64,000 nt of DNA from a virus (IMGVR_UViG_3300020156_000002:1-64000), one strand, 5' to 3'. Counted from the first letter of the stretch, positions 1-64,000 are shown. The notes: generated by a model from the letters alone, not told the origin. Program-made: numbers and translations.

Positions 1-123
1 AGAAGTATTCACATAATACATAAAAATTTCTCGCCTAAGTAACATAGTCATTCCTAAGTAGGCTAAATATTCGTTTGCAGTTAACTTGTTATCTAATGTG
101 ATTTTATCCTTAATATATACCGT
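1..123 (-). CDS. 5' end of a leftward gene (partial; possible winged-HTH/Rep-like protein)
   Basis: Minus-strand RBS AAAGGAGGTG (131-140), then an open frame (T)VYIKDKITLDNKLTANEYLAYLGMTMLLRR... running off the window. The only well-spaced start is ACG (123-121). Product is a guess. Confidence 0.4.
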
Positions 124-247
124 TTTGAACCACCTCCTTTACATTAGATAGGAATTGCTTGTGGGAAAATTTTTTACGTTTTTTGGCTTACCCCTTTCCA
201 ACTTTGAGGATAGGGGTTGCCCGATTTTGGCAAAAATTTGGACACAG

Positions 248-283
248 TACTAAAAGAATAAGATATACTAAAAGAATAAGATA
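248..283 (+). repeat. tandem direct repeat 2 x 18 bp TACTAAAAGAATAAGATA
   Basis: Exact copies at 248-265 and 266-283. Confidence 0.9.
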
Positions 284-520
284 TCTTCTCTATCGATTAC
301 GTTTAAAGTTGTTGGCGAAGCTAATTTCATGGTGGCAAAAATAATTTTCTAGCAAAGCTAATCATAGTTTCCTTATTTTGATTTTGTGTATGTAACAAAT
401 TTGTTTTCATAAAATAATTTCCTCTCTAAATATCTTCTTGATAATACATACGTTTATTATTGTTAGTTATATCCGGTTAATTATTTTTCTTCTTAATAGT
501 AGTTTATCCCTTACAGTTAT

Positions 521-567
521 AGAATAACATATTAAACACATCATGTCAATAGATGTTTAATATTATT
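521..567 (-). promoter_or_regulatory. leftward sigma-A promoter with upstream AATAATATTAAACA motif
   Basis: Minus strand TTGACA (549-544), 17 bp, TG-n-TATTCT (526-521); motif at 567-554. Confidence 0.6.
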
Positions 568-2266
568 ACTAATAAATTTTATTCTATTACTTTCATAATC
601 TTTTTGTCTTGTGGGAAAAACACCCACAATCCAAATCCCAAACATTACTTTTAATTATAGTAAAAATATTTATGATAACTCATAGTTATAACAAACTTGT
701 ATATCTCTTTATAATGCCATTATATGTGCTAGAGGTGTTATCTATCCTAAATTTAATTTTATGTGTATATTTAAGCCTTATACGATGTTACCATTATTTG
801 GTAAGTTGCATATCATTGTAAAAATTAACGTTTTAAGGGGTAAATTTGGATTTTTTCTGTCTAAGGGTATTAGTTATCCTATTTAGTGTTTTAGACTGGA
901 TTTGAGCTGTATAAATGCGAAAAATACAAAGGATTACCAGTTTCTATGATGCATCTTATATATGGTAAATGAATTTGTTTATCCCTGTTAAGTTATCTCA
1001 GTTAAGATAGATGGGTTATCATGAATCTGGAAATCTGGATTAGAATTATCTCTCACTGGTAGAATATGAATGAAATAGTATGAGATAGTTTTATGATCTG
1101 CAATAGAGTGATTTGTAATGTGGTATAAGATATAAAATACATCTATGTATTTTTTGGGCTTGTATAGAAAAATAAGACATTTTCTTCTTATAGGTATAGA
1201 TTATATCGTCTGAGATGATTTAAACGAAATTTGGTGTCATTTTAGGTTAAAATTGCAATGAAATAGGATATAGAAATGTTGGTTATGTATGGTTAATGTT
1301 AATGCTGCTTAATGGATGGATTATTATGTCAATGGTGTAATATATAGGTGTTATGCTATTTTGATGGTGTGGTATATTGGTTATTAGATTGGCTTGTTAA
1401 TGTTAAATGTACCCCTACTTCGGTGAGATGTTAAGTTAAAATGGTGTAAAGTATTGATTTTACTAGTGTTGTAAGGGATTTGTGATGATGATATTAATAG
1501 GTGATTTATGCTCATTTTGGTACTAAATTGGTAAACATGAGGTGTGTTCGGAGAAAAGTCAGTGTTTATGCGGATTGTAGCGTTTTTGGATATTGGTGTA
1601 AATTGATGGTAAAAGTGGGATAAAGCTAGTGTTTATAAGGGTTTGATAGGACTGGTGGTAAAATGTTAGATTTTGAAATTGATGGTGCTAAAATTGATGA
1701 ATGTATTGATTTTACTAGGGATTCTCGAAGATGTTACCGAAGCGATTCAACGTAAAATATGGGTAATTTGGTGTGGAAAGAACAGATAGGGCGTATTCTT
1801 CTGTAAGAAACTGGTAAAATAATGTAAATATACCCCCTGTATATGCTAATAATATTCTGTAATAGTATAGTATTACGGTATATTATTGATGATTTATCAA
1901 GGATTGATTGAATTGTAAGGAATTGGATGGAATTATTGGATAAATGGAAAGTAAACTTTACAATAATCTATATCAAGTTGATATAGTAGAGGTTCGATTT
2001 TTAAAGTGTTGAAAAATGCAACAAAATTTTCATTATCTCACATTTAATCACTCTATAAATGACATATCAAGACATAACCACTAATTCTCTAACTTATGTC
2101 TCAAATAGTCACTAATAATATGATTATATTCAACTTAAATGTCTAGCACATACTTGACACATAATATTCACACTTGTGACACAAATATCTATTCATATAA
2201 TTGACACTTGTCTATAATGGTTACAATAGCATAGCAATAAAGATACCGATATCATATATCAACATA

Positions 2267-2308
2267 CTATCCACTAACTTATCCACCGAGTTATCCACAT
2301 TATTCACA
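2267..2308 (+). promoter_or_regulatory. cluster of four DnaA-box-like 9-mers
   Basis: CTATCCACT 2267, TTATCCACC 2279, TTATCCACA 2291 (perfect), TTATTCACA 2300; all in the same orientation. Confidence 0.7.
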
Positions 2309-2410
2309 TTTCACTGACCACTCACTCAGCGAATCACATCATAGAATCAAACAATGATCTCATACCAGTATAAATATATCATCAATTCAATACTCATATC
2401 TACCATACCT

Positions 2411-2458
2411 ACACTACATATAGTATATGACCACACATATAACTACAATATATAGTAC
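2411..2458. promoter_or_regulatory. tandem NrdR-box-like sites
   Basis: ACACTACATATAGTAT (2411-2426) and CTACAATATATAGTAC (2443-2458) resemble the NrdR consensus acaCwAtATaTwGtg; they are 32 bp apart, typical for NrdR box pairs. Confidence 0.55.
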
Positions 2459-2522
2459 TAATATCATCATAATATTGAGTATCACCTGATACCATTTCCA
2501 TAAAAATCACAAAATAATAACA

Positions 2523-2569
2523 AATAATATTATACAAGTATTGCAATACTATATAGACTGTGATATAAT
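2523..2569 (+). promoter_or_regulatory. first rightward sigma-A promoter with operator-like motif
   Basis: AATAATATTATACA 2523-2536; TTGCAA 2541-2546, 17 bp, TG-a-TATAAT 2564-2569. Confidence 0.7.
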
Positions 2570-2612
2570 AAAGATAGTTAAAGAAGATGTAATCAGAAAG
2601 GAGTTAACCAAC

Positions 2613-2816
2613 ATGATTAAAGCATTTGCAATCCATGATTATAAAGTAGAATATAATACACTTAATGGAGAATATACCATAATAGATATGGATACTAGAC
2701 AGAAAGTTGGTACATTCCCAGATATAGCAGAATGTGGCAGTTGGTTTTATAGCAACATAGAATTTGATAAAGCAGTATGTATTTATGAAATGATGGAAAG
2801 TACATTTGAACAATAA
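2613..2816 (+). CDS. small early hypothetical protein
   Basis: RBS AAGGAG near 2598 favours ATG 2613 over the ORF-track start at 2541. Confidence 0.65.
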   Translation: MIKAFAIHDYKVEYNTLNGEYTIIDMDTRQKVGTFPDIAECGSWFYSNIEFDKAVCIYEMMESTFEQ

Positions 2817-2817
2817 C

Positions 2818-2873
2818 AATCCAAATAGTTGGCTCTAACAAAGAGTTAGTAAGTGCAATTCTTACAATGGATT
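2818..2873 (+). ncRNA. candidate structured RNA (three-stem junction with T-loop-like hairpin)
   Basis: AATCCA/TGGATT closing stem, TTGGCTCT/AGAGTTAG stem with G-U pairs, GTAAG-TGCAATT-CTTAC hairpin. Confidence 0.45.
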
Positions 2874-3019
2874 ATCTAGGTTATGAAGTAGTAACCAAAC
2901 ATAATAAACAAGGACGGATAGACAACAAGCGGACGGAATCACTTACAGTCATAAAGATATGGCTTACATAACCAAATTGAACGGAATAACACAATTACAT
3001 AAAAAGGAGGTGATACCTT

Positions 3020-3121
3020 ATGTATACTTCTTATGGATACTTAGCAAACATTGACGGTCAATCAATACTGTTTGCAAGTGAACAAGAATATTTAGAATAC
3101 ATAGAAGATAACAACTCCTAG
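3020..3121 (+). CDS. 33-aa small phage protein (MYTSYGYLANIDGQSILFASEQEYLEYIEDNNS)
   Basis: Strong RBS AAGGAGGTG; below the ORF-track size cutoff. Confidence 0.65.
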   Translation: MYTSYGYLANIDGQSILFASEQEYLEYIEDNNS

Positions 3122-3631
3122 ATAACATTCTAGCATTAACATAAGGACTAGTCAACTAGTTATCACTAGTCCAATACATAACCATAGTAACTATTATAAT
3201 AAGTCCTTAATGTAACAACGGCACTTGAACATTGACAATTAAATTTAAGTCTGGTTACCGTATAGATACGGAAACAAGTTACTTATACAACTTACCCATA
3301 ATAAATGAAAAGGGATACATCGGAAAGTATAAGGATATCAGCGTACAATAAGTATCGCATATATCATAAACAATTCTATATAATAACTGCTTACTAAATT
3401 CTATCAGATATCAAGTGGTTATAATAAATAATACTAAACAAATAGCAACACAGTGTAATTATAGAATGCTAATAAGTTATAACTGAAATAATCTAGGATA
3501 GCTGAATATGATTAGGATATACACGAAAGTATGGAGCATAAAACGAATAGCAAAAATAAATTGTTATAACTTGTTAGTATGAATATTTACATTGTAACTA
3601 ATAAACTAACACTTAAAAGGAGATTGATAAC

Positions 3632-6008
3632 ATGAGTAAATTCACAAAAGTAGCAGTAACAAAGGATATTGAAGTAAATGGTAGATTAATTGTAAAACAG
3701 GGAACAAAAGGTATGATATTAAGATTAACAGAAAACAGACCATATGTAAGATTTAGCACCGGGAAAATGATAGAAATACCTGTACATATGTTATTAGCAT
3801 TATAGGAAACAGGAGGGTATCTTATGACAATTCAATTAACAATGAAACAGCTTAATGCAGTCAATGAAAGAATTAAACAATGGCAGTTATCATCACTTAG
3901 CAGATTAAGTCCTGGTAATATAGAGAAAGCACAAACAAATTTATTGTTCTTCAATATGGTAATTACTCAGGAAATGCAATGTCAAGTTATTGAAGATATT
4001 TTACAAATTGAAAGTAACATAGGTGATAGGATAACAGAATTGAACTAATAGAAAGCAGAGGTAATAAAATATGGATTATATGCCAAAATTTATAAATAAT
4101 ATGACTATCGAAGAATTAAAAACAGAAAAAGAAGGAATGTATAACAATGATTATCGTTATGGATGTGGTATTGATAAACCTAGATTATGGGACATTAATC
4201 ATACTATCAAAGTATTAGAGAGTAAATTGAACTAACATTTGGTTTTGATTATAGGGAGATATAAACATGATAGATTATCTTAGAGAAGGCATCATAACAG
4301 ATATAAAAAGTTTCTTAGATAGAGGTAAAGAAGTGATTATATCAAGTGGTTGTTGCAATGATACAGTTTTATCTTATAGAGAAGAAAAAGAACATATTCA
4401 TAATTGGGATGGTGGATATGATAAAACGGTATATATATTTATAACTACTGCTTGTATATTTCCAAAAGAAATTAGATTGGAAAATTATGAATACTGTGAT
4501 TTTGAAGAGTGGAACGGTTCAATTTTTATTGAAGTAACATAAAATTATAACTTAGATGGAGGGATATGAGAATATGAAAAAGGTAATGTTTAATGAACAG
4601 AAAAATGAATATTTTGGAGACTATGGAAACGGCATGATTAAGATAACACAAAAGGAATGTTATCATTTTATTAATTCTTTAGGTGTAAAATGTGACGGAG
4701 AAGAAAATGGATATATAATTTATATTAAATGTCGATAAAATTAAGAATTTATTCAAACAATAGTAATAATAAACAAACGTTTCACGTGAAACAATTTAAA
4801 ATTCAAATTATGGAGGTTATAACAATGATTAAGAAAATAGTAGATTTTATGATAACAGAAGGTACAACACAAACAAGTGAATGTAATTGGATATTTTACT
4901 TTGAAGAATTAGCAGAAAAATTCAACCTACATTTTGAATGGTTACAAGATAATATTGACGATATACTAGCGGAATTAGAAACACGTCAAGAAGTTTCACA
5001 AGCTGATTTTGAATCAGATAATAGTATATCAATATATTTTTATATTAATGCTGAATGGTGTAAAATAGAATTAGATTAGCAATCTCAAACCTTGCAAGCA
5101 TGGTAATGTAACAAGTAAATATTATAATATAGGAGGTTTTAAGGTATGAAAGAAAAAGAATACAAGATTGCCAAGGAATTTAATATTTTAGATATGGTAG
5201 AAAAGTTACAAAATGAACTATTACAAGTTGATGGAGTAACAGAAGTCGAATTTGATTTAAGCGGATTCTATGACAACTTGAATGAGGTTATTATATTAAC
5301 AAAATACAGCATTTGCGATACAGAAAAGTATTTTGAGAAACGTAAAAAGTTAAAAAATCAGGTTGTTGATATAGCAAAAGGAAACTTCTTAACACGTACA
5401 AGCGATAGAATAGAGGACTATGGAGAACATTTCTATTTTGTTTTTCATTGCTTTAAAGAATGGACTAATAAACAGTAAACACAGTATAAACAGAAAGGAC
5501 ATAAACACTATGAAAACAGTCGACCACAATGAAATGTCAATCACTTACAATGATGATAAGTTAACACATATCAAAATTGTGTATGGCGAATATGTAAGTA
5601 GTCGAGATATGACGGTCATATTTGAGGATATCATTGATAAAATAACAAATAAACTTGTTAGTACTGAATTAAAAGGATTTTATCACGGAGAACCAACTAT
5701 TGACGGAATAGAAACATTTTACGGCGAATTAAAGGCAGAATATACATTATAAATAGACCATAAAATCCTTGTTTCATCGCAACTTATAAACAAATAACAT
5801 ATTTCAAATATGAAAGGAAGTAAACAGAATGAGCGAATTTTTAGAAAATATCAGCAGTAAAAAAGTAATGATTATTGATACGGATGCATTAGAAGAAATG
5901 CTTCGTGATTTTGGTATTGATGCAAATATATTAAGTAGTAGCAATGGTTATTGCGAAGTAGAAACAAATGATTATACTTATTTAATCACAAAAGAATTAA
6001 CTAAATAA
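3632..6008 (+). other. array of small early hypothetical CDSs (3632-3805, 3824-4048, 4267-4542, 4556-4738, ~4825-5079, 5146-5478, ~5510-5752 and others)
   Basis: Consecutive + strand ORFs, each with a Shine-Dalgarno; no recognisable domains. Confidence 0.7.
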
Positions 6009-6056
6009 ATCAATTATTCTATCGTAAAATTTTATCTATAAAACTACAAAAATACA

Positions 6057-6085
6057 TTGACATATATGTAGTTATGTAGTAAGAT
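6057..6085 (+). promoter_or_regulatory. sigma-A promoter of RHH/tnpB unit
   Basis: TTGACA-17-TAAGAT, overlapped by ACTACA/TGTAGT repeats (possible autoregulatory operator). Confidence 0.65.
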
Positions 6086-6110
6086 ATAAGAGTAGATAGG
6101 AGGTGTCAAG

Positions 6111-6245
6111 TTGGCTGATAAAGCTATAAATATTAAGGTTGATGAAGAACTGTATAAACAAGTCAAGATTAAAGTAGCTACAGAAGATATAACCATAAAA
6201 GATTATATTATCAAACTAATTCAACAAGACCTTAATAAAAAATGA
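6111..6245 (+). CDS. ribbon-helix-helix (CopG/Arc-like) regulator, 44 aa
   Basis: RBS AGGAGGTG, TTG start; MADKAINIKVDEELYKQVKIKVATEDITIKDYIIKLIQQDL fits the beta-alpha-alpha RHH pattern. Confidence 0.7.
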   Translation: MADKAINIKVDEELYKQVKIKVATEDITIKDYIIKLIQQDLNKK

Positions 6246-6247
6246 AA

Positions 6248-6284
6248 ATAGGTGATGCTCCTGCAAGAGTTAATCATCACCTAT
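6248..6284. terminator. hairpin ATAGGTGATG...CATCACCTAT
   Basis: 10-bp perfect stem directly after the RHH gene; the upstream A-tract gives a U-tract on the minus strand. Confidence 0.6.
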
Positions 6285-6370
6285 CAAGTAAGAAATATGA
6301 ATAACATAAATCTCACAACTATGTTATCACATTTTCTAATTAAAATCAAATATGAAAAGGTGGTAAATAT

Positions 6371-6641
6371 TATGGAAAAATTAATTAATGAATTATTAGA
6401 AACGCTTAACACTTCTACTGGATATTGGATGACAGATAATAAAGAAATTAACACAGATAATACTATGTTTTGGCAAGAAGGTGAAGTGTTACACGTTGTA
6501 GATTGTAATAGTTTTGAAGAAATACATACAAAATTTAATGATATCGTTGATATAGTAATGAATAAAATTGATGATATGATTGAATCGGTTATAAAGTTTA
6601 AAGACAGACCATCATTAATAATATTTAGTTTCATTAATTAG
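6371..6641 (+). CDS. hypothetical protein
   Basis: ORF-track frame 6252-6641; RBS AAAAGGTGG suggests the start is MEKLINE near 6372. Confidence 0.6.
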
Positions 6642-6664
6642 TTGTTAATTAGCAAAGGAAGGAG

Positions 6665-7891
6665 GTGAAAAACTTGATAGTTAGCAGAATAGAAAACCAT
6701 GTAATTTCAAAGAGTCATATAATGTATAAAACAATTGATGAATATTGTTTCAGAGCAAAGAATTTATATAACTTAGCAACATACTATGTTAGGCAAGAAT
6801 TTATTAATAATGGTAAGTGGTTAAGGTATAAAGAACTTGATCCAATGTTACAAAAAGAGGACGCATATAAATTATGTGGATCACAAGCAGGTCAAATAAT
6901 TTCTCTTACGATTGATGACGTTTGGAAATCTTTCTTTGAATCTAATAAAGATTGGAAGAAAAATCCTAGTAAATATTTGGGTAGACCAAAACTTCCAAAG
7001 TATAAAGACAAAAACGGAAGATTTACTTATTCATTAAAAAATATACAATATAGAATTGATGAAGATTCTTATATATACTTTAGTTTTAAACCATTTAAAC
7101 AGTTTAACAAGCTATTTAAAACACAAGTAAATGAAAAGTTAAATCGTATTAGTTTTGTACCTCGTGGTTCTGATTATGTTATGTGCATATTATACAGTTT
7201 AGAAGTTCCAGACGTTAAAGAAGACAGTAATAATATTATAGGTATTGATTTAGGAGTTGACAATCTAGCAACTATTTCAAATAATATTGGACAACAACCG
7301 ATTATTATTAATGGCAGACCATTAAAATCCATGAATCAGTATTATAATAAGAAACTTTCTTTATTGAGAAGTGATTTAAAGAAGAAACATAACAAAGACT
7401 GGAGTAATAAATTACAGCAACTAACAGATAAACGAAACAGAAAAATAACATATTATATGCATTGTTCAAGCAAGTATATAGTTGATTATTGTATTCAATA
7501 TGATATTGATACAATAGTAATAGGGCTTAATAAGGAATGGAAACAAGAAAGCAGCATGACAAAGAAAACAAATCAAAACTTTGTTAATATTCCATATGAT
7601 AAGTTAATTAGACAGATACAATATAAAGCCGAAAACTATGGTATCAAAGTAATTATGACAGAAGAATCATATACATCAGGAACAAGTTTTCTTGACAGAG
7701 AATTACCAACAAAAGCTAATTATAATAAAGATAGACGGATTAAGCGAGGGCTGTTTAAGTCAAACACCAACAAATTAATTAATGCCGATTTAAACGGTTC
7801 ATATCAAATCATCAAGAAAGTATTTCCAAATGTTTTTACAGATGGGACAGAGGGCGTATATTTACATCCGGTTAGAGTTAATATAATCTAA
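6665..7891 (+). mobile_element. tnpB: IS200/IS605-family TnpB RNA-guided endonuclease (no tnpA in window)
   Basis: AKNLYN N-terminal motif; RuvC-I GIDLG, RuvC-II TEESYTS, RuvC-III NADLNG all present; hairpin GGGTT-ATAA-AACCC at 7897-7910. Confidence 0.9.
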
Positions 7892-7963
7892 CAAATGGGT
7901 TATAAAACCCAATAAATAGGATATTTTATAACCTATTATATTAAACAGAAAGGAAATAAAATC

Positions 7964-10900
7964 ATGAAAGTATTAGAAGTAATCAAAAATAATAGTAAAT
8001 TTGTAATCACAAAAAATGGAAATATATTAGCAATAAACAACGGAGATAAAATTCAACTTGGTAAAAATTCAAAATTAACAGAAGATAATATTCTTAATAT
8101 GGAAGTTAAAAAAGTACAAAATACAAAAGATTTTAATCAAGACTATCATGTAAATTATAGTTTAATAAGAGTATAAGGGAGGCAAATTATTATGAACAAT
8201 AACATTAAGGTAAAATTTCATTCAGAGGATAACGGAAACTGTCAGCAATTATTTAAAACGATAGATAAACAGGAAGGACAAAAATCTTATTATGCAAGAA
8301 GTTATGATTTAACCTGGTATACTGTTTCTGACCCACTAGGATATGCAGAATTAGATTATCCGGCATCAGAAGATATTACTTTTATTATATGTGATGATAA
8401 AGGGAATGAAGTATTTCAAAGTAGTAATTCAGATAAAGAAACATTTCCATTTTTGAAAAATGTTTGTCTTAGTGAATGGAAACAATATTGTACAGAACAT
8501 GAACAGAAAAATACACTAGAAAATAATGAGGTTAATTTTTTAGCTCATGCAATCGGTGGGAATCAAGTTGATAAATTAAGTAAGTGGTTATTAACTTTTA
8601 AAGACCCTGAATTATATGGAGAATCCGCAAAGGACTATGACGAAAACTGGACAATGTTCAGAATAGAAGAATTAAGCAGGAAAAGGCTTCATAAATTCAT
8701 GTATTGTGGTTTAAAACAAGAAATCACAGAAATTACAATGAGACATACAATTTGCAATGTTACATGGAAAGAATATTATAGCGGTCAAGAATATTGCGGT
8801 TCAATTTTTGATACTGATTATATTGGTACAATGTATTCACCAACAGAAGCAAAGGGGAAAGTAATAAAATTATTAAAAGAGATTTATGGAGATAGAAACT
8901 ATATTACACAAGTAACAGAAAGTTATGGAGCAATATACGAGAGACATTATAAACTAGGTAATGCAGCCGAATTATTACTTAATGGAAATTATAACAGAAA
9001 TTTTGTTAATAAATTAATTAATAAAGAGAATGAAAAGCATTCATTCTTTTCAAGTGAGAAAGAAGCAAGAGAAGCTTATAGGGATAAAGACGATAAATAT
9101 ATTCATAATTATAATTATCCTTACTTTTAATATTTACTATGCACATTATAAATAATATAACACGTTATAGTGTGCATGAATAAGTATTAAACAGTAACTA
9201 ATAACAATTTAATATTATAGGAGGCATTAACATGAATAATAAAATTTATAGTATAACAAGAGAATGTGAACTTGCAGGAGAATATTTTACTACATTTGAA
9301 ATTAAAGACGGCAATATAACACTTATTCAAGATTCATTTAATGGTATCGGATTCAGCGAAGAAAAAGCAAAACATTGTATAGAGAATTTACTTGAAAAAG
9401 TGAACATCTATTCATTAGATAGACTCAAAAGAATATCACTTGAAAATGATTTAAAAATTGCTATTGATGGCGATAGAGTAACATTTGGCAATCCAGATTT
9501 TAGCAAGTGTGTATTTGTTAAGTATGATAATTACTTTTATAAACAGATGGAGGTAGTAGCATAATGACAATATTATACGGAGATTATAAAAATATTCACG
9601 CTATATCAAGCGGAAATTTTGAAACAGAAGAACACAAGAAAGTTTTTGAAGTATTACAAAACGGAGAATTCAAGCGAACTGGCAAACGCATAAAGAACGA
9701 AGAATTCCTAAAACTGCCTAAAATATTTATCCGTCATTATTTATCAAATACTAATTGTTATAGTATTTATTCGATTGTCACAGGAAATCAATGTTGCGGA
9801 GGATATAGCTATTTATCACACTGTAAACAACATGAATGCAAGATTGACAGAGGACACGGCATTATTGTATTAGAACGAACAGACGATGATAGAACTACAG
9901 GAAAAGAGTGCGACATCACACCTGAAGAAATTAAACAACAGAACATTAATTATCATACTGAATTAATCAAAAGGTGTAATGACGGATTAAATGAAGAATG
10001 TAGCGAAGGAATTGACAAAAGCTTATAATCTTATGATTAATGATAGTAAACAGAAGTTAGCAAAGTTACAATAACAAACAATATAATACAATAAGTCAAT
10101 AGTCGGATAGGAGTGTAAACAGATGTATAAATACTTATGTCAAAGAATGAAACCCAACAAGTTAGGATTTAAAGAAACAATGTGGTTAGATAGCCCTTGT
10201 AAGGGATGGAGAGTATTAAAGAAAGTATATTGCAACATAATACAAGAGTGATTAAGATAAACAGAAAATAAATTTGTAATTTGATAGGCTTTAAGAAGCT
10301 AGAAAGAGAGGAAATAATATGACAAATGAACAAGTATATTGTGATTTAGCAGATGAATTACAAAATAATATTATAAGTGGTGAGTACGAATGGGAAAATA
10401 TAGCGGTAACAATGCCAATAGAAGGATATAATGGGTTTGGTATTGTAGTTTGGTGTGATGAAGAAATATTTGAAAAGTATTATACGGTAACAATAAGAGA
10501 AAATTATACACCTGACGAATGGGGAAATGATATTATATGTGAAAGTACAGATACTGAAGATTTTGAAGAGTTAGAAAATGTTGTTAATAGCGTTTTAAAT
10601 AAGTTTTATAATAAACAATATATAACACGATAAATAATAGATTTTATTAAAAGAATGGAGAATTGATAATATGAAAAAATTAAATTGGTATTTTAAACAC
10701 GGTACAATTTGTCATGTGTATTCAGTTTTATATGAAGATGAAAGATTTATTCTTGTACAGAACGATGAAACACAAAAATATAGCTTTGGTATGAAAAGAG
10801 ATTTTGGAACGCTTTGCGGTTTTCCAGTAGACCAATCTTGTTTATCAAGCGATAAAGCAGAAGAAGTTCTTAACGGATTCATTGAAGTAGATAAACAGTA

Positions 10901-10982
10901 TTTAGATACACTTGGAGAAATAGCAGAGGCTAATATAAAACGTTGGGAAGATATGATATTAAGTATGAAAGTAACAGTATAA
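7964..10982 (+). other. hypothetical CDSs 7964-8176, 8192-9130, 9232-9564, 9564-10028, 10319-10633, 10671-10982
   Basis: + strand ORFs with RBS; no recognised domains. Confidence 0.7.
9139..9177 (+). other. 13-bp intergenic RNA hairpin (processing site or terminator candidate)
   Basis: ATGCACATTATAA / TTATAGTGTGCAT with one G-U pair. Confidence 0.55.
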
Positions 10983-11031
10983 ATAGCAGATAAAAAGCAG
11001 ATTTTATTATAATATGAAAGGATGGAATTAA

Positions 11032-11766
11032 TTGAAATATATTAAACAGAACGAAAGAATCGGATTAACAAAGATAAACAATAACGGATCAGAAATGAAG
11101 ATAATTAATGTATTACCAGATGACAAAATTATAGTCCAATTTCAAGATGAATTTGCATGTACAAAAGAAGTACACTGGAATAACTTTAAAAAGGGAAATG
11201 TTATGAATCCATATGATAGGAAAAATGGAGGAGTCGGGTACATAGGAGAAGGAAAATATAAAACAAAAGTTAACGGTAGAAATACAAGGATACACAATAC
11301 ATGGAATGATATGTTATCGAGATGTTATTCGGAAACAAAAAGAAATCAGTATATAGCATATGAAAACTGTGACGTATGCGAAGAATGGCATAACTTCCAA
11401 GTATTTGCAAAGTGGTATGAAGAGAATTACTATAGTATTGGAAATGGACGTATGCATTTGGATAAAGATATTATATATAAAGAAAATTATCTATATGCAC
11501 CTGAGAGATGTATTTTTGTTCCACAAAAAATAAACATGATATTTATGCAGAAGCCTAATAAATTCAATCTACCTAGCGGTATATCATTAACAGACACGAA
11601 TAAATATCATTCAAGTTATAATGGTAAAGGATTGGGAAATTATGATACATTAGAAGATGCTATATTTATACATGATGAAGCAAAAAGAAAACATATAAAA
11701 ACTATTGTGAATGAGTATGGAACTTCACTTCCGGATAGAGTAAGAAATGCATTACTAAATTGGTAA
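11032..11766 (+). CDS. HNH-like phage homing-endonuclease-family protein (paralog 1)
   Basis: WNDMLSRCY...VCEEWHNFQVFAKW...HLDKDI...YAPERCIFVPQKIN signature. Confidence 0.7.
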   Translation: MKYIKQNERIGLTKINNNGSEMKIINVLPDDKIIVQFQDEFACTKEVHWNNFKKGNVMNPYDRKNGGVGYIGEGKYKTKVNGRNTRIHNTWNDMLSRCYSETKRNQYIAYENCDVCEEWHNFQVFAKWYEENYYSIGNGRMHLDKDIIYKENYLYAPERCIFVPQKINMIFMQKPNKFNLPSGISLTDTNKYHSSYNGKGLGNYDTLEDAIFIHDEAKRKHIKTIVNEYGTSLPDRVRNALLNW

Positions 11767-11810
11767 TAGATTATATTAAATAGCCTAAACAGGCAGAAAG
11801 TGAGTATACA

Positions 11811-14158
11811 ATGGATAGTTTAAAAGAAAAAATAGCAAAAGATATATTAAAGACATTATCATATGATGAAATGACGGAAGAACAGGAATCTATAGTTAAA
11901 GACTATGAAACGGAACAATATAAAAAATGTGTTGACGAATTAAGGGATAAGAAGACACCAGAAGATATAGAGAATATTATTCATGAATGGTGGTTGAATT
12001 ATGAAATATCTGACGGAACAGAAGATGATTTATTAATGTATTTATATAAGAGCAAATAAAAAACAGGTTTTATAGGCTTATAGATAGCCAGAAATAGGAT
12101 TAGTGATTTCGATTTAATTATGTTAGCAACCGCATAAAAAAGTAAATTTGAAGGAGGATAACACAGTGGGAGATATCAAAATAGTACTACCTTACGAAGT
12201 AATCAAAAAATGTAACAACTAATAGCAAAAACCAAAAACAGTACATAAAGGAGTAACAAGTTAATGAAGCAATTATACATAAATTATAAGAACAGGGCAG
12301 CATACAAAGTTAGTCAATTAAAGCGTTATTTGAACCGATACACAGCGTTAGAGATAATTGGGGTTACAACTATATTGCTTATCGGTTTATGGGGCGTTTT
12401 AAGCTTTATAGACATCATAATGAATAATATGAACGATTGTAAATATACAAGTTGGAACTTAATTAACTTATTACTTGATATGATGCAATAAACAATAATA
12501 TTAAACAAATACTTGACTGAATTGAAATGTGGTATTATAATGATATTAATAGAACAGGAAAACATTGTAACAAACACATAAAAATGATATAATAATTATT
12601 GCTCTAAACAGAAACAGAAAGGGAAAAGGTGAACAGTATGGAAAATATTATTAAAGAATTAAAAGGAAAGAATTTTAAAGAAGGCAGAAATATTATTGAA
12701 TCAAATTTTAAAGTGGATAACAGCAAACTTTATTCAAATGTTGAAGATGGCAGAATTGATATCTATGAGTACGTTGAAGATAATGATAATTGGATTTGTT
12801 TCACTGCTCCATGTGAAGAAGTGGAAAATGACCAGCCTAATATTGATTATAGCAATGGCTATTGGACTGTAAGTATTGACAATGAAGTAACAACCGAATT
12901 AGAAATTAAACGATATTGATTTAAGTAGAACCATACTGGAAACCAATTAAAAGAAAAATGGTAACAGCAATTCAATAATAGTCAATTCAGAGAGGAGAGA
13001 AATAAATTGGAAATAGGAGATATTTCTTTTAAGGGAGAATTAATATTAGATATTAATGAAAATTATATGTTGACTGTTCCAATAGATTCAATATTAAATA
13101 TGATGAAATCTATGGATACTAGAAGTTATTCTATATTTACTATGAATGGAAAAGAAATGTATGCTAAATTATGGTTAATGGATAAAATTGATTCAAAAAT
13201 ATATTTTACTCCATATCGAAACGTTGACAAAGAAGTATGTGATAAGATAATAAATGAGTATCTGAAAAATTATTTAAGAATAGGAATGTAATATAAATTA
13301 TTGATTTTATAAGAAAATTAAATAAAAAATAAAAGGAGATTTATATTATGAAAAATGAATCAAATTTATCAATTAGGGTTGAATTACCTAGCTTTACTAG
13401 TAATGACAAAACAGACAGGTTTGTAGTAATGAGAACCAAACAAGAACTAAATAAATTATTGAGTAAGTACAATGATATGATATCTGTTAATACAGTTGGA
13501 AATGGAATAATTCAGATTATTGGAAATGATTTAATGAAAAATAAAGCTATATCGCTAAAAGAAATTCAAGATAAGATAGCAAATTATTCTTTTAAGTATG
13601 CAGTAGTAATACCTACTATTGATACAAATTATGATGAAACATTAGAAAATCTATTGCTAGATGATTATACTTTCTCATTTAATTAACAGGCAATGAATTG
13701 ATTATTTGATTAGGAGGGTTTAAACATGATACCAATTCAAGTTGTTTATACAGAGAATGGAAAAGAAAAGTCATCATTAGATGAACATAGAAGACGAGTT
13801 GAAATATTGCGACATAATCAAGAATTAATCAAAAGATGTGACAAAGAAGCAGAACAAAAGCGGAACAAATGAACATTTTATTAGGAGGAAATGAACTATG
13901 AATTTAACTATTGAAAATAAATTTGGTCTGACAAATGAACAGATTAACATTCCATTTATGGTTAACAGTGTTCCAATAGGTGTTATAACTAATGTTACTG
14001 ATTTAGAAATCAACATTTTAATATGGGAAAGATTTATAGGAGTTGAGAAAGAATTTGATAATATCTTAGACGTAAACACTAAAAGTAAAGTGACAGCTAT
14101 ATGTATAGGGGATAAACTATCTGATTCCGTTAAAATGAATATGTTTGGATTAGATTAA
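11811..14158 (+). other. small hypothetical CDSs (11811-12059, 12264-12491 with one TM helix, 12629-12919, 13007-13291, 13348-13686, 13898-14158)
   Basis: RBS-preceded ORFs; promoter TTGACT-17-TATAAT at 12513-12541. Confidence 0.65.
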
Positions 14159-14162
14159 TAAA

Positions 14163-14219
14163 GCTGCACTGACGAGTCCTAAATGGACGAAATAGGAGCG
14201 AATAACTCCTATATGTAGC
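14163..14219 (+). ncRNA. type I hammerhead self-cleaving ribozyme
   Basis: Stem I GCTGCA/TGTAGC, core CTGACGA, stem II GTCC-TAAAT-GGAC, GAAA, stem III TAGGAG-CGAATAA-CTCCTA, cleavage triplet AUA (cut after 14213). All conserved core nucleotides are present. Confidence 0.92.
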
Positions 14220-14280
14220 AGAGTAATTAATAAACAAATTAACTGCCTAGTAGGGCAAAATAGAAAGGATAAAAAATAGC

Positions 14281-14583
14281 ATGATTAGAAAATTATTTTT
14301 ACTTGTTAAGCATGTGCCATTAGGAACTCAATACGTAGAACGTGATTTTAAGAAATTCATTATTAAAAAACATGATAAAGTAAATGATGATCACCCATTT
14401 AAAAATGTACATGAACTTGAAAAGAATATTAACAATATAAATCAATATGGGAATATATTAAAGCCTATATTGGTTAGTAAATGTGATTTTAGTAATAAAT
14501 ATGTAATAAGAGGGAATATAGCTGCTTATTATGCATTAAAAGAAAACATGATTAAAAGCATCCCAATTAAATTAGTATCGTAA
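14281..14583 (+). CDS. ParB/Srx N-terminal-like small protein
   Basis: LKPILV...YVIRGNIAAYYALKE...IPI resembles the ParBc fold; degenerate. Confidence 0.45.
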   Translation: MIRKLFLLVKHVPLGTQYVERDFKKFIIKKHDKVNDDHPFKNVHELEKNINNINQYGNILKPILVSKCDFSNKYVIRGNIAAYYALKENMIKSIPIKLVS

Positions 14584-14775
14584 ATATTACTATAAATTAA
14601 TATTTTCAGTGTGTGATAATAATAAACATATTGAATTTGATGACTTATATTCCGGATGGCACAATAAAAGATATTTAAAACAGTGTTATTATAATCTTGA
14701 AGAAAAGGCTGATAATGGTGGTTTAACAGAAGACGAATGGAAACTAATTATAAATTATATTAAACAGAAAGGATA

Positions 14776-15982
14776 GTGATTGAAATGTATTTTTTAGAAA
14801 GAAAAGAAAGATATTCAATGTCAAATGTTTTAGGAAATCATTCGATGCCAGTAGACACATACAGATGGGAAGCGGTTGCAACTTGTGAAGACAAAGAACC
14901 ATTAGAAGAAATATTAAAAGATATGGATAAACAGACACATAGAATAACAAGTAATATGGTACAGTAAATAAATTACTTGTTTGGTAGGGAGGTTAGATTA
15001 TGTGTGGTAATTGCAGATATACAACAACAAGTGGTAGAAAGATTATTTGTATGAATGAAAATTCAGATGATTATAGTAAGGTTGTAAGCAAAATATCTGT
15101 TTGTGATAATTTTGAACCAGATTATACAATGAAAGATACACTAGAAAATTTCTCAGATAATGAGAAACCTATAAAATACTAAATTGGATCTGATTTGAAA
15201 GGAGTATAATATGAATTATTTTAAAGTGAGTATATATCCAGATGGCAAAGTAAGCAAAGAACAAATAACAGAAGAAGAGACACGAGGCTATCTTGGTGCA
15301 GGAATCTATTATTGCGGATGTAAGGATAAACATTATAATTTTTTCATAGACAGAGAAGATAAGATACAAAAGATATATGATAAATATATAACTAGTAAAA
15401 TCAAAGAATATAATAATGAAATTAAACGATTGCAAAAAGCTGTAAGTCTGTTTGAAAAGATGAAAACAGCAATATAACAAGATAAATTCGGAATTCTAAT
15501 CAAAGAAAGGAATTAAAAGTATGGATCAAAAATATTATGCTATAGCTAGTACGAATGAGTTTGGTTTATCAAGAGGAAAAGAATATATAGTTGAATCTGT
15601 TAGTATTGGTTCAGTATATGTATATGGAATTAACGGTGATTATTTAACATATTGTCGTAAAGATAGTTTTGATAACTGGAGAAAGATAGAGCAATAAAGT
15701 CCACATCAATCAGTCATTAAATTAGGAGGGTAAAAAATGATTAGAACAATACAAGAAATTAAATTAAATGAAACAGAAAGATACAAGAAGTTTCTAGCAC
15801 TAAAAATAATAGGCATAACAGTGAAAACATATAAATCATTAAACAGAGAAAAGTTGGTGATATCAGTAGATGGAAATCCAGATATAGACAAATGTATTGA
15901 CAATACATTCAATAATGTGGATGATATATTAAGAGCATTTAGTGATGAATTAAGAAAACAAAATATTAAAATCGCAGCATAA
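14776..15982 (+). other. small hypothetical CDSs (14776-14967, 15000-15182, 15211-15477, 15737-15982)
   Basis: RBS-preceded ORFs, several separated by the 18-bp palindromes. Confidence 0.65.
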
Positions 15983-16171
15983 GGATGGTGAATGTTATAT
16001 GGGAATAGTTCTAGCAATAATCGGATTGATTTTATTATGGGGAATCAGAAGCCACAACATTAATGCCAATATAAAAAGATTGGACAACGATCCGTATAAT
16101 TCAGTCAAATCAGATAAATGGAAGAAAGAGCATGGAACATTAAAATGAGCAAATAGAAAGGGTGGTTAGGG

Positions 16172-17146
16172 ATGTGTTACAAAGATGAAGACCAGGCAAG
16201 AGCAAAATATAAATTGGAAGAAAAAATAAAAGATATGCCAAAATTCATTAAAGATTATTTTAAAACTTTAAGTAGTAATAAGTCAAAATTAACATATTGG
16301 AGCACAATAAGACTATTTTTTGAATGGCTTATAGATAAAAAAATAATAAATAAACCGCTTGAAGGGATTATGCCTGAAGATTTGGTTATAGTAACACATT
16401 TTGATTTAGTAGATTATTTAGAAGGTATAAAAGCAAGTCCAGATACAATTATAACAAAAATGAATCTAATTCGTAGTTTTTGGAGTTATTTAATTGATAA
16501 TGGTTATTCTCAAAAAAATATTGTTACTAAAAAAGTAATACAAAAATTTAAAGTAGAAAAAATGGATAAAGATATTGAGTTACCAACAGATGAACAATTA
16601 CAATCTGTGTTGAATAATCTTGAATCAATTAAAAGTGAAATTATTTCTATAAGAAATATTTCTATAGCAAAGCTTTTCATTGGAACGGCAATGAGATTAA
16701 GCGAATTAGTTGGCTTAGACATAGACGATTTGCATTTTGAAAGAGAAATACCAGAAATAACAATTTGGGCAAAAGGCAAAAAAAGAAGTAGAGATGTGGT
16801 AGTTAGTCAATCGGCTATAGATGCTATTAATGATTATTTAATTATTAGAAATTCATATCCAGAGCTAAAACATTTAAAGCCTCTGTTTTTGTCGGAGCAT
16901 AAGGATGACGATGGCAATAATAAAAGAATAAGTGTAAGTACAGTAGAAAAGTTTTTTGATAAATATAGCAATGGTCAAATACATCCTCATAAATTAAGAG
17001 ATTATGCCGCAACTAAAATGTATGAAAGTAATCATGATATTGTCGGAGTAAGTGAGCAACTTGGACATAGTGATATAAATATAACAAGAAAACGTTATGT
17101 TAAGGCTAATAAAAATAATATGTTTACAGCACTAAATAGTTTCTAG
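16172..17146 (+). CDS. tyrosine recombinase (XerC/XerD/integrase family), catalytic residues intact
   Basis: N-terminal SAM-like region; MRLSEL (R), KGK (K), HKLR (HxxR), LGH (H), KRY (Y). Confidence 0.9.
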   Translation: MCYKDEDQARAKYKLEEKIKDMPKFIKDYFKTLSSNKSKLTYWSTIRLFFEWLIDKKIINKPLEGIMPEDLVIVTHFDLVDYLEGIKASPDTIITKMNLIRSFWSYLIDNGYSQKNIVTKKVIQKFKVEKMDKDIELPTDEQLQSVLNNLESIKSEIISIRNISIAKLFIGTAMRLSELVGLDIDDLHFEREIPEITIWAKGKKRSRDVVVSQSAIDAINDYLIIRNSYPELKHLKPLFLSEHKDDDGNNKRISVSTVEKFFDKYSNGQIHPHKLRDYAATKMYESNHDIVGVSEQLGHSDINITRKRYVKANKNNMFTALNSF

Positions 17147-17190
17147 CATTGTAATACGTTAATTAGTATAGTAAAATTATAGAAAAGGGG

Positions 17191-17400
17191 TTGGTTAAAA
17201 TGAATAAGTTAAAATATTATCGAAAAATAAGTGAACTATCACAACCTGCACTTGCAGAGAAAAGCGGAGTAAAGTTATATACGATACAGAAATTAGAGAC
17301 TGGTGCAAATAATTTGAATGAAGCACATATGCGTAATGGTTATTTGCTTGCAAAGGCTTTAGGGATTAATATGGAAGATTTATTGGATTTGGAGGATTAA
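17191..17400 (+). CDS. XRE-family HTH regulator
   Basis: LKYYR...LSQPALAEKSGV...IQKLETG...LAKALG; own promoter TTGTAA-17-TAAAAT at 17149-17177. Confidence 0.85.
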   Translation: MVKMNKLKYYRKISELSQPALAEKSGVKLYTIQKLETGANNLNEAHMRNGYLLAKALGINMEDLLDLED

Positions 17401-17545
17401 TATGAAGGGTTACAAAGATTGTTTAGCTTGTGGTGCATCTATGAGTGAAGAAGGAAAAGATGAGGAAGACGATAAATTATGGTGCACAGAAAAAGAGTGC
17501 TATGTTAATGAAAACTATTGTTGTGAAGAATTTCGTAGATAAAGA

Positions 17546-20500
17546 TTGAACAGAGATTTGGTAGTGAATGGAGGATGTAAGTATATGAGTGAACTTAGTG
17601 TAAAAGTTGGTGATAAAGTTTATTATGAATATGGATATTCTTATAACAGAGTAGAAAGAATAACAACCGTTACTAATGTAACCCCTACTGGAAGAATAAA
17701 AGTAGAATGTAGCAATTCTCAGTTTGATAAATATGGAAGGGAAATGGGTAAACATGACCGTTGGTCTAGTAATGCTACTATTTCAAAAGCTACAGATGAA
17801 ATTATTCAAAAAGTTACTGAAAGAAATACAATTGAGCGATGTCTTGATGAAATTAGAAAGTTAAGCGAGAAATCATTAGATTATAATAAAGCAAAAAAGA
17901 TCCTAGAAATTTTAGAAATAAATTAACACCAAAACATTATTTGGTATTGAAAGGGAAAAATTATGGAGAAAAATATAACTGAATTATTAGGTATTACTTT
18001 ATTTGAAAGCGATGAATATGTTGATGTTTTAGAGGATTGCACTCAATATACTAATGTTTGCTGGTATTTAGATGATATGAAAAAATTTGATGGTATGGTA
18101 ATTGCATTATTTTTTGACGGTAGATTGCAAATTTATAACTCGGAAAATGAAATAGTACTTGATGGTAGTCTAATGGATTCATCTGATTTTAAGAAAAGAA
18201 TGTACGATTTAGTTAGATAACACGATAAAAAACGATTTTGATTGGAAGATTTGAAAGGAGATTGAATAATATGAATGATGGTATGAGAATAAATGAACCA
18301 TTAGACTCAGGAAATTGCAATGAATGTTTACACTGTATTAAAGTAAAACGAACATTAAAATGTGATCAGATTACAAAGAGCGAAAAATATGTTTCATGTA
18401 GAGAAATAAGAGTATGTGGAAATTATAAAAAAGCTGTGGAAATAGGAGGATAAATATGAGAGCAAATAATGTAAAAATATCTATGGAAATACCAGTACCA
18501 TTTAATAATACTGATGATAATGGTGTAATGTATTCTGATAGGGCATTTAAAGATGCTTGTGAAGACGCAGTAGGTCAACCAATAGAAATAATTAATAATG
18601 ACGGATCAAGTACCGTAGTTGGAGTTGCAACAGAAATATACTATGTCACAGATGAAGTAAACGGAGATTACATTAGGGTAAATGGTAGTTTATTTTATGG
18701 AGGAACAAGTGAACAGGTAAGTATAAATAAAGGAATGGTAACCGATGTAAGACTTAATAGTTTTGGGGTAACAGCATAGAACTTAAAATTGATAGGCTTA
18801 CATAGCCGGAAAGAGAATTAAGATGAGTGAATATAAAAAAGAAAAGACACAATTAGGAGAAAAGACGACACATCCTTCGTATGGTATGTTATCTTTTAGT
18901 AGGAGGACGGGTGGTAAAACTCCTCTTTTTGGAAGTAGTATAGAACATAGTGATACGATAGCAATGACTCTACGACATGGAGAGATTACAAGAGGTCTTA
19001 ATACTGATTGGTACTATGGAGATAAAACAATTGCAGAAGTTGAAATGAGTTATTCGCAATTTGCAGAATGTATTACATCTATGAATATGGGTTCAGGCGT
19101 TCCAGTTACAATTCGTTGGACTGAAAAAGATGGTAGAATAACACCATGTGATTTTGTTAATAAAAAAGAACAGTTTCAAAATGAATTAAAAGAAAGATTA
19201 GACGAAGCAAATGAAATATCAAAAAGTTTAGCAAAAGAGGTGTCCGAAATATTTGATAAAAAGACATTAAATAAATCTGATAAGCAAGAGATTATGAATA
19301 AAATTAATCACATGATCGCACAAGTTAGTTCTAATGTATCATTTACTTATGATTGTTTTAATGAACAAATGGATAAGACCGTTGCGGAAGCAAAAGGAGA
19401 AATCGAAGCATTTTGTCAGAACAAAATAAATTCAATTGCTCAATCTACATTAGTTGAACATAGAGATGATTTATTACTACTTGAAAATCCAGTAGATATT
19501 GATATGATAGTGTAAATCAAACGAGAATTTGAGAAGTTCTTTTGAAAGGAGATTATTATAATGTGTATACCTAAAAAGATTAGAGTATGGATTGAAATGC
19601 CAAGCGATGATTATATAGTAGATGTTCCTGAATGGGTTAAAACAGTAGAAGACTTAGAACAATTTGCAGATGATGTGGCAAATAGAGATTGTTCTTCTGG
19701 ATATGAAGAAGTCGAATAGAACTAGATATTTATCGAATATTTGAAAGGATAATATGAACATTATAAACAAGGCAACATATTTCACTGATAATCAATTGGA
19801 AAGAATAATTGAATTAACAAAGTTGAATTGTAAACCAGATAATTTGATAATATGTGAAAATAGATCAGACGTGTTGAAGAGTTTCAAAAATATAAATCTA
19901 ATTAGATATCTTGCACACTTTTTTGATCTGTTTATATGGTTAGGTAAAGTAGAGGGTTTGTGCCATCCACATTTCAATTCGGTAATAATGATTTTTGTTT
20001 ACTCGCAAAACGATGACGGAGATGATATACTATCAAAACAGTTATATTCTTTACACGCATTATCACATGAATTGAGGCACCTGTGGCAAATAAAAAATGA
20101 ATTTAAAGGCAATAGAGAAGATGATGCTGATGGGTTTGCTACTAAATTTGTAAATAGCAAGAGTAAAAAGATAGCTAAAATAATGGGTTGGGAAGACGAA
20201 TGGGGAATTGAGGAAGAAGACTGATTATAAAACATGAATATGATATGGATTTCGAAAGGAGACGTCTTAATGAATAAAGTAAATCCCTGTAGATTATATG
20301 TTAAAATAGACGGAGGAGAATTACGAATTATAACAGGTTTTAGAACAGAATTAGATTGTATTAAAATATGGTTTAGAAATGATAAATCAGAGGTGTTTTC
20401 ACTTGAAAGAGTTGAGATATTTGAAAAGACAACCAATTAAACGATTGGTACGATTTTTAGAAAGGAGATATAATGAATAAAATCAAGTATAATCGGTTCA

Positions 20501-21693
20501 TTACTACAAAACAAATAGATAATATTCTGGTTGAAAAATATCCAGAAAAGATTTGTCCTGATTGCAAACAAAATAAATTATATGCGGGATGCATTGAAAG
20601 TCAATTTGATGATAAATCAGAGGAAGACATTGTGTTATCATTTCAAGTATTTTGTAATGGCTGCGGACATTTAGTTGGAGCATGGGATAATACTAATAGA
20701 CAAAGATTTATTTAATCAATGAGATAAATTTTTAATATAAGGATGGTAACAATGACTAAGTATGCCGAAGAATTTTGCGATGTAGACGGATATAGATGCT
20801 TAATGCCAATTGAATACGAAATGATAAAAGATAGTGTTGGAAAGAAAACATACAAGAAATCACATTGTAATTGCCATAATGTAAGAGAGGGCAAATGTGA
20901 CAGGAATGAAAGCTGTCAGCACTTTCTGGCGGCAGATGAAATTATTATTGAATAGGGAGGAGTTACATGGATGTAAAGAATATTATTGCAACTGAATTAA
21001 ATAAAGGCGAATATATAAAGTTTAATAATGTGAATGAAGTTAATTATATTATTGATATTTTAAAACATAAATATCCAGATATTTTACAAAGTCAAATGAA
21101 CATACCGGCTCACAAACACCGAGTTGATATGATAAAGAAAAATCAAGAATGTGGAGCCATGGTACTTATATCGCCTGACTGGATAGAAGACAGAGTGTTT
21201 GAAATAGAAATAGGAAGTTATGTACCTGATAAAACAGTGGATTTTTCAGATGTAGTTTTTTAAATAAATGAATCATTTGAAATGGTTTTTAGAAAGGAGT
21301 AATTATGGATATTGAATTATATTTAGAACAAGCACAAAAAACTGGCTATTGTATTATGAATGAAGTCGATTTTGTGGTACTACCATTAGATGTATATAAA
21401 AAGTTACTTGATGAAACTGACGGAAAAGCTAGAGAAATTCTAAAAGATTATAATAATAAAAAATAAAACACGATAGGTTGTATAATTTATCTATATAGAA
21501 AGGAGTTAATATGGAATGGATTAAAATAGAAGCTGGTGAATATTATTCAGAAGATGAAAGATTTCACATACTCCATACGTGGGATAGAATTAATAATTTA
21601 CATTGGAGTTTATGGGACAGAATAAAAAATAGAAACTATGTTGGTGAATCTTTAAAATATTGTAAACAGATAGCTGAAAAGCATTTAGAATGA
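17546..21693 (+). other. array of small hypothetical CDSs, most bounded by 18-bp palindromes (17546-17926, 17963-18220, 18238-18453, 18456-18779, 18823-19515, 20234-20440, 20473-20715, 20743-20955, 20967-21263, 21511-21693)
   Basis: ORF track plus RBSs; several Cys-rich zinc-ribbon-like proteins. Confidence 0.7.
19754..20224 (+). CDS. zincin-like metallopeptidase (HExxH)
   Basis: HELRHLWQ with downstream EDDAD motif. Confidence 0.6.
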   Translation: MNIINKATYFTDNQLERIIELTKLNCKPDNLIICENRSDVLKSFKNINLIRYLAHFFDLFIWLGKVEGLCHPHFNSVIMIFVYSQNDDGDDILSKQLYSLHALSHELRHLWQIKNEFKGNREDDADGFATKFVNSKSKKIAKIMGWEDEWGIEEED

Positions 21694-21759
21694 CGATTTT
21701 TACTTAGTTTTAATCAAGTAAGTTGAAGATAATAATAAACGAAGAAAGGAAAATAATTA

Positions 21760-22503
21760 TTGAGAATTAATCATTTAGGAGAAATAAGTTATAGTAAAAA
21801 AGGAACACCAATGAAAATTATAAGATATGTCAATACTTCTGATTTAACAATTGAATTTCAAGACGAATATAAAGTACGAAGAGAAACAACTTATGGAAAT
21901 TTCAATAAAGGTCAAGTTAAAAATCCATACGATAGGACGGTTTGTGAGGTTGGATATATTGGAGAAGGTAAATATACAACTGGTGGCAAAGATTATAGAA
22001 CTAAGCAGTATGCAGTATGGGAAGATATGATGTATAGATGTTATAAAGAAAAAGACAGACATTTACATCCAGCATATGAAAATTGTACAGTTTGTGAAGA
22101 GTGGCACAATTATCAGACATTTGGAAAGTGGTATGATGAAAATTTTTATACTGTAAAAGATAGTAGAACACATCTTGACAAAGATATATTGTTTAAAGAT
22201 AATAAACTATATAGTCCGACAACCTGTGTTTTTGTTCCACAAAGAATAAATATGGTATTTATGAAAAAGAATCGTACTGTAGATTCAGATTTGCCAAATG
22301 GAATTCATAGATGTGTAACAGGATTTTCTGCTCAATATATTAATAAAAGTCTTGGAGTTTACAAAACACTAGATGAAGCTTTATTATATTATAACATTGA
22401 GAAACAGTTACATATAAGTAAATTAGCAAACGAATATAAAAATATAATACCACCTGAATTATATAATGCATTAATAAATTGGAATAAACAATTAGTTGCT
22501 TAA
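21760..22503 (+). CDS. HNH-like phage homing-endonuclease-family protein (paralog 2)
   Basis: WEDMMYRCY...VCEEWHNYQTFGKW...HLDKDI...YSPTTCVFVPQRIN; collinear with 11032-11766. Confidence 0.7.
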   Translation: MRINHLGEISYSKKGTPMKIIRYVNTSDLTIEFQDEYKVRRETTYGNFNKGQVKNPYDRTVCEVGYIGEGKYTTGGKDYRTKQYAVWEDMMYRCYKEKDRHLHPAYENCTVCEEWHNYQTFGKWYDENFYTVKDSRTHLDKDILFKDNKLYSPTTCVFVPQRINMVFMKKNRTVDSDLPNGIHRCVTGFSAQYINKSLGVYKTLDEALLYYNIEKQLHISKLANEYKNIIPPELYNALINWNKQLVA

Positions 22504-22575
22504 AAAATCAAATCAACTAACTATTTTAATCCATTTTCGGTACCAATAAATACTAAATCTATATACTAAGTAAAT

Positions 22576-22663
22576 AATAATATTAAACATGCGAAATATT
22601 GTTGACATGTTTTTATTCTTATGCTATAGTTTCAATATAAAGAAAAACAAATAAACTATAGCA
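22576..22663 (+). promoter_or_regulatory. promoter upstream of mazF with operator motif and inverted repeat
   Basis: AATAATATTAAACA 22576; TTGACA 22602, 17 bp, TG-c-TATAGT; inverted repeat TGCTATAGTTT/AAACTATAGCA. Confidence 0.65.
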
Positions 22664-22797
22664 AGGAGATGAGAATAAATTGTTTAAGATAAAATATTTA
22701 ATGCGTATACACTACAAGTGAAAATCAAAGGAGACAAATATATGATAAACAAAAATGATGATTCAAGTTGAACAAAGAATAGAAGGAGAGATTAATT

Positions 22798-23202
22798 ATG
22801 AGCGATGAGAGAGTAATAAAAAGAGGAGATATATTTTACATTGATATTCCAAAGGATGGTAATGATCCACATAAGCAAATAGGTTGTAGACCTTGTGTAA
22901 TTATATCTAATGATTTAAATAATAAACATAATAGTAGGGTTCAGTATATACCCCTAACTTCAAAAATGAATAAAGCAAAATTACCTACACATGTATTATT
23001 AAAAAGTACCAGAATGGAAAAGGCATCTGTAGCTTTGTGCGAATGTTTAGATGCTATTGACAAATCGTTTATTAAAGAGAAAATTGGAACAATATCTGAA
23101 GAAGATATGATGAATATAGAAGTTGGTATGGCTATTCAATTGTATTCAAATAGAAAATTACAATTCATTATCCAAAATATGAAACAATATGCATATGCTT
23201 AA
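22798..23202 (+). CDS. mazF: PemK/MazF-family endoribonuclease (no adjacent antitoxin)
   Basis: KRGDIF...Q.G.RPCVIISND..N...PLTS...KAKLPTHV, collinear with B. subtilis MazF/NdoA; catalytic Arg and Thr retained. Confidence 0.88.
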   Translation: MSDERVIKRGDIFYIDIPKDGNDPHKQIGCRPCVIISNDLNNKHNSRVQYIPLTSKMNKAKLPTHVLLKSTRMEKASVALCECLDAIDKSFIKEKIGTISEEDMMNIEVGMAIQLYSNRKLQFIIQNMKQYAYA

Positions 23203-23277
23203 AATATAAAACATATGTTGAATATTATTGACAATTATTGTTATATATGATATTGTTTTCATAAGGAGGATTATGCA

Positions 23278-24534
23278 ATGAAGGACGATAAAGCTTTAAG
23301 AAGAATACTACAAGAAAAAATAGCAATTATAAATAATAAACTATCTAAACCTGTACGTAAAGATATAGAAAAGGTTATGTTTGACAAATTTAATGTTCAA
23401 TCTGCCAGAGTATTAGATATCTTTAATGGGTTTGAACCATTAGAATCTACACCATATCATATGTTATATAAATTAACAGTTTCATTCAAAGAAGTTGGCG
23501 AAAGTCGTGGAGAATTTGATTATTCTGATTTGAATATTGAAAATTATTTTTATGAAAATGAAATACCGGAATATTCAAAGCCAATACCTAAAAAAGATGA
23601 AGATATAGATGTTATATTTGACGATTGGCATCAAACCAATATCGGTGTTTATTCATATATAGATATTCACACTAATATAGATTATGTAATGCAGCTATAT
23701 AATTATAATAAATTAAGATTTAATCCAGACGTGCAAAGAGATTTAATTGTAATAGAAACAGACGGTATGCCAATTTATAAATTAGATATAAATGAAAAAG
23801 CAATTAATGATATGCAAAAAGCTATGTTAGATGGTTCCTATTTTCCTGTGCCGGGGACAATAGTGATTAATCCAGAGCTATATGATGAATATCCTATTAA
23901 AACTAAAAATGGGAAATTATATATAGATAGAAAATTTAAAATGGATTTAGCTGAAGGTTTTCATAACTACTTAGCTTATATAGAAGCAAAGAGGAAAGAA
24001 AAGGATTGGCAGTATCCTTGTGATTTTAGATTATATGTTATGAATAATGAAGATGCAAACAGATACATTTTGCAAATGGATAAGAAGAATCATTTTAGCG
24101 AAGCACAAACTACAAGAATAGATACTGTAAATGGTGTGAATTATTTTATTAAGAATCTTAATACATCAAGTAAATTCAATTTACGTGGAACTATAGATGA
24201 TAATATGAGACTATATCTATTTAAATTAATATCAAGACTTTATGACATAGAAAAGATACCTAATGCTGCTAAAACATTGTCTCCTGTTATTTCAAAATTA
24301 AATTATGTTATAATGGAAACTGATCATTTTAATAGTAGTTTTACTAAAGAAGAATGGTTTATATATTTATATCTAATTAAACAATCAATGGATAAAGAAC
24401 TTGAATTTGAAGAATTGTTTAATTCTATAAAGGGTAACGAATTATTAGAAGAAATTAAATTTAAAAACGAACCGGTTAGCAAACATTATAAAATTTTAAA
24501 TAATTTGATTAGTGAGGTGAAACACAATGTTTAG
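23278..24534 (+). CDS. SPbeta YopQ-like DndB/ParB-related (DGQHR-type) protein
   Basis: FNPDVQR...MLDGSYFP..IVIN...AEGFHN (DGQHR-like); directly upstream of the MrpR-like gene; promoter TTGACA-17-TATTGT at 23228-23256. Confidence 0.6.
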   Translation: MKDDKALRRILQEKIAIINNKLSKPVRKDIEKVMFDKFNVQSARVLDIFNGFEPLESTPYHMLYKLTVSFKEVGESRGEFDYSDLNIENYFYENEIPEYSKPIPKKDEDIDVIFDDWHQTNIGVYSYIDIHTNIDYVMQLYNYNKLRFNPDVQRDLIVIETDGMPIYKLDINEKAINDMQKAMLDGSYFPVPGTIVINPELYDEYPIKTKNGKLYIDRKFKMDLAEGFHNYLAYIEAKRKEKDWQYPCDFRLYVMNNEDANRYILQMDKKNHFSEAQTTRIDTVNGVNYFIKNLNTSSKFNLRGTIDDNMRLYLFKLISRLYDIEKIPNAAKTLSPVISKLNYVIMETDHFNSSFTKEEWFIYLYLIKQSMDKELEFEELFNSIKGNELLEEIKFKNEPVSKHYKILNNLISEVKHNV

Positions 24535-25516
24535 AGATGAACAGAAAATGAGATATCTTGAAAGCGAAGCTTTTAGATACGAAGATGGTTCAAAATTAGT
24601 AGCTAAAAGAATTTTTGATACTGTATCAGAAACAGAACGCCAAAAATGTAAAGACTTATCTGAATTCAATAAATTACAGGTTATTGATTTATTAAAAAGT
24701 GTAAACTCAAAATCAAAATACTATTTAAGATTAGTATCAAAGGTTTGTTTTGAATATACAAATTGGCAAAAAGTTCAAGGGGCAATAGATAAAAGTAGTG
24801 TAAATTACTATGATTATAGTATTACTAAGGATATTATTGACGAATTAGTACCATTAAGTATGGTTGAAGATAAATATTTTACCAAAGAATATGTACTTGA
24901 TATCGTTAATAACAAAATAAAAGATGCAGTAAATAAATTTTTAGTATATGCACCATTTTGTGGGGTTTGTAATTTAGAATGTGAAGATTTGAGATATTTG
25001 AAATATTCAGATATTGATGAAGATGAAAAAACAGTTCATTTAAAATCAGGTATTACAGTTAGAGTTGATGATTTATTTATAAAACTAGCGAGAGAAGCAA
25101 ATAGTGTTACAGAGTATATGCCAGAAGGAAAATCAGAGCTTGGTAAAGTTAGGAATGATAAATTGTATCTATATGCAAACAGCGAATATATTGTTAGATC
25201 AACAGGAGGAGAAGACAAGAATAATCAAGCTGTAGGTTATCAATTTGTTTCTTTAAGATACAGATTTATTCAACAACAAGTTGAAAATAAATTTGTTATT
25301 CCTAAAAATTTATATAAAAATGGTCTAATTAACTATATTAAAGAAAGGTTTGAAGAGCAAGGAGTAACTTTGCGACAAGCATTCTTTGAAAAAGCCGATA
25401 AATTAAATTATACTTATACAAAAGATTTAAAAAAGTATATCGAAGAGTATGGGTCTAATATAAATGAAAGACAAATAAGGCTTGAAATGAAAGAAATAAT
25501 AAGTTTATATGAATAA
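24527..25516 (+). CDS. MrpR/YopR-like lysogeny master repressor (degenerate tyrosine-recombinase fold)
   Basis: N-terminus MF...K.RYL...IF......E....KDLSEF...Q...L resembles SPbeta YopR as recalled; no HxxR/H/Y catalytic motifs; synteny with the YopQ-like gene. Confidence 0.7.
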   Translation: MFRDEQKMRYLESEAFRYEDGSKLVAKRIFDTVSETERQKCKDLSEFNKLQVIDLLKSVNSKSKYYLRLVSKVCFEYTNWQKVQGAIDKSSVNYYDYSITKDIIDELVPLSMVEDKYFTKEYVLDIVNNKIKDAVNKFLVYAPFCGVCNLECEDLRYLKYSDIDEDEKTVHLKSGITVRVDDLFIKLAREANSVTEYMPEGKSELGKVRNDKLYLYANSEYIVRSTGGEDKNNQAVGYQFVSLRYRFIQQQVENKFVIPKNLYKNGLINYIKERFEEQGVTLRQAFFEKADKLNYTYTKDLKKYIEEYGSNINERQIRLEMKEIISLYE

Positions 25517-25520
25517 GTTG

Positions 25521-25542
25521 TTGGGTGGTTAAATCCACCCAA
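25521..25542 (+). terminator. hairpin after the MrpR-like gene
   Basis: TTGGGTGG-TTAAAT-CCACCCAA. Confidence 0.6.
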
Positions 25543-25614
25543 TATAAATCATCTAATAGTAACAATAATATACAGAAGAAAAGAAAAGTTTCACAAAATT
25601 CACACTAATATTCC

Positions 25615-25669
25615 TTGTAAAATTATTTTCAGTGTAATATAATATTAAAAAACAAAGAACAAATGTTCG
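25615..25669 (+). promoter_or_regulatory. sigma-A promoter with LexA/DinR SOS box
   Basis: TTGTAA 25615, 17 bp, TATAAT 25638; AGAACAAATGTTCG 25656-25669 matches the Firmicute consensus CGAACRNRYGTTCG. Confidence 0.7.
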
Positions 25670-25695
25670 ATTTTTTTGAGGGAGGATTTGCTATT

Positions 25696-25995
25696 ATGGA
25701 AGAACTATTTATGAAGTTAATCGAAACTATAGACAATAACACATGGATGCGCGGTATTGATACATATAATTTTTGTGAAGTTAACAGAGATGGTTTAAAA
25801 CGACAATATAGTACAACAATGTCAATGATTATTATTGATAACGATACTGTTATGTTTATTGATTCTGATGATGATATAACAAAATTCTTTTTGCTATCAT
25901 CAGTAAAAGATATTATATTCAATGCCGATGAGAAAGATGGGTATAAGATTTTGTTTGTCAATGGGAGTTATATGATCTTCGCTCCTTTAAGCTAA
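25696..25995 (+). CDS. hypothetical protein under putative SOS control
   Basis: RBS GGAGGA before ATG 25696; followed by terminator hairpin AAAGCAGTC/GGCTGCTTT. Confidence 0.65.
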   Translation: MEELFMKLIETIDNNTWMRGIDTYNFCEVNRDGLKRQYSTTMSMIIIDNDTVMFIDSDDDITKFFLLSSVKDIIFNADEKDGYKILFVNGSYMIFAPLS

Positions 25996-26329
25996 GACGG
26001 AAAGCAGTCTAAATAAGGCTGCTTTATCTAAAATTTAAATAGTAAAAATAATAAACAACATATTGACATATAGATATGAGTGTGATAAAATTAATAATGC
26101 AAGGAGGATGGAGATGAATAATACAGGATGACAGATAGAGAAATACAAATAATTAGGGCATTTATAAAACACAATAATAAACTAATATATAAACTAAAGA
26201 ATAATAAGGGTGAAGATTCTATTAATAAGATTGTAAAAACAAAATATTAAAGTGTATGAAAAGCAATTAGAAGAAGAATAGTAAAATAATAACATATTTA
26301 ATTATGGGATTACATGGAAGGAGGGAAAT

Positions 26330-27304
26330 ATGGATAAGCAATATGTATTAACCGATGGCAAGAATTATATATCATATGTTAAAACTGGTATAACAGTTGT
26401 TGGGAATAAATCTAAGGCAAAGAAATTTACATTAGAAAAAGCAAATAATATGATAAAAAGCTTACCTAAAACACTTAAAAAATTTGAATTTAAGGTTGAA
26501 GAGTATGTTGAAGATGAAGAAATAAAACCTACAAAACGTGACGAAGTGTTTGAAAAGATGCAGGAAGATGATAAAAGATTTGAAGGAATTATGTCTAATA
26601 TATTAGACAGGATGATGAATTTTGAACAATACATTAAAGACTTAAAAGAGTATGATAGATATATTGATGTTCAGTTTGAAGTTTTAAAGAGGGCATTAAG
26701 AGATGCAGAACATAAATTTGAAACCGAAAATTTAGATATGTATACAAGTTGGAAGGTCGGCAAAGATATTCAAAAAATCCAACAACGTAGAAGAAAATTA
26801 AAAGTAGACCAGGATAAAATACATTACATATTAGAAAGAAACTTTGTAGATTGCACAACTAGCATGATTAGCAATTATATCAAAGAAAGAGAAACTGATG
26901 AGCCTACTTACATGGCAAGGTATTTAGATTATTTATATGAATAAATGAGTAAATTGATTGGATTAATAAAGGAGAATATTATGAAATTTAGAGATTTTAT
27001 AAGCCTTACAGATGATGAGATTAAATTTATTGTTCATGAAATTTTTAATGCTGAAAAGATAGAAAATATCAATAGAGATGAAGAGTGGAAAGAGATTGCG
27101 TGTGATATTACAACTGGTGGATGGGAAGATGGAGACGAAATGTTTTCTGTAACTGACACGCTTACTCTTAAAATGCCTACATTGACTAATTGCGGTATTC
27201 AGGTTGATTTTTCTATTAATGCTGATGACATTAAAAAGTGGAGACAATTTTGTTTAGCTAAAGGCTGTAACGATTTGTTAAAAGAAAATCCATATTTAGA
27301 ATAA
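26330..27304 (+). other. hypothetical CDSs 26330-26944 (coiled-coil) and 26945-27304
   Basis: ORFs with RBS; promoter TTGACA-17-TAAAAT at 26063-26091. Confidence 0.7.
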
Positions 27305-27727
27305 ACCTGATCAAACAAATTTATTAATAGTTATAAAAGGAGAATTGTACACATGTCAGATACACTATATGCAGAATATATAATGGAATTTAAAAGAGAA
27401 CAAAGAGGATTAAAACCAGATGATAAGTCTCAGGATGAAGAGATAATTAAAGAGTTGCAAGCTGGTGAAAAATTATCAAAATCCAAACATATGAGTTAAT
27501 GCTTTACTCTGAATTAGAAAGGACGACAATATGCAAGAAACTATATCATTAATATTATTGATTATTTTAAGTACCATCATATCAGTAGTTTATATCAAAG
27601 GCATATATTGTGAGTCAAAACGATGGTTGAAAACACATAAAAAAAAAGAGATATAAAAAGTAAATAAACACAAGAATTGATGATAAATAAGTAAACAATA
27701 TGAAACGTAAACAGAAAGGAAGATTAG

Positions 27728-28462
27728 ATGGATAATGAAATTATTTTAAAAGAAATTGAAGGAAAGGTAAGAGTTAGCAGTAGAGAAGTAGCAGAAAGGT
27801 TTGAAAAACAACATAAGCACGTATTAGATAAGATTGAGTTAGCAATTAAGAACTTTAACTCAGCCGAAAAATCGGCTCAGTACTTCTTACTTGATAATTA
27901 TAATGATTCAAGTGGAAAATCAAATAAAGAATACTTATTAACTAGAGACGGATTTTCATTGATAGTTATGAGTTTTACAGGTGATAAAGCTTTTGAATGG
28001 AAGATCAAATACATAGATGCATTTAATAAGATGGAAGAACAGTTAAAATCTCAGAATAAAGCGTTGCCTACTACATACAAAGAAGCATTAATTCAGTTAC
28101 TTGAAACGGTAGAAAAGAATGAACAACTTGAAGAAGAGAGAAAGGTACTATTACCAAAAGCAAGTTATCATGATGAAGTATTGAATAAGGAAGGATTAAT
28201 TACTACTACAATTATAGCTAAAGACTTAGGATTAACAAGTGCTGCTAAACTTAATCAAGTTATGTATATGAATAAAATTATTTATAAGAAAGCTGATGGA
28301 ACGTGGTGTCCCTATGCTGAATATGAGTGGCTAATTACTGAAGAATACGCAGACTACAAGAGTTATGAAAAAGAGCATAGTAAACCATGTCTGAAATGGA
28401 CTGAAAGGGGTAGACAATGGATTGTAAACAACTATAATGAGTGGGTTCAAAAAGTAGCATAA
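27728..28462 (+). CDS. Rha-family regulator with KilAC antirepressor C-terminus
   Basis: SSREVAERFEKQHKHVL...YLLTRDGF...FTG...WKIKYIDAFNKME; C-terminal LPTTYKEAL...IAKDLG...WTERGR. Confidence 0.85.
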   Translation: MDNEIILKEIEGKVRVSSREVAERFEKQHKHVLDKIELAIKNFNSAEKSAQYFLLDNYNDSSGKSNKEYLLTRDGFSLIVMSFTGDKAFEWKIKYIDAFNKMEEQLKSQNKALPTTYKEALIQLLETVEKNEQLEEERKVLLPKASYHDEVLNKEGLITTTIIAKDLGLTSAAKLNQVMYMNKIIYKKADGTWCPYAEYEWLITEEYADYKSYEKEHSKPCLKWTERGRQWIVNNYNEWVQKVA

Positions 28463-28718
28463 TACATAATGAGTTAATAAAACTATACATTGATAGGGAA
28501 ATGAAAGGAGAAAAGGTATGACAGATATACAGTGTGATAATAATTATTGCAATAATAGAAATGAATCTGGCTTTTGTTCATTAGGATATGTTGAAATAGC
28601 TTGTGGATTATGTCAATCATTTGAAGAAAACGATGAAGATGAAGAAACTGAATAGTAAATAAAATTGTGTTTTGATTTGATTAAAGAAAAAACATATAAC
28701 ACAAATGAAAGGAGAATA

Positions 28719-29315
28719 ATGATAGAAGTTGAAGAAGTTTGGAAGCCTGTAGTATATGAGAATTTTAAAAATTATTATGAAGTATCAAATTATGGAAATG
28801 TGAAAAGTAAAGAAAGAGATGTGTGGCATCCAAGGTCAGACTTAGATAGTGGTGGATTTTATATGCATCTAAAAGAAAGAATATTAAGACCGTGTATATC
28901 TAATAATAAAACTGGATATCCAACAGTTGTCTTAAACAGAGAAAGTAAAACGTACAACATAGCAATACATATATTGGTTTATACATCTTTCGTCGGAGAG
29001 ATACCGAAAGGAATGACAATTAATCATAAAGACGGAAATAAAGAAAATACTTTTATTGATAACTTAGAATTAATTACATATGGAGAGAATATAAAACATG
29101 CTGTCGATGTATTAAAGGTTAATACAAGTAAACCCCGTTGTAATTTTTACATAAATAATTTATATAATGATGAAAAATTAAAGTTTGATAACGCAGTTGC
29201 TGCTGGAAAACACTTTAATGTATCACCAGTAACAATAAAAGGATATGCTACAGGATTATTTAAAGGGAATTTAAAAGGTGAATATGAAGTTATAAGAGTT
29301 ATCAAAAGCCAATAA
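28719..29315 (+). CDS. NUMOD4-HNH homing endonuclease
   Basis: EVWKPV..YEVSNYGNVKS (NUMOD4); HILVY...INHKDGNKENT..NLELIT..ENIKH (HNH); RBS before 28719. Confidence 0.85.
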   Translation: MIEVEEVWKPVVYENFKNYYEVSNYGNVKSKERDVWHPRSDLDSGGFYMHLKERILRPCISNNKTGYPTVVLNRESKTYNIAIHILVYTSFVGEIPKGMTINHKDGNKENTFIDNLELITYGENIKHAVDVLKVNTSKPRCNFYINNLYNDEKLKFDNAVAAGKHFNVSPVTIKGYATGLFKGNLKGEYEVIRVIKSQ

Positions 29316-29377
29316 GTTACGAATTCTGTTTGCTAATTTCAAAAATAATAATAAACAAGAAGGGATGATGAATTATA

Positions 29378-30193
29378 TTGAATAATGAGTTAAAAGTAAC
29401 GGGTAGTAAAAATTTTATGGGAATACAGATTCCAATTATTGAAGGTGGATTTGGAGAAGATAAGAGAATTGTAACTGGTAAAACAATATCAGAAATACAT
29501 AATTTAGAACTAAAGGAAGTAACAAAATCTATAAACAGACTAATAGAAAAGAAAAGGTTAAAAGAAAACGTTGATTATGTTGATGTAAAGTCACAGGTAA
29601 ACAGTTTACCTATGGATATTGAAAGTGTTTTTGGTATTAAACCAGAGTATTTATCAAGAACAAGAAACATGTTTATACTTTCTGAAAGAGGATACACTAA
29701 ACTAATTAAAGCGATGGACGATGATACTTCGTGGGATATTATGGATCAATTTATTGATGAATACTTCACTATGCGTCAGGTAATTCAAGAAACGATTAAA
29801 GCTGAAGACTTAGTATTATTAAAAATCTGTAAATCAAAATCTCCAGAAGAAACAGCATTAGCAATTAAAGAATATCATAACATCGTTACGCAACCACTAA
29901 TTGAAACAATTGAAAAACAGAAACCTAGTGTAGCATTAGCTGAATTAAGAATTGATAAGAAAGGTTGTTATAGTCTTACTGATGTGACTAAAGCATTAGA
30001 GTTAAAGCGTGGTCAAATTACTAAGTGGGCTAAAGCTAACGAGTATATACATAAAAAGATTCAAGAAGTGAATAAAGCCGGAGAGAAATTTTTCAAGGTT
30101 TATTCTTCAGATGGAGTACATAATAGTATCGGAATTAAGGAAGATGGGCTACAAGAAATCAATAATAGGTTAGAAGAGATTAAAGCTTATTAA
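29378..30193 (+). CDS. ORF6N-domain antirepressor-like protein
   Basis: IPIIEGGFGEDKR...ISEIH...LSERGYTKLIKAMDDD motif. Confidence 0.75.
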   Translation: MNNELKVTGSKNFMGIQIPIIEGGFGEDKRIVTGKTISEIHNLELKEVTKSINRLIEKKRLKENVDYVDVKSQVNSLPMDIESVFGIKPEYLSRTRNMFILSERGYTKLIKAMDDDTSWDIMDQFIDEYFTMRQVIQETIKAEDLVLLKICKSKSPEETALAIKEYHNIVTQPLIETIEKQKPSVALAELRIDKKGCYSLTDVTKALELKRGQITKWAKANEYIHKKIQEVNKAGEKFFKVYSSDGVHNSIGIKEDGLQEINNRLEEIKAY

Positions 30194-30226
30194 TGAATAA
30201 TAATATACAATGAAAGGATAATATAA

Positions 30227-30493
30227 ATGAAAAAGATATTGATTATATTATTAATAATGGCTGTTTTGGCATTTGGATTAACAGGATGTGATTCTAATAT
30301 TATAGATATGGATAAGGTGATAAAGTCGCCAGATACAAAAATTATGGATTTTGAAGTTTTAGATAATAATTATTATGGAGCAATATTAGTAGATAAGAAT
30401 ACTGGAGTTATGTATTATTGGATTACTGCTAACGCAGGTGGTATTACTCCAATATTAAATAGTGACGGAACACCTAAGTTATATGATAAATAG
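30227..30493 (+). CDS. small lipoprotein
   Basis: Signal peptide with lipobox LTGC; VDKNTGVMY..GGITPILNSDGTP motif common in phage lipoproteins. Confidence 0.75.
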   Translation: MKKILIILLIMAVLAFGLTGCDSNIIDMDKVIKSPDTKIMDFEVLDNNYYGAILVDKNTGVMYYWITANAGGITPILNSDGTPKLYDK

Positions 30494-30536
30494 TAGAAAA
30501 AATATAATATTGATTAACTTTAAGAAAGGAGAAAGA

Positions 30537-31040
30537 ATGTTAGATTTGGCTATTAAATATGAAACAAAGCTTCAAGAACTATTTTCAAATGTAGCACTTG
30601 ATGAAAAGTATATGTTTTTCTCTGGATGTTCATATAGAGATAAATATAAAGCTGATGAGAGCACATGGAATAAACATGAATTTGTAAGTTTGGATGGTAA
30701 AGGAGAAGTGCTTGGATATATCAAATACAGTATAGACCGTGAATCGTCTGTGGCAAATTCATTACAAATAATTAATTTCTCTAATAATAGAGTGACATTT
30801 GGAAGAGATGTAATGCAAGCATTAGATGAAGTATTTACAAAGTTTAAGTTTAGAAAAATGAGATATAGCGTTTATGTAGGAAATCCTATAGAAAATACAT
30901 ACGACAGATTAACAGAAAAATACGGTGGTAGGATTGTTGGTATCCAAATTCAAGATGATAAATTATTAGATGGTAATTTCTATGATTTTAAATCCTATGA
31001 GATATTTAGAGAAGATTATCTAAAAAATAAGTCCAAATAA
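30537..31040 (+). CDS. GNAT (RimJ/RimL-like) acetyltransferase-fold protein
   Basis: GEVLGYI...FKFRKMRYSVYVGNP...YDRL..KYGG..VG......LDGNFYD...YEIFREDY pattern. Confidence 0.6.
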   Translation: MLDLAIKYETKLQELFSNVALDEKYMFFSGCSYRDKYKADESTWNKHEFVSLDGKGEVLGYIKYSIDRESSVANSLQIINFSNNRVTFGRDVMQALDEVFTKFKFRKMRYSVYVGNPIENTYDRLTEKYGGRIVGIQIQDDKLLDGNFYDFKSYEIFREDYLKNKSK

Positions 31041-31062
31041 ATGAAGAGTTTTAAACAAATAT

Positions 31063-31230
31063 TTAGCGATATTTATCAATTATTTTTAAATTCAATAATA
31101 TGTTGAATAGAATACATAGTATAAAAGATAATGCTATATTTGCTTTTATTATTTTAATAAATATTATAAATATAGTTACTATAGCAATATCTTTAGCTAT
31201 CATTGTTAATTCAAGTTTTTTATTATCCAT
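31063..31230 (-). CDS. 55-aa two-TM membrane protein, antisense-oriented moron
   Basis: RBS GAGG; MDNKKLELTMIAKDIAIVTIFIIFIKIIKANIALSFILCILFNILLNLKIIDKYR; read manually, below the track cutoff. Confidence 0.55.
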   Translation of the reverse strand: MDNKKLELTMIAKDIAIVTIFIIFIKIIKANIALSFILCILFNILLNLKIIDKYR

Positions 31231-31367
31231 ATTGAACCTCATTTTTATTTTTTATAATATATATGCTTATTTTTAAAAAAATATTATATAAAATTTATTC
31301 TGTTTTAATTAACATACTTAATGGAAGACCCTGGAATGAAAACCAATTATAGAAAGGTGAAATTATT

Positions 31368-33110
31368 ATGGTTGAATTTTTAACTGATATTAAAGGAGAA
31401 GATTTTTCTTATGAAAAAGGAAAACGATATGTTGCGATGACTGATTTATTAGAACCGGATTTGAAAGATAAAATATTTGTTAGGCAGCCTAATAGTCCAA
31501 AGAAACAAAATTGGTGGACTGAGTTTGCTAGATCCGCTGATGGTGATGTATTTAGAGTACTGAAAGATGAAGAATTGAATTGGTTAGAACGTAGGGAAGA
31601 AGATATATTATTACAATTGTAAATTACATAAGGAGAATAAGATGGAAGAATTATTAGAGTTTTTGAATAAGAGAGTAGAACATCTAAGAAGATTCGGAGA
31701 AGATAAAGATGATGAACCAGATGGAGATACAATTTTCAATTTAGGCGTTGAAGATGGAAGATTCAAAGAGGCTGTCTTCATCAGAGATAAAATTAACAAG
31801 ATGATATTAAAATAAATGTAACAACTTATTGGAAAAGGAGATGATTACTATTATTGAAACTATCAGAATTAATGACAAATATACAATTGAAATAGGAACT
31901 AAAAATTTTAATGATTACATATTCAGAGCATTGAGATATGATGAACCTTGGATTGACAATTTATCGGTGGTAGATGGTAGCAATATGATTTTAGACATGG
32001 CGCTTGAAATACAAGGGTTGAGAAGAAAATTAGCAGATTATAAGGTCAAGGAGTATTGTAAATCGATGTTAAAAGTGACAAGCAATTAGAAATTTGAAGT
32101 GGTTATTAGGAAAGGAGAATGAAAGATGCAAATAGAGTTTTATGTAATGAAGTCCATATCAGGAAGGATTGATTATGTTTCTGTTAATAATCAATGCGAC
32201 AAAGAATATATGGAGGAATATGGATATAAAAGAATAGGTATTCTTACTCTTGATAATCCAGTAAATAGTGATGCGGAATGCAAAAATTTAATGAGTCATG
32301 GAAACTAAATAAATCGATATTCTATTTAGAAAGAAGGTGAAACAATGAGTGAAATATTTTTGAATACTATAAATGCAAAAGATTGTCTTTATACTGAAGC
32401 TGTAGATAGCGTAATTACTGAAGATATGACTTACGGATATGGGGATGAAATATATAAAGTAACAAGACTAGAAATTTTGAATGGTGGCACAATCAATCTA
32501 TATGGTACTAAGTTAGAAAAGTAGGATAAATCAAGTGTTTGGTGTTCTTTTAGAAGGAGAAAAATAAGAAATGAATAGATTTTTTGGGATGATGCCAAGT
32601 GAGTGCATAGAAATTAGTAAATCTTATAAAGATGAAAATGGTTTAAGGATACACATTGATGCAGGGAAAGAAGGATATACAGTTAGATATGCAGACTGTT
32701 CTTCAGAATATGCTGATATTAACGCAACCGCAGAAGATAATTTTAAGTCAGCTTATAATATTGCTAGTTCACATTTTAAGTTGACAGAAGTTAATACAGA
32801 GAATTGTGGAGAATGTGAAAGATAAAAGCACTTAAAACGAGTCTTTGCTTGGGTTATTAGAAAGGAGAAAGTAATGTATTATTTAAGATTAGTAAATGAA
32901 AATGGAGACAGAGCAGTTTATAAGCACCATGATTTTTCAAGATTCTATAGAGGATCATTTTATGGGCTAAAAGAAAAATATCAAGGCATGAAAGTATATA
33001 CCTGCAAGACTCTAAAGAAGATTTTAGAGTTAAGAGAAACAACATATAACTATTCTAATGAGTGGTTTGATGTATATGATGAAAATGGCAAGGTGGAATT
33101 GTCATTATAA
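31368..33110 (+). other. small hypothetical CDS array (31368-31622, 31829-32089, 32126-32308, 32571-32825, 32874-33110 and others)
   Basis: RBS-preceded ORFs with palindromes at several junctions. Confidence 0.65.
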
Positions 33111-33345
33111 AATGAGCCTTTGATAGGCTTTGAAAGGAGATTATTAGTGAGTAAAAAGGTAAAATGTTTAAATTGTGACCAGGGTATGAGATTTGCTTAC
33201 CATGTAAAAATATTTAGACAAGAAAAAAATACATAACTAACAATATTGTACTCATTATAGAGAGGCTGATAATGCACAAAAAATTTTAATAGTGAAGAAT
33301 GGTACAATGATAGTGTTAATAAAATAATCAAAGGCGAGAAGTAAA

Positions 33346-33960
33346 TTATGTTTTAGATTTAATTTTTATTGTATCGAAAGAGTTGTTGGCACGTCTACGC
33401 ATTTCATTTATAAAATGAGTCAAATAAATGCATAACAATTCTGACGTGTATAAAGAATCATTTAAAGCATTGTGAAGTTTTGTAGTTTCATGAACAATAA
33501 TGTTGTGTTCTTCTAAAACCTTTGACAAAGCTGGCTGCGAAGTTAAATTATACAAATTCATATAACTACGTTGCAAATCAAATAATAATATTTTTTCTTT
33601 GTCAAAAATTCGAGACTTATTGTACAAATCATTAATTCTGTTATTTAAAATAATGTGATCATATTTGCTCCAAGAACAATATATAGGATTCTTAAATTTA
33701 GAAGACCATTTGAAAAATTTAAAAAGTCCAATATTGTGCGGAACACCAGAATAAAAATATTGTTCATCCATTTTTGTTAAAATTTTAGCTCGATTATTAT
33801 ATTTATATCGCATAGGTTTGCATTTTATAAAGAATTTTTCAAGAATTTCTCCATCTTTATTAAGAGCGACTGCACCAATTTCCAATATATCTAGCGTTTT
33901 GGGTATATACATTATGAATTCTAAATCAAAAACTATGATAGTGTTTTTAAATGGCTTCAT
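33346..33960 (-). CDS. DEDDh 3'-5' exonuclease (ERI1/KapD-like), antisense-oriented
   Basis: ExoI VFDLEF, EIGAV, ExoII WSKYD, ExoIII HNALNDS; RBS GGAGGAG before ATG 33960. Confidence 0.85.
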   Translation of the reverse strand: MKPFKNTIIVFDLEFIMYIPKTLDILEIGAVALNKDGEILEKFFIKCKPMRYKYNNRAKILTKMDEQYFYSGVPHNIGLFKFFKWSSKFKNPIYCSWSKYDHIILNNRINDLYNKSRIFDKEKILLFDLQRSYMNLYNLTSQPALSKVLEEHNIIVHETTKLHNALNDSLYTSELLCIYLTHFINEMRRRANNSFDTIKIKSKT

Positions 33961-34234
33961 GTCATCTCCTCCTAACACATTTTATGTGTCATAACTATAA
34001 TATAGCACATAATTAAAAGCAACAAATATCATTTAATTTGTTTAATTAGAAGAAAAGGAGTTAAAGAACATTTTATCGTAATTATTAAAAACAAAGCCTG
34101 TTAAGATTCATAAAAATTTATTATTTGTAATAATTACATTATTATAATAAATAGGTGACAGGCATTCATTTTGATTAAGTAGGATTATTCCATAATATAA
34201 AGTTATTACACATAAAAATAAATTATTTTGAAAG

Positions 34235-35951
34235 GTGGTGAGAACAGTGGAAGTTAAAAATATAGTTGGTAAAGTTGATGATGATGGTAATATTAGTTCA
34301 TATTATCATAGCGGAAGAAATTGTAATGTTGGTGGATATGAAAATATTATTGGAGCAAAGAAAGCGTTAGGACAATACAAGAGACATTCATTAAATGCAA
34401 AAATATTTAAGGTAACTAATTTAGAAGAGGTTAAATAAATAATATTAAACACATAAAAGAAAAGGAGATTATACATATGGTAAGAGCAGAAGAAGTATTT
34501 AAAAGTATTAATATTTACAAAGGTGACAAGGTAGTTAGATTAGATGTTGGTATGAATGTTGTATTTACAAAACAGTCAGGAGAAGTAAAAAGAGGAGAGT
34601 TAAAGGATATTAAAGGCAAGGAAGAGAAAGCTAAGTTATATGTGCAGCCACATGGAGAGCCACAGATTGAAGAATGGTGCGTTTCTGTAATGGATGACGA
34701 TAGTTTAGATATTGACAGAGAGGGTGAAGAATAATGAAAGTAAGAGAATTGATTGAACAGTTAAAATTATATGATTTAGATGATGATGTTAAAATTTCAT
34801 TAATTGTAGATACCAATAAACTTGATCCAGATGAAAGTAAGGTCGGATGCATTGATGGAATATATTTTGTAGATGCAAATGTTATAGATATGGGTGCATC
34901 AGATGAGCCAACTATCTTTGCAGAAGATGTCAATTATGATGGTATATGTTGCGATAAAAACAATTGTCATTGTATGGAATGTTAAATTTATAATCTAATA
35001 AACGATGCTTTTTATAGGGATTGAGGAGATGAGATAGTGGAAGAGAAAGAAAATATAAAGAAAAGTATTTTTAGGCAAAAAGTATATGCCAAAAGATATT
35101 ATGTAAAATACCATTATAATAATTTTAGCGGTATGTATGATGTTTATTATAAAGACATAGAAGATATCGCCGAAGATGAGACAGAAGAATTGATTGAAGA
35201 AAAAACAATATTTTCATGTGACTTGTCTTTGCCTCTATTACAATGCGGTGACAAATTTTACATAGACGAATTAGATTTGATGGTTACAATACAAGATTGT
35301 TATAGAACCTCTAAAGATGAAATGGTTTACTATGTAGAAGACAAGTACATATCGGATGAAAAAACACAAGAGACTTATAATAAGGCGATGGATTTGGTTG
35401 CTAATTGCGAAAAAATGAAAGTCTTTATTGAAGAAATTAAAAGTAATAAAATTTATCAGAAGAGAATAAGGCATAAAATGAAAAGTGAATTAAGATAGAA
35501 GTTATCTTAGATTTTAAGTTAAGGAGAGATTGAATGAACCGGATTAATAGTCCACCCAAATAATTAATAACAAACAATATTAAACTAATAAGCAAACATT
35601 GAAAGGAGAAAATTAATTATGGAACAAGCATGGAGAGTAAAATTAAAGGATGGAAACTACAAGTATTTTTATGGTAGTAATGCTGAATTAGAAGCTAATG
35701 CTTATGAAGTTGAAATGAAGCAGCGAGAGATTGAAAAACAGGAAAGACAACGTAAAAGTAAAGAACAATTAGATAGTTTAAGAAACAAAATTGAGGAACA
35801 ATCAAAAGAGTTATATGAAAACATTAAAAAGTACGATGAACTTGGTGGAGAAAACAGAGTAGATATAGATCTTAGTTTATTTGGGTCATCTTACTATAGA
35901 TATTTTGGAGAGTGGTCTAAAAAACTCGGTAAATCAATTTATAGTAGATAA
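34235..35951 (+). other. hypothetical CDSs 34235-34438, 34477-34734, 34734-34985, 35037-35498, 35619-35951
   Basis: ORFs with RBS. Confidence 0.65.
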
Positions 35952-36017
35952 AATCGGGGTTTGATTCGGTCTTGCAGGTAAAAAGTAATAATAATAAACA
36001 CATAAAAGGAGAATTAA

Positions 36018-36599
36018 ATGGGAGAAAATTATTTCAAAAAACTTTACGATATCGACGTTAACGATAAAGTAAGGAAAAAGAATAATCTAAGCTATCTATC
36101 ATGGGCGGCTGCATGGGCAGAAGTTAAAAAGGTATTTCCAGATGCGACTTACATAATTTATGAAAATGAAAATGGTCGTCCTTGGTTTGATGACGGAAGA
36201 ACTGGATGGGTTAAAACATCTGTGGCAATTGGTGAAATAGAACATACAGAGTATTTGCCTATTATGGACTTTAAGAATAAGTCAATATTGGCAGAAAGTA
36301 TAACTTCTATGGATGCAAATAAAGCAATTCAGCGTTCACTTACGAAAGCTTGCGCTAGACATGGACTAGGACTTTATATTTACGAAGGAGAAGATTTACC
36401 AGAAGAGTCCAAAGCTCTAACAAATTTGCAAGCAGAATGTTGGAAGCTGTTCTGTGATAGAGCAAAGATTTCACCAGAAGCAAAAGCAAAAGCAAATGAA
36501 TGTTGCAAGAATGCAATTCCTTCAGGAGATCCTAGAGAAATTGAAGATATTGAAGTATTAAAGAAACTTAAACAGGAATTATTGGGAATTAGAAAATAA
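36018..36599 (+). CDS. Sak-type (DUF1071) single-strand annealing protein
   Basis: LSYLSWAAAWAEVKK..P...LPIMDFKNK...NKAIQRSLTKACARHGLGLYIYEGEDLP. Confidence 0.88.
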   Translation: MGENYFKKLYDIDVNDKVRKKNNLSYLSWAAAWAEVKKVFPDATYIIYENENGRPWFDDGRTGWVKTSVAIGEIEHTEYLPIMDFKNKSILAESITSMDANKAIQRSLTKACARHGLGLYIYEGEDLPEESKALTNLQAECWKLFCDRAKISPEAKAKANECCKNAIPSGDPREIEDIEVLKKLKQELLGIRK

Positions 36600-36646
36600 T
36601 TCAAACAACCATTAAAAATATAATACATATTAAAGGAGATTAAAAC

Positions 36647-37039
36647 ATGGGATTTAGAACAGATGCATATGCAAAGGTGTGGGCAGTTGAAAACAAAGGT
36701 AATTATTCAGTAGTAAATATGAGTATCAGTAAGAAAAACAAAGAAAACGGTGGATATGATGTAGAATTTAGTAATAAGTTTGTTCGTTTCATTGGTACAG
36801 CTCACAAGTTGGCTGATGGTCTTAAAAAAGGAGATACTATTAAGCTTGGTAACTGTGATGTAACAAGCGTTTATAGTAAAGAGAAAGAAACTACATATAC
36901 AAACTTCTTAGTATTTAGTTTTGAAATTCCTGATGGTAATACAAAAGGAAGTTCTAAACCAGAACCGAGTAAAGCAAGTGGAGATGGGTTTATGAGCATT
37001 CCGGACGGATTGGATTCGGAAGAACTTCCATTTAATTAA
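36647..37039 (+). CDS. ssb: single-stranded DNA-binding protein
   Basis: OB-fold-sized domain, acidic tail GFMSIPDGLDSEELPFN, position after the annealase. Confidence 0.8.
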   Translation: MGFRTDAYAKVWAVENKGNYSVVNMSISKKNKENGGYDVEFSNKFVRFIGTAHKLADGLKKGDTIKLGNCDVTSVYSKEKETTYTNFLVFSFEIPDGNTKGSSKPEPSKASGDGFMSIPDGLDSEELPFN

Positions 37040-37045
37040 AGGAAG

Positions 37046-37666
37046 GTGAAAATAATAGGACATTCTCATGGTAAACAATGGACTGACGAATTAGTAAAAT
37101 CAGAGATAATGAGAGTGGTAGATTCGCTAGGGTTGGATACATTTCCAACCCATAGTGAAATCGAAAACTTTTATGGAAACAAAGGTTTAACGATGAAAAT
37201 ATCGAAAAGTGGAGGAACTAAATATTGGGCAGAACAATTAGGACTCAATATAAAAAGTTGTGAAAGCGAGTTTGGAGATTTTTATGAAAAATATTCAATA
37301 AACGATATTTTAAATAATACTGGATTAAATAGTTATCAAAATAAAGTTGGATATCCTTATGATGTTACTACAAATAAACACATTAAAGTTGATATAAAAG
37401 CATCGAGTGTTGCTGAGAACAATAATGGATATAAATATAATACATTCAATTTGGGAAAAGAAGAACCTACGTGTGATATATTCATTTTCTATTGCCTTAA
37501 TGAAGATAATAACATACATAAGACTTTGATAATACCATCTTGCAAACTTTATAATCAGACGCAACTTGGAACATCTGTACATGGCAATAGTAAATGGGAC
37601 AAATACATAAATAATTGGAACATATTTAAAAAATATAATGAGTTTTACAATTCGATTTTAAGATAG
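37046..37666 (+). CDS. putative PD-(D/E)XK free-standing endonuclease
   Basis: N-terminal WTDE..K..I repeat-like segment; G...E...PYD...VDIKAS motif. Confidence 0.5.
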   Translation: MKIIGHSHGKQWTDELVKSEIMRVVDSLGLDTFPTHSEIENFYGNKGLTMKISKSGGTKYWAEQLGLNIKSCESEFGDFYEKYSINDILNNTGLNSYQNKVGYPYDVTTNKHIKVDIKASSVAENNNGYKYNTFNLGKEEPTCDIFIFYCLNEDNNIHKTLIIPSCKLYNQTQLGTSVHGNSKWDKYINNWNIFKKYNEFYNSILR

Positions 37667-37677
37667 GAGGCAGAAGA

Positions 37678-38160
37678 TTGACTGATAAGACATATAAATG
37701 TGCTTTTAAACATTGTAACCATGATGACGAAAACGTTCCACAGAACGAAGCTGTCAAAATAGGTAACAGATATATGCATGAGGATTGTGCAAAAATTAGC
37801 GAGAATATTACGAAAATAAGAGATATTTATTATGAGAAAGTCAGCAATACGGTCGTGGTAAAACAACTTGTTAGTGTTATCAACAGTTTAGTTTTTACAA
37901 AAAAGATTGATTCTGAATATTTACTGTTTGCTTTGAACTATGCGATTGCTAATAAAACACCTATTAAAAGTCCATATGGGTTACATTATCTAGTTGATAA
38001 TAACAGAATTAAAGATGCGTGGAAGAAAAAACAATCATCTTTAATTAAAAAGCAAATTGATAATGAAGAAATTGTATGTGAAGAACCAAAGCAGACATCA
38101 TTTAATTTTACCGTTGAAAAAAATACTGGATTCGGAGGAATCTTTAAAGGAGGTAACTAA
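37678..38160 (+). CDS. conserved pre-helicase protein (Cys/His zinc motif; possible loader/initiator)
   Basis: CAFKHC...YMHEDC; translationally coupled to dnaB. Confidence 0.5.
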   Translation: MTDKTYKCAFKHCNHDDENVPQNEAVKIGNRYMHEDCAKISENITKIRDIYYEKVSNTVVVKQLVSVINSLVFTKKIDSEYLLFALNYAIANKTPIKSPYGLHYLVDNNRIKDAWKKKQSSLIKKQIDNEEIVCEEPKQTSFNFTVEKNTGFGGIFKGGN

Positions 38161-39506
38161 TGGAATTATGCGACATTACAGATAGTAAAGCAGAAGCAGG
38201 AGTAATTTCAACATTAGTTTATCATCCTGAATTTATACTACATAGCAACTATTTACACGAAAAGTATTTTTATAACACTGATAATGCTTGTATATATTGG
38301 GCGATTAAGGAGTTGTTCAATAAAAAAATAACCAATATAACAGCTTTAAATATAGAACAGATGCTTGATTCAAACAAAGCGGTTAAAAAGAAGATTCAAG
38401 AATATAATATGCCAAGCATCCAAGAATATATAGATTTATGTTATAACTCAAAACGTGACACGGTAGAAGAATATTTATTACTAGTTAATAGAGTTATTGA
38501 ATTAGCTTTTAAAAGAGATTTTTATAAACAAACATTGAAGTGGCAGCAATCTTGTTTTAATCAGGAGTTAGGCTTAGACGAGATGAGCAACGGTGTTTAT
38601 AAAGAAATCAACGAACTTACAACACGATATGTAACAGATGGTGAAATTACAACCTTTGGATCAAAAGTAAAAGATATATGGGCAAAAATTAAGGACAAAA
38701 AAAATCGTGGAGAATCATATGGATTGCCATCTTTTTTCCCAACAATCAATGAATTTTTTACATACGAGGAAACTGAACTAATTGTTATTGAAGCTCGAAT
38801 GAAAAAAGGCAAGTCGTGGTTGGCTATGATTGAAGCACTTCATAAGGCAATGAATGGTGTCCCTACTTTTGTTCAAGATAGTGAAATGAGTGACGAAAAC
38901 TGGTATATTAGAGCGTTATCCTATATCAGCGGTATACCAGTTAATAGAATAAAAAATGAAACATTAACTGCTGACGAAGAAAAGAGAATTGAAGAAACGA
39001 ATGATTACATAGAAAAGCTACCATTATTCCACAATTATGATCCATATATTACAAAGGAAAGATTTTATTCTATATGCGCCCAAAAGAAAATTGAGATGGG
39101 ATTAAAATTTGTTGTTTGGGATTACATAAAATGTGATGATTCAATTTTAAATTCTGCTGAACGAAGTGCTTATATGGCAGGTGTAGCTAACTGGTTGAAA
39201 AATATAATAGCCGGTGATTTAAAAATGTCAGTATTAGCATTCGCTCAATTAAACAGAAGTAACGAGGTAGCAGATTCAGACGGAATTGAGAGATATTGTT
39301 CTGTGGCTGTAAAGTGGGAAGAAAAGACAGATGAAGAGATTATTAATGATGGTAGAGAATGTGGTACTCATAAACTTAAAGTTAAATTAAATCGTATTGG
39401 TAAGCAACATATGGGTGAAAATGATTATATTGATATGATGTTTACGAACAAAAAAATAGGCATTATAGAAGCAAAGCAACATCAAACTGTTGCGCCATAT
39501 GACTAG
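38160..39506 (+). CDS. dnaB: DnaB-like replicative helicase
   Basis: AEAGVI N-terminus, Walker A ARMKKGKS, SEM, VVWDYIK, AQLNR. Confidence 0.92.
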   Translation: MELCDITDSKAEAGVISTLVYHPEFILHSNYLHEKYFYNTDNACIYWAIKELFNKKITNITALNIEQMLDSNKAVKKKIQEYNMPSIQEYIDLCYNSKRDTVEEYLLLVNRVIELAFKRDFYKQTLKWQQSCFNQELGLDEMSNGVYKEINELTTRYVTDGEITTFGSKVKDIWAKIKDKKNRGESYGLPSFFPTINEFFTYEETELIVIEARMKKGKSWLAMIEALHKAMNGVPTFVQDSEMSDENWYIRALSYISGIPVNRIKNETLTADEEKRIEETNDYIEKLPLFHNYDPYITKERFYSICAQKKIEMGLKFVVWDYIKCDDSILNSAERSAYMAGVANWLKNIIAGDLKMSVLAFAQLNRSNEVADSDGIERYCSVAVKWEEKTDEEIINDGRECGTHKLKVKLNRIGKQHMGENDYIDMMFTNKKIGIIEAKQHQTVAPYD

Positions 39507-39524
39507 AAAAGGAGGAGAGAATGA

Positions 39525-40532
39525 TTGGTTAAGTATGATGAAGATATGATACAAGAAATTAGCGATAATGTAGATTTATTAGAATATGTAAGCCAATCAA
39601 TTGAATTAAAACAAAAAGGTAGAGATTATTTTGGCACATGTCCATTACATACTGATTTAACCCCATCATTCTCTGTAACTCCAAGACGAAATAGTTTTTT
39701 CTGTTTTAGTTGTGGACGAGGTGGGGGAATCATTCAATATCTGCATGATTATGAATCCCTCACTTATGATGAAGCCATAGAAAAAGCATCGAAGTTGGCA
39801 AACATAGACTTAAAAACAATGTGCCAATCACAAACAGTAATAATAAATAAAAAGATAAAGAAAGAAAAACAAGGTATAATAAATAATAATAAACATGAAA
39901 TTCTAAATAAAGACGATTTTAATAAATATAGGCAAGGCAAAATTCAAGGATGGTTAGATGAAGGAATAAGGCAAGAAGAAATTGATTTGTTTGAAATAAG
40001 AATTGACGACAGAAGTAATCGAATTATTTATCCAGTTTACGACACTGATAATAATTTCATCAATATCAAAGGAAGAACAATGTTTCCTGATTATAAAAAG
40101 ATTGGCATAGCAAAGTATATTAATTATTTTCCTGTTGGCACAATGGATTACTTTCAAGGTTTAAACATAACTCTGCCATTCATTAAAGAAACGAAAGAAG
40201 TAAAGATTTTTGAAAGCATAAAGAGTGTAATGAAGTTGTTTGGGAATGGAATTAAGGACTCGGCTTCAGCAGAAAAACACACTCTAACTAATGAACAAAT
40301 TATTTATTTAATTAAGTTAGGAGTAGACGTTGTGTTGTGTTATGATTCCGACGTTTCATATAAAGAAAAGGAAGTTATAAGAAATATAAACATGCTAAAA
40401 AGGTTCACTAATGTTTACATAATAGAGGACAAAAAAGGTCTATTGGGAGGAGTTGAAGGTAAAAATTCACCAATAGATAAGGGTATAGATATTTGGAATG
40501 AATTATACGCCAATAAGAAAAAAGTATTATAA
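39525..40532 (+). CDS. dnaG: DNA primase (CHC2 zinc finger + TOPRIM)
   Basis: CPLH..TPSF...FFCFSCGRGG; RIIYP; IFES; CYDSD. Confidence 0.9.
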   Translation: MVKYDEDMIQEISDNVDLLEYVSQSIELKQKGRDYFGTCPLHTDLTPSFSVTPRRNSFFCFSCGRGGGIIQYLHDYESLTYDEAIEKASKLANIDLKTMCQSQTVIINKKIKKEKQGIINNNKHEILNKDDFNKYRQGKIQGWLDEGIRQEEIDLFEIRIDDRSNRIIYPVYDTDNNFINIKGRTMFPDYKKIGIAKYINYFPVGTMDYFQGLNITLPFIKETKEVKIFESIKSVMKLFGNGIKDSASAEKHTLTNEQIIYLIKLGVDVVLCYDSDVSYKEKEVIRNINMLKRFTNVYIIEDKKGLLGGVEGKNSPIDKGIDIWNELYANKKKVL

Positions 40533-40544
40533 AGGAGTGATATT

Positions 40545-41357
40545 TTGGGAGAATATACGGCTGAAATAAATAACATGATTTGGAGTTTTAGTAGATGTCA
40601 TTCATTTGAAAATTGTAGATACGAGTGGTACTTAAACTATTTACTAAGAGACGAAGAAGGAAAACGGATTTATGAGAATGAACAAAATTTTTATGCTGCA
40701 TTCGGTCATTTTTGCCATGGAATATTAGAGATGGTATTGAAAGGCGAATTGCCCATAGAAAAAGCAGCGAAGTATTATTCAGATAATTTTGATGAAAAAG
40801 TAGTTGCTTACGATGTACCAGATTCAACAAGAGATAAATATTTCTATTTGGGACTAGATTATTTTGAACAAGTTAATTTTGACTGGTTGAGTGATTATGA
40901 AATACTTGGCATTGAGAAAGAGTGTACTTTCCAACTTAATGATATTAAGTTTACTGGATATATAGATTTATTAATCAAACATAAAGAAACAGGAAAGATT
41001 ATAGTTGTTGACCATAAATCAAGTGAATATCCAATAGGCAAAAAAGGCAATGTATTAAAAAAGAAATTGGCTGACTATGAAAGCTATAAAAATCAGCTAT
41101 ACCTTTACAGTGAACAAGTTAAAAATGAATATGGAGTTTCGCCAAGCGAACTATGGTGGAATTATTTCAAAGATCAGCAATGGTTAAAACTACCATTTAT
41201 TGAAGAAGAATATGAAGCAAGTAAAAAATGGGCAACAAATTTGATATCAGAAATACATAATGAAGAAAATTTTGTACCACATATGGATTATTTCTACTGT
41301 AACAATTTATGTGGATTTAGAAACAGTTGTGATTATAAGTTGATGGGTGGTGATTGA
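40545..41357 (+). CDS. PD-(D/E)XK RecB/Cas4-like exonuclease
   Basis: WSFSR..F..C, G..CH..LE, GYIDL, VDHKS, QLYLY, C-terminal CxxxC-xxxxx-C. Confidence 0.85.
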   Translation: MGEYTAEINNMIWSFSRCHSFENCRYEWYLNYLLRDEEGKRIYENEQNFYAAFGHFCHGILEMVLKGELPIEKAAKYYSDNFDEKVVAYDVPDSTRDKYFYLGLDYFEQVNFDWLSDYEILGIEKECTFQLNDIKFTGYIDLLIKHKETGKIIVVDHKSSEYPIGKKGNVLKKKLADYESYKNQLYLYSEQVKNEYGVSPSELWWNYFKDQQWLKLPFIEEEYEASKKWATNLISEIHNEENFVPHMDYFYCNNLCGFRNSCDYKLMGGD

Positions 41358-44300
41358 TTGAATAATCTACTAGAAATTGCAAATAGGGCGAGAGATAAAT
41401 TAAAATTCGATTTTCCTTATGATATTTCAGAATGGATCAATGATATGAATATGATGATGGAAAATTATCATAAACATACAACGTGGTCAGATTTAATTCA
41501 AATTGATTCTGCGACCGATATTGTGGAATTTATGAAAATACTAGATACATATAAAAGCAAATGTATGTTTTCAGGTGAGCATGGATATCAAGGCGAGTGG
41601 TTATATGTCTATGATGTTTGTAAAAATACACATAATGAAAAGTTAAGAGAAAAAATGGGGATAAACAACCCATTACAATTCAGATATTCTACTGAAGCAT
41701 ATTGGGTAAAAGATAGGCATGAAAAAGATAGATTAAATTGCCATATGGTATTAGTAGCTAGAACATATGAAGCAATGAGAAAATTAAATTATATTTTATC
41801 AATGGCTAACATTGATGGGTTTTATGGCAAGCCTCGTATAGATTTAGAATTGTTATTTCAGTTGAATAGTGACGATGTTTATATAACTTCTGCCTGTATT
41901 GCCGGATGGAAATATGATGATGCAAAAGATATATGGTTAAAAATATGGAAACATTTTGGAGACAGTTTTTTCTTGGAATATCAAACACATGATACCCAAC
42001 CACAGAAACAACTTAATAAGTTAATCTCTGAGATGTCAAGCGAATATGGAATACAAACTATTATTGGATTAGACACTCATTATATCAGCGAAGAAGATAG
42101 AATAAAAAGAGATAATTTACTAAAAAGAAAAGGCATGATATATGAGGACGAAGAAGGTTGGTATATGGATTTTCCAAATGGAAAAGAAGTATATCGTAGA
42201 ATGCTTAATCAGGGAATTTTAACTGATGAAGAGATATTGATTTCAATGATGAATACTCATGTATTCTTAAATGGATGCGATAATATTTCTATAAATACAG
42301 ATTTTAAAATCCCAATTTTAGAAGAATATCAAAAGTATGATTATAAAGAAAGGGTTAAAATCCTTAAAGACATATTGGAAGAAAACTTTTTAAATGAAGA
42401 TGATGAACATAGAACTCAGGATAGGCATGACGGAATGTTATATGAACTTGGACAAATAGACGAAAGTACAACAGTAGATTATTTCTTAAGTAATAATGGG
42501 ATTATTCATTTAGCAACATCTCCAAAATATGGAGGGCATTTAACTACAACGTCGAGAGGAAGTGCGAGTTCATATTACTCTAGCAAATTGTTAGGCTTCA
42601 CAACTATGGATAGGTTTGAATCAGAAGTTCCTATTTATCCAGAACGTTTTATCACGAAAGATAGAGTATTAAGTTCTCACCAATGTCCTGATATTGATTA
42701 CAACGTAGAAAATCAAGAACCATTTTTACTAGCAAGCAGAGAATTATTGGGGGATGAAGGATGTTACCCTCTGTTAGCGGTTGGGAAACTTGGAGAGAAG
42801 TCTGGATTTAAATTATATGCCGATATTAAAGGAATTGAACCAAGTGTAGCAAATGATATTACGACATGTATTGATCAATATAATGAGGCATTAAAACAAG
42901 CAGATGACGAAGAAGACAAGAAAAATATACATATTGAAGACTTTATTGAAAACAAAGAACATTTAAAAATATTTAATGAAAGTAAACCATATCAAGGAAT
43001 CATTGAGCAAGCTAAATGTCATGCATGTGGTCATTTGATTTTCAATGGTGATCATAAAGATAAGTCAATTATTGGATATGGAGACATTCGATATGAAATT
43101 GGACTAATCAGGTGTCATTCAGAGAGTACTGGAAAATCTACATTAGTTGCCTGTGTAGAAGGTGGTTTACTTGATACATATGGATATGTAAAAAACGATT
43201 ATCTCATTGTTGATGTGGTTGGTATAATCTATAAGTTGTATAAAAGTATAGGTAAAGAAGTTCCAACTGTTAATGAGCTACGTAAGAAGGTAAGTAATGA
43301 TGCAAAGACATGGAAAATGTACGAAATAGGAGCCACTTGTTGCTTAAACCAATGTGAAAAACCTTCAACCACTAAAAGAGTTATGAAATACAAGCCTCAA
43401 AACATAAAGGAACTTAGTGCTTTTATAGCCGGAATTAGACCGGGGTTTAAATCATTATTGGATGGTTTTTTAAATAGAGTTACATATACAAATGGTGAAC
43501 CAGCTATTGATAAATTACTAGAAGATTGTTTTCATTATATGTTGTATCAAGAAGCGGTTATGAAAATTTTCTCATATCTTGGTATTCCTATGAAAGAAAG
43601 TTATGATACAATCAAAAAAATTAGTAAGAAAAAATTGGTTGGAGAAAAATTAGCCCATGTCGAAGCAACATTAAAAGAACATTGGTTAAGTAATATAGGT
43701 AATTTAGATAATTTTGATCCGGTATATAAAGTAGTAAAAGATAGTGCGAGGTATTCATTTAATGCTCCACATGCTCTAGCTATGGCTAATGATAGTTTAT
43801 ATGAAGCATGGATGAAAGCCCATCATACATCAAAATTTTATGAGGTTACATTAAATCACTATCAAGATAAGGGAGATAAAAATAAAGTAGCAGCATTGGT
43901 TAAGGAAGCAATGACGATATTTGGATATTCAATGGGTTCTTATGAATATGGAAAAGATAATTCAAAATTCACTGTAGATGACAATACAAAAATCATATAT
44001 CCAAATTTGTCTAGTGTAAAAGGAATAGGAGAAAAAGCAGTATCAAACATGATGGATTTTTATAATAGTGGATTAGATGATTTTATTGATATTTATGGTG
44101 CTATTAAAGGAACAAATGTAAATTCAACAGTATTCAAAAATCTAGTTAAAATCGGATATTTTAAAAAATACGGTTCAATAAAAAAACTTCTAACAACTAT
44201 AGAAATATATGACCAATGGAAAGGTTCAAATGGTGAAGGAAGAAAAACTATTTCAAAAGCAAATATCAACGAACTTGGATTAGACAACATAAATATTTAT

Positions 44301-44771
44301 AAATATGCTACCGATATTACCAAGTCTGGAAAAGTAAGCGATAAACAATTTACTAATGTTGATTGGCTAGGAATAGTGAAAGAACTCAGTTCTAAATTAG
44401 AAGATGAAGAATATGGAGTAACACAATTAGTAAAATTTCAATATGAAGTGTTAGGTTATGTAGATTATATTGATAACACAATAGATTGGAGATATATAGT
44501 AATAACTGATTTAAATACTCAATACTCTCCTAAATTCAAAGCCTATTTTATTTCCAATGGTCAATCAGTTGAAATGAAGGTACATAAAAAACTTAACTAT
44601 AAAGATAAAGAAATAATAACAAGCTTTAATGAAGTACCGTTTGAAAACGGAGATGTTATTTATATTAAAAATTGGAAGAAGCAACCTAAGAAGAGTAAAA
44701 TAAATGACGAATGGGTTGTAATACCTGATGTTGTAGAGAAATGGATAAAAGATTATACAAAAATTTGTTAG
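41358..44771 (+). CDS. dnaE: DNA polymerase III alpha subunit (C family)
   Basis: PHP NYHKHT/HMVL/DTHY, RGSA, catalytic PDID and KNDYL, YQE, YSFNAPHA, KGIG. Confidence 0.95.
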   Translation: MNNLLEIANRARDKLKFDFPYDISEWINDMNMMMENYHKHTTWSDLIQIDSATDIVEFMKILDTYKSKCMFSGEHGYQGEWLYVYDVCKNTHNEKLREKMGINNPLQFRYSTEAYWVKDRHEKDRLNCHMVLVARTYEAMRKLNYILSMANIDGFYGKPRIDLELLFQLNSDDVYITSACIAGWKYDDAKDIWLKIWKHFGDSFFLEYQTHDTQPQKQLNKLISEMSSEYGIQTIIGLDTHYISEEDRIKRDNLLKRKGMIYEDEEGWYMDFPNGKEVYRRMLNQGILTDEEILISMMNTHVFLNGCDNISINTDFKIPILEEYQKYDYKERVKILKDILEENFLNEDDEHRTQDRHDGMLYELGQIDESTTVDYFLSNNGIIHLATSPKYGGHLTTTSRGSASSYYSSKLLGFTTMDRFESEVPIYPERFITKDRVLSSHQCPDIDYNVENQEPFLLASRELLGDEGCYPLLAVGKLGEKSGFKLYADIKGIEPSVANDITTCIDQYNEALKQADDEEDKKNIHIEDFIENKEHLKIFNESKPYQGIIEQAKCHACGHLIFNGDHKDKSIIGYGDIRYEIGLIRCHSESTGKSTLVACVEGGLLDTYGYVKNDYLIVDVVGIIYKLYKSIGKEVPTVNELRKKVSNDAKTWKMYEIGATCCLNQCEKPSTTKRVMKYKPQNIKELSAFIAGIRPGFKSLLDGFLNRVTYTNGEPAIDKLLEDCFHYMLYQEAVMKIFSYLGIPMKESYDTIKKISKKKLVGEKLAHVEATLKEHWLSNIGNLDNFDPVYKVVKDSARYSFNAPHALAMANDSLYEAWMKAHHTSKFYEVTLNHYQDKGDKNKVAALVKEAMTIFGYSMGSYEYGKDNSKFTVDDNTKIIYPNLSSVKGIGEKAVSNMMDFYNSGLDDFIDIYGAIKGTNVNSTVFKNLVKIGYFKKYGSIKKLLTTIEIYDQWKGSNGEGRKTISKANINELGLDNINIYKYATDITKSGKVSDKQFTNVDWLGIVKELSSKLEDEEYGVTQLVKFQYEVLGYVDYIDNTIDWRYIVITDLNTQYSPKFKAYFISNGQSVEMKVHKKLNYKDKEIITSFNEVPFENGDVIYIKNWKKQPKKSKINDEWVVIPDVVEKWIKDYTKIC

Positions 44772-44783
44772 AAGGAGTGATTA

Positions 44784-45323
44784 ATTATTAAGATTTATTA
44801 TACAGACAAAAAATACAAAGAGTTATTGAGCAATATGGTTATTTTACATGACTCAAGGGAACAGGCTTCAAACCACATACTAGAATATTTCGATACAAAT
44901 AATATTACACACGAGAAAAGAGCTTTAAAAACAGGTGATTATTCATTCAAAATAAAGGCTTGTCCTGAACTTGGATTTACAATGGATACTTATTTTGTAG
45001 ATGATTTAGTAATCGAAAGAAAAAATAGTGTTAAAGAGTTGGCAGGAAATTTTGCTAATAACCAGAAAGATGATAGATTTATGAAGGAATTAAACCGCTT
45101 TCAAAATGTAGATAATGTTTATCTTATAGTTGAAAATGACAGACTTGACGACATTATGGGTCATACATACGATACTGACTATAACGAATTATCATTTCTT
45201 AGAACATTATTAACATGGCAAAAAAGAAGTAATTTCTATTTAAACTTTGTTAACAAAGAAAACATGGGCAAGTTTATTTATGAGTTATGTAAAAACTGTT
45301 TAGACAATTATATTTTAAAATAA
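44784..45323 (+). CDS. ERCC4-domain nuclease
   Basis: DSREQ, LKTGDYS, IERKNS..EL motifs; RBS at 44771-44777 suggests an ATT start upstream of the tracked TTG (44826). Confidence 0.85.
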   Translation: MIKIYYTDKKYKELLSNMVILHDSREQASNHILEYFDTNNITHEKRALKTGDYSFKIKACPELGFTMDTYFVDDLVIERKNSVKELAGNFANNQKDDRFMKELNRFQNVDNVYLIVENDRLDDIMGHTYDTDYNELSFLRTLLTWQKRSNFYLNFVNKENMGKFIYELCKNCLDNYILK

Positions 45324-45335
45324 GGAGAAAAGAAT

Positions 45336-46079
45336 ATGAAGAGTGAAAATTTTATTAAGGAATTAGATTTTATTATAAACGAAGATATTAAGAATTTTAC
45401 AAAGGTAGCGTTAGACAATTTGCCCCAGTACCTCTTTGAGGTCGCAGCGTCTTCCACTGGAAAGTACCACCCAGCTTATGCATTAGGAGATGGTGGATTA
45501 GTAAGACATACAAAAGCAGCCACAAGATTTGCAAATCATTTATTGCAGTTAGAACAAAATCAGATGTTATTCAGTGAAAGAGAACGTGACATGATTTTAT
45601 CAGCAATAATATTGCATGATGGGTGGAAACATGGAAATGCAGGTAGTACATTTACAACACATGAACATCCACAAGTTTGCGCTGATTGGGTAGAAACTTC
45701 TGATATTTTCAATGATGTTTTATCTATGGAAGATAGAAAACAGATAGCTCTAGCTATTTCGTCACATATGGGACAGTGGAATACGACTAAGAGAAGTAGC
45801 GTTGTGTTAAATAAGCCTGAAACAGAAATGCAGAGATTTGTACATATGTGTGATTATCTAGCATCAAGAAAAGACATTGAAGTCTTGTTTGATAGTGAAG
45901 ATAATAATGCACATAAAGTTGAAGATGATATTAATACATATAAGTTTACTTTTGGAAAGTACAAGGGAGAACTTATTACCGATGTAGCTAAAAATCATAA
46001 GGATTATTTACAATGGATGAGTGGTAATATGAAGATGAAAGCTCCACTAGATAAATTCGTTGCAGAATTGTTGAAATAG
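45336..46079 (+). CDS. HD-domain phosphohydrolase with C-terminal FGKYKG domain
   Basis: ASSTGKYH, GGLVRHT, LHDGWK, HMG, CDY; FTFGKYKG..YLQW. Confidence 0.85.
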   Translation: MKSENFIKELDFIINEDIKNFTKVALDNLPQYLFEVAASSTGKYHPAYALGDGGLVRHTKAATRFANHLLQLEQNQMLFSERERDMILSAIILHDGWKHGNAGSTFTTHEHPQVCADWVETSDIFNDVLSMEDRKQIALAISSHMGQWNTTKRSSVVLNKPETEMQRFVHMCDYLASRKDIEVLFDSEDNNAHKVEDDINTYKFTFGKYKGELITDVAKNHKDYLQWMSGNMKMKAPLDKFVAELLK

Positions 46080-46307
46080 TATGGAAATTGATTGGATTTG
46101 TGGATTGCCATTTGTAACAGTTCCTAATGAAAGGATGTGTGATATGAGTATAGGAGAAGTAGTAGAAGGACTTATTCAGTTAAAAAAAGATAAAGATATT
46201 TATTATCCAGATGATCAAATTATAAACGCTGCATGTAATATTCTTGAAAGGCTACCAAGAGAAATGAATGTTTATGATTGGATAAAAGAAAATCAAAATT
46301 AATAATA

Positions 46308-46427
46308 AATAATAATAAACATATTGACAACACATATAACCTGTGGTAAGATTATTTCAGACGGAAGAGAAAGGCTGATTTAATAGTATCACAGGTTTTT
46401 AGTACATATAACAGATAATAATAAACA
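46308..46427 (+). promoter_or_regulatory. ligase promoter flanked by two operator motifs and embedded in a hairpin
   Basis: AATAATAATAAACA 46308; TTGACA 46324, 17 bp, TG-g-TAAGAT; GATAATAATAAACA 46414. Confidence 0.7.
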
Positions 46428-46451
46428 ATAACATTTAAAAAGGAGAATGAA

Positions 46452-47732
46452 ATGGAAGAAGTAATTAGAATTTTTAAGCAAATTCAAGAAACAAGTGGTA
46501 AGAATGATAAGGAAAGAATAATCAGAGAGAATAAGAATAACGAATTGTTCAAAAAGTGTCTCGTATTTTTACTCGATGGAAATGTAACAACTGGTATAAG
46601 TAAAGCTAAGATTGAAAAGAAATTAAGCTATGATATGTGTAATCAATCATTTGAACAGTTATTTGAAATAATGGATTATCTCGAAGATAACAACACTGGT
46701 AGAGACATTGATATTGCAAACGTACAGAGATATATCGATAAGCATACTAATGAACAACAAGAATTTATTAAGCAAATTATTACAAAGAGTATTAAACTAG
46801 GAGTAGACTACAAAACTGTCAATAAAGCAATTCCAATCTTAATTGAGACATGGGAAGTTCAGCTTGGATCTGGTTTTGATAAATTAAAACTCAAGAATAA
46901 CGAATGGTTCTCGCTTAGTCAGAAGCTAAATGGGAATAGATGTTCATTTTACAAAGGTAAATTAATCAGTAGACAAGGCAAAGTGTTCAAAGGCTTTCAG
47001 CATATTATTGATGATATTATTGCCTGTGGACTTGAGAATAAGTTTATTGATGGCGAATTAATTAGAAAGAACACGGATGGATTACCTGATGGCGAGAATT
47101 TTAGGGTAGGGACTGGCATTATTAATTCTGATTTAGATACAAAAGAAGAAATTAAGCTAGTAATTTTTGATATGTTTTCTGCTGAACAGATAAAGAACAA
47201 AGTATCAGATTGTACATATAAAGTTAGATATGAAAATAATATTGAACCGTTAAGAGAAGAAATCGAGAAGAAAGACTTACATAATATAGAAGTTGTAAAA
47301 GTAGTTTATCAAGGAACAGACCAGTCACTGATTGAAAAGTGGTTAGATTATGCCGTAGAAAATGATTGGGAAGGATTGATGATTAATAAGGATACAACGT
47401 ATAAATGCAAAAGAACCACTGATTTAATTAAGGTTAAAAGATTCTACACAATTGACTTAAAAGTAGTCGATGTACTTGAAGGGGATGGTCGTCTTAAAGA
47501 AACTTTAGGTGCATTAGTGGTTGAATTCAAAGGCAATACAGTTAATGTCGGAAGTGGTTATTCAGACGAACAACGTACAGAGATTTGGAATAATCGAGAA
47601 GATATTATCGGTAAGATTGTGGAAGTGAAATATAAAGAAATCACAAGTGATAAGAAAACAGGATTAGAAAGTTTACAGTTCCCGATTTTCGTTAGATTAA
47701 GGGTCGACAAGACTGAACCAAGTTATAATTAA
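46452..47732 (+). CDS. ATP-dependent DNA ligase
   Basis: Motif I QKLNGNR, SRQGK, IDGEL, IFD, WEGLM, KVK, VGSG, FPIF. Confidence 0.93.
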   Translation: MEEVIRIFKQIQETSGKNDKERIIRENKNNELFKKCLVFLLDGNVTTGISKAKIEKKLSYDMCNQSFEQLFEIMDYLEDNNTGRDIDIANVQRYIDKHTNEQQEFIKQIITKSIKLGVDYKTVNKAIPILIETWEVQLGSGFDKLKLKNNEWFSLSQKLNGNRCSFYKGKLISRQGKVFKGFQHIIDDIIACGLENKFIDGELIRKNTDGLPDGENFRVGTGIINSDLDTKEEIKLVIFDMFSAEQIKNKVSDCTYKVRYENNIEPLREEIEKKDLHNIEVVKVVYQGTDQSLIEKWLDYAVENDWEGLMINKDTTYKCKRTTDLIKVKRFYTIDLKVVDVLEGDGRLKETLGALVVEFKGNTVNVGSGYSDEQRTEIWNNREDIIGKIVEVKYKEITSDKKTGLESLQFPIFVRLRVDKTEPSYN

Positions 47733-47761
47733 TAATAATATACAAGAAAGGAAAACAATAC

Positions 47762-50700
47762 ATGAAATATTCACAACCAAAGATTTCAGGGAAAAGTATT
47801 CTTCATCGATTTTGTAGTGAAGGAACTCATTACATAGGTGGTAAGAAATGGAGTAATGTTGATATGGGATTTAGAGAAGTTCCAACAAATTCTGATAGAA
47901 GAAGCTTTATGTTTACAATAAGATATGGAAATCCAGAAGAAAAAGAATGGCAGCTTAATAGTTTTTCAATGAAAGAAGATGAGATTAAGCAGTTCTTAGA
48001 CATTGTATATGATACAGTTTATAATCCACCAAAGTTTAAGGATAAATATTCTGTTGGAGACAAATTTATTATAGGTAGTATCAGTGTGGTTAAGAGCGAA
48101 TCTACTTATATAAAAGAAACTAACTATACGAATGTTGAAGCGACAATATCAAGCATATACAATACAAATACATTTTATACAGATGGTAAAGAGAAATATT
48201 ACACACTTTGTTTTGATGAAAATAGTATAATTGTTAAAGAATGTTATTTGGATAAACTGAAAAGAGTGTTGTAAAAAGCACATAAATCACGTATTTTATC
48301 ATGTGTTTAGAAAGGAGATTTAATATGTTTGATTGCGAAAATGAAATGTGTTGTTTCACATGTTTAAATGGAGAATATGTTCAAGATAATGATACAGGAT
48401 ATCATGTTTTATGTAAAAAAGATGGTGAATACAAAGAAGAGTCTCATGTATGTTTAGAATTTAAAGATTAATTATTTGGATGGAGAGGAGATAAACTCGC
48501 AGAAGAAAGAAGAACATTTAATGCGGTTGAAAAAGCTTATACTGATTTATTATTTGCTATAGAAGATGCATTGGGAATTGAATCGGAAGTTTACGCTGAT
48601 AGAGTTGATGAAAACGGATATTATAAATCGAAATAAGTTCTGTCTTCTATAGACATTAGAAAGGAGTAACCTAGATGGTAGTGCACAGCTTATCGCCGGG
48701 CATGGTTAAATGTCAATATCAAAATAAGTGTAGCAAATTTTCATATGATAAATGCACAACATGTAAAAATAACTTATTAGTAATGGAGAGAAATGCCGAC
48801 CAAAAGGAAAAAGATAATTATTATAAACGTATCTGAGTTAGAAGAATATATAACACAAACAAAGAATGGTTTGTTGTGGAAAGGATTATAAATATAAATA
48901 TGAATATAGAAATGTCAAAAATAGTAGAGTGTATTCAGAAGAAATCTTTATATAGTGGACTTCAAAATATTATTGATTATGTAGAGGATGTAGAAAGACA
49001 AAGAGATAATGCTATTAATAAATTATCTGAATGGAATAAAGATGTAGAAATTCAAAAGTTAAAAGAGCAACTACACAATTTACAGAATAGAGAACTGTAT
49101 ATAATGTCTGATAAGACATATCAAATGAGACATCTCTTTGAAAATAAACATGCTAATAAATGTAAGTGTCATACTATGATATATGAATTATCATATACCG
49201 GAATTGGAACATCTATTGTAATTAAGTGTCCTGTTTGTGGAGAAGAAGAAAATATTACAGATTATAAAGAATGGTAAATTTTAATGAAAGAGATATTTGA
49301 AAGGAGTGTTCATGCAAAGAAATAATACCAACTTTGAATTAGTTATATGTCCTGAATGTAATGGAGAAGGAACAAAAGATGTTTTCAATGGAGATAATCA
49401 TAATAAAGAAATTTGTGACTTTTGCAACGGAATAAGAGTTGTAAAGAAAATAACCAAAGTGGAATACGGATTAATAACATAAAATAATATACAAATAATG
49501 TAGGAGGGCGCACATATGATAGAATTCAAAGAAAGATTTACTTTAAGCAAAACATATGATAACTGGATGAAAGACAAATTAGAAATGGAACCAACTAGTC
49601 ATAGTGTAATCTTATGGCTGCAAACTCATGGAATGCTTAATGAAGATAAGGTTAAGAAAATATATAAGCAATAATATGATAAAAAATATTCGAAGGGAGA
49701 AATATGAGAACAATAATTAACTATTTAAGAAGTTGCTTTTGTAGGCATGATTGGGAAATGATTTTTGACACAAGTGTTAATGAAACGGAACAGGGTAAAG
49801 TAGTGAATATATACACAATGAAAACATACAGATGTAAAAAATGTGGCTATTCTAAGAAATATAAAAGTTATTAAAGTGAAGATATATCAAGGAAGGGAAA
49901 ATAATGGGAAAAATTTTGTTTGAAGAATATACAAATGAGCAGAAGAAAATAATGCAAGATGTACTTATGTTTTCACCAAAATGCTGGAAAGATGGCAATT
50001 TTAAGTTTGACCGAGATACTGCAAAAGTTTGTAACGGTAAATCGTGTTATACCTGTATGTTTGACACATTTGATTTAAAGACACACTAAGTAAAATCTGG
50101 ATTTGATATGGAATGGAAGGGAGAAAGTAAACTTTATGATTGAAATAAAAGATATGAAAACTTTAATTGAGTGGCACGACATTAATAAAGAATTGCCAAA
50201 GCATAATTTCGGATGGTATTTTGTAATATTAAAACCAGTAAATTTTGAAGAATTAGAAAAAGAAAATTCATCATATGTAGACTGGGTTGAAAGTTATGGC
50301 TTAGAGAAAGCTTGGCTTAATGGTTATAGATGGTGGGTAGCAGATCCACACGGGTATGGCACTAGCGAAGTAACAAATCGAGTCAAGTATTTTTCAAAGC
50401 CTATACTAAATATTATTGAAGAACAAAATAAATTGTAAGTTTTATTTGGTCGGAAAGGAGAGAATAATAAATGGAAATTAAATTAAGTTATTCAGAATTA
50501 CAAAATATTGTTGCTACACATGCAAGAAATAAAGGTTTTGATAATGTAAAAGCATCAGATGTATGTATAAATAATGATTGTGCAACTATTAAAATCTCGG
50601 ATGATAATAAGCCATATGAAGGTATCAAGTTTCCTCTATGTACGAGAGTTAATAATGGGATGTATCCTAGATGTATGAATTTGCTAGATAAAAGATATTG

Positions 50701-53700
50701 TAATAGAGTTGGCGGTACTTGTTAATAAAAGGAGAGATTAAATGAATTTTAAATACATGAATAAAGAAGCTTGGATGCTTGATGAAGATGTTTTATACAA
50801 GGGAATTGTAAAACGTAATTGGCTTCGACATATTTTTATTCCAAATAGTCACGCTGGAGGATTTTCATATCAGTATGTAACACGAAAAGATATAGGCAAG
50901 ATATTATTCAGAAATGATATACATATTGTTTATTCTGGATTAGGACATTTGGAAAGAATATACACTGATAATTACTCTAAATATAAAATTAATGAACTAT
51001 GTAATGAATTAAAGGATGAAGCGAGAAGATGTTGTAATAAATAAAACTAGATAAAATGCAAATTTGAAGCGCATATTGGAGGTGATTAGATGAGTCAAGA
51101 AGAAAGAAATGAACTAACTAAGTTATTAGATATTGAACCAAAATATTTAATTAATTACATAGCGGATTTAATTGTTGAAAATGAAGATGATATAGCATAC
51201 TCAATTGAACATAAAGATAGAGAACTATTAGAATCAATTATTGAGAGATATATTTATTAAGAGAGGAGTACAACATGCAAGAAATATTTAATGAAGCTGT
51301 CTATGTCGTTGTAATACAAACTGAAAATGATACCGAATATTTATCAAAAAATTATTATAAGAATAAACATTCTAAACATACGAAGTGGAGAAAAGTATTT
51401 ATAAATACTATTATTACTACAAACAAACTAAATAAAGCTGCAAGATTTAATTCTTTAGAATCAGCTAGAAAACAGATTGAATATTTGAAGATAGAAAATG
51501 TTGTTGGAATTGCAACCGTAGAACATAAACTAGAACTAGTTGATATGTAAGCAGATGAAATATCAATTTGGTAGTGAATTTTAGGAGGTGATAGTAATAA
51601 AAAGAGGCAAAAGAGTTGAAATTAAACCAGTTGATGATGCAATGAATACAGATCAACTAATTTATGTATCTTCAGCTAATGAAAAATACGTAGAGTTCGT
51701 AAAAGAAGTCAGGAAACATCCGTATAAATTATATGAATATTGGACAGGTAAAAAGTTACCAATATGGCAGCGATTATATTTTGATACTATAGGCAAGCTA
51801 AAGAAGACTGATTATGAAAAGCAACAGAAAGCCATTAATAAAGCTATAAAACCATATATTAAGTAATTATATTAAACATTAAAAAGGAGAGAACTATGAA
51901 AAATGAAGATGCACTATTATCATACAAAAAAGCATGTGTATACCAAGTAGCATTAGAAATGAATTGGTTTCCGTATAATGAAGAAAAAGAAAATATATAT
52001 GATTATGCAAAAAGAAACTTAGTGTATGACTATATATTCTTACTCAGGTGTTTGAAGGTTATAAATAAAAAACCAAAGTTAATGAAACAAGTATTGGAAT
52101 TAATCAAAACAAATGAGCAATTGTATAGTTGCTTTGATTTGTAAGTCAAAATTAAACATCATTTTACTTTGAGTTGGAGGTGATTAAGATATTAAGTGAT
52201 ACAAGCAGAATAGTATATGCTATGTGTAAGTGTATTTTATTTCCAGAAAGTAGTGTCTTGGTTACATTTAAAGACGAGGAAGAAACCAATAACGCATTTA
52301 AAATAGCTATGAAATTATGCAGTAAAGATGTAAGAAAAGAAATATTAAAGATCAATAAAACGAATATAGAATTTAAAAACAAGAGCAACTTGACATTAGA
52401 TTACTCGAAACCAAAAGTTGAACCTGAATATATAAGAGGACACAGATCAAAACTGCCACTACTATATTATGATGATTTTCATATTGATAATGATATGTTA
52501 GAGGAAGTATTAAAGCCATATATTAAAGAAAGGAATATTAAACAATGAGTAAAAGTATTGTAGATTTGTTTTATGAATTAGATGATGAAGTTTTCTACAA
52601 CTTAATAGTAAAGAAACTTCCAAACAACTTTAAAATTGAAATTGTAAACAAGAGTTTATGTGAAAATCCGAAGAATGCTTATATTGATGTGGCTTTTGTG
52701 TTTAAAGATATGCCAAAACCAAGAGAAGTATTTTATACTCACATTTACTATGGTGAATTAGATATTTTGTTAAATGGTAGAAACGGACAGAAACATTAAT
52801 TAAAGTTCAGGAGGAAGTATTAATGCTAAAAATTAATGGTTTAAGTTTAACTTGGTGGGTAACAGAAATTATAGGATTGACACTGTTTATTCTAACAATA
52901 ATATATGATATATATATATTAACTTGACATTGTTCAATAACACAGATGTAACAATAAGTCAAAAAGTTACATGTGTTGCAGGTATGCTAATGATTTGCTA
53001 TGGATGGAGTTTCTTTATTGATTGGTTAGTACAATCATCAAGAAAATTTATAAGAAAACATACTAAAACCAAGAATGGATACTCAAAAGAAAAGATAGCA
53101 CTTATTAAGAAGCAAATGGAAAAGTCGGTTAGTCATTTACATAATGAGGAATAATATAAGACAATCAATCTGCACTTTCATAGCAAATTAGAAAGGAGAA
53201 AATATGTTCAAAAATATTAAATGGGAATTAATAGACGATAGAACAGCTTATTTGTTAGACGATATAGGGCGACTTGGATCATTGAAACAATATAAAGGAA
53301 CAAATGAATATGAATTTGTTAGTAGGTCTGATATTGAAATAAGTGATATTGAAGCTGAAGACATGGAAGATGCTATTAAAAAATGTACAGAAGAAATATA
53401 TGATTTTTGCGATACTAAAATAAGTACATATAACAAAATATTGAGCGAGATAAATAAGATAAAATAATACATCTATCAAGAAAGGAGAATATATGATATA
53501 CAAAAAGTCGTGGCACAAAGATACTAAAAATTTTAGCTTCATATTTACTGGATATTTTTTATTAGGAATTGTGCCATTATATATTAAAAGAGAAAGCTAT
53601 TAATCAAATTGACGATTCTATATAAAGTGAGGTGAATTAAAATGAATAGATATAAAGTAAAATGGACAGATGGGTTTCATTATGTCATTGACACTAAAAA

Positions 53701-55390
53701 CAATGATAAGATTGTTAGTAGCGGTTATCATAGCAGTAAAAGTGCAGAAATAGTGTGTGACAAAAAGAACATGAATAATGATTTAGGTTGTATGCTTAAC
53801 ATGAATTTATAGTTTCATTCTGATTTAGAAAGGAGAATGGTTATGGCAAAAGTACATAAAGTAACAATGTTTGTTACAGATATTGAAGGAGATAGTGATT
53901 TAGATGATTTAATTGAACATGGTTTACGCAGTTATGACTTGTATCCTAAGTTTATCAAAGTAGAATCATCGAAAGAATTTGAATGGGATGATGATTTAGA
54001 AATTAATAAAGTTAATGGAAAAAAGGAAGATTTTGAAGATTATTTTAAATAACTGATAAGTTCAGGTATTGATTATAAGAAGATGTGATACATATGTGTA
54101 AATCAGAATTTAATTGTGTTTTTGGCAACTGCGATGAATGTGAAAATGATAAAGAAACTTGTGTATATTATGAAGAATGTAGTATGTGTGAAAATGCTGA
54201 TTATTGTGAAGAGTCAATTGAATAACTCTTTCATTATGATTAATAATATTATACAGAAAGGAAATGAAGATAATGAGAGTAGCATATATGAAAGATTACA
54301 TAAAAGAAACAAATAATGTACATACGAATGGATATTATATTTTTGTTGATAGTGATACTTATGTAATGCCAGATCAAGAAACAGGATATAAATTATTTGA
54401 ACAGCTATTAGTTAGTGGATACATAGACCTAAGAAAGTATGATAGAAGATAATCAAAGATGATTTCTATGATAAGAAAAGGAGATTGAGAATGAACCAAG
54501 ATAAGTATTTTATAATTACGTCATCAGAAGATGGCACAACTGTTGAACAAATAACAAAAGAAGAATTAATGAGTAGAATTACTCCTGATGAGGATGGCGA
54601 TTTATATTATGGTTTAGGAGCAAAATTTTTAAATGAATTACCAGAATGGAATGACGGATATCCCAACATGTCATTTGAAGATGTAATTATTATTAAAGGC
54701 GACTTTGTAGTACCAAAAGAAAAGAAAGTTGTAACACAATATGAATTATAAGACCATGAAACAATGTGTTTATTTGGATTAGAAAGGAGAATCGTTAATG
54801 GATGATAATGATATTGGATTAATTAAAGAAACAGAAAGTTATGATTTATGGTTTGAGCCAATTACAGACGAAATAAATGGATTTGTAATTAGAGATAAGA
54901 AAGGTTTTATTAAACAAATTTACATGCCAGATAGATAATAAAATGTGATATTTATTAGGATTGAGGTGATAACATGGAAAAATACTTAGATAATGAAGAT
55001 GAAAGGTTAAGAGATAATTTTAAAATGCAATATATACATAGCTGTAATACTTGTAAAACAAGGTTTGAATGCACCCTAACTAATAGTAAGATTATAACAT
55101 GTGACAGGTATTGGGCTGATTTAAACTATAATAAATAATAATAAACGCAAAGAAGTGACAAGATGAAAAATACATATACATACGACGATTTATACGGAAC
55201 ATTGTTACATAAAAATGAAGATGATACAGAAAGAACTTATTTCATTATCGGATGTTTGACGAGCAGGTTTCGCCGTTGGATGTTTGTAGAGGGATGGAAC
55301 AAGGGTAGTGAGAAAGAATTTTATTATAATAACATAAAGGGATATAAAATAACATTTAAAAGAAAGGACACAAATAATGCAAATAATTAA
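47762..55390 (+). other. dense array of ~25 small hypothetical CDSs, many bounded by 18-bp palindromes
   Basis: ORF track plus AGAAAGGAG RBSs; several zinc-ribbon proteins. Confidence 0.7.
52174..52548 (+). CDS. short protein resembling an internal fragment of a terminase large-subunit ATPase
   Basis: YAMCKCILFPESSVLV...IEFKNKS...RGHRSK..LYYDD.....ML..VLKP resembles terminase motifs; no Walker A. Confidence 0.4.
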   Translation: MEVIKILSDTSRIVYAMCKCILFPESSVLVTFKDEEETNNAFKIAMKLCSKDVRKEILKINKTNIEFKNKSNLTLDYSKPKVEPEYIRGHRSKLPLLYYDDFHIDNDMLEEVLKPYIKERNIKQ

Positions 55391-57518
55391 AAAAGATGGG
55401 ACATTAGAAGAATTTGATGAACAAAAAATAATTAATGCAGTTCAAAAATCTGCTAAGAGAATGATGATTGAATTATCTCCTAGTGAATATAGTTTGATTT
55501 GTAATAATGTGTGGCAACAGATTGAAGAAACTGATGATGACATAATTCAAATATCTGAAATTCATAATATGGTAGAATCTGCTTTAGAAGATTTTAATCC
55601 TATTATTGCGAAAAGTTACCGAGATTATAGGAATTATAAAACTGATTTTGTACATATGTTAGATGAGGTTTATAATAAAGCACAATCTATCATGTATATT
55701 GGAGATAAAGATAATGCTAATACAGACAGCGCATTAGTTGCTACAAAAAGAAGCTTAGTTTTTAATGAATTAAACAAGCGATTATATCAAAAATTCTTTT
55801 TAACAACAGAAGAATTAAAAGCTGCTAAAGATGGTTATATTTATATACACGATATGTCTGCCAGAAGAGATACCATGAACTGCTGTTTATTTGATATGAA
55901 GACTGTTATGTCTGGTGGATTTGAAATGGGTAATGTTTGGTATAACGAACCAAATTCGCTGGATACAGCTTTTGATGTAATGGGAGATATTATATTAAGT
56001 ACAGCGGCTCAACAATATGGGGGATTTACCGTACCGGAAGTTGATAAAACATTGGAACCATATGCCGAAAAATCTTATAAGAAATATATAGATGAATATT
56101 TTAATATTGCTAATACTTTAAATACACAAATTAAAGATATTGGGAAATTAGCCAAAGAATATGCTTATGCAAAAATTCAAAGAGATTTTGAACAAGGGTG
56201 GCAGGGAATAGAATACAAACTTAATACAGTTGGATCTTCGAGAGGAGATTACCCTTTTGTAACAATGACTTTTGGACTATCAACATCTAAATTTGGTAAG
56301 ATGGCTTCAATAACATTTCTTAATGTACATAAGAATGGACAAGGGAAAAAAGGAAATAAGAAACCTGTTTTATTTCCTAAATTAGTATTTTTATATGATA
56401 AAGATATACATGGTGAAAATTGTATAAATGAAGATGTATTTGACGCTGGTATTGAATGTAGTATGAAAACTATGTATCCTGATTGGTTGAGTTTAACCGG
56501 AGATGGATATGTACCAAGTATGTATAAAAAATATGGAACTGTAGTGTCACCGATGGGATGTCGTGCATTTTTATCTCCATGGTATGAACGAGGAGGAATG
56601 AATCCAGAAGATGAAAATGATAAAGCAGTATTTGTTGGTAGGTTTAATTTAGGTGCAATAAGTTTACATTTACCTATGATATTAGCAAAGTCCCAACATG
56701 AAAGTAAAGATTTTTATGAAGTATTAGATTATTATCTTGAAATGATTAGAGGACTACATAAAAGAACTTATGAATACTTAGGAGAAATGAGAGCATCGAC
56801 TAATCCATTAGCTTATTGTGAGGGTGGGTTCTATGGGGGTCATTTACAGGCAACAGATAAAATTAAATCAATATTGAAACCAATGACTCTATCTTTTGGA
56901 TTTACGGCTTTAAATGAATTACAAGAATTATATAATAAGAAATCATTAGTAGAAGACGGGATTTTTGCATTAAAAGTAATGGAACATATTAATAATAAAA
57001 TAGCAGAATTTAAAAAAGAAGACGGACTACTATATGCGATATACGCAACTCCGGCTGAAAGTTTATGCGGATTACAAGTTCAACAGTTTAGAAAACAATA
57101 TGGAATAATAGATGGAGTTTCAGACAGAACTTATGTTAGTAATTCATTTCATTGTGCAGTATGGGAAGATATTTCGCCAATACAAAAACAGGACTTGGAA
57201 AATAGATTTTGGAATTTATCTAATGGTGGAAAGATACAATACTGTAAATATCCAATTAATTATAACAAAAAGGCGGTTGTTACTTTAATAAGAAGAGCTA
57301 TGGAAATGGGACTTTATGAAGGAGTAAATTTATCATTGGCTTATTGCGACGATTGTGGACACCAAGAACTTGAAATGGATGTGTGTCCAAAATGTGGAAG
57401 TCATAATTTAACTAAAATAGACCGTATGAATGGTTATTTAGCATTTAGTAGAGTTCATGGAGACACTAGATTAAATAAAGCAAAAATGGATGAAATAGCA
57501 GAAAGGAAGAGCATGTAA
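55377..57518 (+). CDS. nrdD: anaerobic (class III) ribonucleotide reductase
   Basis: ATP cone IKKDG, YIHD, NCC, MGCR, ATPAESL, zinc site CDDCG/CPKCGS, glycyl loop RMNGYL. Confidence 0.96.
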   Translation: MQIIKKDGTLEEFDEQKIINAVQKSAKRMMIELSPSEYSLICNNVWQQIEETDDDIIQISEIHNMVESALEDFNPIIAKSYRDYRNYKTDFVHMLDEVYNKAQSIMYIGDKDNANTDSALVATKRSLVFNELNKRLYQKFFLTTEELKAAKDGYIYIHDMSARRDTMNCCLFDMKTVMSGGFEMGNVWYNEPNSLDTAFDVMGDIILSTAAQQYGGFTVPEVDKTLEPYAEKSYKKYIDEYFNIANTLNTQIKDIGKLAKEYAYAKIQRDFEQGWQGIEYKLNTVGSSRGDYPFVTMTFGLSTSKFGKMASITFLNVHKNGQGKKGNKKPVLFPKLVFLYDKDIHGENCINEDVFDAGIECSMKTMYPDWLSLTGDGYVPSMYKKYGTVVSPMGCRAFLSPWYERGGMNPEDENDKAVFVGRFNLGAISLHLPMILAKSQHESKDFYEVLDYYLEMIRGLHKRTYEYLGEMRASTNPLAYCEGGFYGGHLQATDKIKSILKPMTLSFGFTALNELQELYNKKSLVEDGIFALKVMEHINNKIAEFKKEDGLLYAIYATPAESLCGLQVQQFRKQYGIIDGVSDRTYVSNSFHCAVWEDISPIQKQDLENRFWNLSNGGKIQYCKYPINYNKKAVVTLIRRAMEMGLYEGVNLSLAYCDDCGHQELEMDVCPKCGSHNLTKIDRMNGYLAFSRVHGDTRLNKAKMDEIAERKSM

Positions 57519-58024
57519 TGAGGTATCATAATATAACACACGACGATATGAAAAACGGAGATGGATTGCGTGTTGTTTTGTGGGTTTCTGGATGTGATCA
57601 TAAGTGTAAAGGTTGTCAGAATCCGATTACATGGAATCCTAATGACGGATTAGAATTTGATTTAGCAGCTAAAGAGGAGATTTTTTCACAATTGGAAAAG
57701 GAATATATATCTGGAATAACATTTTCTGGTGGTGATCCATTACATGATAACAACTATGAATACGTAAGAAAACTAATACTAGAAATAAAAGAAAAATATA
57801 AAACAAAAACAATATGGCTATATACGGGTTATGCATATAATGATTTATTATGTTTATATCCAGAAAAATATGAAGTAGTAAAATTATGTGATGTTTTAAT
57901 AGATGGTGAATTTGTAGAAGATATATTAGATGTAAATTATCATTGGGCAGGTAGCGTAAATCAAAATGTAATTGATATAAAGAAATCACTAGAGAGAAAA
58001 GAAATTGTCTTGTGGAATAGTTAA
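57518..58024 (+). CDS. nrdG: class III RNR activase (radical SAM)
   Basis: NGDGLRVVLWVSGCDHKCKGCQNP, SGGDPL, WLYTGY. Confidence 0.96.
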   Translation: MRYHNITHDDMKNGDGLRVVLWVSGCDHKCKGCQNPITWNPNDGLEFDLAAKEEIFSQLEKEYISGITFSGGDPLHDNNYEYVRKLILEIKEKYKTKTIWLYTGYAYNDLLCLYPEKYEVVKLCDVLIDGEFVEDILDVNYHWAGSVNQNVIDIKKSLERKEIVLWNS

Positions 58025-58047
58025 TAAATATCTTGATCGATTGACTC

Positions 58048-61000
58048 TTGAAAGGAGGAATTATGGAATTTGGTAAATATCGTGGAGACGGTGTAATTGC
58101 TTTTGGTATTACAAAACTACCATATGATGAAAAGGAAACTTATCAAAAAGCACAGTATTATTATTCGGGACAAAGATACAATAAAGGATTTCTGTTTCAT
58201 TCTGGAGATTATTATTTAGAAATATTTACAGAAGATTTAAGTGAACTAGATATTGATAATTTTAAATTACAAGATAGAAGAATGAGCAAAGATTATATTA
58301 TGAAAACATATAAGTATTTGTATGTAAGAGTTGTTATACCGCAATAAATCTACTATTTTATCAGCTTTAAGAAAGGAGTAATAATCTATGATTGATAATT
58401 TTATACATGAATTTAACTCATTGGATATAAGAAAAGCAAAACAAGGATGTAAATGTAAGGTGTGCGATAATTCATTAACTGATAAAGACGATATTGTATA
58501 CTTAAAATCGTTCAGGCTATCTGCACAACCATTTCATATTTGTTTAAACTGTTGGAAAAATATAAACGAATTAGTTCAAGAATATCAACAGCAACAAGAG
58601 TAAGCAGATAAAATGTATCTTCTATCACGTTTTAAGAAAGGAAAAATAAATGACTATAAGAGAACAAATAATGAAGGAATGTGAAAACCACAAAACAAAC
58701 TTTCTCCGTATAGATGACTTATACGGGGAAGAGAATGATTATAATGAGGCTAAAAAAGGTGGATATAATTTTCAATCTTGCCCACAATCTTATGAATGTT
58801 TGAAAAATAAAGAAGAACTATGTTATACAGATAATGAATTATCAGAAGATACAATGAAGCAATGTCTACAATGCTAGAAGAACGCATTGGGAGAACAATA
58901 AATATGGTATTCAATTAAATTTTAGGAAGGAGAACTATATGGAAGTATTGATTATAGCAATATCAACATTAGTAGGATATTCACTAATGTCAACAATATT
59001 ATACATATTAACAAAAGAAAATGATGATGTAGCTATTGTCTTTGGATTAGGTGTGGTAGGTGAATTGTTAATATTTATTTGTTGGGTTATACAAAAAACG
59101 TTAAACTGGAATAAATATCACAATAAGCGTTCTATTGTTGAAATTGAATCTACAGGAGAACGAAAGTGGTGCAATCTAAAAGACACTGAAGATATTAGTG
59201 GTTGGTTTAAAGGATATAAACTGGTCAAAAGATATGCTACAAAGGAAGAATGGAAATTATTACAACCATTTGATAAAGAATTTATATTGGCAAGTAAAAG
59301 AAATTGTGATAATTGTATCCATAATGATAAAGAATGTCGTTCAGATGGAACAGGCTTGTGTGATAAAGATTTAGATTACTTTGATAAGTTTGAAAGTAAA
59401 TAAATGCAATATTCAGTTGGGTTTTAGGAGGTTTATATGAAGGTAATATACGGGGTCGACGATTGTAAAATATATCTACTACCAACTATTGATATATCAT
59501 TTGTATTCAAATATGTAGCCATTGAATTTTTAAGCTTTTATATTGAGTTTAATTGGAGCAAATAAATACAGAATTTAATTACAAATTAAGGAGGTAATCA
59601 TAATTAATATAAGAATCGGAAGTTTTGTGTATTTTAAAAATAATCCAAATAAGAAATATATAGTTGTATCAGAGAAAATAGATAGTATTGAACATGTCAG
59701 AATTCTTGGAATTGTAAGAGTGGGAAGATTAAATATACCATTCTTACGAGTTAGATATGTGTTTGAAAATGCTTTAGTAAAAACAGTTTGTTAAATAAAT
59801 TTAGGTGCCAGAAAGGAGAGTCTATGCCAATTATATTAAAAAGTGATACATATCAAATAATAGAAATTAAAAAGAAAACATCATCCAAATTCTTTAAGAA
59901 TCTGCAATTAGGCAGCTTATTAAAATTTGAAGTTGAGCTAAAACATGTCGGAAGTGGTGACCATGGAACATATATAACCGCAACAAATATAAACACTAAA
60001 GAAACAATTAATAAAACTTTTAACCAGATGGCACGATTGCTTGAAAACTTTGAGCTGGTTAAAGCTAATTCATATCAGGGTTTACAACTGGAACCAACAG
60101 AAAAAGAAATCTTTGGATATACAGAATAGGAGAATAATATGGATATAGACTTCTCGCAAAAATACTACAAAGGGGACATTGTATATCTTGCACGATGCAT
60201 TAACAGTGTAGGAATACAAGAAGTAGTTAAATTAAAACTCCGCACAATAGAGCCTGATTATATGGTAGGATGTACTGAAAAGAGTGTAGTGTTTAATATA
60301 GGTAAAGATTGGATTGGAAATGTGTTTAAAAATAAGAACGAAGCATTTTCATACTTAAAAACTATTACTAAAAAAACATACAAAGAGAAACAAGATGTTC
60401 CTTGTCAATTAGTTGATGAAGACGAGGAAGAAACTGATGATTTAGATTCATACATAGATGGTAATAAAGAGGACGGTGAAGAAAACGAGTAGTTATTTGA
60501 TAACAAATTATAAAGACAAGTACCAATTAAAAGCAGAAATAGATCAAACCACTGGTGATTTCTGTAGAGATGAAAATGGTAATTTAGACAATTATAATGA
60601 CATATGGATTGTTTGTGATGGTAAAGGCAAAGTGTTTCATTTTGGACATTCGACATTGTTATACTATACGTCACGACTTATAAAGGGAAGAAGTATTGTA
60701 AAAGAACTGCAATCATTTGATAAAGATTTAATATTTGACATTGAGGAAACTGACAAAGAAGTGTTATTTAAGTTTAAGGCAAATAACTTTGAAACAATTG
60801 CAAATTATATTAAACCAAAACCTGTTAGAAGTAGAAAAGATAGCGACAAAGAACCAAAAGGATTATCACCATTTTCAACCAAACATTTACGTAAAAAGTG
60901 TATTATACCTACTGAAAAATTAGCATTATATAAAGAAATTACATCTTGTTTAGGCAAAGACAACTTAACTGTTTATAACGAAATTAATAAAGAATTCTTA

Positions 61001-61159
61001 GCCGATTTACGTGTCAAATTACATATGTCTGATGATGGTTTTAAAAACAGTATGAAGGGATATAAGGTAAAGGATTACATCTATTCCAGAGGAGAAAAAG
61101 TTTGGGATGACTATATTAATTACATAAAAAACTATTTAGATAACATGGAGGAAAAATAG
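58048..61159 (+). other. hypothetical CDSs 58048-58347, 58388-58603, 58939-59403, 59788-60129, 60139-60492, 60458-61159
   Basis: ORFs with RBS. Confidence 0.65.
58650..58901 (+). pseudogene. small gene with probable premature TAG
   Basis: TAG at 58875 in CLQC*KNALGEQ; the next stop TAA (58899-58901) falls inside the 18-bp site, as in intact neighbours. Confidence 0.45.
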
Positions 61160-61160
61160 A

Positions 61161-61592
61161 ATGGAAATTAAAATCAAATATTTTACAGATAAGATAGATA
61201 AACTTAAGTACATTGATGGTAAATCAGATTGGATAGATTTACGTGCTGCTGAAGATATTGAAATGAAAACAGGAGAATTTAAATTAATACCATTAGGAAT
61301 AGCTATGCAATTACCGGAAGGATATGAAGCCCACGTTGTACCCAGAAGCAGTACTTATAAAAATTATGGAATCATTCAAACGAACTCCATGGGTATAATC
61401 GATGAATCTTATTGCGGGGATAATGACCAATGGTTTTTTCCGGCTTATGCTTTAAGGGATACGGTTATTAATATAAATGATAGAATTTGTCAATTTAGAA
61501 TTATTGAGCATCAACTAAGGATTGAATTTAATGAAGTCAAAGAATTAAAAAATAAGAATAGAGGAGGTCATGGAAGCACAGGAAAGAATTAA
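61161..61592 (+). CDS. dut: trimeric dUTPase
   Basis: [31 protein letters not shown]. Confidence 0.93.
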
Positions 61593-61604
61593 AGTTTTAT
61601 AATA

Positions 61605-61727
61605 AATAATATTAAACAACACTTGACAAGGTAATATGAATGTGATATTATTAGTTTATCAGCTAGGAACAAAGCTTGTAAACAGAATAATATCACATTT
61701 TTTGTTAATAAGTAATAATAATAAACA
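61605..61727 (+). promoter_or_regulatory. promoter flanked by two operator motifs and embedded in a 14-bp hairpin
   Basis: AATAATATTAAACA 61605; TTGACA 61623, 17 bp, TG-a-TATTAT; AATAATAATAAACA 61714. Confidence 0.7.
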
Positions 61728-61754
61728 AACAAAACAAGAAAGGAAGCAAAAAGT

Positions 61755-62120
61755 ATGAAATTAAAACATTATGACACTACATTAAATAACACAATAAGAA
61801 TGCTAAATTCTATGGAAATTTTAAGTTTAGATTATACAAAGGCAGATGATTTAGTACATATTAAAGACATTAAAATTCCGCCAGACTATGCAGCTACTCA
61901 ACCATTAGATTATAAGATTCGTAGATATACTAGATTTTTTAAAGCTAAAGGGTATTTAAGTAAGCCAATAGTTGTATTTGTGGAATCTAACGAAAAGGGA
62001 TTACATAACAAATTGATACTAATCGACGGGTATGTTCAGTATTTAATTGCTAAGAAATATGGAATGGAATTTGTACCAGTTAAATACATAGATATTAATG
62101 ACTACATAAACAAAGAGTAA
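61755..62120 (+). CDS. ParB/Srx N-terminal-like protein
   Basis: IKDIKIP...KPIVV...LIDGYVQYLIAK..G...VPV. Confidence 0.6.
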   Translation: MKLKHYDTTLNNTIRMLNSMEILSLDYTKADDLVHIKDIKIPPDYAATQPLDYKIRRYTRFFKAKGYLSKPIVVFVESNEKGLHNKLILIDGYVQYLIAKKYGMEFVPVKYIDINDYINKE

Positions 62121-62340
62121 ATAGAAATAATAAACAAAACAAGATTGCATTCGCAATATTTAAGGGGTGGTTAAAATGGTAAACGGAAAAACATTAGAGG
62201 ATGAACTACATTACATTGATGATTTTTTTGATTCTATGGATAGTAAAGAATTTGAAGAAATGTTAATTGAATGCGGCGCAAATGAGATAAAAGGATCATG
62301 TAGTAACTGTACAGATACAAAAGATGTATTTGATTAGGAG

Positions 62341-62925
62341 TTGAAAGGAGAGAAAGAGAGTGTGTGGAAAGATGAATTACATAAAATGCTGCTAGATGGA
62401 ATTGTAACGTTAGTTGATATTGGATTCAATCACATTGAGATAAATGATATTGTTCTTAATAATCGAATGAAAACAACTTTGGGATGTTATTATCATGATA
62501 AAAAACTTATAGAAATTTCAACAAAGCATTTTAAGTATAGTGATAAAGAAGAGGTTATGAACACTATAATTCATGAGTTATCACATAATATATGTGATCT
62601 TAAATACGGTTCTAATATGATTAATAATGGACATTCAAAAGAGTGGGAAGAAATAGCTGAATATATATCGAATAATACAAAATACAAAATCACTCAATAT
62701 TCAGAAGATAACACTAACTTTAAAAGTATACCAAAAACTGAATATTTTATACACTATCTAAAATGTGACGAATGTAATTATACAGATTCATTAATTTCAA
62801 AATTCCAAGACTATGATAAAGTTAAAAAGAAGAAAAAATGCATAGCCTGTGAAGTAGCTAATAATAGAGTTAATTATATGGATTGTATAAAGACATATCA
62901 CGATCATTATAAATATTCAGTATAA
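62341..62925 (+). CDS. SprT-like zinc metalloprotease
   Basis: NNRMKTTLG, TIIHELSH, GHSKEW, C-terminal CxxC pairs. Confidence 0.8.
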   Translation: MKGEKESVWKDELHKMLLDGIVTLVDIGFNHIEINDIVLNNRMKTTLGCYYHDKKLIEISTKHFKYSDKEEVMNTIIHELSHNICDLKYGSNMINNGHSKEWEEIAEYISNNTKYKITQYSEDNTNFKSIPKTEYFIHYLKCDECNYTDSLISKFQDYDKVKKKKKCIACEVANNRVNYMDCIKTYHDHYKYSV

Positions 62926-62968
62926 AATCTAAATTTTATTACCTATTAAAAGAAAGAGAGGATTAATT

Positions 62969-64000
62969 ATGATTACAGTAGATAACAAATTTGAAGTTGG
63001 AGAAAAGGCTTATACGGTATACAGAGTACCAGTTCACTACAAATGTCCTGTGTGCGAAGGAGAAGGTAAATTCGTATATAATGGATATGAAGTACAATGT
63101 AGAAAATGTAGCGGTGGAGGTAAATTACATGATGTACATAACACGCTACTTGCTCCTACAGAAGTAACAGTATCCAGTATTAAAGCATCATATAGTGGTA
63201 CGAACGTTTCTATAAGATATAAAGTATATAGTAGCAAAAATATTAATAGTAGATCACAAGAAACGATGTTTAAAACATTAGAAGAAACTGAAAACTATTG
63301 TAAGTGTGTCAACACAAAAGAAATATCATCGGAGTTTTAAAGCAGAGAAAATGTGTAATTGATTAAAATTTGGAAGGGAGAATTTATGAATTTAATATTT
63401 ATTGGAGCTGAAAGATCAATCGATTTTGTTTCATATGACTTTAATGAAAGTATTACAAAAGCCTTTAAATATAGTGATAATTTAACTATATGGGATGTTG
63501 ATAATAATAGAAGATTATTAGAAGTTTATTGTGAAGAGGGAGATCTCAACAATATTGAAGAAGAATTAATTAACTGTGGGTTGTTTGATAGTCTTCCAGA
63601 AGCAAGAGTTACTTTTGATAATATTAGAAATGAGTACGAAGAAAGATGGAGAAAAAGGGATGAATATTATGAAGATATGGAGTTAAAACAAAATATAGAA
63701 ACATATCTAAAAGTTAAATCCATGATTGACAATGGAGAGTTAAGTATATAGATAAAATGCTTTTATTGGCTTTTAGAAAGGAGATTTATAATTATGTATG
63801 AAGAAATAGAAGAAGAATATCAACAATTCCTATATGATATTCAAGAAGAAGGTTTTATTTTTGGAAGATACTTGGATGAATCTGATTATGAGGATGAATA
63901 TTGCCATAATGACATTGATAAAGCCAAAGATATTTTTGTAAATAAAATAAAAGAGTATCTTAAGTTAAATAGACCATCGGAATATATAGTTACTAGTGGA
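62969..64000 (+). other. hypothetical CDSs 62969-63340 (CxxCxGxG zinc motifs), 63359-63751 and a partial ORF from ~63794
   Basis: ORFs with RBS. Confidence 0.65.

Follow-up and report, generated by a model that had tools for sequence, protein, structure and literature searches.

Among described systems, the closest to the motif reported here are the stoperators, the PeSLs and the Cluster O repeats, and of these the PeSLs, in the available parts of two reports (PMC2839356, PMC4122927), offer a precedent for recombination linkers. Here, we describe an 18-bp motif, ATAAAW-N6-TTTKAT, which has a strictly fixed 6-bp spacer and recurs in about 60 copies between small + strand genes in a 64-kb stretch of DNA (the window, 64,000 nucleotides, counted from its first letter). 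The source genome is that of a large soil phage, SPbeta-like and distant from SPbeta, the model Bacillus phage. The motif is a real gene-boundary marker that separates the majority of small accessory genes here and likewise in SPbeta.

The pattern given in a first-pass annotation, ATNAAW-N6-WTTNAT, matches 27 times in the window for 9.6 ± 3.3 expected, a count that 0/100 shuffles reach. When the spacer of ATAAAW-Nk-WTTNAT is varied on the + strand, k = 6 gives 21 matches (2.6 ± 1.5 expected) and any other k from 0 to 15 gives 0–5. More conspicuously, in intergenic DNA alone (114 gaps, 19,816 nt, with shuffling inside each gap), there are 20 copies at k = 6 against 0.99 ± 1.05 expected (maximum of 5 in 300 shuffles), and 0–1 at k = 4, 5, 7 and 8. 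Both the enrichment and the fixed spacer claimed in that annotation are thus borne out, as are its 6-bp arms, though its "palindrome" is instead directional: ATAAAW-N6-TTTNAT occurs 17 times on the + strand and 5 times on the − strand, and 9 of the 27 exact matches have G at position 16, whereas 1 has C at its mirror, position 3. Nor do the arms covary, as positions 3–16 and 6–13 are complementary in 36/83 sites each, which equals the column-shuffle prediction, and so the motif is not a hairpin. Conservation extends over about 45 nt, with the flanks and the Shine-Dalgarno sequence included, and the spacers of all 27 exact copies differ from each other.

The motif lies in the interval from the upstream stop codon to the next ribosome-binding site, with the left arm in most cases starting −3 to +9 nt from the preceding stop and the right arm ending 20–30 nt 5′ of the start codon in 33/58. 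In 17/60 sites the stop codon forms nt 2–4, in keeping with the at least 12 counted earlier. Gaps of 40–60 nt hold a site in 21 of 29 cases and gaps of <25 nt in 0/27, while the right arm lies about 10 nt from the Shine-Dalgarno sequence in this phage versus 0–3 nt in a metagenomic relative (G001). For scoring, we used a 36-nt weight matrix (PWM), partly circular in that these same data served to train it. No PWM match of ≥12 falls within the replication operon (36000–48270), where gaps of 47, 54 and 64 nt are without a site. The first-pass annotation saw no copies in this operon or inside nrdDG; in nrdDG, the single match of ≥12 is 56356, which lies inside nrdD.

Of the 60 sites listed in the first-pass annotation, 22 fit its own pattern exactly, with 26 having one mismatch, 10 having two and 2 having three. 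By the partly circular PWM, 48 score ≥12 and 4 score 10–12, leaving 8 below 10 as doubtful (19516, 20719, 21473, 31812, 32308, 49284, 53604 and 58898). There are also 16 + strand matches of ≥12 absent from that list, the best being 32832, 27664, 15705, 22512 and 32081. The sites, all on the + strand and here followed by their PWM scores, begin with 4226..4243 (13.0), which overlaps the end of the upstream ORF, and the exact matches 4735..4752 (15.2) and 5760..5777 (19.4). Past 6005..6022 (15.8), at the end of a transcription unit and 5′ of a sigmaA-like promoter, come 7912..7929 (18.5), 10268..10285 (22.7), 10630..10647 (16.6), 10990..11007 (21.1), 12056..12073 (23.4), 13293..13310 (14.7), 13693..13710 (18.2), 13864..13881 (17.1), 14968..14985 (19.5) and 15482..15499 (15.8), and, absent from the earlier list, 15171..15188 (14.1; overlapping an ORF end) and 15705..15722 (14.0). 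Weak sites are found at 17545..17562 (11.1), 17928..17945 (11.5; the symmetric variant ACCAAA/TTTGGT), 19716..19733 (11.0) and 35495..35512 (10.9). Among them lie 18225..18242 (21.9), 18776..18793 (12.9), 20227..20244 (13.1), 20432..20449 (16.4; symmetric variant ACCAAT/ATTGGT), 21264..21281 (12.5), 28477..28494 (20.0), 28659..28676 (20.0), 29312..29329 (17.0), 32526..32543 (15.9), 33107..33124 (18.5) and 34998..35015 (18.5), as well as 31037..31054 (15.8), which follows an ORF and precedes a − strand gene. The same region holds further sites absent from the earlier list, namely 22512..22529 (13.9; 3′ of its unit's last ORF and 5′ of the promoter at 22602), 26941..26958 (12.2; exact match), 27664..27681 (15.3), 30497..30514 (12.4), 32081..32098 (13.8) and 32832..32849 (21.7; the reference copy of repeat family D2). 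The replication operon is bordered by 35948..35965 (20.6) and by the best-scoring site, 48282..48299 (24.0). Beyond this are 48633..48650 (15.2), 48858..48875 (12.4; symmetric variant AACAAA/TTTGTT), 50090..50107 (16.1), 50428..50445 (18.1), 51051..51068 (21.1), 51555..51572 (18.1), 53164..53181 (18.7), 53801..53818 (12.1), 54056..54073 (13.8), 54217..54234 (14.4), 54452..54469 (13.8), 54756..54773 (14.5), 54938..54955 (20.5), 58024..58041 (12.6), 58344..58361 (16.5), 58608..58625 (20.3), 59400..59417 (17.8), 59562..59579 (15.2), 62317..62334 (13.0), 62922..62939 (14.5) and 63346..63363 (17.6), together with 53063..53080 (12.1) and 53459..53476 (14.3), both again absent from the earlier list.

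Outside the window, motifs of the same class (ATAAAA-N6-TTTTAW) outnumber a reversed-pattern control (counts as forward/reverse) in SPbeta (26/17 vs 2/1), phi3T (24/18 vs 1/1), Goe11 (27/20 vs 1/1), Goe13 (32/21 vs 1/1), Clostridium phage c-st (20/20 vs 3/1) and G001 (16/30 vs 1/2), even though the DNA polymerases of the motif-bearing phages compared are only 23% identical. A spacer scan of SPbeta gave 41 matches at spacer 6 against 4–15 at other spacers, and orientation follows the genes both in SPbeta at 60–134 kb (TTTTAA form, 13 sense vs 3 antisense) and in G001 at 23–77 kb (19 sense vs 3 antisense). The motif is absent from the two other relatives scanned (G006 and G003), which counts against base composition as the sole cause and in favour of a lineage-specific partner. 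Moreover, in 61 orthologous site pairs from SPbeta relatives, changes affect 4/732 arm positions, 7/366 spacer positions and 95/4865 flank positions (arms versus flanks, p = 0.004; spacer equal to flanks); that is, purifying selection acts on the arms and not on the spacer.

Tentatively, and at somewhat less than even confidence, we read the motif as a directional conserved cis-element, putatively protein-binding, that marks cistron boundaries in large SPbeta-like temperate Firmicutes phages; a DNA-binding-protein site had been an alternative in the first-pass annotation and is the one that would fit best. Its core is two A/T-rich 6-bp half-sites, ATAAAW and TTTKAT, exactly 6 bp apart, and the whole unit spans about 45 nt, running 5′ to 3′ from the upstream stop codon through the motif to the next gene's extended Shine-Dalgarno sequence. 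A sequence-specific protein would most likely read the motif as a linear sequence on double-stranded DNA, acting there rather than on RNA, with one half-site per subunit or domain and the spacer uncontacted, and it may adjust or shut down the expression of individual genes, much as stoperators do. As one short conserved sequence recurs at almost all accessory-gene boundaries, the motif is also the place at which related phages come to exchange genes, an exchange that would stem from homologous recombination, ordinary or relaxed, together with selection that keeps units intact, and not from a dedicated integron-like recombinase. The binder is not MrpR, given that ChAP-seq of this master repressor in SPbeta lysogens, in the available part of the report (PMC10516654), yielded ten peaks and no more, each of them at SPBRE, the known MrpR operator, which we derived as CAAATAATATGTATA and which differs in sequence from the motif. 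The window's own MrpR-like gene (24527..25516, + strand; Pfam MrpR_N_CB, E 7.1e-12), for a repressor of tyrosine-recombinase fold with 25% identity to SPbeta YopR over 80 aa, would by analogy likewise bind a different element. Counting against the protein-binding reading, no protein is clearly common to the motif-bearing phages alone among those compared, and sites also occur in the YonO-transcribed late operon of SPbeta, so that a transcription-linked role would need to serve two unrelated polymerases.

For a directional sense-strand motif beside a Shine-Dalgarno sequence, a role at the RNA level fits about as well as a protein–DNA role. The element would here be a linear, unstructured inter-cistron mRNA signal, either a translational regulator site or an endoribonuclease cut, that sets the translation or stability of the upstream or downstream cistron. 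This we consider somewhat unlikely, for although the sense orientation, the narrow placement between stop codon and Shine-Dalgarno sequence, the presence of sites in early host-polymerase units and the YonO-read late operon alike, and the right arm directly adjoining the Shine-Dalgarno sequence in G001 all speak for it, there is neither hairpin nor covariation, and sites such as 6005, 22512 and 31037 lie 3′ of their unit's final gene, with no further cistron behind them. Furthermore, the distance to the Shine-Dalgarno sequence varies by lineage, and the partial dyad symmetry is better suited to a DNA-binding dimer.

Unlikely, too, is that the motif serves mainly as a PeSL-like recombination linker, a short shared homology through which co-infecting or resident SPbeta-like phages exchange accessory genes by homologous or relaxed recombination. 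Breakpoints do cluster at sites in the SPbeta family, for which close relatives are available: in site-holding gaps of SPbeta, 15/30 natural mosaic breakpoints lie in a site ± 3 nt (6.9 expected, p = 0.001), and over four Bacillus phages 54/276 intergenic breakpoints are at sites (10.3 expected), these counts not being independent between genomes. Homology starts at site positions −3 to +2 in 27/61 cases and ends at positions 15 to 20 in 23/52, site-RBS-ORF units occur beside different upstream genes, and phi3T has one hybrid junction inside a site. In three laboratory phi3Ts × SPbeta hybrids, the parents switch inside identical blocks of 1.4–18 kb, or at one abrupt joint without a nearby site, and parent-specific sequence stops at a site at 8/10 block edges (4/5 distinct edges). 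The PeSL precedent and the site-free gaps of the replication operon also favour a linker. Nevertheless, 6-bp arms provide very little homology for exchange, none of 13 simple insertions is enclosed by a pair of sites, and junctions would gather at the edges of a functional element even if selection did no more than keep units intact. In addition, strong purifying selection on the arms and conservation despite such divergent polymerases point to an immediate function.

Core sites of tyrosine recombinases have arms around a short spacer, and spacer heterology blocks most of these enzymes. The first-pass annotation took the sites for such cores, at which a phage tyrosine recombinase would move single site-RBS-ORF cassettes in integron fashion, and this we regard as quite improbable. 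The 6-bp arm and spacer geometry is of the right kind, mosaic junctions are located at sites, and the genome has three recombinase-fold genes: the MrpR-like gene, a YomM-like gene (G000 96844–97893; conserved in SPbeta and G001) and the candidate 16172..17146 (+ strand; Pfam Phage_integrase, E 1.6e-27), whose product aligns to a XerC-like chain (4a8e) with R, HxxR, GH and Y retained and has a G001 homologue of 33% identity. However, junctions sit at the outer site edges and never in the spacer, where breakpoints had been expected (0/113 of those between −45 and +62 nt relative to a site), the spacers of the exact copies all differ, no attC-like folded sites occur, and G006 and G003, both without the motif, have the YomM-like gene too. 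Circular or deleted forms were not seen in the single run containing the window. Hence, what stands of the proposal is that the boundary markers are real and that SPbeta-family breakpoints concentrate at them; excision by a tyrosine recombinase is unsupported, because none of the insertions is bounded by two sites and the laboratory crossovers fell inside long identical blocks.

Very improbable is a promoter of a phage-specific transcription class, with −24/−12-like hexamers read by a phage sigma-like factor or YonO-type polymerase. The motif is bipartite, directional and upstream of genes, but in G001 its right arm meets the Shine-Dalgarno sequence, which would put a start site within or beyond the latter; sites are restricted to gaps, where they start at the stop codon; the hexamers match sigmaA −35/−10 poorly, with sigmaA-like promoters found separately at 12513, 22602, 26063 and 61623; and YonO, in the available part of the report, starts the SPbeta late genes from a single promoter (PMC5467207). 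A small stem-loop (terminator, RNA stabiliser or cruciform) is scarcely credible and is largely refuted by the lack of arm covariation in the 83 sites, for although the consensus forms an imperfect inverted repeat and two copies carry the depositors' stem_loop annotation in the SPbeta record (2622–2651 and 116406–116431), any stem would consist of A-U pairs alone, at most 5–6 of them, and would be interrupted at positions 3–16 by an A/G mismatch in about 40% of copies, and there are no compensatory changes, no G+C-rich stem and no U tract.

Altogether, the motif looks like a protein docking site and a gene-swap marker of related phages, and not like an integron-like cassette machine. The system had been called undescribed, and we indeed found no description of the motif in the SPbeta papers available to us, but the concept is already in print in the form of PeSL cassettes, stoperators and Cluster O repeats. 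With the stoperators, the likeness would lie in the proposed gene-by-gene tuning or silencing by a DNA-bound protein.

The 18-bp imperfect inverted repeat that the first-pass annotation had recognized between the accessory genes is enriched over background, its pattern having 27 matches in the window versus 9.6 expected, a count that 0 of 100 shuffles reached. The fixed 6-bp spacer claimed for it was borne out as well, as ATAAAW-Nk-WTTNAT occurs 21 times at k = 6 (2.6 expected) and 0-5 times at every other k. Since intergenic DNA is AT-rich, we used the intergenic gaps as a fairer background, and in these (114 gaps, shuffled within each gap) there are 20 copies at k = 6 versus 0.99 ± 1.05 expected, with 0-1 at k = 4, 5, 7, and 8. 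With a weight matrix built up from the strict copies, 64 + strand matches in the window scored at least 12 and the whole genome gave 83 distinct places, as against ~3 per strand in shuffled genomes, though we take the regex counts as the unbiased evidence because the matrix was trained on the same data. Among the 60 sites found by hand in the first pass, 48 reach a matrix score of at least 12 and another 4 score 10-12, while 8 fall below 10 and are doubtful; 16 further matches lie beyond this set. A repeat search independently recovered the unit of ~45 nt as families D2, D3, D8, and D20.

Placement of the site, whose form in the window is ATAAAW-N6-TTTKAT, follows gap length, with a site in 21 of the 29 gaps of 40-60 nt, 11 of the 30 gaps of 25-40 nt, and 0 of the 27 gaps under 25 nt. 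The replication operon is indeed without any site, as first noted, and this includes its three gaps of 47, 54, and 64 nt. In most cases, the left arm starts -3 to +9 nt relative to the preceding stop codon, which occupies nt 2-4 of the site at 17 of the 60 hand-found positions, an overlap already remarked on in the first pass, and the distance from the end of the right arm to the next start codon is 20-30 nt in 33 of 58. Sites at 6005, 22512, and 31037 come after the last gene of a unit and have no cistron behind them. Outside the selected positions, we observed conserved flanks with G/C at -3 and G-R-A at 21-23, the latter followed by an extended Shine-Dalgarno sequence, AGAAAGGAG, that is conserved too. 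The element is directional, with 17 copies of ATAAAW-N6-TTTNAT on the + strand versus 5 on the - strand, and of the 27 copies that fit the strand-symmetric pattern, 9 have G at position 16 and 1 has C at its mirror, position 3.

The virus record that begins with this 64-kb window (G+C ~28-29%) is 130,653 bp long, has direct terminal repeats, and is rated complete; genes up to ~75 kb are almost all on the + strand, the structural half on the - strand. By blastp and tblastn, the phage and SPbeta have in common a DNA polymerase (23% identity), a large terminase (37%), and a YonO-type RNA polymerase (23.6%), together with a YorJ-like protein, portal, tape measure, and YomM-like tyrosine recombinase; it is a distant member of the SPbeta-like group. 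The YomM-type recombinase (96844-97893 of the record, outside the window; yomM in SPbeta; 111304-112335 in G001, a motif-bearing metagenomic relative) is conserved in the late/structural region of SPbeta-like phages, with 33% identity over 339 aa between G001 and SPbeta (E 1e-54), and is present also in G006 and G003, two other relatives without the motif. Moreover, the window encodes an MrpR-like protein (24527-25516; Pfam MrpR_N_CB, E 7e-12) and a MazF/PemK toxin (22798-23202; E 1.7e-23), the toxin gene (first in the stretch 22798-25516) immediately preceding a pair made up of a 418-aa gene and the MrpR-like gene, and homologues are found in G001 and G003. Whereas the lysis-lysogeny switch of phi3T/SPbeta acts via host MazF, according to the available part of PMC10769878, the window's phage seems to carry its own copy.

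Several further features of the window were noted alongside. A TnpB-like gene with OrfB_IS605 and Cas12f1-like TNB domains lies amid the accessory genes at 6665-7891. The paralogous genes at 11032-11766 and 21760-22503 (each ~245 aa, 70% identity over 253 nt) are the sole clear intragenomic gene duplication within the window, and both are related to a single 107-aa gene of G001. At 4779-4792 there is a perfect 14-bp palindrome, GTTTCACGTGAAAC, which agrees at 15 of 16 positions with what we take to be the parS consensus and is a possible ParB/SMC loading site on the phage.

In the SPbeta upstream regions, an unbiased dyad count ranked AAAA-N6-TTTT and its register shifts at the top, and TAAAW-Nk-WTTTA occurs 41 times at k = 6 versus 4-15 times at other k. 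Counts of the SPbeta-family form of the motif, ATAAAA-N6-TTTTAW, against a reversed-pattern control (forward/reverse in each case) were 26/17 in SPbeta (control 2/1), 32/21 in Goe13 (1/1), 24/18 in phi3T (1/1), 27/20 in Goe11 (1/1), 16/30 in G001, a provirus of 135,850 bp that shares 73% DNA-polymerase identity with the window (1/2), and 20/20 in Clostridium phage c-st (3/1). Here, the asymmetric TTTTAA form tracks gene direction (13 vs 3 in SPbeta, 19 vs 3 in G001), and in G001 the Shine-Dalgarno sequence directly adjoins the right arm. No spacer-6 peak was detected in G006 (DNA polymerase 64.5% identical by tblastn) or G003 (37% identical), so the motif is patchy among lineages and does not simply follow from base composition. 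Among 123 loci with relatives of nrdD or of a 230-aa accessory protein, a clear spacer-6 excess was seen in 7, most of the loci being without the motif. One IMG/VR contig linked via the 230-aa protein, L150, gave a hint of a variant, GAAA-N6-TTTC, upstream of genes, with 4 copies observed versus 0.1 expected in what is a small sample. A co-occurrence screen for a binder returned no protein exclusive to the motif-bearing phages.

Selection on the sites was assessed in 61 fully aligned orthologous site pairs from four Bacillus phages, where differences were found at 4 of 732 arm positions, 7 of 366 spacer positions, and 95 of 4865 positions in the 40-nt flanks (arms vs flanks, p = 0.004; arms vs spacer, p = 0.049; spacer vs flanks, p = 1). 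The arms are constrained and the spacer free, as would be expected for two contacted half-sites, and the arms are under purifying selection.

Taken together, the data show a directional, bipartite, unstructured, and selected cis-element at cistron boundaries. As to what it does, we tentatively favor a putative protein-binding site on DNA that would act on expression gene by gene, with gene exchange as a consequence, although MrpR does not bind the motif sites in lysogens, at least in the available part of PMC10516654, and sites are also found within the late operon read by YonO. A signal acting at the level of RNA accounts for the element nearly as well as a DNA site does, and we regard it as possible if, taken by itself, rather unlikely.

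A chiefly recombinational linker role, which we consider improbable, draws on how homology is distributed around the sites. No close relative of the window's phage was found in the collections searched: a megablast of the replication operon against the 'phages' collection gave no match, the MrpR-like protein had no relative in viral_contigs, a DNA-polymerase scan of genome_contigs found nothing, the best DNA-polymerase relatives reached 86% and 73% amino-acid identity, and alignment with G001 was confined to core genes, where 11 HSPs add up to 12 kb at 67-76% identity, the accessory genes common to the two not being consistently flanked by sites. The breakpoint test was therefore run in the SPbeta family, with breakpoints taken as the ends of blastn homology blocks (at least 150 bp and at least 88% identity) in all ordered pairs of SPbeta, phi3T, Goe13, and Goe11, the counts across these four phages not being independent. 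With BLAST ends accurate to a few nt and genes called by a crude caller, the strict site ±3 nt holds 15 of the 121 distinct breakpoints in SPbeta, in windows that make up 0.68% of all and 3.5% of intergenic nucleotides; within the site-holding gaps, 15 of 30 breakpoints are at sites versus 6.9 expected (p = 0.001), and 14 of the 33 intergenic sites have one. Homology starts at site positions -3 to +2 in 27 of 61 instances, with a pile-up on the first base, and ends at positions 15 to 20 in 23 of 52, with a pile-up on the last bases. The first-pass annotation had proposed asking whether gain and loss breakpoints fall inside the N6 spacer; around the sites of the SPbeta family none do, and the pile-up is at the outer edges instead. 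In the alignments, the whole site, spacer included, travels now with the downstream gene and now with the upstream gene, one hybrid site being found in phi3T. Because breakpoints concentrate at their edges, the sites are preferred module boundaries. In three laboratory-evolved phi3Ts x SPbeta hybrids, parent switches fall within parent-identical blocks of 1,364 to 18,195 nt, and 8 of the 10 edges of these blocks (4 of the 5 distinct edges) are at sites; the exception is a single abrupt switch in Hyb3phi3Ts-SPbeta at ~54013, where shared sequence is absent, no site is close by, and the joint looks illegitimate.

An integron-like enzyme system, as proposed in the first pass with the tyrosine recombinase at 16172-17146 as candidate enzyme, is in our view very unlikely. 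While the placing of gene-unit borders at the sites agrees with the breakpoints, the cassette idea is not upheld by the insertions, since among 13 simple insertions between SPbeta, phi3T, Goe11, and Goe13, 0 lie between two sites (in 6, a single flank carries one), and the spacers of all 27 exact copies differ. The one public run found to contain the window is a DNA run labelled soil metagenome, which may be the source sample; for positions 10001-20000, no RNA run was listed. In the DNA run, one contig spans all of window positions 4001-24000, and the comparison showed neither variants nor joints nor circles. Signatures of site-specific excision are missing. The Xer-like protein at 16172-17146 has its catalytic residues present and matches IntI4 weakly (E 5e-4). 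We likewise give little credence to the sites being the working sites of a conserved YopP/16172-type or YomM-type tyrosine recombinase of SPbeta-like phages that would move single promoterless genes between phage genomes. Such an enzyme would tolerate spacer heterology, and the conserved arms would hide the true crossover points from sequence comparison; if true, the phages would themselves carry a system for gene capture that resembles an integron.

That the element is a promoter is highly unlikely, given that its hexamers do not fit TTGACA/TATAAT and that separate sigmaA-like promoters are located elsewhere, at 12513, 22602, 26063, and 61623. Promotion by YonO was rejected too, for which the available part of PMC5467207 gives only one start site of late transcription. 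All four sigmaA-like promoters have, just upstream of the -35, close variants (AATAATATTAAACA / AATAATAAACA) of a second repeat, TAATAATAAACA, which has 9 forward and 0 reverse copies in the genome, with exact copies in the window at 4764, 14617, 29346, 35989, 39884, 46310, 46416, and 61716. An exact copy also stands ahead of a -35-like TTGACA near 46330 (in the 46302-46452 gap), and some ribosome-binding sites are likewise preceded by copies. SPBRE, the operator of the SPbeta master repressor MrpR, was reportedly first named and defined in the 1999 SPbeta genome paper by Lazarevic. As described in the accessible text of PMC10516654, MrpR has a tyrosine-recombinase fold and binds ten SPBRE-bearing promoters. 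The SPBRE sequence derived here from the ten upstream regions, rather than from the published logo, is CAAATAATATGTATA and lies within sigmaA-type promoters; it is unrelated to ATAAAA-N6-TTTTAW, whose sites stand between cistrons, and we therefore rejected identity of the motif with SPBRE. A better candidate for an SPBRE analogue than the 18-bp motif is TAATAATAAACA, which may be the operator of the MrpR-like repressor. To our knowledge, none of the ComK, CodY, Fur, IHF, NusG-pause, and MazF sites fits the motif. Weakest of all, a hairpin is scarcely credible, as complementarity in the 83 sites stays at the column-shuffle expectation for every mirrored pair (all p > 0.08; pairs 3-16 and 6-13 complementary in just 36 sites each), so that neither an RNA hairpin nor a cruciform is the conserved feature, a hairpin or terminator was rejected on this covariation test, and arms of A/T only, with no G+C-rich stem, do not make an intrinsic terminator.

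Although SPbeta has been a model phage for 50 years and its genetics are good, an element with at least 40 copies in it and ~60 in the window seems to be without a described function in the searched literature. We found no description of the motif in the accessible parts of the SPbeta reports searched, which include PMC10516654, PMC8270828, PMC5467207, and bioRxiv 10.1101/2021.11.22.469490. The motif persists across phages with DNA polymerases just 23% identical, and its reader, once found, would bring a further, global level of gene control or gene exchange to the large temperate Firmicute phages, a group that includes Clostridium phage c-st. It also offers a testable handle on how small accessory genes, anti-defence genes included, stay swappable units.

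Known systems are compared here as they are described in partial texts of the cited reports. Like the PeSL cassettes of T4-type phages (Arbiol 2010, PMC2839356; Comeau 2014, PMC4122927), the element is a short conserved motif repeated between small non-essential genes of plastic regions, at which insertions, deletions, and replacements between close relatives stop, in this case within the SPbeta family. PeSLs, however, have a strong sigma70-like promoter and a terminator stem-loop and form mini-circles, whereas the motif is without promoter or hairpin, and two-site footprints (0/13) and circles were not seen. The stoperators of Cluster A mycobacteriophages (PMC9283540) are similarly numerous, short, asymmetric, and transcription-oriented sites in the short intergenic spaces of a temperate phage, but are 13-mers recognized by the immunity repressor in monomeric form, with the same site acting as operator at a lytic promoter. 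In contrast, the motif is bipartite (6-6-6) and absent from the sigmaA-like promoters, which carry another repeat, and the SPbeta master repressor binds a different element, SPBRE (PMC10516654). The 17-bp dyad repeats of Cluster O mycobacteriophages (PMC4351075) also exceed 30 copies, have a variable center, are in many cases intergenic, and border one gene indel. Their arms, though, are invariant, G+C-rich, and unoriented, with one-third of the copies in coding DNA, while those of the motif are A/T-rich and degenerate, and its sites are oriented and tied to a stop codon and Shine-Dalgarno sequence. SPBRE (Kohm 2023, PMC10516654) is likewise a repeated intergenic element of this group of phages, bound by a protein with a tyrosine-recombinase fold, but its ten bound copies are in sigmaA-type promoters and the motif sequence is unrelated.

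As in an integron, mostly promoterless single genes stand in an array, each accompanied by a repeated imperfect inverted repeat that keeps one orientation. Sites of the attC type, 57-141 bp long, fold in single-stranded form, and under IntI their recombination takes place at a fixed point inside the core site. Unlike these, the sites here are 18 bp long, unfolded, and without a paired long palindrome, and junctions fall at either outer edge. The arm and spacer geometry fits a tyrosine-recombinase core site, but the identical partner spacers (6-8 bp overlap) are absent. Since the promoter, terminator, repressor-operator, and attC features are all missing from it, the element belongs to none of these families; with stoperators it shares location and orientation, and with PeSLs the breakpoint feature.
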